In this document: one piece after another, positions 1 through 64,000 of the stretch
How the letters are laid out: each line of letters begins with the position of its first letter
Position numbering within the stretch: the first letter of the stretch is position 1
Assembly (NCBI RefSeq): GCF_000143415.4
Contig: NW_003314392.1
Location: 34,390 to 98,389 of the forward strand
Length of the DNA stretch: 64,000 bases
Reading direction: 5' to 3'
Source: Selaginella moellendorffii
Lineage: Eukaryota > Plantae > Lycopodiophyta
Program-made: the position numbers and the translations under genes
The notes under the pieces: model-generated
Databases searched by the model: none
Told to the model about the DNA's origin: nothing
What the model saw: the letters and a program-made list of their open reading frames with translations, nothing else

Positions 1-127
1 GTTATTACAATAACAATGCTCGACGTCAGTCCACGCGAAACGCACGCACGGTTCGCGAGAAAACGGCCCCAACGCCCGCATTCTCCATTATTCCGAGAGA
101 ATATCCCTCCACTACTTAAATTGTGCC

Positions 128-132
128 AAAAA
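128..132 (-). terminator. Pol III oligo-T terminator TTTTT (every unit)
   Basis: The only minus-strand T5 in the unit. It directly follows the 3' arm of the terminal stem. Confidence 0.6.
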
Positions 133-148
133 GAGGTGGCTCCGGGTG

Positions 149-159
149 GGTCTCGACCC
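149..159 (-). promoter_or_regulatory. Intragenic B-box-like element GGGTCGAGACC (every unit)
   Basis: One mismatch to GGTTCRANNCC (T>G at position 3). It lies 44 nt after the A-box. Confidence 0.6.
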
Positions 160-203
160 AGGGACCTATTTGAGTGGACTTGTTTTTAGATTGGGGGTCT
201 CTG

Positions 204-214
204 CCACTAGGCCT
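204..214 (-). promoter_or_regulatory. Intragenic A-box-like element AGGCCTAGTGG (every unit)
   Basis: Matches the TRGCNNARYGG consensus except at position 1 and lies ~+13 from the inferred start. Confidence 0.6.
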
Positions 215-246
215 CTACCACCTCTCCGTTACATATTTCGTGTCGG

Positions 247-257
247 TTAAATTTATT
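247..257 (-). promoter_or_regulatory. TATA-like element AATAAATTTAA at about -31..-21 (every unit)
   Basis: An 11-bp pure A/T run in a GC-rich unit, at the expected TBP/TFIIIB position upstream of the inferred start. Confidence 0.5.
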
Positions 258-479
258 GGGTTTGTGGGGGAGGGGGTTTAACTAGCAAAGGGCGATTATG
301 GGGAGCGCTTAGTGCGATTAAGTGGGGCTTAAGTTGGGGCAATCGCGGCCGTCGGTGCGGTGGGGTGGTTGACCGGCGGCGATGAGTTTGACCGGCGGTC
401 CCCGTGACACGTGGCTAGGGCTAGGGTCTGGATATGGGTTTTGCGCGAGTGGGCAAGATCCATGGCTCGGTTTGCGGTG

Positions 480-490
480 GGACTTGAACC
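480..490 (-). promoter_or_regulatory. Perfect B-box GGTTCAAGTCC in subrepeat copy A
   Basis: Forward GGACTTGAACC is an exact match to GGTTCRANNCC on the minus strand. Function is inferred. Confidence 0.45.
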
Positions 491-629
491 GTTGGAAAGC
501 TTGCGTGAGTCCACCCGTTTCCACAGAAACGGATCTGGATTTCGTCGCTCCACCGGCCCGCACCATTGCGATGGGTTTGACGCTGGGTTTTCGAGCGAGT
601 GGGCAACATCCATGGCTCGGTTTGCGGTG

Positions 630-640
630 GGACTTGAACC
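630..640 (-). promoter_or_regulatory. Perfect B-box GGTTCAAGTCC in subrepeat copy B
   Basis: Same motif 150 bp away. Function is inferred. Confidence 0.45.
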
Positions 641-1379
641 GTTGGAAAGCTTGCGTGAGTCCACCCGTTTCCACAGAAACGGATCCCGATTTCGTTGCTC
701 CACCGTCCCACACCATTGCAATGGGTTTTGTGCTGTTCCCGTTGCCATATCTCGTGGACCGTGGGCCCCCTTTCGCCCTTGGGCACATGGGAGCAACTGG
801 GGCGGTGCGCGCAACTGGCCCATGTGGCCAAGTACATTTTTCCATGTCCTGGGCGCCTGCTTTTGTGGTTTTTCCCACGGAAGAAGATGCGTCCCACGTG
901 GCGATCCGTGTGCCCGCCCGCACTCCGGCACCAACGGGGCCGGCCGGCGTGACGCCCCGGTCGCGGCCGTGCCAACGGATCGCGGGCCCACATGCGTGGG
1001 CTGCCGCCGGGAGTGCATCTCACTCTCGAGGAAAACACCGCAAACTGGCGCTCGGGCCTGCACTGGAACGCGACCCCAGGAGCGCCGTGGCGAAGCCCGC
1101 GTCGAGGGCATCGATCCGAATTGGCTGGGCCCCCCATGCCATGCTGGCACCGTGCGTGCCTTGTCGAAAACGGCACACCCTTGCGACCGCTGGGCGAAAG
1201 GGGCAAACCCCGAGAGGTCCTTGCACCTCCTGTCACTGGGGAGGGTGCCCCCCACGAACACGAACCCAACGGCGCCAGTCCCACGCGAAACGCACGCACG
1301 GTTCGCGAGAAAACGGCCCCCAACGCCCGCATTCTCCATTATTCCGAGAGAATATTCCCTCCACTACTTAAATTGTGCC

Positions 1380-1478
1380 AAAAAGAGGTGGCTCCGGGTG
1401 GGTCTCGACCCAGGGACCTATTTGAGTGGACTTGTTTTTAGATTGGGGGTCTCTGCCACTAGGCCTCTACCACCTCTC
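1380..1478 (-). ncRNA. Putative Pol III small RNA gene, copy 2
   Basis: Same cassette as copy 1. Confidence 0.65.
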
Positions 1479-2628
1479 CGTTACATATTTCGTGTCGGTT
1501 AAATTTATTGGGTTTGTGGGGGAGGGGGTTTAACTAGCAAAGGGCGATTATGGGGAGCGCTTAGTGCGATTAAGTGGGGCTTAAGTTGGGGCAATCGCGG
1601 CCGTCGGTGCGGTGGGGTGGTTGACCGGCGGCGATGAGTTTGACCGGCGGTCCCCGTGACACGTGGCTAGGGCTAGGGTCTGGATATGGGTTTTGCGCGA
1701 GTGGGCAAGATCCATGGCTCGGTTTGCGGTGGGACTTGAACCGTTGGAAAGCTTGCGTGAGTCCACCCGTTTCCACAGAAACGGATCTGGATTTCGTCGC
1801 TCCACCGGCCCGCACCATTGCGATGGGTTTGACGCTGGGTTTTCGAGCGAGTGGGCAACATCCATGGCTCGGTTTGCGGTGGGACTTGAACCGTTGGAAA
1901 GCTTGCGTGAGTCCACCCGTTTCCACAGAAACGGATCCCGATTTCGTTGCTCCACCGTCCCACACCATTGCAATGGGTTTTGTGCTGTTCCCGTTGCCAT
2001 ATCTCGTGGACCGTGGGCCCCCTTTCGCCCTTGGGCACATGGGAGCAACTGGGGCGGTGCGCGCAACTGGCCCATGTGGCCAAGTACATTTTTCCATGTC
2101 CTGGGCGCCTGCTTTTGTGGTTTTTCCCACGGAAGAAGATGCGTCCCACGTGGCGATCCGTGTGCCCGCCCGCACTCCGGCACCAACGGGGCCGGCCGGC
2201 GTGACGCCCCGGTCGCGGCCGTGCCAACGGATCGCGGGCCCCATGCGTGGGCTGCCGCCGGGAGTGCATCTCACTCTCGAGGAAAACACCGCACTGGCGC
2301 TCGGGCCTGCACTGGAACGCGACCCCAGGAGCGCCGTGGCGAAGCCCGCGTCGAGGGCATCGATCCGAATTGGCTGGGCCCCCCATGCCATGCTGGCACC
2401 GTGCGTGCCTTGTCGAAAACGGCACACCCTTGCGACCGCTGGGCGAAAGGGGCAAACCCCGAGAGGTCCTTGCACCTCCTGTCACTGGGGAGGGTGCCCC
2501 CCACGAACACGAACCCAACGGCGCCAGTCCCACGCGAAACGCACGCACGGTTCGCGAGAAAACGGCCCCCAACGCCCGCATTCTCCATTATTCCGAGAGA
2601 ATATTCCCTCCACTACTTAAATTGTGCC

Positions 2629-2727
2629 AAAAAGAGGTGGCTCCGGGTGGGTCTCGACCCAGGGACCTATTTGAGTGGACTTGTTTTTAGATTGGGGGTC
2701 TCTGCCACTAGGCCTCTACCACCTCTC
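2629..2727 (-). ncRNA. Putative Pol III small RNA gene, copy 3
   Basis: Same cassette as copy 1. Confidence 0.65.
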
Positions 2728-3876
2728 CGTTACATATTTCGTGTCGGTTAAATTTATTGGGTTTGTGGGGGAGGGGGTTTAACTAGCAAAGGGCGATTAT
2801 GGGGAGCGCTTAGTGCGATTAAGTGGGGCTTAAGTTGGGGCAATCGCGGCCGTCGGTGCGGTGGGGTGGTTGACCGGCGGCGATGAGTTTGACCGGCGGT
2901 CCCCGTGACACGTGGCTAGGGCTAGGGTCTGGATATGGGTTTTGCGCGAGTGGGCAAGATCCATGGCTCGGTTTGCGGTGGGACTTGAACCGTTGGAAAG
3001 CTTGCGTGAGTCCACCCGTTTCCACAGAAACGGATCTGGATTTCGTCGCTCCACCGGCCCGCACCATTGCGATGGGTTTGACGCTGGGTTTTCGAGCGAG
3101 TGGGCAACATCCATGGCTCGGTTTGCGGTGGGACTTGAACCGTTGGAAAGCTTGCGTGAGTCCACCCGTTCCACAGAAACGGATCCCGATTTCGTTGCTC
3201 CACCGTCCCACACCATTGCAATGGGTTTTGTGCTGTTCCCGTTGCCATATCTCGTGGACCGTGGGCCCCCTTTCGCCCTTGGGCACATGGGAGCAACTGG
3301 GGCGGTGCGCGCAACTGGCCCATGTGGCCAAGTACATTTTTCCATGTCCTGGGCGCCTGCTTTTGTGGTTTTTCCCACGGAAGAAGATGCGTCCCACGTG
3401 GCGATCCGTGTGCCCGCCCGCACTCCGGCACCAACGGGGCCGGCCGGCGTGACGCCCCGGTCGCGGCCGTGCCAACGGATCGCGGGCCCCATGCGTGGGC
3501 TGCCGCCGGGAGTGCATCTCACTCTCGAGGAAAACACCGCACTGGCGCTCGGGCCTGCACTGGAACGCGACCCCAGGAGCGCCGTGGCGAAGCCCGCGTC
3601 GAGGGCATCGATCCGAATTGGCTGGGCCCCCCATGCCATGCTGGCACCGTGCGTGCCTTGTCGAAAACGGCACACCCTTGCGACCGCTGGGCGAAAGGGG
3701 CAAACCCCGAGAGGTCCTTGCACCTCCTGTCACTGGGGAGGGTGCCCCCCACGAACACGAACCCAACGGCGCCAGTCCCACGCGAAACGCACGCACGGTT
3801 CGCGAGAAAACGGCCCCCAACGCCCGCATTCTCCATTATTCCGAGAGAATATTCCCTCCACTACTTAAATTGTGCC

Positions 3877-3975
3877 AAAAAGAGGTGGCTCCGGGTGGGT
3901 CTCGACCCAGGGACCTATTTGAGTGGACTTGTTTTTAGATTGGGGGTCTCTGCCACTAGGCCTCTACCACCTCTC
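3877..3975 (-). ncRNA. Putative Pol III small RNA gene, copy 4
   Basis: Same cassette as copy 1. Confidence 0.65.
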
Positions 3976-5125
3976 CGTTACATATTTCGTGTCGGTTAAA
4001 TTTATTGGGTTTGTGGGGGAGGGGGTTTAACTAGCAAAGGGCGATTATGGGGAGCGCTTAGTGCGATTAAGTGGGGCTTAAGTTGGGGCAATCGCGGCCG
4101 TCGGTGCGGTGGGGTGGTTGACCGGCGGCGATGAGTTTGACCGGCGGTCCCCGTGACACGTGGCTAGGGCTAGGGTCTGGATATGGGTTTTGCGCGAGTG
4201 GGCAAGATCCATGGCTCGGTTTGCGGTGGGACTTGAACCGTTGGAAAGCTTGCGTGAGTCCACCCGTTTCCACAGAAACGGATCTGGATTTCGTCGCTCC
4301 ACCGGCCCGCACCATTGCGATGGGTTTGACGCTGGGTTTTCGAGCGAGTGGGCAACATCCATGGCTCGGTTTGCGGTGGGACTTGAACCGTTGGAAAGCT
4401 TGCGTGAGTCCACCCGTTTCCACAGAAACGGATCCCGATTTCGTTGCTCCACCGTCCCACACCATTGCAATGGGTTTTGTGCTGTTCCCGTTGCCATATC
4501 TCGTGGACCGTGGGCCCCCTTTCGCCCTTGGGCACATGGGAGCAACTGGGGCGGTGCGCGCAACTGGCCCATGTGGCCAAGTACATTTTTCCATGTCCTG
4601 GGCGCCTGCTTTTGTGGTTTTTCCCACGGAAGAAGATGCGTCCCACGTGGCGATCCGTGTGCCCGCCCGCACTCCGGCACCAACGGGGCCGGCCGGCGTG
4701 ACGCCCCGGTCGCGGCCGTGCCAACGGATCGCGGGCCCCATGCGTGGGCTGCCGCCGGGAGTGCATCTCACTCTCGAGGAAAACACCGCACTGGCGCTCG
4801 GGCCTGCACTGGAACGCGACCCCAGGAGCGCCGTGGCGAAGCCCGCGTCGAGGGCATCGATCCGAATTGGCTGGGCCCCCCATGCCATGCTGGCACCGTG
4901 CGTGCCTTGTCGAAAACGGCACACCCTTGCGACCGCTGGGCGAAAGGGGCAAACCCCGAGAGGTCCTTGCACCTCCTGTCACTGGGGAGGGTGCCCCCCA
5001 CGAACACGAACCCAACGGCGCCAGTCCCACGCGAAACGCACGCACGTTTCGCGAGAAAACGGCCCCCAACGCCCGCATTCTCCATTATTCCGAGAGAATA
5101 TTCCCTCCACTACTTAAATTGTGCC

Positions 5126-5224
5126 AAAAAGAGGTGGCTCCGGGTGGGTCTCGACCCAGGGACCTATTTGAGTGGACTTGTTTTTAGATTGGGGGTCTCT
5201 GCCACTAGGCCTCTACCACCTCTC
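5126..5224 (-). ncRNA. Putative Pol III small RNA gene, copy 5
   Basis: Same cassette as copy 1. Confidence 0.65.
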
Positions 5225-6376
5225 CGTTACATATTTCGTGTCGGTTAAATTTATTGGGTTTGTGGGGGAGGGGGTTTAACTAGCAAAGGGCGATTATGGG
5301 GAGCGCTTAGTGCGATTAAGTGGGGCTTAAGTTGGGGCAATCGCGGCCGTCGGTGCGGTGGGGTGGTTGACCGGCGGCGATGAGTTTGACCGGCGGTCCC
5401 CGTGACACGTGGCTAGGGCTAGGGTCTGGATATGGGTTTTGCGCGAGTGGGCAAGATCCATGGCTCGGTTTGCGGTGGGACTTGAACCGTTGGAAAGCTT
5501 GCGTGAGTCCACCCGTTTCCACAGAAACGGATCTGGATTTCGTCGCTCCACCGGCCCGCACCATTGCGATGGGTTTGACGCTGGGTTTTCGAGCGAGTGG
5601 GCAACATCCATGGCTCGGTTTGCGGTGGGACTTGAACCGTTGGAAAGCTTGCGTGAGTCCACCCGTTTCCACAGAAACGGATCCCGATTTCGTTGCTCCA
5701 CCGTCCCACACCATTGCAATGGGTTTTGTGCTGTTCCCGTTGCCATATCTCGGTGGACCGTGGGGCCCCCTTTCGCCCTTGGGCACATGGGAGCAACTGG
5801 GGCGGTGCGCGCAACTGGCCCATGTGGCCAAGTACATTTTTCCATGTCCTGGGCGCCTGCTTTTGTGGTTTTTCCCACGGAAGAAGATGCGTCCCACGTG
5901 GCGATCCGTGTGCCCGCCCGCACTCCGGCACCAACGGGGCCGGCCGGCGTGACGCCCCGGTCGCGGCCGTGCCAACGGATCGCGGGCCCCATGCGTGGGC
6001 TGCCGCCGGGAGTGCATCTCACTCTCGAGGAAAACACCGCACTGGCGCTCGGGCCTGCACTGGAACGCGACCCCAGGAGCGCCGTGGCGAAGCCCGCGTC
6101 GAGGGCATCGATCCGAATTGGCTGGGCCCCCCATGCCATGCTGGCACCGTGCGTGCCTTGTCGAAAACGGCACACCCTTGCGACCGCTGGGCGAAAGGGG
6201 CAAACCCCGAGAGGTCCTTGCACCTCCTGTCACTGGGGAGGGTGCCCCCCACGAACACGAACCCAACGGCGCCAGTCCCACGCGAAACGCACGCACGGTT
6301 CGCGAGAAAACGGCCCCCAACGCCCGCATTCTCCATTATTCCGAGAGAATATTCCCTCCACTACTTAAATTGTGCC

Positions 6377-6475
6377 AAAAAGAGGTGGCTCCGGGTGGGT
6401 CTCGACCCAGGGACCTATTTGAGTGGACTTGTTTTTAGATTGGGGGTCTCTGCCACTAGGCCTCTACCACCTCTC
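6377..6475 (-). ncRNA. Putative Pol III small RNA gene, copy 6
   Basis: Same cassette as copy 1. Confidence 0.65.
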
Positions 6476-7642
6476 CGTTACATATTTCGTGTCGGTTAAA
6501 TTTATTGGGTTTGTGGGGGAGGGGGTTTAACTAGCAAAGGGCGATTATGGGGAGCGCTTAGTGCGATTAAGTGGGGCTTAAGGATTAGTGGGGCTTAAGT
6601 TGGGGCAATGGCGGCCGTCGGTGCGGTGGGGTGGTGGACCGGCGGCGATGAGTTTGACCGCCGGTCCCCGTGACACGTGGCTAGGGCTAGGGTCTGGATA
6701 TGGGTTTTGCGCGAGTGGGCAAGATCCATGGCTCGGTTTGCGGTGGGACTTGAACCGTTGGAAAGCTTGCGTGAGTCCACCCGTTTCCACAGAAACGGAT
6801 CTGGATTTCGTCGCTCCACCGGCCCGCACCATTGCGATGGGTTTGACGCTGGGTTTTCGAGCGAGTGGGCAACATCCATGGCTCGGTTTGCGGTGGGACT
6901 TGAACCGTTGGAAAGCTTGCGTGAGTCCACCCGTTTCCACAGAAACGGATCCCGATTTCGTTGCTCCACCGTCCCACACCATTGCAATGGGTTTTGTGCT
7001 GTTCCCGTTGCCATATCTCGTGGACCGTGGGCCCCCTTTCGCCCTTGGGCACATGGGAGCAACTGGGGCGGTGCGCGCAACTGGCCCATGTGGCCAAGTA
7101 CATTTTTCCATGTCCTGGGCGCCTGCTTTTGTGGTTTTTCCCACGGAAGAAGATGCGTCCCACGTGGCGATCCGTGTGCCCGCCCGCACTCCGGCACCAA
7201 CGGGGCCGGCCGGCGTGACGCCCCGGTCGCGGCCGTGCCAACGGATCGCGGGCCCCATGCGTGGGCTGCCGCCGGGAGTGCATCTCACTCTCGAGGAAAA
7301 CACCGCACTGGCGCTCGGGCCTGCACTGGAACGCGACCCCAGGAGCGCCGTGGCGAAGCCCGCGTCGAGGGCATCGATCCGAATTGGCTGGGCCCCCCAT
7401 GCCATGCTGGCACCGTGCGTGCCTTGTCGAAAACGGCACACCCTTGCGACCGCTGGGCGAAAGGGGCAAACCCCGAGAGGTCCTTGCACCTCCTGTCACT
7501 GGGGAGGGTGCCCCCCAGGAACACGAACCCAACGGCGCCAGTCCCACGCGAAACGCACGCACGGTTCGCGAGAAAACGGGCCCCAACGCCCGCATTCTCC
7601 ATTATTCCGAGAGAATATTCCCTCCACTACTTAAATTGTGCC

Positions 7643-7741
7643 AAAAAGAGGTGGCTCCGGGTGGGTCTCGACCCAGGGACCTATTTGAGTGGACTTGTTT
7701 TTAGATTGGGGGTCTCTGCCACTAGGCCTCTACCACCTCTC
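7643..7741 (-). ncRNA. Putative Pol III small RNA gene, copy 7
   Basis: Same cassette as copy 1. Confidence 0.65.
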
Positions 7742-8891
7742 CGTTACATATTTCGTGTCGGTTAAATTTATTGGGTTTGTGGGGGAGGGGGTTTAACTAG
7801 CAAAGGGCGATTATGGGGAGCGCTTAGTGCGATTAAGTGGGGCTTAAGTTGGGGCAATCGCGGCCGTCGGTGCGGTGGGGTGGTTGACCGGCGGCGATGA
7901 GTTTGACCGGCGGTCCCCGTGACACGTGGCTAGGGCTAGGGTCTGGATATGGGTTTTGCGCGAGTGGGCAAGATCCATGGCTCGGTTTGCGGTGGGACTT
8001 GAACCGTTGGAAAGCTTGCGTGAGTCCACCCGTTTCCACAGAAACGGATCTAGATTTCGTCGCTCCACCGGCCCGCACCATTGCGATGGGTTTGACGCTG
8101 GGTTTTCGAGCGAGTGGGCAACATCCATGGCTCGGTTTGCGGTGGGACTTGAACCGTTGGAAAGCTTGCGTGAGTCCACCCGTTTCCACAGAAACGGATC
8201 CCGATTTCGTTGCTCCACCGTCCCACACCATTGCAATGGGTTTTGTGCTGTTCCCGTTGCCATATCTCGTGGACCGTGGGCCCCCTTTCGCCCTTGGGCA
8301 CATGGGAGCAACTGGGGCGGTGCGCGCAACTGGCCCATGTGGCCAAGTACATTTTTCCATGTCCTGGGCGCCTGCTTTTGTGGTTTTTCCCACGGAAGAA
8401 GATGCGTCCCACGTGGCGATCCGTGTGCCCGCCCGCACTCCGGCACCAACGGGGCCGGCCGGCGTGACGCCCCGGTCGCGGCCGTGCCAACGGATCGCGG
8501 GCCCCATGCGTGGGCTGCCGCCGGGAGTGCATCTCACTCTCGAGGAAAACACCGCACTGGCGCTCGGGCCTGCACTGGAACGCGACCCCAGGAGCGCCGT
8601 GGCGAAGCCCGCGTCGAGGGCATCGATCCGAATTGGCTGGGCCCCCCATGCCATGCTGGCACCGTGCGTGCCTTGTCGAAAACGGCACACCCTTGCGACC
8701 GCTGGGCGAAAGGGGCAAACCCCGAGAGGTCCTTGCACCTCCTGTCACTGGGGAGGGTGCCCCCCACGAACACGAACCCAACGGCGCCAGTCCCACGCGA
8801 AACGCACGCACGGTTCGCGAGAAAACGGCCCCCAACGCCCGCATTCTCCATTATTCCGAGAGAATATTCCCTCCACTACTTAAATTGTGCC

Positions 8892-8990
8892 AAAAAGAGG
8901 TGGCTCCGGGTGGGTCTCGACCCAGGGACCTATTTGAGTGGACTTGTTTTTAGATTGGGGGTCTCTGCCACTAGGCCTCTACCACCTCTC
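8892..8990 (-). ncRNA. Putative Pol III small RNA gene, copy 8
   Basis: Same cassette as copy 1. Confidence 0.65.
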
Positions 8991-10140
8991 CGTTACATAT
9001 TTCGTGTCGGTTAAATTTATTGGGTTTGTGGGGGAGGGGGTTTAACTAGCAAAGGGCGATTATGGGGAGCGCTTAGTGCGATTAAGTGGGGCTTAAGTTG
9101 GGGCAATCGCGGCCGTCGGTGCGGTGGGGTGGTTGACCGGCGGCGATGAGTTTGACCGGCGGTCCCCGTGACACGTGGCTAGGGCTAGGGTCTGGATATG
9201 GGTTTTGCGCGAGTGGGCAAGATCCATGGCTCGGTTTGCGGTGGGACTTGAACCGTTGGAAAGCTTGCGTGAGTCCACCCGTTTCCACAGAAACGGATCT
9301 GGATTTCGTCGCTCCACCGGCCCGCACCATTGCGATGGGTTTGACGCTGGGTTTTCGAGCGAGTGGGCAACATCCATGGCTCGGTTTGCGGTGGGACTTG
9401 AACCGTTGGAAAGCTTGCGTGAGTCCACCCGTTTCCACAGAAACGGATCCCGATTTCGTTGCTCCACCGTCCCACACCATTGCAATGGGTTTTGTGCTGT
9501 TCCCGTTGCCATATCTCGTGGACCGTGGGCCCCCTTTCGCCCTTGGGCACATGGGAGCAACTGGGGCGGTGCGCGCAACTGGCCCATGTGGCCAAGTACA
9601 TTTTTCCATGTCCTGGGCGCCTGCTTTTGTGGTTTTTCCCACGGAAGAAGATGCGTCCCACGTGGCGATCCGTGTGCCCGCCCGCACTCCGGCACCAACG
9701 GGGCCGGCCGGCGTGACGCCCCGGTCGCGGCCGTGCCAACGGATCGCGGGCCCCATGCGTGGGCTGCCGCCGGGAGTGCATCTCACTCTCGAGGAAAACA
9801 CCGCACTGGCGCTCGGGCCTGCACTGGAACGCGACCCCAGGAGCGCCGTGGCGAAGCCCGCGTCGAGGGCATCGATCCGAATTGGCTGGGCCCCCCATGC
9901 CATGCTGGCACCGTGCGTGCCTTGTCGAAAACGGCACACCCTTGCGACCGCTGGGCGAAAGGGGCAAACCCCGAGAGGTCCTTGCACCTCCTGTCACTGG
10001 GGAGGGTGCCCCCCACGAACACGAACCCAACGGCGCCAGTCCCACGCGAAACGCACGCACGGTTCGCGAGAAAACGGCCCCCAACGCCCGCATTCTCCAT
10101 TATTCCGAGAGAATATTCCCTCCACTACTTAAATTGTGCC

Positions 10141-10239
10141 AAAAAGAGGTGGCTCCGGGTGGGTCTCGACCCAGGGACCTATTTGAGTGGACTTGTTTTT
10201 AGATTGGGGGTCTCTGCCACTAGGCCTCTACCACCTCTC
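10141..10239 (-). ncRNA. Putative Pol III small RNA gene, copy 9
   Basis: Same cassette as copy 1. Confidence 0.65.
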
Positions 10240-11389
10240 CGTTACATATTTCGTGTCGGTTAAATTTATTGGGTTTGTGGGGGAGGGGGTTTAACTAGCA
10301 AAGGGCGATTATGGGGAGCGCTTAGTGCGATTAAGTGGGGCTTAAGTTGGGGCAATCGCGGCCGTCGGTGCGGTGGGGTGGTTGACCGGCGGCGATGAGT
10401 TTGACCGGCGGTCCCCGTGACACGTGGCTAGGGCTAGGGTCTGGATATGGGTTTTGCGCGAGTGGGCAAGATCCATGGCTCGGTTTGCGGTGGGACTTGA
10501 ACCGTTGGAAAGCTTGCGTGAGTCCACCCGTTTCCACAGAAACGGATCTGGATTTCGTCGCTCCACCGGCCCGCACCATTGCGATGGGTTTGACGCTGGG
10601 TTTTCGAGCGAGTGGGCAACATCCATGGCTCGGTTTGCGGTGGGACTTGAACCGTTGGAAAGCTTGCGTGAGTCCACCCGTTTCCACAGAAACGGATCCC
10701 GATTTCGTTGCTCCACCGTCCCACACCATTGCAATGGGTTTTGTGCTGTTCCCGTTGCCATATCTCGTGGACCGTGGGCCCCCTTTCGCCCTTGGGCACA
10801 TGGGAGCAACTGGGGCGGTGCGCGCAACTGGCCCATGTGGCCAAGTACATTTTTCCATGTCCTGGGCGCCTGCTTTTGTGGTTTTTCCCACGGAAGAAGA
10901 TGCGTCCCACGTGGCGATCCGTGTGCCCGCCCGCACTCCGGCACCAACGGGGCCGGCCGGCGTGACGCCCCGGTCGCGGCCGTGCCAACGGATCGCGGGC
11001 CCCATGCGTGGGCTGCCGCCGGGAGTGCATCTCACTCTCGAGGAAAACACCGCACTGGCGCTCGGGCCTGCACTGGAACGCGACCCCAGGAGCGCCGTGG
11101 CGAAGCCCGCGTCGAGGGCATCGATCCGAATTGGCTGGGCCCCCCATGCCATGCTGGCACCGTGCGTGCCTTGTCGAAAACGGCACACCCTTGCGACCGC
11201 TGGGCGAAAGGGGCAAACCCCGAGAGGTCCTTGCACCTCCTGTCACTGGGGAGGGTGCCCCCCACGAACACGAACCCAACGGCGCCAGTCCCACGCGAAA
11301 CGCACGCACGGTTCGCGAGAAAACGGCCCCCAACGCCCGCATTCTCCATTATTCCGAGAGAATATTCCCTCCACTACTTAAATTGTGCC

Positions 11390-11488
11390 AAAAAGAGGTG
11401 GCTCCGGGTGGGTCTCGACCCAGGGACCTATTTGAGTGGACTTGTTTTTAGATTGGGGGTCTCTGCCACTAGGCCTCTACCACCTCTC
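11390..11488 (-). ncRNA. Putative Pol III small RNA gene, copy 10
   Basis: Same cassette as copy 1. Confidence 0.65.
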
Positions 11489-12638
11489 CGTTACATATTT
11501 CGTGTCGGTTAAATTTATTGGGTTTGTGGGGGAGGGGGTTTAACTAGCAAAGGGCGATTATGGGGAGCGCTTAGTGCGATTAAGTGGGGCTTAAGTTGGG
11601 GCAATCGCGGCCGTCGGTGCGGTGGGGTGGTTGACCGGCGGCGATGAGTTTGACCGGCGGTCCCCGTGACACGTGGCTAGGGCTAGGGTCTGGATATGGG
11701 TTTTGCGCGAGTGGGCAAGATCCATGGCTCGGTTTGCGGTGGGACTTGAACCGTTGGAAAGCTTGCGTGAGTCCACCCGTTTCCACAGAAACGGATCTGG
11801 ATTTCGTCGCTCCACCGGCCCGCACCATTGCGATGGGTTTGACGCTGGGTTTTCGAGCGAGTGGGCAACATCCATGGCTCGGTTTGCGGTGGGACTTGAA
11901 CCGTTGGAAAGCTTGCGTGAGTCCACCCGTTTCCACAGAAACGGATCCCGATTTCGTTGCTCCACCGTCCCACACCATTGCAATGGGTTTTGTGCTGTTC
12001 CCGTTGCCATATCTCGTGGACCGTGGGCCCCCTTTCGCCCTTGGGCACATGGGAGCAACTGGGGCGGTGCGCGCAACTGGCCCATGTGGCCAAGTACATT
12101 TTTCCATGTCCTGGGCGCCTGCTTTTGTGGTTTTTCCCACGGAAGAAGATGCGTCCCACGTGGCGATCCGTGTGCCCGCCCGCACTCCGGCACCAACGGG
12201 GCCGGCCGGCGTGACGCCCCGGTCGCGGCCGTGCCAACGGATCGCGGGCCCCATGCGTGGGCTGCCGCCGGGAGTGCATCTCACTCTCGAGGAAAACACC
12301 GCACTGGCGCTCGGGCCTGCACTGGAACGCGACCCCAGGAGCGCCGTGGCGAAGCCCGCGTCGAGGGCATCGATCCGAATTGGCTGGGCCCCCCATGCCA
12401 TGCTGGCACCGTGCGTGCCTTGTCGAAAACGGCACACCCTTGCGACCGCTGGGCGAAAGGGGCAAACCCCGAGAGGTCCTTGCACCTCCTGTCACTGGGG
12501 AGGGTGCCCCCCACGAACACGAACCCAACGGCGCCAGTCCCACGCGAAACGCACGCACGGTTCGCGAGAAAACGGCCCCCAACGCCCGCATTCTCCATTA
12601 TTCCGAGAGAATATTCCCTCCACTACTTAAATTGTGCC

Positions 12639-12737
12639 AAAAAGAGGTGGCTCCGGGTGGGTCTCGACCCAGGGACCTATTTGAGTGGACTTGTTTTTAG
12701 ATTGGGGGTCTCTGCCACTAGGCCTCTACCACCTCTC
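12639..12737 (-). ncRNA. Putative Pol III small RNA gene, copy 11
   Basis: Same cassette as copy 1. Confidence 0.65.
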
Positions 12738-13887
12738 CGTTACATATTTCGTGTCGGTTAAATTTATTGGGTTTGTGGGGGAGGGGGTTTAACTAGCAAA
12801 GGGCGATTATGGGGAGCGCTTAGTGCGATTAAGTGGGGCTTAAGTTGGGGCAATCGCGGCCGTCGGTGCGGTGGGGTGGTTGACCGGCGGCGATGAGTTT
12901 GACCGGCGGTCCCCGTGACACGTGGCTAGGGCTAGGGTCTGGATATGGGTTTTGCGCGAGTGGGCAAGATCCATGGCTCGGTTTGCGGTGGGACTTGAAC
13001 CGTTGGAAAGCTTGCGTGAGTCCACCCGTTTCCACAGAAACGGATCTGGATTTCGTCGCTCCACCGGCCCGCACCATTGCGATGGGTTTGACGCTGGGTT
13101 TTCGAGCGAGTGGGCAACATCCATGGCTCGGTTTGCGGTGGGACTTGAACCGTTGGAAAGCTTGCGTGAGTCCACCCGTTTCCACAGAAACGGATCCCGA
13201 TTTCGTTGCTCCACCGTCCCACACCATTGCAATGGGTTTTGTGCTGTTCCCGTTGCCATATCTCGTGGACCGTGGGCCCCCTTTCGCCCTTGGGCACATG
13301 GGAGCAACTGGGGCGGTGCGCGCAACTGGCCCATGTGGCCAAGTACATTTTTCCATGTCCTGGGCGCCTGCTTTTGTGGTTTTTCCCACGGAAGAAGATG
13401 CGTCCCACGTGGCGATCCGTGTGCCCGCCCGCACTCCGGCACCAACGGGGCCGGCCGGCGTGACGCCCCGGTCGCGGCCGTGCCAACGGATCGCGGGCCC
13501 CATGCGTGGGCTGCCGCCGGGAGTGCATCTCACTCTCGAGGAAAACACCGCACTGGCGCTCGGGCCTGCACTGGAACGCGACCCCAGGAGCGCCGTGGCG
13601 AAGCCCGCGTCGAGGGCATCGATCCGAATTGGCTGGGCCCCCCATGCCATGCTGGCACCGTGCGTGCCTTGTCGAAAACGGCACACCCTTGCGACCGCTG
13701 GGCGAAAGGGGCAAACCCCGAGAGGTCCTTGCACCTCCTGTCACTGGGGAGGGTGCCCCCCACGAACACGAACCCAACGGCGCCAGTCCCACGCGAAACG
13801 CACGCACGGTTCGCGAGAAAACGGCCCCCAACGCCCGCATTCTCCATTATTCCGAGAGAATATTCCCTCCACTACTTAAATTGTGCC

Positions 13888-13986
13888 AAAAAGAGGTGGC
13901 TCCGGGTGGGTCTCGACCCAGGGACCTATTTGAGTGGACTTGTTTTTAGATTGGGGGTCTCTGCCACTAGGCCTCTACCACCTCTC
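13888..13986 (-). ncRNA. Putative Pol III small RNA gene, copy 12
   Basis: Same cassette as copy 1. Confidence 0.65.
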
Positions 13987-15135
13987 CGTTACATATTTCG
14001 TGTCGGTTAAATTTATTGGGTTTGTGGGGGAGGGGGTTTAACTAGCAAAGGGCGATTATGGGGAGCGCTTAGTGCGATTAAGTGGGGCTTAAGTTGGGGC
14101 AATCGCGGCCGTCGGTGCGGTGGGGTGGTTGACCGGCGGCGATGAGTTTGACCGGCGGTCCCCGTGACACGTGGCTAGGGCTAGGGTCTGGATATGGGTT
14201 TGCGCGAGTGGGCAAGATCCATGGCTCGGTTTGCGGTGGGACTTGAACCGTTGGAAAGCTTGCGTGAGTCCACCCGTTTCCACAGAAACGGATCTGGATT
14301 TCGTCGCTCCACCGGCCCGCACCATTGCGATGGGTTTGACGCTGGGTTTTCGAGCGAGTGGGCAACATCCATGGCTCGGTCTGCGGTGGGACTTGAACCG
14401 TTGGAAAGCTTGCGTGAGTCCACCCGTTTCCACAGAAACGGATCCCGATTTCGTTGCTCCACCGTCCCACACCATTGCAATGGGTTTTGTGCTGTTCCCG
14501 TTGCCATATCTCGTGGACCGTGGGCCCCCTTTCGCCCTTGGGCACATGGGAGCAACTGGGGCGGTGCGCGCAACTGGCCCATGTGGCCAAGTACATTTTT
14601 CCATGTCCTGGGCGCCTGCTTTTGTGGTTTTTCCCACGGAAGAAGATGCGTCCCACGTGGCGATCCGTGTGCCCGCCCGCACTCCGGCACCAACGGGGCC
14701 GGCCGGCGTGACGCCCCGGTCGCGGCCGTGCCAACGGATCGCGGGCCCCATGCGTGGGCTGCCGCCGGGAGTGCATCTCACTCTCGAGGAAAACACCGCA
14801 CTGGCGCTCGGGCCTGCACTGGAACGCGACCCCAGGAGCGCCGTGGCGAAGCCCGCGTCGAGGGCATCGATCCGAATTGGCTGGGCCCCCCATGCCATGC
14901 TGGCACCGTGCGTGCCTTGTCGAAAACGGCACACCCTTGCGACCGCTGGGCGAAAGGGGCAAACCCCGAGAGGTCCTTGCACCTCCTGTCACTGGGGAGG
15001 GTGCCCCCCACGAACACGAACCCAACGGCGCCAGTCCCACGCGAAACGCACGCACGGTTCGCGAGAAAACGGCCCCCAACGCCCGCATTCTCCATTATTC
15101 CGAGAGAATATTCCCTCCACTACTTAAATTGTGCC

Positions 15136-15234
15136 AAAAAGAGGTGGCTCCGGGTGGGTCTCGACCCAGGGACCTATTTGAGTGGACTTGTTTTTAGATT
15201 GGGGGTCTCTGCCACTAGGCCTCTACCACCTCTC
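15136..15234 (-). ncRNA. Putative Pol III small RNA gene, copy 13
   Basis: Same cassette as copy 1. Confidence 0.65.
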
Positions 15235-16384
15235 CGTTACATATTTCGTGTCGGTTAAATTTATTGGGTTTGTGGGGGAGGGGGTTTAACTAGCAAAGGG
15301 CGATTATGGGGAGCGCTTAGTGCGATTAAGTGGGGCTTAAGTTGGGCCAATCGCGGCCGTCGGTGCGGTGGGGTGGTTGACCGGCGGCGATGAGTTTGAC
15401 CGGCGGTCCCCGTGACACGTGGCTAGGGCTAGGGTCTGGATATGGGTTTTGCGCGAGTGGGCAAGATCCATGGCTCGGTTTGCGGTGGGACTTGAACCGT
15501 TGGAAAGCTTGCGTGAGTCCACCCGTTTCCACAGAAACGGATCTGGATTTCGTCGCTCCACCGGCCCGCACCATTGCGATGGGTTTGACGCTGGGTTTTC
15601 GAGCGAGTGGGCAACATCCATGGCTCGGTTTGCGGTGGGACTTGAACCGTTGGAAAGCTTGCGTGAGTCCACCCGTTTCCACAGAAACGGATCCCGATTT
15701 CGTTGCTCCACCGTCCCACACCATTGCAATGGGTTTTGTGCTGTTCCCGTTGCCATATCTCGTGGACCGTGGGCCCCCTTTCGCCCTTGGGCACATGGGA
15801 GCAACTGGGGCGGTGCGCGCAACTGGCCCATGTGGCCAAGTACATTTTTCCATGTCCTGGGCGCCTGCTTTTGTGGTTTTTCCCACGGAAGAAGATGCGT
15901 CCCACGTGGCGATCCGTGTGCCCGCCCGCACTCCGGCACCAACGGGGCCGGCCGGCGTGACGCCCCGGTCGCGGCCGTGCCAACGGATCGCGGGCCCCAT
16001 GCGTGGGCTGCCGCCGGGAGTGCATCTCACTCTCGAGGAAAACACCGCACTGGCGCTCGGGCCTGCACTGGAACGCGACCCCAGGAGCGCCGTGGCGAAG
16101 CCCGCGTCGAGGGCATCGATCCGAATTGGCTGGGCCCCCCATGCCATGCTGGCACCGTGCGTGCCTTGTCGAAAACGGCACACCCTTGCGACCGCTGGGC
16201 GAAAGGGGCAAACCCCGAGAGGTCCTTGCACCTCCTGTCACTGGGGAGGGTGCCCCCCACGAACACGAACCCAACGGCGCCAGTCCCACGCGAAACGCAC
16301 GCACGGTTCGCGAGAAAACGGCCCCCAACGCCCGCATTCTCCATTATTCCGAGAGAATATTCCCTCCACTACTTAAATTGTGCC

Positions 16385-16483
16385 AAAAAGAGGTGGCTCC
16401 GGGTGGGTCTCGACCCAGGGACCTATTTGAGTGGACTTGTTTTTAGATTGGGGGTCTCTGCCACTAGGCCTCTACCACCTCTC
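16385..16483 (-). ncRNA. Putative Pol III small RNA gene, copy 14
   Basis: Same cassette as copy 1. Confidence 0.65.
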
Positions 16484-17633
16484 CGTTACATATTTCGTGT
16501 CGGTTAAATTTATTGGGTTTGTGGGGGAGGGGGTTTAACTAGCAAAGGGCGATTATGGGGAGCGCTTAGTGCGATTAAGTGGGGCTTAAGTTGGGGCAAT
16601 CGCGGCCGTCGGTGCGGTGGGGTGGTTGACCGGCGGCGATGAGTTTGACCGGCGGTCCCCGTGACACGTGGCTAGGGCTAGGGTCTGGATATGGGTTTTG
16701 CGCGAGTGGGCAAGATCCATGGCTCGGTTTGCGGTGGGACTTGAACCGTTGGAAAGCTTGCGTGAGTCCACCCGTTTCCACAGAAACGGATCTGGATTTC
16801 GTCGCTCCACCGGCCCGCACCATTGCGATGGGTTTGACGCTGGGTTTTCGAGCGAGTGGGCAACATCCATGGCTCGGTTTGCGGTGGGACTTGAACCGTT
16901 GGAAAGCTTGCGTGAGTCCACCCGTTTCCACAGAAACGGATCCCGATTTCGTTGCTCCACCGTCCCACACCATTGCAATGGGTTTTGTGCTGTTCCCGTT
17001 GCCATATCTCGTGGACCGTGGGCCCCCTTTCGCCCTTGGGCACATGGGAGCAACTGGGGCGGTGCGCGCAACTGGCCCATGTGGCCAAGTACATTTTTCC
17101 ATGTCCTGGGCGCCTGCTTTTGTGGTTTTTCCCACGGAAGAAGATGCGTCCCACGTGGCGATCCGTGTGCCCGCCCGCACTCCGGCACCAACGGGGCCGG
17201 CCGGCGTGACGCCCCGGTCGCGGCCGTGCCAACGGATCGCGGGCCCCATGCGTGGGCTGCCGCCGGGAGTGCATCTCACTCTCGAGGAAAACACCGCACT
17301 GGCGCTCGGGCCTGCACTGGAACGCGACCCCAGGAGCGCCGTGGCGAAGCCCGCGTCGAGGGCATCGATCCGAATTGGCTGGGCCCCCCATGCCATGCTG
17401 GCACCGTGCGTGCCTTGTCGAAAACGGCACACCCTTGCGACCGCTGGGCGAAAGGGGCAAACCCCGAGAGGTCCTTGCACCTCCTGTCACTGGGGAGGGT
17501 GCCCCCCACGAACACGAACCCAACGGCGCCAGTCCCACGCGAAACGCACGCACGGTTCGCGAGAAAACGGGCCCCAACGCCCGCATTCTCCATTATTCCG
17601 AGAGAATATTCCCTCCACTACTTAAATTGTGCC

Positions 17634-17732
17634 AAAAAGAGGTGGCTCCGGGTGGGTCTCGACCCAGGGACCTATTTGAGTGGACTTGTTTTTAGATTGG
17701 GGGTCTCTGCCACTAGGCCTCTACCACCTCTC
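17634..17732 (-). ncRNA. Putative Pol III small RNA gene, copy 15
   Basis: Same cassette as copy 1. Confidence 0.65.
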
Positions 17733-18883
17733 CGTTACATATTTCGTGTCGGTTAAATTTATTGGGTTTGTGGGGGAGGGGGTTTAACTAGCAAAGGGCG
17801 ATTATGGGGAGCGCTTAGTGCGATTAAGTGGGGCTTAAGTTGGGGCAATCGCGGCCGTCGGTGCGGTGGGGTGGTTGACCGGCGGCGATGAGTTTGACCG
17901 GCGGTCCCCGTGACACGTGGCTAGGGCTAGGGTCTGGATATGGGTTATGCGCGAGTGGGCAAGATCCATGGCTCGGTTTGCGGTGGGACTTGAACCGTTG
18001 GAAAGCTTGCGTGAGTCCACCCGCTTTCCACAGAAACGGATCTGGATTTCGTCGCTCCACCGGCCCGCACCATTGCGATGGGTTTGACGCTGGGTTTTCG
18101 AGCGAGTGGGCAACATCCATGGCTCGGTTTGCGGTGGGACTTGAACCGTTGGAAAGCTTGCGTGAGTCCACCCGTTTCCACAGAAACGGATCCCGATTTC
18201 GTTGCTCCACCGTCCCACACCATTGCAATGGGTTTTGTGCTGTTCCCGTTGCCATATCTCGTGGACCGTGGGCCCCCTTTCGCCCTTGGGCACATGGGAG
18301 CAACTGGGGCGGTGCGCGCAACTGGCCCATGTGGCCAAGTACATTTTTCCATGTCCTGGGCGCCTGCTTTTGTGGTTTTTCCCACGGAAGAAGATGCGTC
18401 CCACGTGGCGATCCGTGTGCCCGCCCGCACTCCGGCACCAACGGGGCCGGCCGGCGTGACGCCCCGGTCGCGGCCGTGCCAACGGATCGCGGGCCCCATG
18501 CGTGGGCTGCCGCCGGGAGTGCATCTCACTCTCGAGGAAAACACCGCACTGGCGCTCGGGCCTGCACTGGAACGCGACCCCAGGAGCGCCGTGGCGAAGC
18601 CCGCGTCGAGGGCATCGATCCGAATTGGCTGGGCCCCCCATGCCATGCTGGCACCGTGCGTGCCTTGTCGAAAACGGCACACCCTTGCGACCGCTGGGCG
18701 AAAGGGGCAAACCCCGAGAGGTCCTTGCACCTCCTGTCACTGGGGAGGGTGCCCCCCACGAACACGAACCCAACGGCGCCAGTCCCACGCGAAACGCACG
18801 CACGGTTCGCGAGAAAACGGCCCCCAACGCCCGCATTCTCCATTATTCCGAGAGAATATTCCCTCCACTACTTAAATTGTGCC

Positions 18884-18982
18884 AAAAAGAGGTGGCTCCG
18901 GGTGGGTCTCGACCCAGGGACCTATTTGAGTGGACTTGTTTTTAGATTGGGGGTCTCTGCCACTAGGCCTCTACCACCTCTC
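18884..18982 (-). ncRNA. Putative Pol III small RNA gene, copy 16
   Basis: Same cassette as copy 1. Confidence 0.65.
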
Positions 18983-20132
18983 CGTTACATATTTCGTGTC
19001 GGTTAAATTTATTGGGTTTGTGGGGGAGGGGGTTTAACTAGCAAAGGGCGATTATGGGGAGCGCTTAGTGCGATTAAGTGGGGCTTAAGTTGGGGCAATC
19101 GCGGCCGTCGGTGCGGTGGGGTGGTTGACCGGCGGCGATGAGTTTGACCGGCGGTCCCCGTGACACGTGGCTAGGGCTAGGGTCTGGATATGGGTTTTGC
19201 GCGAGTGGGCAAGATCCATGGCTCGGTTTGCGGTGGGACTTGAACCGTTGGAAAGCTTGCGTGAGTCCACCCGTTTCCACAGAAACGGATCTGGATTTCG
19301 TCGCTCCACCGGCCCGCACCATTGCGATGGGTTTGACGCTGGGTTTTCGAGCGAGTGGGCAACATCCATGGCTCGGTTTGCGGTGGGACTTGAACCGTTG
19401 GAAAGCTTGCGTGAGTCCACCCGTTTCCACAGAAACGGATCCCGATTTCGTTGCTCCACCGTCCCACACCATTGCAATGGGTTTTGTGCTGTTCCCGTTG
19501 CCATATCTCGTGGACCGTGGGCCCCCTTTCGCCCTTGGGCACATGGGAGCAACTGGGGCGGTGCGCGCAACTGGCCCATGTGGCCAAGTACATTTTTCCA
19601 TGTCCTGGGCGCCTGCTTTTGTGGTTTTTCCCACGGAAGAAGATGCGTCCCACGTGGCGATCCGTGTGCCCGCCCGCACTCCGGCACCAACGGGGCCGGC
19701 CGGCGTGACGCCCCGGTCGCGGCCGTGCCAACGGATCGCGGGCCCCATGCGTGGGCTGCCGCCGGGAGTGCATCTCACTCTCGAGGAAAACACCGCACTG
19801 GCGCTCGGGCCTGCACTGGAACGCGACCCCAGGAGCGCCGTGGCGAAGCCCGCGTCGAGGGCATCGATCCGAATTGGCTGGGCCCCCCATGCCATGCTGG
19901 CACCGTGCGTGCCTTGTCGAAAACGGCACACCCTTGCGACCGCTGGGCGAAAGGGGCAAACCCCGAGAGGTCCTTGCACCTCCTGTCACTGGGGAGGGTG
20001 CCCCCCACGAACACGAACCCAACGGCGCCAGTCCCACGCGAAACGCACGCACGGTTCGCGAGAAAACGGCCCCCAACGCCCGCATTCTCCATTATTCCGA
20101 GAGAATATTCCCTCCACTACTTAAATTGTGCC

Positions 20133-20231
20133 AAAAAGAGGTGGCTCCGGGTGGGTCTCGACCCAGGGACCTATTTGAGTGGACTTGTTTTTAGATTGGG
20201 GGTCTCTGCCACTAGGCCTCTACCACCTCTC
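20133..20231 (-). ncRNA. Putative Pol III small RNA gene, copy 17
   Basis: Same cassette as copy 1. Confidence 0.65.
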
Positions 20232-21381
20232 CGTTACATATTTCGTGTCGGTTAAATTTATTGGGTTTGTGGGGGAGGGGGTTTAACTAGCAAAGGGCGA
20301 TTATGGGGAGCGCTTAGTGCGATTAAGTGGGGCTTAAGTTGGGGCAATCGCGGCCGTCGGTGCGGTGGGGTGGTTGACCGGCGGCGATGAGTTTGACCGG
20401 CGGTCCCCGTGACACGTGGCTAGGGCTAGGGTCTGGATATGGGTTTTGCGCGAGTGGGCAAGATCCATGGCTCGGTTTGCGGTGGGACTTGAACCGTTGG
20501 AAAGCTTGCGTGAGTCCACCCGTTTCCACAGAAACGGATCTGGATTTCGTCGCTCCACCGGCCCGCACCATTGCGATGGGTTTGACGCTGGGTTTTCGAG
20601 CGAGTGGGCAACATCCATGGCTCGGTTTGCGGTGGGACTTGAACCGTTGGAAAGCTTGCGTGAGTCCACCCGTTTCCACAGAAACGGATCCCGATTTCGT
20701 TGCTCCACCGTCCCACACCATTGCAATGGGTTTTGTGCTGTTCCCGTTGCCATATCTCGTGGACCGTGGGCCCCCTTTCGCCCTTGGGCACATGGGAGCA
20801 ACTGGGGCGGTGCGCGCAACTGGCCCATGTGGCCAAGTACATTTTTCCATGTCCTGGGCGCCTGCTTTTGTGGTTTTTCCCACGGAAGAAGATGCGTCCC
20901 ACGTGGCGATCCGTGTGCCCGCCCGCACTCCGGCACCAACGGGGCCGGCCGGCGTGACGCCCCGGTCGCGGCCGTGCCAACGGATCGCGGGCCCCATGCG
21001 TGGGCTGCCGCCGGGAGTGCATCTCACTCTCGAGGAAAACACCGCACTGGCGCTCGGGCCTGCACTGGAACGCGACCCCAGGAGCGCCGTGGCGAAGCCC
21101 GCGTCGAGGGCATCGATCCGAATTGGCTGGGCCCCCCATGCCATGCTGGCACCGTGCGTGCCTTGTCGAAAACGGCACACCCTTGCGACCGCTGGGCGAA
21201 AGGGGCAAACCCCGAGAGGTCCTTGCACCTCCTGTCACTGGGGAGGGTGCCCCCCACGAACACGAACCCAACGGCGCCAGTCCCACGCGAAACGCACGCA
21301 CGGTTCGCGAGAAAACGGCCCCCAACGCCCGCATTCTCCATTATTCCGAGAGAATATTCCCTCCACTACTTAAATTGTGCC

Positions 21382-21480
21382 AAAAAGAGGTGGCTCCGGG
21401 TGGGTCTCGACCCAGGGACCTATTTGAGTGGACTTGTTTTTAGATTGGGGGTCTCTGCCACTAGGCCTCTACCACCTCTC
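21382..21480 (-). ncRNA. Putative Pol III small RNA gene, copy 18
   Basis: Same cassette as copy 1. Confidence 0.65.
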
Positions 21481-22631
21481 CGTTACATATTTCGTGTCGG
21501 TTAAATTTATTGGGTTTGTGGGGGAGGGGGTTTAACTAGCAAAGGGCGATTATGGGGAGCGCTTAGTGCGATTAAGTGGGGCTTAAGTTGGGGCAATCGC
21601 GGCCGTCGGTGCGGTGGGGTGGTTGACCGGCGGCGATGAGTTTGACCCGGCGGTCCCCGTGACACGTGGCTAGGGCTAGGGTCTGGATATGGGTTTTGCG
21701 CGAGTGGGCAAGATCCATGGCTCGGTTTGCGGTGGGACTTGAACCGTTGGAAAGCTTGCGTGAGTCCACCCGTTTCCACAGAAACGGATCTGGATTTCGT
21801 CGCTCCACCGGCCCGCACCATTGCGATGGGTTTGACGCTGGGTTTTCGAGCGAGTGGGCAACATCCATGGCTCGGTTTGCGGTGGGACTTGAACCGTTGG
21901 AAAGCTTGCGTGAGTCCACCCGTTTCCACAGAAACGGATCCCGATTTCGTTGCTCCACCGTCCCACACCATTGCAATGGGTTTTGTGCTGTTCCCGTTGC
22001 CATATCTCGTGGACCGTGGGCCCCCTTTCGCCCTTGGGCACATGGGAGCAACTGGGGCGGTGCGCGCAACTGGCCCATGTGGCCAAGTACATTTTTCCAT
22101 GTCCTGGGCGCCTGCTTTTGTGGTTTTTCCCACGGAAGAAGATGCGTCCCACGTGGCGATCCGTGTGCCCGCCCGCACTCCGGCACCAACGGGGCCGGCC
22201 GGCGTGACGCCCCGGTCGCGGCCGTGCCAACGGATCGCGGGCCCCATGCGTGGGCTGCCGCCGGGAGTGCATCTCACTCTCGAGGAAAACACCGCACTGG
22301 CGCTCGGGCCTGCACTGGAACGCGACCCCAGGAGCGCCGTGGCGAAGCCCGCGTCGAGGGCATCGATCCGAATTGGCTGGGCCCCCCATGCCATGCTGGC
22401 ACCGTGCGTGCCTTGTCGAAAACGGCACACCCTTGCGACCGCTGGGCGAAAGGGGCAAACCCCGAGAGGTCCTTGCACCTCCTGTCACTGGGGAGGGTGC
22501 CCCCCACGAACACGAACCCAACGGCGCCAGTCCCACGCGAAACGCACGCACGGTTCGCGAGAAAACGGCCCCCAACGCCCGCATTCTCCATTATTCCGAG
22601 AGAATATTCCCTCCACTACTTAAATTGTGCC

Positions 22632-22730
22632 AAAAAGAGGTGGCTCCGGGTGGGTCTCGACCCAGGGACCTATTTGAGTGGACTTGTTTTTAGATTGGGG
22701 GTCTCTGCCACTAGGCCTCTACCACCTCTC
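22632..22730 (-). ncRNA. Putative Pol III small RNA gene, copy 19
   Basis: Same cassette as copy 1. Confidence 0.65.
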
Positions 22731-23880
22731 CGTTACATATTTCGTGTCGGTTAAATTTATTGGGTTTGTGGGGGAGGGGGTTTAACTAGCAAAGGGCGAT
22801 TATGGGGAGCGCTTAGTGCGATTAAGTGGGGCTTAAGTTGGGGCAATCGCGGCCGTCGGTGCGGTGGGGTGGTTGACCGGCGGCGATGAGTTTGACCGGC
22901 GGTCCCCGTGACACGTGGCTAGGGCTAGGGTCTGGATATGGGTTTTGCGCGAGTGGGCAAGATCCATGGCTCGGTTTGCGGTGGGACTTGAACCGTTGGA
23001 AAGCTTGCGTGAGTCCACCCGTTTCCACAGAAACGGATCTGGATTTCGTCGCTCCACCGGCCCGCACCATTGCGATGGGTTTGACGCTGGGTTTTCGAGC
23101 GAGTGGGCAACATCCATGGCTCGGTTTGCGGTGGGACTTGAACCGTTGGAAAGCTTGCGTGAGTCCACCCGTTTCCACAGAAACGGATCCCGATTTCGTT
23201 GCTCCACCGTCCCACACCATTGCAATGGGTTTTGTGCTGTTCCCGTTGCCATATCTCGTGGACCGTGGGCCCCCTTTCGCCCTTGGGCACATGGGAGCAA
23301 CTGGGGCGGTGCGCGCAACTGGCCCATGTGGCCAAGTACATTTTTCCATGTCCTGGGCGCCTGCTTTTGTGGTTTTTCCCACGGAAGAAGATGCGTCCCA
23401 CGTGGCGATCCGTGTGCCCGCCCGCACTCCGGCACCAACGGGGCCGGCCGGCGTGACGCCCCGGTCGCGGCCGTGCCAACGGATCGCGGGCCCCATGCGT
23501 GGGCTGCCGCCGGGAGTGCATCTCACTCTCGAGGAAAACACCGCACTGGCGCTCGGGCCTGCACTGGAACGCGACCCCAGGAGCGCCGTGGCGAAGCCCG
23601 CGTCGAGGGCATCGATCCGAATTGGCTGGGCCCCCCATGCCATGCTGGCACCGTGCGTGCCTTGTCGAAAACGGCACACCCTTGCGACCGCTGGGCGAAA
23701 GGGGCAAACCCCGAGAGGTCCTTGCACCTCCTGTCACTGGGGAGGGTGCCCCCCACGAACACGAACCCAACGGCGCCAGTCCCACGCGAAACGCACGCAC
23801 GGTTCGCGAGAAAACGGCCCCCAACGCCCGCATTCTCCATTATTCCGAGAGAATATTCCCTCCACTACTTAAATTGTGCC

Positions 23881-23979
23881 AAAAAGAGGTGGCTCCGGGT
23901 GGGTCTCGACCCAGGGACCTATTTGAGTGGACTTGTTTTTAGATTGGGGGTCTCTGCCACTAGGCCTCTACCACCTCTC
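23881..23979 (-). ncRNA. Putative Pol III small RNA gene, copy 20
   Basis: Same cassette as copy 1. Confidence 0.65.
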
Positions 23980-25130
23980 CGTTACATATTTCGTGTCGGT
24001 TAAATTTATTGGGTTTGTGGGGGAGGGGGTTTAACTAGCAAAGGGCGATTATGGGGAGCGCTTAGTGCGATTAAGTGGGGCTTAAGTTGGGGCAATCGCG
24101 GCCGTCGGTGCGGTGGGGTGGTTGACCGGCGGCGATGAGTTTGACCGGCGGTCCCCGTGACACGTGGCTAGGGCTAGGGTCTGGATATGGGTTTTGCGCG
24201 AGTGGGCAAGATCCATGGCTCGGTTTGCGGTGGGACTTGAACCGTTGGAAAGCTTGCGTGAGTCCACCCGTTTCCACAGAAACGGATCTGGATTTCGTCG
24301 CTCCACCGGCCCGCACCATTGCGATGGGTTTGACGCTGGGTTTTCGAGCGAGTGGGCAACATCCATGGCTCGGTTTGCGGTGGGACTTGAACCGTTGGAA
24401 AGCTTGCGTGAGTCCACCCGTTTCCACAGAAACGGATCCCGATTTCGTTTGCTCCACCGTCCCACACCATTGCAATGGGTTTTGTGCTGTTCCCGTTGCC
24501 ATATCTCGTGGACCGTGGGCCCCCTTTCGCCCTTGGGCACATGGGAGCAACTGGGGCGGTGCGCGCAACTGGCCCATGTGGCCAAGTACATTTTTCCATG
24601 TCCTGGGCGCCTGCTTTTGTGGTTTTTCCCACGGAAGAAGATGCGTCCCACGTGGCGATCCGTGTGCCCGCCCGCACTCCGGCACCAACGGGGCCGGCCG
24701 GCGTGACGCCCCGGTCGCGGCCGTGCCAACGGATCGCGGGCCCCATGCGTGGGCTGCCGCCGGGAGTGCATCTCACTCTCGAGGAAAACACCGCACTGGC
24801 GCTCGGGCCTGCACTGGAACGCGACCCCAGGAGCGCCGTGGCGAAGCCCGCGTCGAGGGCATCGATCCGAATTGGCTGGGCCCCCCATGCCATGCTGGCA
24901 CCGTGCGTGCCTTGTCGAAAACGGCACACCCTTGCGACCGCTGGGCGAAAGGGGCAAACCCCGAGAGGTCCTTGCACCTCCTGTCACTGGGGAGGGTGCC
25001 CCCCACGAACACGAACCCAACGGCGCCAGTCCCACGCGAAACGCACGCACGGTTCGCGAGAAAACGGCCCCCAACGCCCGCATTCTCCATTATTCCGAGA
25101 GAATATTCCCTCCACTACTTAAATTGTGCC

Positions 25131-25229
25131 AAAAAGAGGTGGCTCCGGGTGGGTCTCGACCCAGGGACCTATTTGAGTGGACTTGTTTTTAGATTGGGGG
25201 TCTCTGCCACTAGGCCTCTACCACCTCTC
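25131..25229 (-). ncRNA. Putative Pol III small RNA gene, copy 21
   Basis: Same cassette as copy 1. Confidence 0.65.
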
Positions 25230-26378
25230 CGTTACATATTTCGTGTCGGTTAAATTTATTGGGTTTGTGGGGGAGGGGGTTTAACTAGCAAAGGGCGATT
25301 ATGGGGAGCGCTTAGTGCGATTAAGTGGGGCTTAAGTTGGGGCAATCGCGGCCGTCGGTGCGGTGGGGTGGTTGACCGGCGGCGATGAGTTTGACCGGCG
25401 GTCCCCGTGACACGTGGCTAGGGCTAGGGTCTGGATATGGGTTTTGCGCGAGTGGGCAAGATCCATGGCTCGGTTTGCGGTGGGACTTGAACCGTTGGAA
25501 AGCTTGCGTGAGTCCACCCGTTTCCACAGAAACGGATCTGGATTTCGTCGCTCCACCGGCCCGCACCATTGCGATGGGTTTGACGCTGGGTTTTCGAGCG
25601 AGTGGGCAACATCCATGGCTCGGTTTGCGGTGGGACTTGAACCGTTGGAAAGCTTGCGTGAGTCCACCCGTTTCCACAGAAACGGATCCCGATTTCGTTG
25701 CTCCACCGTCCCACACCATTGCAATGGGTTTTGTGCTGTTCCCGTTGCCATATCTCGTGGACCGTGGGCCCCCTTTCGCCCTTGGGCACATGGGAGCAAC
25801 TGGGGCGGTGCGCGCAACTGGCCCATGTGGCCAAGTACATTTTTCCATGTCCTGGGCGCCTGCTTTTGTGGTTTTTCCCACGGAAGAAGATGCGTCCCAC
25901 GTGGCGATCCGTGTGCCCGCCCGCACTCCGGCACCAACGGGGCCGGCCGGCGTGACGCCCCGGTCGCGGCCGTGCCAACGGATCGCGGGCCCCATGCGTG
26001 GGCTGCCGCCGGGAGTGCATCTCACTCTCGAGGAAAACACCGCACTGGCGCTCGGGCCTGCACTGGAACGCGACCCCAGGAGCGCCGTGGCGAAGCCCGC
26101 GTCGAGGGCATCGATCCGAATTGGCTGGGCCCCCCATGCCATGCTGGCACCGTGCGTGCCTTGTCGAAACGGCACACCCTTGCGACCGCTGGGCGAAAGG
26201 GGCAAACCCCGAGAGGTCCTTGCACCTCCTGTCACTGGGGAGGGTGCCCCCCACGAACACGAACCCAACGGCGCCAGTCCCACGCGAAACGCACGCACGG
26301 TTCGCGAGAAAACGGCCCCCAACGCCCGCATTCTCCATTATTCCGAGAGAATATTCCCTCCACTACTTAAATTGTGCC

Positions 26379-26477
26379 AAAAAGAGGTGGCTCCGGGTGG
26401 GTCTCGACCCAGGGACCTATTTGAGTGGACTTGTTTTTAGATTGGGGGTCTCTGCCACTAGGCCTCTACCACCTCTC
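26379..26477 (-). ncRNA. Putative Pol III small RNA gene, copy 22
   Basis: Same cassette as copy 1. Confidence 0.65.
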
Positions 26478-27626
26478 CGTTACATATTTCGTGTCGGTTA
26501 AATTTATTGGGTTTGTGGGGGAGGGGGTTTAACTAGCAAAGGGCGATTATGGGGAGCGCTTAGTGCGATTAAGTGGGGCTTAAGTTGGGGCAATCGCGGC
26601 CGTCGGTGCGGTGGGGTGGTTGACCGGCGGCGATGAGTTTGACCGGCGGTCCCCGTGACACGTGGCTAGGGCTAGGGTCTGGATATGGGTTTTGCGCGAG
26701 TGGGCAAGATCCATGGCTCGGTTTGCGGTGGGACTTGAACCGTTGGAAAGCTTGCGTGAGTCCACCCGTTTCCACAGAAACGGATCTGGATTTCGTCGCT
26801 CCACCGGCCCGCACCATTGCGATGGGTTTGACGCTGGGTTTTCGAGCGAGTGGGCAACATCCATGGCTCGGTTTGCGGTGGGACTTGAACCGTTGGAAAG
26901 CTTGCGTGAGTCCACCCGTTTCCACAGAAACGGATCCCGATTTCGTTGCTCCACCGTCCCACACCATTGCAATGGGTTTTGTGCTGTTCCCGTTGCCATA
27001 TCTCGTGGACCGTGGGCCCCCTTTCGCCCTTGGGCCATGGGAGCAACTGGGGCGGTGCGCGCAACTGGCCCATGTGGCCAAGTACATTTTTCCATGTCCT
27101 GGGCGCCTGCTTTTGTGGTTTTTCCCACGGAAGAAGATGCGTCCCACGTGGCGATCCGTGTGCCCGCCCGCACTCCGGCACCAACGGGGCCGGCCGGCGT
27201 GACGCCCCGGTCGCGGCCGTGCCAACGGATCGCGGGCCCCATGCGTGGGCTGCCGCCGGGAGTGCATCTCACTCTCGAGGAAAACACCGCACTGGCGCTC
27301 GGGCCTGCACTGGAACGCGACCCCAGGAGCGCCGTGGCGAAGCCCGCGTCGAGGGCATCGATCCGAATTGGCTGGGCCCCCCATGCCATGCTGGCACCGT
27401 GCGTGCCTTGTCGAAAACGGCACACCCTTGCGACCGCTGGGCGAAAGGGGCAAACCCCGAGAGGTCCTTGCACCTCCTGTCACTGGGGAGGGTGCCCCCC
27501 ACGAACACGAACCCAACGGCGCCAGTCCCACGCGAAACGCACGCACGGTTCGCGAGAAAACGGCCCCCAACGCCCGCATTCTCCATTATTCCGAGAGAAT
27601 ATTCCCTCCACTACTTAAATTGTGCC

Positions 27627-27725
27627 AAAAAGAGGTGGCTCCGGGTGGGTCTCGACCCAGGGACCTATTTGAGTGGACTTGTTTTTAGATTGGGGGTCTC
27701 TGCCACTAGGCCTCTACCACCTCTC
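27627..27725 (-). ncRNA. Putative Pol III small RNA gene, copy 23
   Basis: Same cassette as copy 1. Confidence 0.65.
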
Positions 27726-28875
27726 CGTTACATATTTCGTGTCGGTTAAATTTATTGGGTTTGTGGGGGAGGGGGTTTAACTAGCAAAGGGCGATTATGG
27801 GGAGCGCTTAGTGCGATTAAGTGGGGCTTAAGTTGGGGCAATCGCGGCCGTCGGTGCGGTGGGGTGGTTGACCGGCGGCGATGAGTTTGACCGGCGGTCC
27901 CCGTGACACGTGGCTAGGGCTAGGGTCTGGATATGGGTTTTGCGCGAGTGGGCAAGATCCATGGCTCGGTTTGCGGTGGGACTTGAACCGTTGGAAAGCT
28001 TGCGTGAGTCCACCCGTTTCCACAGAAACGGATCTGGATTTCGTCGCTCCACCGGCCCGCACCATTGCGATGGGTTTGACGCTGGGTTTTCGAGCGAGTG
28101 GGCAACATCCATGGCTCGGTTTGCGGTGGGACTTGAACCGTTGGAAAGCTTGCGTGAGTCCACCCGTTTCCACAGAAACGGATCCCGATTTCGTTGCTCC
28201 ACCGTCCCACACCATTGCAATGGGTTTTGTGCTGTTCCTGTTGCCATATCTCGTGGACCGTGGGCCCCCTTTCGCCCTTGGGCACATGGGAGCAACTGGG
28301 GCGGTGCGCGCAACTGGCCCATGTGGCCAAGTACATTTTTCCATGTCCTGGGCGCCTGCTTTTGTGGTTTTTCCCACGGAAGAAGATGCGTCCCACGTGG
28401 CGATCCGTGTGCCCGCCCGCACTCCGGCACCAACGGGGCCGGCCGGCGTGACGCCCCGGTCGCGACCGTGCCAACGGATCGCGGGCCCCATGCGTGGGCT
28501 GCCGCCGGGAGTGCATCTCACTCTCGAGGAAAACACCGCACTGGCGCTCGGGCCTGCACTGGAACGCGACCCCAGGAGCGCCGTGGCGAAGCCCGCGTCG
28601 AGGGCATCGATCCGAATTGGCTGGGCCCCCCATGCCATGCTGGCACCGTGCGTGCCTTGTCGAAAACGGCACACCCTTGCGACCGCTGGGCGAAAGGGGC
28701 AAACCCCGAGAGGTCCTTGCACCTCCTGTCACTGGGGAGGGTGCCCCCCACGAACACGAACCCAACGGCGCCAGTCCCACGCGAAACGCACGCACGGTTC
28801 GCGAGAAAACGGCCCCCAACGCCCGCATTCTCCATTATTCCGAGAGAATATTCCCTCCACTACTTAAATTGTGCC

Positions 28876-28974
28876 AAAAAGAGGTGGCTCCGGGTGGGTC
28901 TCGACCCAGGGACCTATTTGAGTGGACTTGTTTTTAGATTGGGGGTCTCTGCCACTAGGCCTCTACCACCTCTC
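28876..28974 (-). ncRNA. Putative Pol III small RNA gene, copy 24
   Basis: Same cassette as copy 1. Confidence 0.65.
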
Positions 28975-30124
28975 CGTTACATATTTCGTGTCGGTTAAAT
29001 TTATTGGGTTTGTGGGGGAGGGGGTTTAACTAGCAAAGGGCGATTATGGGGAGCGCTTAGTGCGATTAAGTGGGGCTTAAGTTGGGGCAATCGCGGCCGT
29101 CGGTGCGGTGGGGTGGTTGACCGGCGGCGATGAGTTTGACCGGCGGTCCCCGTGACACGTGGCTAGGGCTAGGGTCTGGATATGGGTTTTGCGCGAGTGG
29201 GCAAGATCCATGGCTCGGTTTGCGGTGGGACTTGAACCGTTGGAAAGCTTGCGTGAGTCCACCCGTTTCCACAGAAACGGATCTGGATTTCGTCGCTCCA
29301 CCGGCCCGCACCATTGCGATGGGTTTGACGTTGGGTTTTCGAGCGAGTGGGCAACATCCATGGCTCGGTTTGCGGTGGGACTTGAACCGTTGGAAAGCTT
29401 GCGTGAGTCCACCCGTTTCCACAGAAACGGATCCCGATTTCGTTGCTCCACCGTCCCACACCATTGCAATGGGTTTTGTGCTGTTCCCGTTGCCATATCT
29501 CGTGGACCGTGGGCCCCCTTTCGCCCTTGGGCACATGGGAGCAACTGGGACGGTGCGCGCAACTGGCCCATGTGGCCAAGTACATTTTTCCATGTCCTGG
29601 GCGCCTGCTTTTGTGGTTTTTCCCACGGAAGAAGATGCGTCCCACGTGGCGATCCGTGTGCCCGCCCGCACTCCGGCACCAACGGGGCCGGCCGGCGTGA
29701 CGCCCCGGTCGCGGCCGTGCCAACGGATCGCGGGCCCCATGCGTGGGCTGCCGCCGGGAGTGCATCTCACTCTCGAGGAAAACACCGCACTGGCGCTCGG
29801 GCCTGCACTGGAACGCGACCCCAGGAGCGCCGTGGCGAAGCCCGCGTCGAGGGCATCGATCCGAATTGGCTGGGCCCCCCATGCCATGCTGGCACCGTGC
29901 GTGCCTTGTCGAAAACGGCACACCCTTGCGACCGCTGGGCGAAAGGGGCAAACCCCGAGAGGTCCTTGCACCTCCTGTCACTGGGGAGGGTGCCCCCCAC
30001 GAACACGAACCCAACGGCGCCAGTCCCACGCGAAACGCACGCACGGTTCGCGAGAAAACGGCCCCCAACGCCCGCATTCTCCATTATTCCGAGAGAATAT
30101 TCCCTCCACTACTTAAATTGTGCC

Positions 30125-30223
30125 AAAAAGAGGTGGCTCCGGGTGGGTCTCGACCCAGGGACCTATTTGAGTGGACTTGTTTTTAGATTGGGGGTCTCTG
30201 CCACTAGGCCTCTACCACCTCTC
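30125..30223 (-). ncRNA. Putative Pol III small RNA gene, copy 25
   Basis: Same cassette as copy 1. Confidence 0.65.
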
Positions 30224-31373
30224 CGTTACATATTTCGTGTCGGTTAAATTTATTGGGTTTGTGGGGGAGGGGGTTTAACTAGCAAAGGGCGATTATGGGG
30301 AGCGCTTAGTGCGATTAAGTGGGGCTTAAGTTGGGGCAATCGCGGCCGTCGGTGCGGTGGGGTGGTTGACCGGCGGCGATGAGTTTGACCGGCGGTCCCC
30401 GTGACACGTGGCTAGGGCTAGGGTCTGGATATGGGTTTTGCGCGAGTGGGCAAGATCCATGGCTCGGTTTGCGGTGGGACTTGAACCGTTGGAAAGCTTG
30501 CGTGAGTCCACCCGTTTCCACAGAAACGGATCTGGATTTCGTCGCTCCACCGGCCCGCACCATTGCGATGGGTTTGACGCTGGGTTTTCGAGCGAGTGGG
30601 CAACATCCATGGCTCGGTTTGCGGTGGGACTTGAACCGTTGGAAAGCTTGCGTGAGTCCACCCGTTTCCACAGAAACGGATCCCGATTTCGTTGCTCCAC
30701 CGTCCCACACCATTGCAATGGGTTTTGTGCTGTTCCCGTTGCCATATCTCGTGGACCGTGGGCCCCCTTTCGCCCTTGGGCACATGGGAGCAACTGGGGC
30801 GGTGCGCGCAACTGGCCCATGTGGCCAAGTACATTTTTCCATGTCCTGGGCGCCTGCTTTTGTGGTTTTTCCCACGGAAGAAGATGCGTCCCACGTGGCG
30901 ATCCGTGTGCCCGCCCGCACTCCGGCACCAACGGGGCCGGCCGGCGTGACGCCCCGGTCGCGGCCGTGCCAACGGATCGCGGGCCCCATGCGTGGGCTGC
31001 CGCCGGGAGTGCATCTCACTCTCGAGGAAAACACCGCACTGGCGCTCGGGCCTGCACTGGAACGCGACCCCAGGAGCGCCGTGGCGAAGCCCGCGTCGAG
31101 GGCATCGATCCGAATTGGCTGGGCCCCCCATGCCATGCTGGCACCGTGCGTGCCTTGTCGAAAACGGGACACCCTTGCGACCGCTGGGCGAAAGGGGCAA
31201 ACCCCGAGAGGTCCTTGCACCTCCTGTCACTGGGGAGGGTGCCCCCCACGAACACGAACCCAATGGCGCCAGTCCCACGCGAAACGCACGCACGGTTCGC
31301 GAGAAAACGGCCCCCAACGCCCGCATTCTCCATTATTCCGAGAGAATATTCCCTCCACTACTTAAATTGTGCC

Positions 31374-31472
31374 AAAAAGAGGTGGCTCCGGGTGGGTCTC
31401 GACCCAGGGACCTATTTGAGTGGACTTGTTTTTAGATTGGGGGTCTCTGCCACTAGGCCTCTACCACCTCTC
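31374..31472 (-). ncRNA. Putative Pol III small RNA gene, copy 26
   Basis: Same cassette as copy 1. Confidence 0.65.
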
Positions 31473-32622
31473 CGTTACATATTTCGTGTCGGTTAAATTT
31501 ATTGGGTTTGTGGGGGAGGGGGTTTAACTAGCAAAGGGCGATTATGGGGAGCGCTTAGTGCGATTAAGTGGGGCTTAAGTTGGGGCAATCGCGGCCGTCG
31601 GTGCGGTGGGGTGGTTGACCGGCGGCGATGAGTTTGACCGGCGGTCCCCGTGACACGTGGCTAGGGCTAGGGTCTGGATATGGGTTTTGCGCGAGTGGGC
31701 AAGATCCATGGCTCGGTTTGCGGTGGGACTTGAACCGTTGGAAAGCTTGCGTGAGTCCACCCGTTTCCACAGAAACGGATCTGGATTTCGTCGCTCCACC
31801 GGCCCGCACCATTGCGATGGGTTTGACGCTGGGTTTTCGAGCGAGTGGGCAACATCCATGGCTCGGTTTGCGGTGGGACTTGAACCGTTGGAAAGCTTGC
31901 GTGAGTCCACCCGTTTCCACAGAAACGGATCCCGATTTCGTTGCTCCACCGTCCCACACCATTGCAATGGGTTTTGTGCTGTTCCCGTTGCCATATCTCG
32001 TGGACCGTGGGCCCCCTTTCGCCCTTGGGCACATGGGAGCAACTGGGGCGGTGCGCGCAACTGGCCCATGTGGCCAAGTACATTTTTCCATGTCCTGGGC
32101 GCCTGCTTTTGTGGTTTTTCCCACGGAAGAAGATGCGTCCCACGTGGCGATCCGTGTGCCCGCCCGCACTCCGGCACCAACGGGGCCGGCCGGCGTGACG
32201 CCCCGGTCGCGGCCGTGCCAACGGATCGCGGGCCCCATGCGTGGGCTGCCGCCGGGAGTGCATCTCACTCTCGAGGAAAACACCGCACTGGCGCTCGGGC
32301 CTGCACTGGAACGCGACCCCAGGAGCGCCGTGGCGAAGCCCGCGTCGAGGGCATCGATCCGAATTGGCTGGGCCCCCCATGCCATGCTGGCACCGTGCGT
32401 GCCTTGTCGAAAACGGCACACCCTTGCGACCGCTGGGCGAAAGGGGCAAACCCCGAGAGGTCCTTGCACCTCCTGTCACTGGGGAGGGTGCCCCCCACGA
32501 ACACGAACCCAACGGCGCCAGTCCCACGCGAAACGCACGCACGGTTCGCGAGAAAACGGCCCCCAACGCCCGCATTCTCCATTATTCCGAGAGAATATTC
32601 CCTCCACTACTTAAATTGTGCC

Positions 32623-32721
32623 AAAAAGAGGTGGCTCCGGGTGGGTCTCGACCCAGGGACCTATTTGAGTGGACTTGTTTTTAGATTGGGGGTCTCTGCC
32701 ACTAGGCCTCTACCACCTCTC
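32623..32721 (-). ncRNA. Putative Pol III small RNA gene, copy 27
   Basis: Same cassette as copy 1. Confidence 0.65.
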
Positions 32722-33871
32722 CGTTACATATTTCGTGTCGGTTAAATTTATTGGGTTTGTGGGGGAGGGGGTTTAACTAGCAAAGGGCGATTATGGGGAG
32801 CGCTTAGTGCGATTAAGTGGGGCTTAAGTTGGGGCAATCGCGGCCGTCGGTGCGGTGGGGTGGTTGACCGGCGGCGATGAGTTTGACCGGCGGTCCCCGT
32901 GACACGTGGCTAGGGCTAGGGTCTGGATATGGGTTTTGCGCGAGTGGGCAAGATCCATGGCTCGGTTTGCGGTGGGACTTGAACCGTTGGAAAGCTTGCG
33001 TGAGTCCACCCGTTTCCACAGAAACGGATCTGGATTTCGTCGCTCCACCGGCCCGCACCATTGCGATGGGTTTGACGCTGGGTTTTCGAGCGAGTGGGCA
33101 ACATCCATGGCTCGGTTTGCGGTGGGACTTGAACCGTTGGAAAGCTTGCGTGAGTCCACCCGTTTCCACAGAAACGGATCCCGATTTCGTTGCTCCACCG
33201 TCCCACACCATTGCAATGGGTTTTGTGCTGTTCCCGTTGCCATATCTCGTGGACCGTGGGCCCCCTTTCGCCCTTGGGCACATGGGAGCAACTGGGGCGG
33301 TGCGCGCAACTGGCCCATGTGGCCAAGTACATTTTTCCATGTCCTGGGCGCCTGCTTTTGTGGTTTTTCCCACGGAAGAAGATGCGTCCCACGTGGCGAT
33401 CCGTGTGCCCGCCCGCACTCCGGCACCAACGGGGCCGGCCGGCGTGACGCCCCGGTCGCGGCCGTGCCAACGGATCGCGGGCCCCATGCGTGGGCTGCCG
33501 CCGGGAGTGCATCTCACTCTCGAGGAAAACACCGCACTGGCGCTCGGGCCTGCACTGGAACGCGACCCCAGGAGCGCCGTGGCGAAGCCCGCGTCGAGGG
33601 CATCGATCCGAATTGGCTGGGCCCCCCATGCCATGCTGGCACCGTGCGTGCCTTGTCGAAAACGGCACACCCTTGCGACCGCTGGGCGAAAGGGGCAAAC
33701 CCCGAGAGGTCCTTGCACCTCCTGTCACTGGGGAGGGTGCCCCCCACGAACACGAACCCAACGGCGCCAGTCCCACGCGAAACGCACGCACGGTTCGCGA
33801 GAAAACGGCCCCCAACGCCCGCATTCTCCATTATTCCGAGAGAATATTCCCTCCACTACTTAAATTGTGCC

Positions 33872-33970
33872 AAAAAGAGGTGGCTCCGGGTGGGTCTCGA
33901 CCCAGGGACCTATTTGAGTGGACTTGTTTTTAGATTGGGGGTCTCTGCCACTAGGCCTCTACCACCTCTC
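33872..33970 (-). ncRNA. Putative Pol III small RNA gene, copy 28
   Basis: Same cassette as copy 1. Confidence 0.65.
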
Positions 33971-35119
33971 CGTTACATATTTCGTGTCGGTTAAATTTAT
34001 TGGGTTTGTGGGGGAGGGGGTTTAACTAGCAAAGGGCGATTATGGGGAGCGCTTAGTGCGATTAAGTGGGGCTTAAGTTGGGGCAATCGCGGCCGTCGGT
34101 GCGGTGGGGTGGTTGACCGGCGGCGATGAGTTTGACCGGCGGTCCCCGTGACACGTGGCTAGGGCTAGGGTCTGGATATGGGTTTTGCGCGAGTGGGCAA
34201 GATCCATGGCTCGGTTTGCGGTGGGACTTGAACCGTTGGAAAGCTTGCGTGAGTCCACCCGTTTCCACAGAAACGGATCTGGATTTCGTCGCTCCACCGG
34301 CCCGCACCATTGCGATGGGTTTGACGCTGGGTTTTCGAGCGAGTGGGCAACATCCATGGCTCGGTTTGCGGTGGGACTTGAACCGTTGGAAAGCTTGCGT
34401 GAGTCCCCCGTTTCCACAGAAACTGATCCCGATTTCGTTGCTCCACCGTCCCACACCATTGCAATGGGTTTTGTGCTGTTCCCGTTGCCATATCTCGTGG
34501 ACCGTGGGCCCCCTTTCGCCCTTGGGCACATGGGAGCAACTGGGGCGGTGCGCGCAACTGGCCCATGTGGCCAAGTACATTTTTCCATGTCCTGGGCGCC
34601 TGCTTTTGTGGTTTTTCCCACGGAAGAAGATGCGTCCCACGTGGCGATCCGTGTGCCCGCCCGCACTCCGGCACCAACGGGGCCGGCCGGCGTGACGCCC
34701 CGGTCGCGGCCGTGCCAACGGATCGCGGGCCCCATGCGTGGGCTGCTGCCGGGAGTGCATCTCACTCTCGAGGAAAACACCGCACTGGCGCTCGGGCCTG
34801 CACTGGAACGCGACCCCAGGAGCGCCGTGGCGAAGCCCGCGTCGAGGGCATCGATCCGAATTGGCTGGGCCCCCCATGCCATGCTGGCACCGTGCGTGCC
34901 TTGTCGAAAACGGCACACCCTTGCGACCGCTGGGCGAAAGGGGCAAACCCCGAGAGGTCCTTGCACCTCCTGTCACTGGGGAGGGTGCCCCCCACGAACA
35001 CGAACCCAACGGCGCCAGTCCCACGCGAAACGCACGCACGGTTCGCGAGAAAACGGCCCCCAACGCCCGCATTCTCCATTATTCCGAGAGAATATTCCCT
35101 CCACTACTTAAATTGTGCC

Positions 35120-35218
35120 AAAAAGAGGTGGCTCCGGGTGGGTCTCGACCCAGGGACCTATTTGAGTGGACTTGTTTTTAGATTGGGGGTCTCTGCCACT
35201 AGGCCTCTACCACCTCTC
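35120..35218 (-). ncRNA. Putative Pol III small RNA gene, copy 29
   Basis: Same cassette as copy 1. Confidence 0.65.
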
Positions 35219-36116
35219 CGTTACATATTTCGTGTCGGTTAAATTTATTGGGTTTGTGGGGGAGGGGGTTTAACTAGCAAAGGGCGATTATGGGGAGCGC
35301 TTAGTGCGATTAAGTGGGGCTTAAGTTGGGGCAATCGCGGCCGTCGGTGCGGTGGGGTGGTTGACCGGCGGCGATGAGTTTGACCGGCGGTCCCCGTGAC
35401 ACGTGGCTAGGGCTAGGGTCTGGATATGGGTTTTGCGCGAGTGGGCAAGATCCATGGCTCGGTTTGCGGTGGGACTTGAACCGTTGGAAAGCTTGCGTGA
35501 GTCCACCCGTTTCCACAGAAACGGATCTGGATTTCGTCGCTCCACCGGCCCGCACCATTGCGATGGGTTTGACGCTGGGTTTTCGAGCGAGTGGGCAACA
35601 TCCATGGCTCGGTTTGCGGTGGGACTTGAACCGTTGGAAAGCTTGCGTGAGTCCACCCGTTTCCACAGAAACGGATCCCGATTTCGTTGCTCCACCGTCC
35701 CACACCATTGCAATGGGTTTTGTGCTGTTCCCGTTGCCATATCTCGTGGACCGTGGGCCCCCTTTCGCCCTTGGGCACATGGGAGCAACTGGGGCGGTGC
35801 GCGCAACTGGCCCATGTGGCCAAGTACATTTTTCCATGTCCTGGGCGCCTGCTTTTGTGGTTTTTCCCACGGAAGAAGATGCGTCCCACGTGGCGATCCG
35901 TGTGCCCGCCCGCACTCCGGCACCAACGGGGCCGGCCGGCGTGACGCCCCGGTCGCGGCCGTGCCAACGGATCGCGGGCCCCATGCGTGGGCTGCCGCCG
36001 GGAGTGCATCTCACTCTCGAGGAAAACACCGCACTGGCGCTCGGGCCTGCACTGGAACGCGACCCCAGGAGCGCCGTGGCGAAGCCCGCGTCGAGGGCAT
36101 CGATCCGAATTGGCTG

Positions 36117-36367
36117 NNNNNNNNNNNNNNNNNNNNNNNNNNNNNNNNNNNNNNNNNNNNNNNNNNNNNNNNNNNNNNNNNNNNNNNNNNNNNNNNNNNN
36201 NNNNNNNNNNNNNNNNNNNNNNNNNNNNNNNNNNNNNNNNNNNNNNNNNNNNNNNNNNNNNNNNNNNNNNNNNNNNNNNNNNNNNNNNNNNNNNNNNNNN
36301 NNNNNNNNNNNNNNNNNNNNNNNNNNNNNNNNNNNNNNNNNNNNNNNNNNNNNNNNNNNNNNNNNNN
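36117..36367. other. Assembly gap (251 N)
   Basis: N run. Repeat phase is preserved across it. Confidence 0.99.
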
Positions 36368-36368
36368 C

Positions 36369-36468
36369 AAAAAGAGGCTGGCTCCGGGTGGGTCTCGACC
36401 CAGGGACCTATTTGAGTGGACTTGTTTTTAGATTGGGGGTCTCTGCCACTAGGCCTCTACCACCTCTC
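36369..36468 (-). ncRNA. Putative Pol III small RNA gene, copy 30
   Basis: Same cassette with a 1-nt insertion (gaggctgg) beside the N gap, probably a sequencing error. Confidence 0.6.
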
Positions 36469-37618
36469 CGTTACATATTTCGTGTCGGTTAAATTTATTG
36501 GGTTTGTGGGGGAGGGGGTTTAACTAGCAAAGGGCGATTATGGGGAGCGCTTAGTGCGATTAAGTGGGGCTTAAGTTGGGGCAATCGCGGCCGTCGGTGC
36601 GGTGGGGTGGTTGACCGGCGGCGATGAGTTTGACCGGCGGTCCCCGTGACACGTGGCTAGGGCTAGGGTCTGGATATGGGTTTTGCGCGAGTGGGCAAGA
36701 TCCATGGCTCGGTTTGCGGTGGGACTTGAACCGTTGGAAAGCTTGCGTGAGTCCACCCGTTTCCACAGAAACGGATCTGGATTTCGTCGCTCCACCGGCC
36801 CGCACCATTGCGATGGGTTTGACGCTGGGTTTTCGAGCGAGTGGGCAACATCCATGGCTCGGTTTGCGGTGGGACTTGAACCGTTGGAAAGCTTGCGTGA
36901 GTCCACCCGTTTCCACAGAAACGGATCCCGATTTCGTTGCTCCACCGTCCCACACCATTGCAATGGGTTTTGTGCTGTTCCCGTTGCCATATCTCGTGGA
37001 CCGTGGGCCCCCTTTCGCCCTTGGGCACATGGGAGCAACTGGGGCGGTGCGCGCAACTGGCCCATGTGGCCAAGTACATTTTTCCATGTCCTGGGCGCCT
37101 GCTTTTGTGGTTTTTCCCACGGAAGAAGATGCGTCCCACGTGGCGATCCGTGTGCCCGCCCGCACTCCGGCACCAACGGGGCCGGCCGGCGTGACGCCCC
37201 GGTCGCGGCCGTGCCAACGGATCGCGGGCCCCATGCGTGGGCTGCCGCCGGGAGTGCATCTCACTCTCGAGGAAAACACCGCACTGGCGCTCGGGCCTGC
37301 ACTGGAACGCGACCCCAGGAGCGCCGTGGCGAAGCCCGCGTCGAGGGCATCGATCCGAATTGGCTGGGCCCCCCATGCCATGCTGGCACCGTGCGTGCCT
37401 TGTCGAAAACGGCACACCCTTGCGACCGCTGGGCGAAAGGGGCAAACCCCGAGAGGTCCTTGCACCTCCTGTCACTGGGGAGGGTGCCCCCCACGAACAC
37501 GAACCCAACGGCGCCAGTCCCACGCGAAACGCACGCACGGTTCGCGAGAAAACGGCCCCCAACGCCCGCATTCTCCATTATTCCGAGAGAATATTCCCTC
37601 CACTACTTAAATTGTGCC

Positions 37619-37717
37619 AAAAAGAGGTGGCTCCGGGTGGGTCTCGACCCAGGGACCTATTTGAGTGGACTTGTTTTTAGATTGGGGGTCTCTGCCACTA
37701 GGCCTCTACCACCTCTC
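37619..37717 (-). ncRNA. Putative Pol III small RNA gene, copy 31
   Basis: Same cassette as copy 1. Confidence 0.65.
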
Positions 37718-37903
37718 CGTTACATATTTCGTGTCGGTTAAATTTATTGGGTTTGTGGGGGAGGGGGTTTAACTAGCAAAGGGCGATTATGGGGAGCGCT
37801 TAGTGCGATTAAGTGGGGCTTAAGTTGGGGCAATCGCGGCCGTCGGTGCGGTGGGGTGGTTGACCGGCGGCGATGAGTTTGACCGGCGGTCCCCGTGACA
37901 CGT

Positions 37904-38043
37904 NNNNNNNNNNNNNNNNNNNNNNNNNNNNNNNNNNNNNNNNNNNNNNNNNNNNNNNNNNNNNNNNNNNNNNNNNNNNNNNNNNNNNNNNNNNNNNNNN
38001 NNNNNNNNNNNNNNNNNNNNNNNNNNNNNNNNNNNNNNNNNNN
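37904..38043. other. Assembly gap (140 N)
   Basis: N run. Repeat phase is preserved across it. Confidence 0.99.
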
Positions 38044-38866
38044 CCGGCCCGCACCATTGCGATGGGTTTGACGCTGGGTTTTCGAGCGAGTGGGCAACAT
38101 CCATGGCTCGGTTTGCGGTGGGACTTGAACCGTTGGAAAGCTTGCGTGAGTCCACCCGTTTCCACAGAAACGGATCCCGATTTCGTTGCTCCACCGTCCC
38201 ACACCATTGCAATGGGTTTTGTGCTGTTCCCGTTGCCATATCTCGTGGACCGTGGGCCCCCTTTCGCCCTTGGGCACATGGGAGCAACTGGGGCGGTGCG
38301 CGCAACTGGCCCATGTGGCCAAGTACATTTTTCCATGTCCTGGGCGCCTGCTTTTGTGGTTTTTCCCACGGAAGAAGATGCGTCCCACGTGGCGATCCGT
38401 GTGCCCGCCCGCACTCCGGCACCAACGGGGCCGGCCGGCGTGACGCCCCGGTCGCGGCCGTGCCAACGGATCGCGGGCCCCATGCGTGGGCAGACGCCGG
38501 GAGTGCATCTCACTCTCGAGGAAAACACCGCACTGGCGCTCGGGCCTGCACTGGAACGCGACCCCAGGAGCGCCGTGGCGAAGCCCGCGTCGAGGGCATC
38601 GATCCGAATTGGCTGGGCCCCCCATGCCATGCTGGCACCGTGCGTGCCTTGTCGAAAACGGCACACCCTTGCGACCGCTGGGCGAAAGGGGCAAACCCCG
38701 AGAGGTCCTTGCACCTCCTGTCACTGGGGAGGGTGCCCCCCACGAACACGAACCCAACGGCGCCAGTCCCCCGCGGTGCGCCCGCTCGGTTCACAGAAAA
38801 CGGCCCCCAACGCCCGCATTCTCCATTCCTGAGGGAGAATATTCCCTCCACTACTTAAATTGTGCC

Positions 38867-38965
38867 AAAAAGAGGTGGCTCCGGGTGGGTCTCGACCCAG
38901 GGACCTATTTGAGTGGACTTGTTTTTAGATTGGGGGTCTCTGCCACTAGGCCTCTACCACCTCTC
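38867..38965 (-). ncRNA. Putative Pol III small RNA gene, copy 32
   Basis: Same cassette as copy 1. Confidence 0.65.
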
Positions 38966-40115
38966 CGTTACATATTTCGTGTCGGTTAAATTTATTGGGT
39001 TTGTGGGGGAGGGGGTTTAACTAGCAAAGGGCGATTATGGGGAGCGCTTAGTGCGATTAAGTGGGGCTTAAGTTGGGGCAATCGCGGCCGTCGGTGCGGT
39101 GGGGTGGTTGACCGGCGGCGATGAGTTTGACCGGCGGTCCCCGTGACACGTGGCTAGGGCTAGGGTCTGGATATGGGTTTTGCGCGAGTGGGCAAGATCC
39201 ATGGCTCGGTTTGCGGTGGGACTTGAACCGTTGGAAAGCTTGCGTGAGTCCACCCGTTTCCACAGAAACGGATCTGGATTTCGTCGCTCCACCGGCCCGC
39301 ACCATTGCGATGGGTTTGACGCTGGGTTTTCGAGCGAGTGGGCAACATCCATGGCTCGGTTTGCGGTGGGACTTGAACCGTTGGAAAGCTTGCGTGAGTC
39401 CACCCGTTTCCACAGAAACGGATCCCGATTTCGTTGCTCCACCGTCCCACACCATTGCAATGGGTTTTGTGCTGTTCCCGTTGCCATATCTCGTGGACCG
39501 TGGGCCCCCTTTCGCCCTTGGGCACATGGGAGCAACTGGGGCGGTGCGCGCAACTGGCCCATGTGGCCAAGTACATTTTTCCATGTCCTGGGCGCCTGCT
39601 TTTGTGGTTTTTCCCACGGAAGAAGATGCGTCCCACGTGGCGATCCGTGTGCCCGCCCGCACTCCGGCACCAACGGGGCCGGCCGGCGTGACGCCCCGGT
39701 CGCGGCCGTGCCAACGGATCGCGGGCCCCATGCGTGGGCTGCCGCCGGGAGTGCATCTCACTCTCGAGGAAAACACCGCACTGGCGCTCGGGCCTGCACT
39801 GGAACGCGACCCCAGGAGCGCCGTGGCGAAGCCCGCGTCGAGGGCATCGATCCGAATTGGCTGGGCCCCCCATGCCATGCTGGCACCGTGCGTGCCTTGT
39901 CGAAAACGGCACACCCTTGCGACCGCTGGGCGAAAGGGGCAAACCCCGAGAGGTCCTTGCACCTCCTGTCACTGGGGAGGGTGCCCCCCACGAACACGAA
40001 CCCAACGGCGCCAGTCCCACGCGAAACGCACGCACGGTTCGCGAGAAAACGGCCCCCAACGCCCGCATTCTCCATTATTCCGAGAGAATATTCCCTCCAC
40101 TACTTAAATTGTGCC

Positions 40116-40214
40116 AAAAAGAGGTGGCTCCGGGTGGGTCTCGACCCAGGGACCTATTTGAGTGGACTTGTTTTTAGATTGGGGGTCTCTGCCACTAGGC
40201 CTCTACCACCTCTC
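40116..40214 (-). ncRNA. Putative Pol III small RNA gene, copy 33
   Basis: Same cassette as copy 1. Confidence 0.65.
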
Positions 40215-40423
40215 CGTTACATATTTCGTGTCGGTTAAATTTATTGGGTTTGTGGGGGAGGGGGTTTAACTAGCAAAGGGCGATTATGGGGAGCGCTTAG
40301 TGCGATTAAGTGGGGCTTAAGTTGGGGCAATCGCGGCCGTCGGTGCGGTGGGGTGGTTGACCGGCGGCGATGAGTTTGACCGGCGGTCCCCGTGACACGT
40401 GGCTAGGGCTAGGGTCTGGATAT

Positions 40424-40566
40424 GGGTTTTCGAGCGAGTGGGCAACATCCATGGCTCGGTTTGCGGTGGGACTTGAACCGTTGGAAAGCTTGCGTGAGTC
40501 ACCCGTTTCCACAGAAACGGATCCCGATTTCGTTGCTCCACCGTCCCACACCATTGCAATGGGTTT
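40424..40566. repeat. Unit with a single (B-type) 150-bp subrepeat; unit length 1099
   Basis: GGATATGGGTTTT joins directly to CGAGCGAGTGGGCAACATCC. Landmark spacing is 40238 to 41337. Confidence 0.95.
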
Positions 40567-41214
40567 TGTGCTGTTCCCGTTGCCATATCTCGTGGACCGT
40601 GGGCCCCCTTTCGCCCTTGGGCACATGGGAGCAACTGGGGCGGTGCGCGCAACTGGCCCATGTGGCCAAGTACATTTTTCCATGTCCTGGGCGCCTGCTT
40701 TTGTGGTTTTTCCCACGGAAGAAGATGCGTCCCACGTGGCGATCCGTGTGCCCGCCCGCACTCCGGCACCAACGGGGCCGGCCGGCGTGACGCCCCGGTC
40801 GCGGCCGTGCCAACGGATCGCGGGCCCCATGCGTGGGCTGCCGCCGGGAGTGCATCTCACTCTCGAGGAAAACACCGCACTGGCGCTCGGGCCTGCACTG
40901 GAACGCGACCCCAGGAGCGCCGTGGCGAAGCCCGCGTCGAGGGCATCGATCCGAATTGGCTGGGCCCCCCATGCCATGCTGGCACCGTGCGTGCCTTGTC
41001 GAAAACGGCACACCCTTGCGACCGCTGGGCGAAAGGGGCAAACCCCGAGAGGTCCTTGCACCTCCTGTCACTGGGGAGGGTGCCCCCCACGAACACGAAC
41101 CCAACGGCGCCAGTCCCACGCGAAACGCACGCACGGTTCGCGAGAAAACGGCCCCCAACGCCCGCATTCTCCATTATTCCGAGAGAATATTCCCTCCACT
41201 ACTTAAATTGTGCC

Positions 41215-41313
41215 AAAAAGAGGTGGCTCCGGGTGGGTCTCGACCCAGGGACCTATTTGAGTGGACTTGTTTTTAGATTGGGGGTCTCTGCCACTAGGCC
41301 TCTACCAACTCTC
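41215..41313 (-). ncRNA. Putative Pol III small RNA gene, copy 34 (stem variant)
   Basis: Same cassette with forward C>A at 41308 in the 5' stem arm. Confidence 0.6.
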
Positions 41314-42463
41314 CGTTACATATTTCGTGTCGGTTAAATTTATTGGGTTTGTGGGGGAGGGGGTTTAACTAGCAAAGGGCGATTATGGGGAGCGCTTAGT
41401 GCGATTAAGTGGGGCTTAAGTTGGGGCAATCGCGGCCGTCGGTGCGGTGGGGTGGTTGACCGGCGGCGATGAGTTTGACCGGCGGTCCCCGTGACACGTG
41501 GCTAGGGCTAGGGTCTGGATATGGGTTTTGCGCGAGTGGGCAAGATCCATGGCTCGGTTTGCGGTGGGACTTGAACCGTTGGAAAGCTTGCGTGAGTCCA
41601 CCCGTTTCCACAGAAACGGATCTGGATTTCGTCGCTCCACCGGCCCGCACCATTGCGATGGGTTTGACGCTGGGTTTTCGAGCGAGTGGGCAACATCCAT
41701 GGCTCGGTTTGCGGTGGGACTTGAACCGTTGGAAAGCTTGCGTGAGTCCACCCGTTTCCACAGAAACGGATCCCGATTTCGTTGCTCCACCGTCCCACAC
41801 CATTGCAATGGGTTTTGTGCTGTTCCCGTTGCCATATCTCGTGGACCGTGGGCCCCCTTTCGCCCTTGGGCACATGGGAGCAACTGGGGCGGTGCGCGCA
41901 ACTGGCCCATGTGGCCAAGTACATTTTTCCATGTCCTGGGCGCCTGCTTTTGTGGTTTTTCCCACGGAAGAAGATGCGTCCCACGTGGCGATCCGTGTGC
42001 CCGCCCGCACTCCGGCACCAACGGGGCCGGCCGGCGTGACGCCCCGGTCGCGGCCGTGCCAACGGATCGCGGGCCCCATGCGTGGGCTGCCGCCGGGAGT
42101 GCATCTCACTCTCGAGGAAAACACCGCACTGGCGCTCGGGCCTGCACTGGAACGCGACCCCAGGAGCGCCGTGGCGAAGCCCGCGTCGAGGGCATCGATC
42201 CGAATTGGCTGGGCCCCCCATGCCATGCTGGCACCGTGCGTGCCTTGTCGAAAACGGCACACCCTTGCGACCGCTGGGCGAAAGGGGCAAACCCCGAGAG
42301 GTCCTTGCACCTCCTGTCACTGGGGAGGGTGCCCCCCACGAACACGAACCCAACGGCGCCAGTCCCACGCGAAACGCACGCACGGTTCGCGAGAAAACGG
42401 CCCCCAACGCCCGCATTCTCCATTATTCCGAGAGAATATTCCCTCCACTACTTAAATTGTGCC

Positions 42464-42562
42464 AAAAAGAGGTGGCTCCGGGTGGGTCTCGACCCAGGGA
42501 CCTATTTGAGTGGACTTGTTTTTAGATTGGGGGTCTCTGCCACTAGGCCTCTACCACCTCTC
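42464..42562 (-). ncRNA. Putative Pol III small RNA gene, copy 35
   Basis: Same cassette as copy 1. Confidence 0.65.
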
Positions 42563-43724
42563 CGTTACATATTTCGTGTCGGTTAAATTTATTGGGTTTG
42601 TGGGGGAGGGGGTTTAACTAGCAAAGGGCGATTATGGGGAGCGCTTAGTGCGATTAAGTGGGGCTTAAGTTGGGGCAATCGCGGCCGTCGGTGCGGTGGG
42701 GTGGTTGACCGGCGGCGATGAGTTTGACCGGCGGTCCCCGTGACACGTGGCTAGGGCTAGGGTCTGGATATGGGTTTTGCGCGAGTGGGCAAGATCCATG
42801 GCTCGGTTTGCGGTGGGACTTGAACCGTTGGAAAGCTTGCGTGAGTCCACCCGTTTCCACAGAAACGGATCTGGATTTCGTCGCTCCACCGGCCCGCACC
42901 ATTGCGATGGGTTTGACGCTGGGTTTTCGAGCGAGTGGGCAACATCCATGGCTCGGTTTGCGGTGGGACTTGAACCGTTGGAAAGCTTGCGTGAGTCCAC
43001 CCGTTTCCACAGAAACGGATCCCGATTTCGTTGCTCCACCGTCCCACACCATTGCAATGGGTTTTGTGCTGTTCCCGTTGCCATATCTCGTGGACCGTGG
43101 GCCCCCTTTCGCCCTTGGGCACATGGGAGCAACTGGGGCGGTGCGCGCAACTGGCCCATGTGGCCAAGTACATTTTTCCATGTCCTGGGCGCCTGCTTTT
43201 GTGGTTTTTCCCACGGAAGAAGATGCGTCCCACGTGGCGATCCGTGTGCCCGCCCGCACTCCGGCACCAACGGGGCCGGCCGGCGTGACGCCCCGGTCGC
43301 GGCCGTGCCAACGGATCGCGGGCCCCATGCGTGGGCTGCCGCCGGGAGTGCATCTCACTCTCGAGGAAAACACCGCACTGGCGCTCGGGCCTGCACTGGA
43401 ACGCGACCCCAGGAGCGCCGTGGCGAAGCCCGCGTCGAGGGCATCGATCCGAATTGGCTGGGCCCCCCATGCCATGCTGGCACCGTGCGTGCCTTGTCGA
43501 AAACGGCACACCCTTGCGACCGCTGGGCGAAAGGGGCAAACCCCGAGAGGTCCTTGCACCTCCTGTCACTGGGGAGGGTGCCCCCCACGAACACGAACCC
43601 AACGGCGCCAGTCCCACGCGAAACGCACGCACGGTTTCGCGAGAAAAACGGACGCCCCAGACGCCACGCATTACTCCATTATTTGCCGAGAGAAGTATTC
43701 CCTCCCACTACTTAGAATTGTGCC

Positions 43725-43826
43725 AAAAAGAAGGTGGGCTCCGGGTGGGTCTCGACCCGAGGGACCTATTTGAGTGGACTTGTTTTTAGATTGGGGGTCT
43801 CTGCCACTAGGCCTCTACCACCTCTC
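43725..43826 (-). ncRNA. Putative Pol III small RNA gene, copy 36
   Basis: Same cassette with three 1-nt insertions inside a low-quality patch. Confidence 0.55.
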
Positions 43827-44976
43827 CGTTACATATTTCGTGTCGGTTAAATTTATTGGGTTTGTGGGGGAGGGGGTTTAACTAGCAAAGGGCGATTATG
43901 GGGAGCGCTTAGTGCGATTAAGTGGGGCTTAAGTTGGGGCAATCGCGGCCGTCGGTGCGGTGGGGTGGTTGACCGGCGGCGATGAGTTTGACCGGCGGTC
44001 CCCGTGACACGTGGCTAGGGCTAGGGTCTGGATATGGGTTTTGCGCGAGTGGGCAAGATCCATGGCTCGGTTTGCGGTGGGACTTGAACCGTTGGAAAGC
44101 TTGCGTGAGTCCACCCGTTTCCACAGAAACGGATCTGGATTTCGTCGCTCCACCGGCCCGCACCATTGCGATGGGTTTGACGCTGGGTTTTCGAGCGAGT
44201 GGGCAACATCCATGGCTCGGTTTGCGGTGGGACTTGAACCGTTGGAAAGCTTGCGTGAGTCCACCCGTTTCCACAGAAACGGATCCCGATTTCGTTGCTC
44301 CACCGTCCCACACCATTGCAATGGGTTTTGTGCTGTTCCCGTTGCCATATCTCGTGGACCGTGGGCCCCCTTTCGCCCTTGGGCACATGGGAGCAACTGG
44401 GGCGGTGCGCGCAACTGGCCCATGTGGCCAAGTACATTTTTCCATGTCCTGGGCGCCTGCTTTTGTGGTTTTTCCCACGGAAGAAGATGCGTCCCACGTG
44501 GCGATCCGTGTGCCCGCCCGCACTCCGGCACCAACGGGGCCGGCCGGCGTGACGCCCCGGTCGCGGCCGTGCCAACGGATCGCGGGCCCCATGCGTGGGC
44601 TGCCGCCGGGAGTGCATCTCACTCTCGAGGAAAACACCGCACTGGCGCTCGGGCCTGCACTGGAACGCGACCCCAGGAGCGCCGTGGCGAAGCCCGCGTC
44701 GAGGGCATCGATCCGAATTGGCTGGGCCCCCCATGCCATGCTGGCACCGTGCGTGCCTTGTCGAAAACGGCACACCCTTGCGACCGCTGGGCGAAAGGGG
44801 CAAACCCCGAGAGGTCCTTGCACCTCCTGTCACTGGGGAGGGTGCCCCCCACGAACACGAACCCAACGGCGCCAGTCCCACGCGAAACGCACGCACGGTT
44901 CGCGAGAAAACGGCCCCCAACGCCCGCATTCTCCATTATTCCGAGAGAATATTCCCTCCACTACTTAAATTGTGCC

Positions 44977-45075
44977 AAAAAGAGGTGGCTCCGGGTGGGT
45001 CTCGACCCAGGGACCTATTTGAGTGGACTTGTTTTTAGATTGGGGGTCTCTGCCACTAGGCCTCTACCACCTCTC
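44977..45075 (-). ncRNA. Putative Pol III small RNA gene, copy 37
   Basis: Same cassette as copy 1. Confidence 0.65.
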
Positions 45076-46225
45076 CGTTACATATTTCGTGTCGGTTAAA
45101 TTTATTGGGTTTGTGGGGGAGGGGGTTTAACTAGCAAAGGGCGATTATGGGGAGCGCTTAGTGCGATTAAGTGGGGCTTAAGTTGGGGCAATCGCGGCCG
45201 TCGGTGCGGTGGGGTGGTTGACCGGCGGCGATGAGTTTGACCGGCGGTCCCCGTGACACGTGGCTAGGGCTAGGGTCTGGATATGGGTTTTGCGCGAGTG
45301 GGCAAGATCCATGGCTCGGTTTGCGGTGGGACTTGAACCGTTGGAAAGCTTGCGTGAGTCCACCCGTTTCCACAGAAACGGATCTGGATTTCGTCGCTCC
45401 ACCGGCCCGCACCATTGCGATGGGTTTGACGCTGGGTTTTCGAGCGAGTGGGCAACATCCATGGCTCGGTTTGCGGTGGGACTTGAACCGTTGGAAAGCT
45501 TGCGTGAGTCCACCCGTTTCCACAGAAACGGATCCCGATTTCGTTGCTCCACCGTCCCACACCATTGCAATGGGTTTTGTGCTGTTCCCGTTGCCATATC
45601 TCGTGGACCGTGGGCCCCCTTTCGCCCTTGGGCACATGGGAGCAACTGGGGCGGTGCGCGCAACTGGCCCATGTGGCCAAGTACATTTTTCCATGTCCTG
45701 GGCGCCTGCTTTTGTGGTTTTTCCCACGGAAGAAGATGCGTCCCACGTGGCGATCCGTGTGCCCGCCCGCACTCCGGCACCAACGGGGCCGGCCGGCGTG
45801 ACGCCCCGGTCGCGGCCGTGCCAACGGATCGCGGGCCCCATGCGTGGGCTGCCGCCGGGAGTGCATCTCACTCTCGAGGAAAACACCGCACTGGCGCTCG
45901 GGCCTGCACTGGAACGCGACCCCAGGAGCGCCGTGGCGAAGCCCGCGTCGAGGGCATCGATCCGAATTGGCTGGGCCCCCCATGCCATGCTGGCACCGTG
46001 CGTGCCTTGTCGAAAACGGCACACCCTTGCGACCGCTGGGCGAAAGGGGCAAACCCCGAGAGGTCCTTGCACCTCCTGTCACTGGGGAGGGTGCCCCCCA
46101 CGAACACGAACCCAACGGCGCCAGTCCCACGCGAAACGCACGCACGGTTCGCGAGAAAACGGCCCCCAACGCCCGCATTCTCCATTATTCCGAGAGAATA
46201 TTCCCTCCACTACTTAAATTGTGCC

Positions 46226-46324
46226 AAAAAGAGGTGGCTCCGGGTGGGTCTCGACCCAGGGACCTATTTGAGTGGACTTGTTTTTAGATTGGGGGTCTCT
46301 GCCACTAGGCCTCTACCACCTCTC
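46226..46324 (-). ncRNA. Putative Pol III small RNA gene, copy 38
   Basis: Same cassette as copy 1. Confidence 0.65.
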
Positions 46325-47474
46325 CGTTACATATTTCGTGTCGGTTAAATTTATTGGGTTTGTGGGGGAGGGGGTTTAACTAGCAAAGGGCGATTATGGG
46401 GAGCGCTTAGTGCGATTAAGTGGGGCTTAAGTTGGGGCAATCGCGGCCGTCGGTGCGGTGGGGTGGTTGACCGGCGGCGATGAGTTTGACCGGCGGTCCC
46501 CGTGACACGTGGCTAGGGCTAGGGTCTGGATATGGGTTTTGCGCGAGTGGGCAAGATCCATGGCTCGGTTTGCGGTGGGACTTGAACCGTTGGAAAGCTT
46601 GCGTGAGTCCACCCGTTTCCACAGAAACGGATCTGGATTTCGTCGCTCCACCGGCCCGCACCATTGCGATGGGTTTGACGCTGGGTTTTCGAGCGAGTGG
46701 GCAACATCCATGGCTCGGTTTGCGGTGGGACTTGAACCGTTGGAAAGCTTGCGTGAGTCCACCCGTTTCCACAGAAACGGATCCCGATTTCGTTGCTCCA
46801 CCGTCCCACACCATTGCAATGGGTTTTGTGCTGTTCCCGTTGCCATATCTCGTGGACCGTGGGCCCCCTTTCGCCCTTGGGCACATGGGAGCAACTGGGG
46901 CGGTGCGCGCAACTGGCCCATGTGGCCAAGTACATTTTTCCATGTCCTGGGCGCCTGCTTTTGTGGTTTTTCCCACGGAAGAAGATGCGTCCCACGTGGC
47001 GATCCGTGTGCCCGCCCGCACTCCGGCACCAACGGGGCCGGCCGGCGTGACGCCCCGGTCGCGGCCGTGCCAACGGATCGCGGGCCCCATGCGTGGGCTG
47101 CCGCCGGGAGTGCATCTCACTCTCGAGGAAAACACCGCACTGGCGCTCGGGCCTGCACTGGAACGCGACCCCAGGAGCGCCGTGGCGAAGCCCGCGTCGA
47201 GGGCATCGATCCGAATTGGCTGGGCCCCCCATGCCATGCTGGCACCGTGCGTGCCTTGTCGAAAACGGCACACCCTTGCGACCGCTGGGCGAAAGGGGCA
47301 AACCCCGAGAGGTCCTTGCACCTCCTGTCACTGGGGAGGGTGCCCCCCACGAACACGAACCCAACGGCGCCAGTCCCACGCGAAACGCACGCACGGTTCG
47401 CGAGAAAACGGCCCCCAACGCCCGCATTCTCCATTATTCCGAGAGAATATTCCCTCCACTACTTAAATTGTGCC

Positions 47475-47573
47475 AAAAAGAGGTGGCTCCGGGTGGGTCT
47501 CGACCCAGGGACCTATTTGAGTGGACTTGTTTTTAGATTGGGGGTCTCTGCCACTAGGCCTCTACCACCTCTC
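47475..47573 (-). ncRNA. Putative Pol III small RNA gene, copy 39
   Basis: Same cassette as copy 1. Confidence 0.65.
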
Positions 47574-48723
47574 CGTTACATATTTCGTGTCGGTTAAATT
47601 TATTGGGTTTGTGGGGGAGGGGGTTTAACTAGCAAAGGGCGATTATGGGGAGCGCTTAGTGCGATTAAGTGGGGCTTAAGTTGGGGCAATCGCGGCCGTC
47701 GGTGCGGTGGGGTGGTTGACCGGCGGCGATGAGTTTGACCGGCGGTCCCCGTGACACGTGGCTAGGGCTAGGGTCTGGATATGGGTTTTGCGCGAGTGGG
47801 CAAGATCCATGGCTCGGTTTGCGGTGGGACTTGAACCGTTGGAAAGCTTGCGTGAGTCCACCCGTTTCCACAGAAACGGATCTGGATTTCGTCGCTCCAC
47901 CGGCCCGCACCATTGCGATGGGTTTGACGCTGGGTTTTCGAGCGAGTGGGCAACATCCATGGCTCGGTTTGCGGTGGGACTTGAACCGTTGGAAAGCTTG
48001 CGTGAGTCCACCCGTTTCCACAGAAACGGATCCCGATTTCGTTGCTCCACCGTCCCACACCATTGCAATGGGTTTTGTGCTGTTCCCGTTGCCATATCTC
48101 GTGGACCGTGGGCCCCCTTTCGCCCTTGGGCACATGGGAGCAACTGGGGCGGTGCGCGCAACTGGCCCATGTGGCCAAGTACATTTTTCCATGTCCTGGG
48201 CGCCTGCTTTTGTGGTTTTTCCCACGGAAGAAGATGCGTCCCACGTGGCGATCCGTGTGCCCGCCCGCACTCCGGCACCAACGGGGCCGGCCGGCGTGAC
48301 GCCCCGGTCGCGGCCGTGCCAACGGATCGCGGGCCCCATGCGTGGGCTGCCGCCGGGAGTGCATCTCACTCTCGAGGAAAACACCGCACTGGCGCTCGGG
48401 CCTGCACTGGAACGCGACCCCAGGAGCGCCGTGGCGAAGCCCGCGTCGAGGGCATCGATCCGAATTGGCTGGGCCCCCCATGCCATGCTGGCACCGTGCG
48501 TGCCTTGTCGAAAACGGCACACCCTTGCGACCGCTGGGCGAAAGGGGCAAACCCCGAGAGGTCCTTGCACCTCCTGTCACTGGGGAGGGTGCCCCCCACG
48601 AACACGAACCCAACGGCGCCAGTCCCACGCGAAACGCACGCACGGTTCGCGAGAAAACGGCCCCCAACGCCCGCATTCTCCATTATTCCGAGAGAATATT
48701 CCCTCCACTACTTAAATTGTGCC

Positions 48724-48822
48724 AAAAAGAGGTGGCTCCGGGTGGGTCTCGACCCAGGGACCTATTTGAGTGGACTTGTTTTTAGATTGGGGGTCTCTGC
48801 CACTAGGCCTCTACCACCTCTC
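48724..48822 (-). ncRNA. Putative Pol III small RNA gene, copy 40
   Basis: Same cassette as copy 1. Confidence 0.65.
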
Positions 48823-49031
48823 CGTTACATATTTCGTGTCGGTTAAATTTATTGGGTTTGTGGGGGAGGGGGTTTAACTAGCAAAGGGCGATTATGGGGA
48901 GCGCTTAGTGCGATTAAGTGGGGCTTAAGTTGGGGCAATCGCGGCCGTCGGTGCGGTGGGGTGGTTGACCGGCGGCGATGAGTTTGACCGGCGGTCCCCG
49001 TGACACGTGGCTAGGGCTAGGGTCTGGATAT

Positions 49032-49474
49032 GGGTTTTGCGCGAGTGGGCAAGATCCATGGCTCGGTTTGCGGTGGGACTTGAACCGTTGGAAAGCTTGC
49101 GTGAGTCCACCCGTTTCCACAGAAACGGATCTGGATTTCGTCGCTCCACCGGCCCGCACCATTGCGATGGGTTTGACGCTGGGTTTTCGAGCGAGTGGGC
49201 AACATCCATGGCTCGGTTTGCGGTGGGACTTGAACCGTTGGAAAGCTTGCGTGAGTCCACCCGTTTCCACAGAAACGGATCTGGATTTCGTCGCTCCACC
49301 GGCCCGCACCATTGCGATGGGTTTGACGCTGGGTTTTCGAGCGAGTGGGCAACATCCATGGCTCGGTTTGCGGTGGGACTTGAACCGTTGGAAAGCTTGC
49401 GTGAGTCCACCCGTTTCCACAGAAACGGATCCCGATTTCGTTGCTCCACCGTCCCACACCATTGCAATGGGTTT
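49032..49474. repeat. Unit with three 150-bp subrepeats; unit length 1399
   Basis: Three GGACTTGAACC-containing copies. Landmark spacing is 48846 to 50245. Confidence 0.95.
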
Positions 49475-50122
49475 TGTGCTGTTCCCGTTGCCATATCTCG
49501 TGGACCGTGGGCCCCCTTTCGCCCTTGGGCACATGGGAGCAACTGGGGCGGTGCGCGCAACTGGCCCATGTGGCCAAGTACATTTTTCCATGTCCTGGGC
49601 GCCTGCTTTTGTGGTTTTTCCCACGGAAGAAGATGCGTCCCACGTGGCGATCCGTGTGCCCGCCCGCACTCCGGCACCAACGGGGCCGGCCGGCGTGACG
49701 CCCCGGTCGCGGCCGTGCCAACGGATCGCGGGCCCCATGCGTGGGCTGCCGCCGGGAGTGCATCTCACTCTCGAGGAAAACACCGCACTGGCGCTCGGGC
49801 CTGCACTGGAACGCGACCCCAGGAGCGCCGTGGCGAAGCCCGCGTCGAGGGCATCGATCCGAATTGGCTGGGCCCCCCATGCCATGCTGGCACCGTGCGT
49901 GCCTTGTCGAAAACGGCACACCCTTGCGACCGCTGGGCGAAAGGGGCAAACCCCGAGAGGTCCTTGCACCTCCTGTCACTGGGGAGGGTGCCCCCCACGA
50001 ACACGAACCCAACGGCGCCAGTCCCACGCGAAACGCACGCACGGTTCGCGAGAAAACGGCCCCCAACGCCCGCATTCTCCATTATTCCGAGAGAATATTC
50101 CCTCCACTACTTAAATTGTGCC

Positions 50123-50221
50123 AAAAAGAGGTGGCTCCGGGTGGGTCTCGACCCAGGGACCTATTTGAGTGGACTTGTTTTTAGATTGGGGGTCTCTGCC
50201 ACTAGGCCTCTACCACCTCTC
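50123..50221 (-). ncRNA. Putative Pol III small RNA gene, copy 41
   Basis: Same cassette as copy 1. Confidence 0.65.
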
Positions 50222-51368
50222 CGTTACATATTTCGTGTCGGTTAAATTTATTGGGTTTGTGGGGGAGGGGGTTTAACTAGCAAAGGGCGATTATGGGGAG
50301 CGCTTAGTGCGATTAAGTGGGGCTTAAGTTGGGGCAATCGCGGCCGTCGGTGCGGTGGGGTGGTTGACCGGCGGCGATGAGTTTGACCGGCGGTCCCCGT
50401 GACACGTGGCTAGGGCTAGGGTCTGGATATGGGTTTTGCGCGAGTGGGCAAGATCCATGGCTCGGTTTGCGGTGGGACTTGAACCGTTGGAAAGCTTGCG
50501 TGAGTCCACCCGTTTTCCAGAAACGGATCTGGATTTCGTCGCTCGCCGGCCCGCACCATTGCGATGGGTTTGACGCTGGGTTTTCGAGCGAGTGGGCAAC
50601 ATCCATGGCTCGGTTTGCGGTGGGACTTGAACCGTTGGAAAGCTTGCGTGAGTCCACCCGTTTCCACAGAAACGGATCCCGATTTCGTTGCTCCACCGTC
50701 CCACACCATTGCAATGGGTTTTGTGCTGTTCCCGTTGCCATATCTCGTGGACCGTGGGCCCCCTTTCGCCCTTGGGCACATGGGAGCAACTGGGGCGGTG
50801 CGCGCAACTGGCCCATGTGGCCAAGTACATTTTTCCATGTCCTGGGCGCCTGCTTTTGTGGTTTTTCCCACGGAAGAAGATGCGTCCCACGTGGCGATCC
50901 GTGTGCCCGCCCGCACTCCGGCACCAACGGGGCCGGCCGGCGTGACGCCCCGGTCGCGGCCGTGCCAACGGATCGCGGGCCCCATGCGTGGGCTGCCGCC
51001 GGGAGTGCATCTCACTCTCGAGGAAAACACCGCACTGGCGCTCGGGCCTGCACTGGAACGCGACCCCAGGAGCGCCGTGGCGAAGCCCGCGTCGAGGGCA
51101 TCGATCCGAATTGGCTGGGCCCCCCATGCCATGCTGGCACCGTGCGTGCCTTGTCGAAAACGGCACACCCTTGCGACCGCTGGGCGAAAGGGGCAAACCC
51201 CGAGAGGTCCTTGCACCTCCTGTCACTGGGGAGGGTGCCCCCCACGAACACGAACCCAACGGCGCCAGTCCCACGCGAAACGCACGCACGGTTCGCGAGA
51301 AAACGGCCCCCAACGCCCGCATTCTCCATATTCCGAGAGAATATTCCCTCCACTACTTAAATTGTGCC

Positions 51369-51467
51369 AAAAAGAGGTGGCTCCGGGTGGGTCTCGACCC
51401 AGGGACCTATTTGAGTGGACTTGTTTTTAGATTGGGGGTCTCTGCCACTAGGCCTCTACCACCTCTC
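51369..51467 (-). ncRNA. Putative Pol III small RNA gene, copy 42
   Basis: Same cassette as copy 1. Confidence 0.65.
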
Positions 51468-51676
51468 CGTTACATATTTCGTGTCGGTTAAATTTATTGG
51501 GTTTGTGGGGGAGGGGGTTTAACTAGCAAAGGGCGATTATGGGGAGCGCTTAGTGCGATTAAGTGGGGCTTAAGTTGGGGCAATCGCGGCCGTCGGTGCG
51601 GTGGGGTGGTTGACCGGCGGCGATGAGTTTGACCGGCGGTCCCCGTGACACGTGGCTAGGGCTAGGGTCTGGATAT

Positions 51677-52119
51677 GGGTTTTGCGCGAGTGGGCAAGAT
51701 CCATGGCTCGGTTTGCGGTGGGACTTGAACCGTTGGAAAGCTTGCGTGAGTCCACCCGTTTCCACAGAAACGGATCTGGATTTCGTCGCTCCACCGGCCC
51801 GCACCATTGCGATGGGTTTGACGCTGGGTTTTCGAGCGAGTGGGCAACATCCATGGCTCGGTTTGCGGTGGGACTTGAACCGTTGGAAAGCTTGCGTGAG
51901 TCCACCCGTTTCCACAGAAACGGATCTGGATTTCGTCGCTCCACCGGCCCGCACCATTGCGATGGGTTTGACGCTGGGTTTTCGAGCGAGTGGGCAACAT
52001 CCATGGCTCGGTTTGCGGTGGGACTTGAACCGTTGGAAAGCTTGCGTGAGTCCACCCGTTTCCACAGAAACGGATCCCGATTTCGTTGCTCCACCGTCCC
52101 ACACCATTGCAATGGGTTT
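51677..52119. repeat. Unit with three 150-bp subrepeats; unit length 1399
   Basis: Landmark spacing is 51491 to 52890. Confidence 0.95.
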
Positions 52120-52767
52120 TGTGCTGTTCCCGTTGCCATATCTCGTGGACCGTGGGCCCCCTTTCGCCCTTGGGCACATGGGAGCAACTGGGGCGGTGCG
52201 CGCAACTGGCCCATGTGGCCAAGTACATTTTTCCATGTCCTGGGCGCCTGCTTTTGTGGTTTTTCCCACGGAAGAAGATGCGTCCCACGTGGCGATCCGT
52301 GTGCCCGCCCGCACTCCGGCACCAACGGGGCCGGCCGGCGTGACGCCCCGGTCGCGGCCGTGCCAACGGATCGCGGGCCCCATGCGTGGGCTGCCGCCGG
52401 GAGTGCATCTCACTCTCGAGGAAAACACCGCACTGGCGCTCGGGCCTGCACTGGAACGCGACCCCAGGAGCGCCGTGGCGAAGCCCGCGTCGAGGGCATC
52501 GATCCGAATTGGCTGGGCCCCCCATGCCATGCTGGCACCGTGCGTGCCTTGTCGAAAACGGCACACCCTTGCGACCGCTGGGCGAAAGGGGCAAACCCCG
52601 AGAGGTCCTTGCACCTCCTGTCACTGGGGAGGGTGCCCCCCACGAACACGAACCCAACGGCGCCAGTCCCACGCGAAACGCACGCACGGTTCGCGAGAAA
52701 ACGGCCCCCAACGCCCGCATTCTCCATTATTCCGAGAGAATATTCCCTCCACTACTTAAATTGTGCC

Positions 52768-52866
52768 AAAAAGAGGTGGCTCCGGGTGGGTCTCGACCCA
52801 GGGACCTATTTGAGTGGACTTGTTTTTAGATTGGGGGTCTCTGCCACTAGGCCTCTACCACCTCTC
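52768..52866 (-). ncRNA. Putative Pol III small RNA gene, copy 43
   Basis: Same cassette as copy 1. Confidence 0.65.
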
Positions 52867-54016
52867 CGTTACATATTTCGTGTCGGTTAAATTTATTGGG
52901 TTTGTGGGGGAGGGGGTTTAACTAGCAAAGGGCGATTATGGGGAGCGCTTAGTGCGATTAAGTGGGGCTTAAGTTGGGGCAATCGCGGCCGTCGGTGCGG
53001 TGGGGTGGTTGACCGGCGGCGATGAGTTTGACCGGCGGTCCCCGTGACACGTGGCTAGGGCTAGGGTCTGGATATGGGTTTTGCGCGAGTGGGCAAGATC
53101 CATGGCTCGGTTTGCGGTGGGACTTGAACCGTTGGAAAGCTTGCGTGAGTCCACCCGTTTCCACAGAAACGGATCTGGATTTCGTCGCTCCACCGGCCCG
53201 CACCATTGCGATGGGTTTGACGCTGGGTTTTCGAGCGAGTGGGCAACATCCATGGCTCGGTTTGCGGTGGGACTTGAACCGTTGGAAAGCTTGCGTGAGT
53301 CCACCCGTTTCCACAGAAACGGATCCCGATTTCGTTGCTCCACCGTCCCACACCATTGCAATGGGTTTTGTGCTGTTCCCGTTGCCATATCTCGTGGACC
53401 GTGGGCCCCCTTTCGCCCTTGGGCACATGGGAGCAACTGGGGCGGTGCGCGCAACTGGCCCATGTGGCCAAGTACATTTTTCCATGTCCTGGGCGCCTGC
53501 TTTTGTGGTTTTTCCCACGGAAGAAGATGCGTCCCACGTGGCGATCCGTGTGCCCGCCCGCACTCCGGCACCAACGGGGCCGGCCGGCGTGACGCCCCGG
53601 TCGCGGCCGTGCCAACGGATCGCGGGCCCCATGCGTGGGCTGCCGCCGGGAGTGCATCTCACTCTCGAGGAAAACACCGCACTGGCGCTCGGGCCTGCAC
53701 TGGAACGCGACCCCAGGAGCGCCGTGGCGAAGCCCGCGTCGAGGGCATCGATCCGAATTGGCTGGGCCCCCCATGCCATGCTGGCACCGTGCGTGCCTTG
53801 TCGAAAACGGCACACCCTTGCGACCGCTGGGCGAAAGGGGCAAACCCCGAGAGGTCCTTGCACCTCCTGTCACTGGGGAGGGTGCCCCCCACGAACACGA
53901 ACCCAACGGCGCCAGTCCCACGCGAAACGCACGCACGGTTCGCGAGAAAACGGCCCCCAACGCCCGCATTCTCCATTATTCCGAGAGAATATTCCCTCCA
54001 CTACTTAAATTGTGCC

Positions 54017-54115
54017 AAAAAGAGGTGGCTCCGGGTGGGTCTCGACCCAGGGACCTATTTGAGTGGACTTGTTTTTAGATTGGGGGTCTCTGCCACTAGG
54101 CCTCTACCACCTCTC
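54017..54115 (-). ncRNA. Putative Pol III small RNA gene, copy 44
   Basis: Same cassette as copy 1. Confidence 0.65.
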
Positions 54116-54324
54116 CGTTACATATTTCGTGTCGGTTAAATTTATTGGGTTTGTGGGGGAGGGGGTTTAACTAGCAAAGGGCGATTATGGGGAGCGCTTA
54201 GTGCGATTAAGTGGGGCTTAAGTTGGGGCAATCGCGGCCGTCGGTGCGGTGGGGTGGTTGACCGGCGGCGATGAGTTTGACCGGCGGTCCCCGTGACACG
54301 TGGCTAGGGCTAGGGTCTGGATAT

Positions 54325-54767
54325 GGGTTTTGCGCGAGTGGGCAAGATCCATGGCTCGGTTTGCGGTGGGACTTGAACCGTTGGAAAGCTTGCGTGAGTC
54401 CACCCGTTTCCACAGAAACGGATCTGGATTTCGTCGCTCCACCGGCCCGCACCATTGCGATGGGTTTGACGCTGGGTTTTCGAGCGAGTGGGCAAGATCC
54501 ATGGCTCGGTTTGCGGTGGGACTTGAACCGTTGGAAAGCTTGCGTGAGTCCACCCGTTTCCACAGAAACGGATCTGGATTTCGTCGCTCCACCGGCCCGC
54601 ACCATTGCGATGGGTTTGACGCTGGGTTTTCGAGCGAGTGGGCAACATCCATGGCTCGGTTTGCGGTGGGACTTGAACCGTTGGAAAGCTTGCGTGAGTC
54701 CACCCGTTTCCACAGAAACGGATCCCGATTTCGTTGCTCCACCGTCCCACACCATTGCAATGGGTTT
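54325..54767. repeat. Unit with three 150-bp subrepeats and a different hybrid middle copy
   Basis: The middle copy reads CGAGCGAGTGGGCAAGATCC (G at 54496). Confidence 0.95.
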
Positions 54768-55114
54768 TGTGCTGTTCCCGTTGCCATATCTCGTGGACCG
54801 TGGGCCCCCTTTCGCCCTTGGGCACATGGGAGCAACTGGGGCGGTGCGCGCAACTGGCCCATGTGGCCAAGTACATTTTTCCATGTCCTGGGCGCCTGCT
54901 TTTGTGGTTTTTCCCACGGAAGAAGATGCGTCCCACGTGGCGATCCGTGTGCCCGCCCGCACTCCGGCACCAACGGGGCCGGCCGGCGTGACGCCCCGGT
55001 CGCGGCCGTGCCAACGGATCGCGGGCCCCATGCGTGGGCTGCCGCCGGGAGTGCATCTCACTCTCGAGGAAAACCCCGCGCTGGCGCTCGGGCCTGCACT
55101 GGAACGCGACCCCA

Positions 55115-55214
55115 NNNNNNNNNNNNNNNNNNNNNNNNNNNNNNNNNNNNNNNNNNNNNNNNNNNNNNNNNNNNNNNNNNNNNNNNNNNNNNNNNNNNNN
55201 NNNNNNNNNNNNNN
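55115..55214. other. Assembly gap (100 N, probably arbitrary size)
   Basis: Exactly 100 N stand where the consensus has 59 bp. Confidence 0.97.
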
Positions 55215-55456
55215 GCCATGCTGGCACCGTGCGTGCCTTGTCGAAAACGGCACACCCTTGCGACCGCTGGGCGAAAGGGGCAAACCCCGAGAGGTCCTTG
55301 CACCTCCTGTCACTGGGGAGGGTGCCCCCCACGAACACGAACCCAACGGCGCCAGTCCCACGCGAAACGCACGCACGGTTCGCGAGAAAACGGCCCCCAA
55401 CGCCCGCATTCTCCATTATTCCGAGAGAATATTCCCTCCACTACTTAAATTGTGCC

Positions 55457-55555
55457 AAAAAGAGGTGGCTCCGGGTGGGTCTCGACCCAGGGACCTATTT
55501 GAGTGGACTTGTTTTTAGATTGGGGGTCTCTGCCACTAGGCCTCTACCACCTCTC
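55457..55555 (-). ncRNA. Putative Pol III small RNA gene, copy 45
   Basis: Same cassette as copy 1. Confidence 0.65.
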
Positions 55556-56705
55556 CGTTACATATTTCGTGTCGGTTAAATTTATTGGGTTTGTGGGGGA
55601 GGGGGTTTAACTAGCAAAGGGCGATTATGGGGAGCGCTTAGTGCGATTAAGTGGGGCTTAAGTTGGGGCAATCGCGGCCGTCGGTGCGGTGGGGTGGTTG
55701 ACCGGCGGCGATGAGTTTGACCGGCGGTCCCCGTGACACGTGGCTAGGGCTAGGGTCTGGATATGGGTTTTGCGCGAGTGGGCAAGATCCATGGCTCGGT
55801 TTGCGGTGGGACTTGAACCGTTGGAAAGCTTGCGTGAGTCCACCCGTTTCCACAGAAACGGATCTGGATTTCGTCGCTCCACCGGCCCGCACCATTGCGA
55901 TGGGTTTGACGCTGGGTTTTCGAGCGAGTGGGCAACATCCATGGCTCGGTTTGCGGTGGGACTTGAACCGTTGGAAAGCTTGCGTGAGTCCACCCGTTTC
56001 CACAGAAACGGATCCCGATTTCGTTGCTCCACCGTCCCACACCATTGCAATGGGTTTTGTGCTGTTCCCGTTGCCATATCTCGTGGACCGTGGGCCCCCT
56101 TTCGCCCTTGGGCACATGGGAGCAACTGGGGCGGTGCGCGCAACTGGCCCATGTGGCCAAGTACATTTTTCCATGTCCTGGGCGCCTGCTTTTGTGGTTT
56201 TTCCCACGGAAGAAGATGCGTCCCACGTGGCGATCCGTGTGCCCGCCCGCACTCCGGCACCAACGGGGCCGGCCGGCGTGACGCCCCGGTCGCGGCCGTG
56301 CCAACGGATCGCGGGCCCCATGCGTGGGCTGCCGCCGGGAGTGCATCTCACTCTCGAGGAAAACACCGCACTGGCGCTCGGGCCTGCACTGGAACGCGAC
56401 CCCAGGAGCGCCGTGGCGAAGCCCGCGTCGAGGGCATCGATCCGAATTGGCTGGGCCCCCCATGCCATGCTGGCACCGTGCGTGCCTTGTCGAAAACGGC
56501 ACACCCTTGCGACCGCTGGGCGAAAGGGGCAAACCCCGAGAGGTCCTTGCACCTCCTGTCACTGGGGAGGGTGCCCCCCACGAACACGAACCCAACGGCG
56601 CCAGTCCCACGCGAAACGCACGCACGGTTCGCGAGAAAACGGCCCCCAACGCCCGCATTCTCCATTATTCCGAGAGAATATTCCCTCCACTACTTAAATT
56701 GTGCC

Positions 56706-56804
56706 AAAAAGAGGTGGCTCCGGGTGGGTCTCGACCCAGGGACCTATTTGAGTGGACTTGTTTTTAGATTGGGGGTCTCTGCCACTAGGCCTCTACCACC
56801 TCTC
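56706..56804 (-). ncRNA. Putative Pol III small RNA gene, copy 46
   Basis: Same cassette as copy 1. Confidence 0.65.
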
Positions 56805-57954
56805 CGTTACATATTTCGTGTCGGTTAAATTTATTGGGTTTGTGGGGGAGGGGGTTTAACTAGCAAAGGGCGATTATGGGGAGCGCTTAGTGCGATTAAG
56901 TGGGGCTTAAGTTGGGGCAATCGCGGCCGTCGGTGCGGTGGGGTGGTTGACCGGCGGCGATGAGTTTGACCGGCGGTCCCCGTGACACGTGGCTAGGGCT
57001 AGGGTCTGGATATGGGTTTTGCGCGAGTGGGCAAGATCCATGGCTCGGTTTGCGGTGGGACTTGAACCGTTGGAAAGCTTGCGTGAGTCCACCCGTTTCC
57101 ACAGAAACGGATCTGGATTTCGTCGCTCCACCGGCCCGCACCATTGCGATGGGTTTGACGCTGGGTTTTCGAGCGAGTGGGCAACATCCATGGCTCGGTT
57201 TGCGGTGGGACTTGAACCGTTGGAAAGCTTGCGTGAGTCCACCCGTTTCCACAGAAACGGATCCCGATTTCGTTGCTCCACCGTCCCACACCATTGCAAT
57301 GGGTTTTGTGCTGTTCCCGTTGCCATATCTCGTGGACCGTGGGCCCCCTTTCGCCCTTGGGCACATGGGAGCAACTGGGGCGGTGCGCGCAACTGGCCCA
57401 TGTGGCCAAGTACATTTTTCCATGTCCTGGGCGCCTGCTTTTGTGGTTTTTCCCACGGAAGAAGATGCGTCCCACGTGGCGATCCGTGTGCCCGCCCGCA
57501 CTCCGGCACCAACGGGGCCGGCCGGCGTGACGCCCCGGTCGCGGCCGTGCCAACGGATCGCGGGCCCCATGCGTGGGCTGCCGCCGGGAGTGCATCTCAC
57601 TCTCGAGGAAAACACCGCACTGGCGCTCGGGCCTGCACTGGAACGCGACCCCAGGAGCGCCGTGGCGAAGCCCGCGTCGAGGGCATCGATCCGAATTGGC
57701 TGGGCCCCCCATGCCATGCTGGCACCGTGCGTGCCTTGTCGAAAACGGCACACCCTTGCGACCGCTGGGCGAAAGGGGCAAACCCCGAGAGGTCCTTGCA
57801 CCTCCTGTCACTGGGGAGGGTGCCCCCCACGAACACGAACCCAACGGCGCCAGTCCCACGCGAAACGCACGCACGGTTCGCGAGAAAACGGCCCCCAACG
57901 CCCGCATTCTCCATTATTCCGAGAGAATATTCCCTCCACTACTTAAATTGTGCC

Positions 57955-58053
57955 AAAAAGAGGTGGCTCCGGGTGGGTCTCGACCCAGGGACCTATTTGA
58001 GTGGACTTGTTTTTAGATTGGGGGTCTCTGCCACTAGGCCTCTACCACCTCTC
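57955..58053 (-). ncRNA. Putative Pol III small RNA gene, copy 47
   Basis: Same cassette as copy 1. Confidence 0.65.
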
Positions 58054-59204
58054 CGTTACATATTTCGTGTCGGTTAAATTTATTGGGTTTGTGGGGGAGG
58101 GGGTTTAACTAGCAAAGGGCGATTATGGGGAGCGCTTAGTGCGATTAAGTGGGGCTTAAGTTGGGGCAATCGCGGCCGTCGGTGCGGTGGGGTGGTTGAC
58201 CGGCGGCGATGAGTTTGACCGGCGGTCCCCGTGACACGTGGCTAGGGCTAGGGTCTGGATATGGGTTTTGCGCGAGTGGGCAAGATCCATGGCTCGGTTT
58301 GCGGTGGGACTTGAACCGTTGGAAAGCTTGCGTGAGTCCACCCGTTTCCACAGAAACGGATCTGGATTTCGTCGCTCCACCGGCCCGCACCATTGCGATG
58401 GGTTTGACGCTGGGTTTTCGAGCGAGTGGGCAACATCCATGGCTCGGTTTGCGGTGGGACTTGAACCGTTGGAAAGCTTGCGTGAGTCCACCCGATTTCC
58501 ACAGAAACGGATCCCGATTTCGTTGCTCCACCGTCCCACACCATTGCAATGGGTTTTGTGCTGTTCCCGTTGCCATATCTCGTGGACCGTGGGCCCCCTT
58601 TCGCCCTTGGGCACATGGGAGCAACTGGGGCGGTGCGCGCAACTGGCCCATGTGGCCAAGTACATTTTTCCATGTCCTGGGCGCCTGCTTTTGTGGTTTT
58701 TCCCACGGAAGAAGATGCGTCCCACGTGGCGATCCGTGTGCCCGCCCGCACTCCGGCACCAACGGGGCCGGCCGGCGTGACGCCCCGGTCGCGGCCGTGC
58801 CAACGGATCGCGGGCCCCATGCGTGGGCTGCCGCCGGGAGTGCATCTCACTCTCGAGGAAAACACCGCACTGGCGCTCGGGCCTGCACTGGAACGCGACC
58901 CCAGGAGCGCCGTGGCGAAGCCCGCGTCGAGGGCATCGATCCGAATTGGCTGGGCCCCCCATGCCATGCTGGCACCGTGCGTGCCTTGTCGAAAACGGCA
59001 CACCCTTGCGACCGCTGGGCGAAAGGGGCAAACCCCGAGAGGTCCTTGCACCTCCTGTCACTGGGGAGGGTGCCCCCCACGAACACGAACCCAACGGCGC
59101 CAGTCCCACACGAAACGCACGCACGGTTCGCGAGAAAACGGCCCCCAACGCCCGCATTCTCCATTATTCCAAGAGAATATTCCCTCCACTACTTAAATTG
59201 TGCC

Positions 59205-59303
59205 AAAAAGAGGTGGCTCCGGGTGGGTCTCGACCCAGGGACCTATTTGAGTGGACTTGTTTTTAGATTGGGGGTCTCTGCCACTAGGCCTCTACCACCT
59301 CTC
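59205..59303 (-). ncRNA. Putative Pol III small RNA gene, copy 48
   Basis: Same cassette as copy 1. Confidence 0.65.
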
Positions 59304-60453
59304 CGTTACATATTTCGTGTCGGTTAAATTTATTGGGTTTGTGGGGGAGGGGGTTTAACTAGCAAAGGGCGATTATGGGGAGCGCTTAGTGCGATTAAGT
59401 GGGGCTTAAGTTGGGGCAATCGCGGCCGTCGGTGCGGTGGGGTGGTTGACCGGCGGCGATGAGTTTGACCGGCGGTCCCCGTGACACGTGGCTAGGGCTA
59501 GGGTCTGGATATGGGTTTTGCGCGAGTGGGCAAGATCCATGGCTCGGTTTGCGGTGGGACTTGAACCGTTGGAAAGCTTGCGTGAGTCCACCCGTTTCCA
59601 CAGAAACGGATCTGGATTTCGTCGCTCCACCGGCCCGCACCATTGCGATGGGTTTGACGCTGGGTTTTCGAGCGAGTGGGCAACATCCATGGCTCGGTTT
59701 GCGGTGGGACTTGAACCGTTGGAAAGCTTGCGTGAGTCCACCCGTTTCCACAGAAACGGATCCCGATTTCGTTGCTCCACCGTCCCACACCATTGCAATG
59801 GGTTTTGTGCTGTTCCCGTTGCCATATCTCGTGGACCGTGGGCCCCCTTTCGCCCTTGGGCACATGGGAGCAACTGGGGCGGTGCGCGCAACTGGCCCAT
59901 GTGGCCAAGTACATTTTTCCATGTCCTGGGCGCCTGCTTTTGTGGTTTTTCCCACGGAAGAAGATGCGTCCCACGTGGCGATCCGTGTGCCCGCCCGCAC
60001 TCCGGCACCAACGGGGCCGGCCGGCGTGACGCCCCGGTCGCGGCCGTGCCAACGGATCGCGGGCCCCATGCGTGGGCTGCCGCCGGGAGTGCATCTCACT
60101 CTCGAGGAAAACACCGCACTGGCGCTCGGGCCTGCACTGGAACGCGACCCCAGGAGCGCCGTGGCGAAGCCCGCGTCGAGGGCATCGATCCGAATTGGCT
60201 GGGCCCCCCATGCCATGCTGGCACCGTGCGTGCCTTGTCGAAAACGGCACACCCTTGCGACCGCTGGGCGAAAGGGGCAAACCCCGAGAGGTCCTTGCAC
60301 CTCCTGTCACTGGGGAGGGTGCCCCCCACGAACACGAACCCAACGGCGCCAGTCCCACGCGAAACGCACGCACGGTTCGCGAGAAAACGGCCCCCAACGC
60401 CCGCATTCTCCATTATTCCGAGAGAATATTCCCTCCACTACTTAAATTGTGCC

Positions 60454-60552
60454 AAAAAGAGGTGGCTCCGGGTGGGTCTCGACCCAGGGACCTATTTGAG
60501 TGGACTTGTTTTTAGATTGGGGGTCTCTGCCACTAGGCCTCTACCACCTCTC
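60454..60552 (-). ncRNA. Putative Pol III small RNA gene, copy 49
   Basis: Same cassette as copy 1. Confidence 0.65.
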
Positions 60553-61702
60553 CGTTACATATTTCGTGTCGGTTAAATTTATTGGGTTTGTGGGGGAGGG
60601 GGTTTAACTAGCAAAGGGCGATTATGGGGAGCGCTTAGTGCGATTAAGTGGGGCTTAAGTTGGGGCAATCGCGGCCGTCGGTGCGGTGGGGTGGTTGACC
60701 GGCGGCGATGAGTTTGACCGGCGGTCCCCGTGACACGTGGCTAGGGCTAGGGTCTGGATATGGGTTTTGCGCGAGTGGGCAAGATCCATGGCTCGGTTTG
60801 CGGTGGGACTTGAACCGTTGGAAAGCTTGCGTGAGTCCACCCGTTTCCACAGAAACGGATCTGGATTTCGTCGCTCCACCGGCCCGCACCATTGCGATGG
60901 GTTTGACGCTGGGTTTTCGAGCGAGTGGGCAACATCCATGGCTCGGTTTGCGGTGGGACTTGAACCGTTGGAAAGCTTGCGTGAGTCCACCCGTTTCCAC
61001 AGAAACGGATCCCGATTTCGTTGCTCCACCGTCCCACACCATTGCAATGGGTTTTGTGCTGTTCCCGTTGCCATATCTCGTGGACCGTGGGCCCCCTTTC
61101 GCCCTTGGGCACATGGGAGCAACTGGGGCGGTGCGCGCAACTGGCCCATGTGGCCAAGTACATTTTTCCATGTCCTGGGCGCCTGCTTTTGTGGTTTTTC
61201 CCACGGAAGAAGATGCGTCCCACGTGGCGATCCGTGTGCCCGCCCGCACTCCGGCACCAACGGGGCCGGCCGGCGTGACGCCCCGGTCGCGGCCGTGCCA
61301 ACGGATCGCGGGCCCCATGCGTGGGCTGCCGCCGGGAGTGCATCTCACTCTCGAGGAAAACACCGCACTGGCGCTCGGGCCTGCACTGGAACGCGACCCC
61401 AGGAGCGCCGTGGCGAAGCCCGCGTCGAGGGCATCGATCCGAATTGGCTGGGCCCCCCATGCCATGCTGGCACCGTGCGTGCCTTGTCGAAAACGGCACA
61501 CCCTTGCGACCGCTGGGCGAAAGGGGCAAACCCCGAGAGGTCCTTGCACCTCCTGTCACTGGGGAGGGTGCCCCCCACGAACACGAACCCAACGGCGCCA
61601 GTCCCACGCGAAACGCACGCACGGTTCGCGAGAAAACGGCCCCCAACGCCCGCATTCTCCATTATTCCGAGAGAATATTCCCTCCACTACTTAAATTGTG
61701 CC

Positions 61703-61801
61703 AAAAAGAGGTGGCTCCGGGTGGGTCTCGACCCAGGGACCTATTTGAGTGGACTTGTTTTTAGATTGGGGGTCTCTGCCACTAGGCCTCTACCACCTCT
61801 C
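61703..61801 (-). ncRNA. Putative Pol III small RNA gene, copy 50
   Basis: Same cassette as copy 1. Confidence 0.65.
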
Positions 61802-62953
61802 CGTTACATATTTCGTGTCGGTTAAATTTATTGGGTTTGTGGGGGAGGGGGTTTAACTAGCAAAGGGCGATTATGGGGAGCGCTTAGTGCGATTAAGTGG
61901 GGCTTAAGTTGGGGCAATCGCGGCCGTCGGTGCGGTGGGGTGGTTGACCGGCGGCGATGAGTTTGACCGGCGGTCCCCGTGACACGTGGCTAGGGCTAGG
62001 GTCTGGATATGGGTTTTGCGCGAGTGGGCAAGATCCATGGCTCGGTTTGCGGTGGGACTTGAACCGTTGGAAAGCTTGCGTGAGTCCACCCTGTTTCCAC
62101 AGAAACGGATCTGGATTTCGTCGCTCCACCGGCCCGCACCATTGCGATGGGTTTGACGCTGGGTTTTCGAGCGAGTGGGCAACATCCATGGCTCGGTTTG
62201 CGGTGGGACTTGAACCGTTGGAAAGCTTGCGTGAGTCCACCCGTTTCCACAGAAACGGATCCCGATTTCGTTGCTCCACCGTCCCACACCATTGCAATGG
62301 GTTTTGTGCTGTTCCCGTTGCCATATCTCGTGGACCGTGGGCCCCCTTTCGCCCTTGGGCACATGGGAGCAACTGGGGCGGTGCGCGCAACTGGCCCATG
62401 TGGCCAAGTACATTTTTCCATGTCCTGGGCGCCTGCTTTTGTGGTTTTTCCCACGGAAGAAGATGCGTCCCACGTGGCGATCCGTGTGCCCGCCCGCACT
62501 CCGGCACCAACGGGGCCGGCCGGCGTGACGCCCCGGTCGCGGCCGTGCCAACGGATCGCGGGCCCCATGCGTGGGCTGCCGCCGGGAGTGCATCTCACTC
62601 TCGAGGAAAACACCGCACTGGCGCTCGGGCCTGCACTGGAACGCGACCCCAGGAGCGCCGTGGCGAAGCCCGCGTCGAGGGCATCGATCCGAATTGGCTG
62701 GGCCCCCCATGCCATGCTGGCACCGTGCGTGCCTTGTCGAAAACGGCACACCCTTGCGACCGCTGGGCGAAAGGGGCAAACCCCGAGAGGTCCTTGCACC
62801 TCCTGTCACTGGGGAGGGTGCCCCCCCACGAACACGAACCCAACGGCGCCAGTCCCACGCGAAACGCACGCACGGTTCGCGAGAAAACGGCCCCCAACGC
62901 CCGCATTCTCCATTATTCCGAGAGAATATTCCCTCCACTACTTAAATTGTGCC

Positions 62954-63052
62954 AAAAAGAGGTGGCTCCGGGTGGGTCTCGACCCAGGGACCTATTTGAG
63001 TGGACTTGTTTTTAGATTGGGGGTCTCTGCCACTAGGCCTCTACCACCTCTC
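62954..63052 (-). ncRNA. Putative Pol III small RNA gene, copy 51
   Basis: Same cassette as copy 1. Confidence 0.65.
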
Positions 63053-64000
63053 CGTTACATATTTCGTGTCGGTTAAATTTATTGGGTTTGTGGGGGAGGG
63101 GGTTTAACTAGCAAAGGGCGATTATGGGGAGCGCTTAGTGCGATTAAGTGGGGCTTAAGTTGGGGCAATCGCGGCCGTCGGTGCGGTGGGGTGGTTGACC
63201 GGCGGCGATGAGTTTGACCGGCGGTCCCCGTGACACGTGGCTAGGGCTAGGGTCTGGATATGGGTTTTGCGCGAGTGGGCAAGATCCATGGCTCGGTTTG
63301 CGGTGGGACTTGAACCGTTGGAAAGCTTGCGTGAGTCCACCCGTTTCCACAGAAACGGATCTGGATTTCGTCGCTCCACCGGCCCGCACCATTGCGATGG
63401 GTTTGACGCTGGGTTTTCGAGCGAGTGGGCAACATCCATGGCTCGGTTTGCGGTGGGACTTGAACCGTTGGAAAGCTTGCGTGAGTCCACCCGTTTCCAC
63501 AGAAACGGATCCCGATTTCGTTGCTCCACCGTCCCACACCATTGCAATGGGTTTTGTGCTGTTCCCGTTGCCATATCTCGTGGACCGTGGGCCCCCTTTC
63601 GCCCTTGGGCACATGGGAGCAACTGGGGCGGTGCGCGCAACTGGCCCATGTGGCCAAGTACATTTTTCCATGTCCTGGGCGCCTGCTTTTGTGGTTTTTC
63701 CCACGGAAGAAGATGCGTCCCACGTGGCGATCCGTGTGCCCGCCCGCACTCCGGCACCAACGGGGCCGGCCGGCGTGACGCCCCGGTCGCGGCCGTGCCA
63801 ACGGATCGCGGGCCCCATGCGTGGGCTGCCGCCGGGAGTGCATCTCACTCTCGAGGAAAACACCGCACTGGCGCTCGGGCCTGGACTGGAACGCGACCCC
63901 AGGAGCGCCGTGGCGAAGCCCGCGTCGAGGGCATCGATCCGAATTGGCTGGGCCCCCCATGCCATGCTGGCACCGTGCGTGCCTTGTCGAAAACGGCACA

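Follow-up and report, generated by a model that had tools for sequence, protein, structure and literature searches.

A very homogeneous 1249-bp Selaginella satellite with a candidate type-2 RNA polymerase III gene in each unit

Structure of the satellite array

The window, which is the whole stretch of 64,000 nucleotides of Selaginella moellendorffii DNA that was analysed, is occupied by a single head-to-tail array of a 1249-bp satellite unit. The array lies on the minus strand from about position 28 to position 64000, continuing past the right-hand edge of the window, and it comprises 50 full units and one partial unit; positions 1–27 are outside the satellite. The reference unit (1561–2809, minus strand, 1249 bp) has its own copy of the 100-nt cassette described below at 2629–2728. 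The minus strand contains 51 occurrences of the anchor sequence GGTCGAGACC at a spacing of mostly 1248–1252 bp, which agrees with the tandem array of at least 51 minus-strand genes proposed in an earlier note on this DNA. Over 47 good units among the 51, 48 variant events were counted, and this 1249-bp spikemoss repeat is very homogeneous. It has the characteristics of satellite DNA, namely a long array, near-identical non-coding units, length variants and a higher-order pattern, the last seen at 48905–55637, where units of 1399 bp and approximately 1249 bp alternate. The long open reading frames of the unit have no matches in Pfam or protein databases.

An internal subrepeat of 150 bp (435–728, minus strand) is normally present in two copies per unit. 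The number varies, with one copy in a single unit of 1099 bp and three copies in three units of approximately 1399 bp. In every subrepeat copy, the cassette strand bears GGTTCAAGTCC, a perfect match to the B-box consensus, and this sequence occurs at 103 sites in the window, all of them on that strand, which corresponds to two or three sites per unit in addition to the cassette.

The array is interrupted by three runs of N. The flanks of each are in the phase of the unit and share the same orientation, so that, leaving aside an unknown number of whole units, none of the gaps breaks the register of the array. The gap at 36117–36367 (251 N) adjoins the 3′ end of a cassette, and 250 nt would be needed there for a continuous unit; at 37904–38043 both the gap and the length needed are 140 nt. 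The gap at 55115–55214 has 100 N where 59 nt would be needed, and it is a placeholder. No cassette is removed by any of the gaps. The tandem joint going back 1249 nt is also present in contigs of another sequencing run, which may be a source of the assembly.

The cassette and its promoter elements

The first copy of the 100-nt cassette is located at 128–227 on the minus strand and is predicted to encode a Pol III transcript of approximately 95 nt followed by a run of five T residues. The remaining 50 cassettes follow at intervals of approximately 1249 bp, the last of them at 62954–63053. The cassette region forms an island of lower GC content (43–55%) inside a unit of 60–80% GC, which favours the Pol III gene.

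The elements of the cassette were located letter by letter in the first copy, with the first G at position 227 taken as +1, and all five elements that the earlier note had described were recovered on the minus strand in the correct order and spacing. The TATA-like sequence AATAAATTTAA lies at 247–257 (−30 to −20) and is the only 11-mer of the unit with at least ten A/T residues. The A-box-like sequence AGGCCTAGTGG lies at 204–214 (+14 to +24), with one mismatch from TRGCNNAGTGG, and the B-box-like sequence GGGTCGAGACC lies at 149–159 (+69 to +79), with one mismatch from GGTTCGANNCC; the two boxes are 55 nt apart, start to start. The 5′ arm of the predicted terminal helix, AGAGGTGG, lies at 218–225, and the 3′ arm, CCACCTCT, runs into TTTTT at 128–139, where the arm occupies 132–139 and the T run 128–132. 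This T run (+96 to +100) is the sole T5 on the cassette strand of the unit, and no run of four T residues occurs within +1 to +95.

In the type-2 Pol III layout, the A box is found approximately 10–20 nt past the start and the B box approximately 30–60 nt or more past the A box, and four to five or more T residues follow soon after the B box, with no such run inside the gene; for plant tRNA genes and 4.5S genes, an A/T-rich or TATA-like element near −30 is also described as required (PMC7544208, PMC10137851). The A box, the B box, the T run and the upstream TATA-like element of the cassette all conform to this layout. [quoted passage not shown] The CAA triplet between −1 and −20, which is important for the transcription of plant tRNA genes (PMC7544208), is absent from −20 to −1 of the cassette (CCGACACGAAATATGTAAC), and this counts against reading it as a Pol III gene; the clustered Ser tRNA genes of Arabidopsis also have no CAA triplet (PMC7544208). 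Taken together, each monomer appears to carry one intact type-2 (tRNA-like) Pol III unit that has an upstream TATA-like box and corresponds to no described RNA family.

The predicted transcript

If the cassette is transcribed, TFIIIC would bind the A box (+14) and the B box (+69), and TFIIIB would be positioned over the A/T-rich element at approximately −30 to −20. Pol III would then initiate at a purine of GGAGAGG (window positions 225–227 in the first copy) and terminate within the T5 run. The resulting RNA would be approximately 95–98 nt long, with its 5′ and 3′ ends joined in a 10-bp helix that carries a U-tail. A second, interrupted arm would include the A-box sequence, the B-box sequence would sit in a 6-bp hairpin, and a single-stranded, A-rich loop of approximately 26 nt would remain.

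In the predicted fold, the terminal helix pairs positions 2–11 with positions 88–97 without a bulge, and the minimum free energy is −32.7 kcal mol−1. The fold is modestly better than that of shuffled sequences (z = −1.62), being equalled by 11 of 200 shuffles, which counts against the Pol III gene. In favour of the gene, complementarity of its two ends has been found to prolong the life of a small Pol III RNA (PMC3440375).

Interpretation and related systems

The cassette is a well-formed candidate Pol III gene. We lean towards the reading that it originated as a true Pol III gene, was amplified as part of a satellite, is competent in its sequence and is possibly silenced. The layout is backed as that of a Pol III gene by the rodent 4.5SH and 4.5SI genes, because the same arrangement of A and B boxes with a TATA-like box at −31/−24 is functional there (PMC10137851). 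The candidate resembles both families in the length of the predicted RNA (approximately 100 nt), the A and B boxes with a TATA-like box, and the narrow taxonomic range, and it also resembles 4.5SI in that the 5′ end is complementary to the 3′ end, which stabilises the 4.5SI RNA (PMC3440375). It further resembles 4.5SH in having one gene per long tandem-repeat unit, 4.5SH genes being present in hundreds of copies, one in each unit of a 4–5 kb repeat (PMC10137851). The unit is 1.25 kb here compared with 4–5 kb, the host is a plant, and no 7SL or tRNA ancestry is detectable.

The nearest plant systems are the tRNA gene clusters of Arabidopsis (Ser-Tyr-Tyr ×27, Pro, and Cys), which share the upstream A/T-rich element, the A and B boxes and the poly-T run, and which are arranged head-to-tail in units of kilobase scale or smaller, in or near heterochromatin (PMC7544208). 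These are true tRNA genes, whereas the cassette fails every tRNA test and has no CAA at −1 to −20. The tandemly clustered Arabidopsis genes are epigenetically silenced even though every one of their Pol III cis-elements is retained (PMC7544208). By analogy with them, most copies of the cassette may be silenced, and any expression may be conditional.

One small Pol III RNA gene per tandem unit, as predicted here, is also the arrangement of Xenopus satellite 1/OAX, a Pol III-transcribed small RNA that occurs once per repeat unit. The same is reported for primate snaR (PMC3045588). Neither is related to the cassette in sequence, and expression has been shown for OAX and snaR, and transcription and function for 4.5SH, whereas the cassette is predicted from its sequence. 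The array is also similar to 5S rDNA in its many units, each with a single small Pol III gene (a candidate here) and a spacer homogenised along with that gene; the 5S gene differs in its type 1 promoter, whose internal control region is bound by TFIIIA.

To our knowledge, there is no known tandem array of a small plant Pol III gene outside 5S rDNA and tRNA clusters, and the literature search turned up no account of the cassette sequence or of a comparable Selaginella satellite. Should the copies prove silent, the array would offer a naturally occurring example of a satellite that contains numerous intact Pol III promoters, and it would help in investigating the silencing of arrayed Pol III genes in plants.

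Uniformity and expression of the copies

The exact 100-nt cassette is present on the minus strand in 48 of the 51 copies. One of the three non-identical cassettes has a clean G7→T substitution at window position 41308, which disrupts a pair of the helix without compensation and counts against the Pol III gene. Another has several single-base insertions, and its unit (42645–43907) looks low in quality throughout; the third directly adjoins the N gap at 36117–36367. The earlier note had likewise seen one clean substitution among the 51 copies and had remarked that the spacer is nearly as homogeneous. The 140 nt of promoter and cassette contain 2 variant events compared with 5.4 expected, a difference that is not significant (Fisher p = 0.16). 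The spacer is as uniform as the cassette, and nothing within the array points to stronger selection on the cassette than on the spacer, which counts against the Pol III gene.

No reads were found over the whole unit in three RNA-seq runs (X24, X30 and X31), a count that carries no control for the presence of the organism. Words of the cassette were found in none of approximately 12 contig sets that bear the label of the same species and were guessed to be RNA. Libraries of 150-nt paired reads would, in addition, probably lose a 95-nt RNA.

These data bear on the proposal that the array is a family of highly and actively expressed genes whose product is a functional, lineage-specific RNA approximately 95–99 nt long, and that dosage was the reason for its amplification, as with 5S rDNA, 4.5SH or snaR. 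The full set of cis-elements in 48 of the 51 copies is in its favour, as are the terminal helix, which favours a stable RNA (PMC3440375), and the precedent of 4.5SH with its hundreds of copies, one per tandem unit (PMC10137851). The uniformity of the spacer, equal to that of the cassette, speaks against it, as do the Arabidopsis tandem clusters that are silenced with intact signals (PMC7544208) and, as a weak test, the lack of reads and contig words in the RNA data. We therefore regard this proposal as unlikely. The interpretation given in the earlier note is retained in its type-2 layout and its lack of a known RNA family, and its dosage amplification in the manner of 5S rDNA finds no support here.

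It is conceivable, if rather doubtful, that the cassette represents a new lineage-specific family of lycophyte Pol III RNAs, expressed, in some tissue or stage at least, from 100 or more arrayed genes at several loci, possibly at chromosome ends. Such an RNA would be the plant equivalent of RNAs of the 4.5SH, snaR or vault type, and in it the A-rich loop may be the working surface and the terminal helix may provide stability. Transcription of the cassette would establish a new family of plant ncRNAs, one that is simple to test because a single probe covers approximately 100 near-identical copies.

Known RNA families

Searches for a known family covered 161 nt (positions 100–260) with Rfam cmscan at E ≤ 10 and gave no hit to tRNA, tRNA-Sec, vault RNA, Y RNA, 5S rRNA or SRP RNA; the only two hits were sub-threshold and on the opposite strand. 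ARAGORN found no tRNA gene at default settings or with introns allowed, and relaxed thresholds gave scattered noise on both strands. In the tRNA register set by the two boxes, only two of the five pairs of the T stem can form, and the acceptor stem is unpaired, as read from the bases. Y RNA is also rejected because the terminal helix has no bulge of the kind found in the Ro60-binding helix. SINEs are characterised by dispersed copies that have target-site duplications and a LINE-like or A-rich tail; within the window, the cassette is found only inside the array, and it ends in the helix followed by T5. As judged by cmscan, the cassette belongs to no Rfam family at E ≤ 10, and with the ARAGORN result this bears out the description of the RNA as unrecognised.

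It is accordingly improbable that the cassette is a member or a decayed copy of a known family, such as a tRNA gene or pseudogene, the head of a tRNA-derived SINE, a vault RNA or a Y RNA. Both boxes do look like those of tRNA genes, and the combination of panhandle, internal boxes and TATA element recalls vault RNA genes, which share with the cassette a length of approximately 90–100 nt, an upstream TATA element, and the pairing of both ends. Vault RNA genes form small clusters, unlike the array of at least 50 units seen here, and plants are reported to have, in all probability, no vaults (PMC3762200). The lack of a match in ARAGORN and cmscan, together with the poor tRNA pairing, disfavours a known family, and SINEs do not end in T5 directly after a terminal helix.

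Putative TFIIIC sites and chance occurrence

The perfect B boxes of the subrepeats raise the question of whether the array acts at the level of DNA, as a series of TFIIIC-binding sites that organise or bound chromatin, with the RNA being irrelevant. In yeast, sites that consist of a B box only are known to organise or bound chromatin. The two or three additional boxes per unit fit such a role, given that a perfect B box is estimated to occur by chance in approximately 2% of units. The putative TFIIIC sites of the subrepeats stem from one duplicated sequence and represent a single event, and the precedents are in yeast. A DNA-level role is quite improbable for these reasons, and the amplified Pol III gene remains the preferred reading.

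The motifs were chosen after the fact by a reader who was looking for something notable, which counts against the Pol III gene. The joint occurrence of the motifs was examined by a scan that allowed at most one mismatch in the A box, at most one mismatch in a B box 30–75 nt downstream, and required a run of at least four T residues within 45 nt. The sole hit in the real unit was the cassette, and the three elements occurred together in 0.085% of 20,000 Markov-1 random units scanned on both strands, so that the type-2 layout suggested in the earlier note holds in both spacing and co-occurrence. The longest helix in the unit between windows 81 nt apart is the terminal helix of the cassette, with 11 bp including G-U.

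That an ordinary non-coding satellite carries these Pol III-like motifs by coincidence is very improbable: the loose A-box and B-box consensus sequences, the roughly ten clusters of helices of at least 8 bp at the same spacing in a G+C-rich unit, the small z-score of the fold and the post-hoc inspection of a large genome make it easier to imagine, but the rarity of the A box, B box and T4 run is compounded by the other elements, and the rough product of the odds (an estimate, unsimulated) is approximately 1e-7 per unit, a small figure even when set against a genome of approximately 240 Mb. The motif set is judged to be non-random because A box, B box and T run are rarely combined in random units and because the sole T5 on the strand, the sole 11-mer with at least ten A/T residues and the longest helix are all found at the positions that a Pol III gene requires.

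Pol III-Type Elements of the Cassette

The whole window is essentially a single tandem array of a 1249-bp satellite unit, in line with the earlier note, which had read it as an array of at least 51 unrecognised Pol III small RNA genes. The minus strand contains 51 copies of the anchor GGTCGAGACC, almost always spaced 1248–1252 bp apart, and the exact 100-nt cassette, a candidate Pol III gene of ~95 nt followed by T5, is found unchanged 48 times.

The elements of the first copy (window 128–227, minus strand) were verified letter by letter, with +1 at window 227. The TATA-like element AATAAATTTAA lies at 247–257 (−30 to −20), followed on the same minus strand by the 5' arm AGAGGTGG at 218–225 (+3 to +10), the A box AGGCCTAGTGG at 204–214 (+14 to +24), the B box GGGTCGAGACC at 149–159 (+69 to +79), the 3' arm CCACCTCT at 132–139 (+89 to +96), and the terminator TTTTT at 128–132 (+96 to +100). 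The five Pol III-type elements described previously are therefore all present in the order and spacing given there, with an offset of one base because the earlier numbering starts at 226. The CAA triplet that plant tRNA genes usually carry between −1 and −20 (PMC7544208) is absent from this interval of the cassette, and no plant snRNA upstream element was found near it; the snRNA-type element RTCCCACATCG matched only with 2 mismatches, at sites that are distant from the cassette and on the opposite strand to it.

Likely Status and Known Analogues

The reading that is somewhat favored is that the cassette is a genuine Pol III gene module that was amplified as part of the satellite, which would be competent to judge from its motifs and whose activity is possibly silenced. 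Its closest working analogue is the rodent 4.5SH gene, which likewise gives an RNA of ~100 nt, contains A and B boxes together with a TATA-like box at −31/−24 that is needed for efficient transcription, and occurs as one gene per 4–5 kb tandem-repeat unit, in hundreds of copies (PMC10137851). The related 4.5SI RNA is long-lived owing to its complementary ends (PMC3440375), which offers a rationale for the terminal helix of the predicted cassette RNA. The closest plant analogue is the set of tandem tRNA gene clusters of Arabidopsis, which retain every Pol III signal and nevertheless undergo silencing in most tissues (PMC7544208; PMC12308677); arraying therefore does not imply high dosage. That the cassette represents an expressed, functional new RNA family is considered rather doubtful.

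Three RNA-seq runs with the same species label were mapped to one unit, with ~9.2 million records read per run, and gave 0 reads; this mapping is no test, because no other stretch served as a control showing the presence of the organism in those runs, and the result is not evidence of silence. Libraries of 150-nt paired reads, whose preparation is not on record here, would probably lose an RNA of 95 nt as well. Cassette words were absent from about 12 contig sets guessed to be RNA. The contigs of a fourth run contain the whole unit and the tandem joint, which supports the tandem arrangement; this run may be DNA and may be a source of the assembly.

All sequencing runs holding the cassette sequence share one species label. 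Among three runs of one study under that label (X20, X22 and X23), one contains the complete satellite, with word depths of ~29–95, and the other two contain none of its words, which may reflect different library types or a satellite that differs between plants. Metagenome and prokaryote genome contigs contained no match to a gapped A-to-B pattern, and two matches from a 21-mer pattern scan (L001 and L002) were attributed to chance: both lie in bacterial sequence that is G+C-rich and shows no resemblance beyond the 21-mer. The literature search on the cassette sequence, Selaginella satellites and Selaginella Pol III RNAs found nothing relevant.

Likelihood of a Chance Assembly

A coincidental assembly of Pol III motifs in the cassette is unlikely. 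In 20,000 Markov-1 random units searched on either strand, an A box with at most one mismatch, a B box with at most one mismatch 30–75 nt downstream of it, and a T4 run at most 45 nt away were found together in 0.085% of units, and the same motif search in the real unit gave the cassette as the sole match. Moreover, that strand has no T5 within the 1249 bp besides the one of the cassette, no 11-mer of the unit other than the TATA-like element reaches 10 A/T, and no pair of windows spaced in this way in the unit forms a longer helix than the terminal one (11 bp including G-U). Because the G+C-rich unit contains many helices of 8 bp, arms of that length, as first described, are unremarkable by themselves. 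The combined odds were put at roughly 1e-7 per unit, which is our estimated product rather than a simulated value and refers to features picked after the fact. The previously proposed type-2 Pol III gene layout is thus borne out by a motif set that is rare in random units and by the three coinciding features. The cassette and its flanks also form an island of lower G+C content, 43–55% compared with 60–80% in the rest of the unit.

Predicted RNA and Comparison with Known Families

The predicted fold of the cassette RNA has an energy of −32.7 kcal/mol. A 10-bp helix joins both ends, leaving the U-tail; a two-part arm pairs the A-box sequence with CCACU and AGGUC, the B-box sequence lies inside a 6-bp hairpin, and an A-rich loop of ~26 nt is open. 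The predicted fold is only modestly better than that of shuffled sequences (z = −1.62; 11 of 200 shuffles fold equally well).

The predicted RNA would lie outside all known families. A scan of window 1–4000 against Rfam 15 at E ≤ 1 gave no match, and a scan of 100–260 at E ≤ 10 gave no match to tRNA, vault, Y RNA, 5S, SRP or snRNA; TB6Cs1H3 (16 bits; cutoff 40) and mir-1281 appeared in the latter as sub-threshold, opposite-strand matches and were taken as chance. Vault particles are reported to be probably absent from plants (PMC3762200). ARAGORN found no tRNA in the default and intron modes, and the 5–8 "genes" returned at relaxed thresholds were scattered over the unit on both strands and were regarded as noise. 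In the tRNA register set by the A and B boxes, by our reading of the sequence, the T-stem pairs at 2 of 5 positions and the acceptor stem is unpaired. The RNA thus remains unassigned to tRNA or any other family in the Rfam and ARAGORN searches, as the earlier note had supposed.

Telomerase RNA was rejected, since the unit contains no CCCTAAA/TTTAGGG and (CCCTAG)2 occurs once per unit, outside the RNA, ~190 nt upstream of the next cassette; the plant-type heptamer is absent throughout the window. Nothing points to a coding origin, because the long open reading frames of the unit gave nothing above threshold in Pfam and four of them (one singly, three as an alignment) showed no relative in the protein collection; exact look-ups of eight open reading frames returned nothing on record. 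A common descent of the cassette and the 150-bp subrepeat, the internal duplication of the unit, was suggested by B-box regions that look alike by eye and was unsupported by blastn self-comparison or by Smith-Waterman alignment (score 23, shuffle mean 22.3; 133 of 300 shuffles equally good).

Variation among Units

The array is almost uniform, with 48 variant events over 1249 positions in 47 good units. The promoter and cassette (140 nt) contain 2 events compared with 5.4 expected (Fisher p = 0.16), which agrees with the earlier view that the spacer is almost as homogeneous as the cassette; as the shortfall is not significant, the array argues neither for nor against constraint on the cassette. 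The one clean substitution reported among the cassettes was recovered as G7→T at window 41308, which breaks a pair of the terminal helix and is uncompensated. The homogeneity is attributable to a satellite that is either young or evolving in concert. The units at 42645–43907, 37800–39047 and 6558–7823 each have 11–26 scattered single-base changes and small insertions, compared with 0–5 elsewhere, a pattern that suggests poor sequence quality and not a greater age of these copies.

The flanks of all three N runs share one orientation and are in phase with the unit. The gap at 36117–36367 is written as 251 N where a continuous unit needs 250 nt, that at 37904–38043 as 140 N where 140 nt are needed, and that at 55115–55214 as 100 N where 59 nt are needed. 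The written lengths of the first two thus follow the repeat, and that of the third is a placeholder; additional whole units may be hidden in the gaps. No cassette is lost to the gaps. The gap at 36117–36367 starts immediately after one cassette, whose final bases show an apparent sequencing error.

Structure of the Array and the Unit

The G+C content of the window is 61%. The array continues past its right end, and at the left end positions 1–27 (GTTATTACAATAACAATGCTCGACGTC) are non-satellite, the unit beginning at ~28. With its longest period at 500, Tandem Repeats Finder reported 42 occurrences of the 150-bp internal duplication, which recur in phase with the longer unit. Unit lengths of 1099, 1249 and 1399 bp correspond to one, two and three subrepeat copies. 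A 1099-bp unit with a single subrepeat lies at 40297–41395, and at 48905–55637 units of 1399, 1246, 1399, 1249 and ~1399 bp alternate, with three and two subrepeats, respectively. This alternation is a local two-unit higher-order repeat, and together with the variants in subrepeat number it is ordinary satellite dynamics.

Every 150-bp subrepeat carries GGTTCAAGTCC, a perfect B-box consensus, on the minus strand (window 480–490 and 630–640, with equivalents in each unit), and the window contains 103 occurrences on the cassette strand and 0 on the plus strand. No A box or T run was found near it, and the chance of a perfect B box is, by our estimate, ~2% per unit; a remnant of some other Pol III element, a binding site for TFIIIC and simple coincidence are all conceivable. 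Two telomere-like hexamers, CCCTAGCCCTAGCC, occur once in each unit on the minus strand, at window 413–426 in the first.
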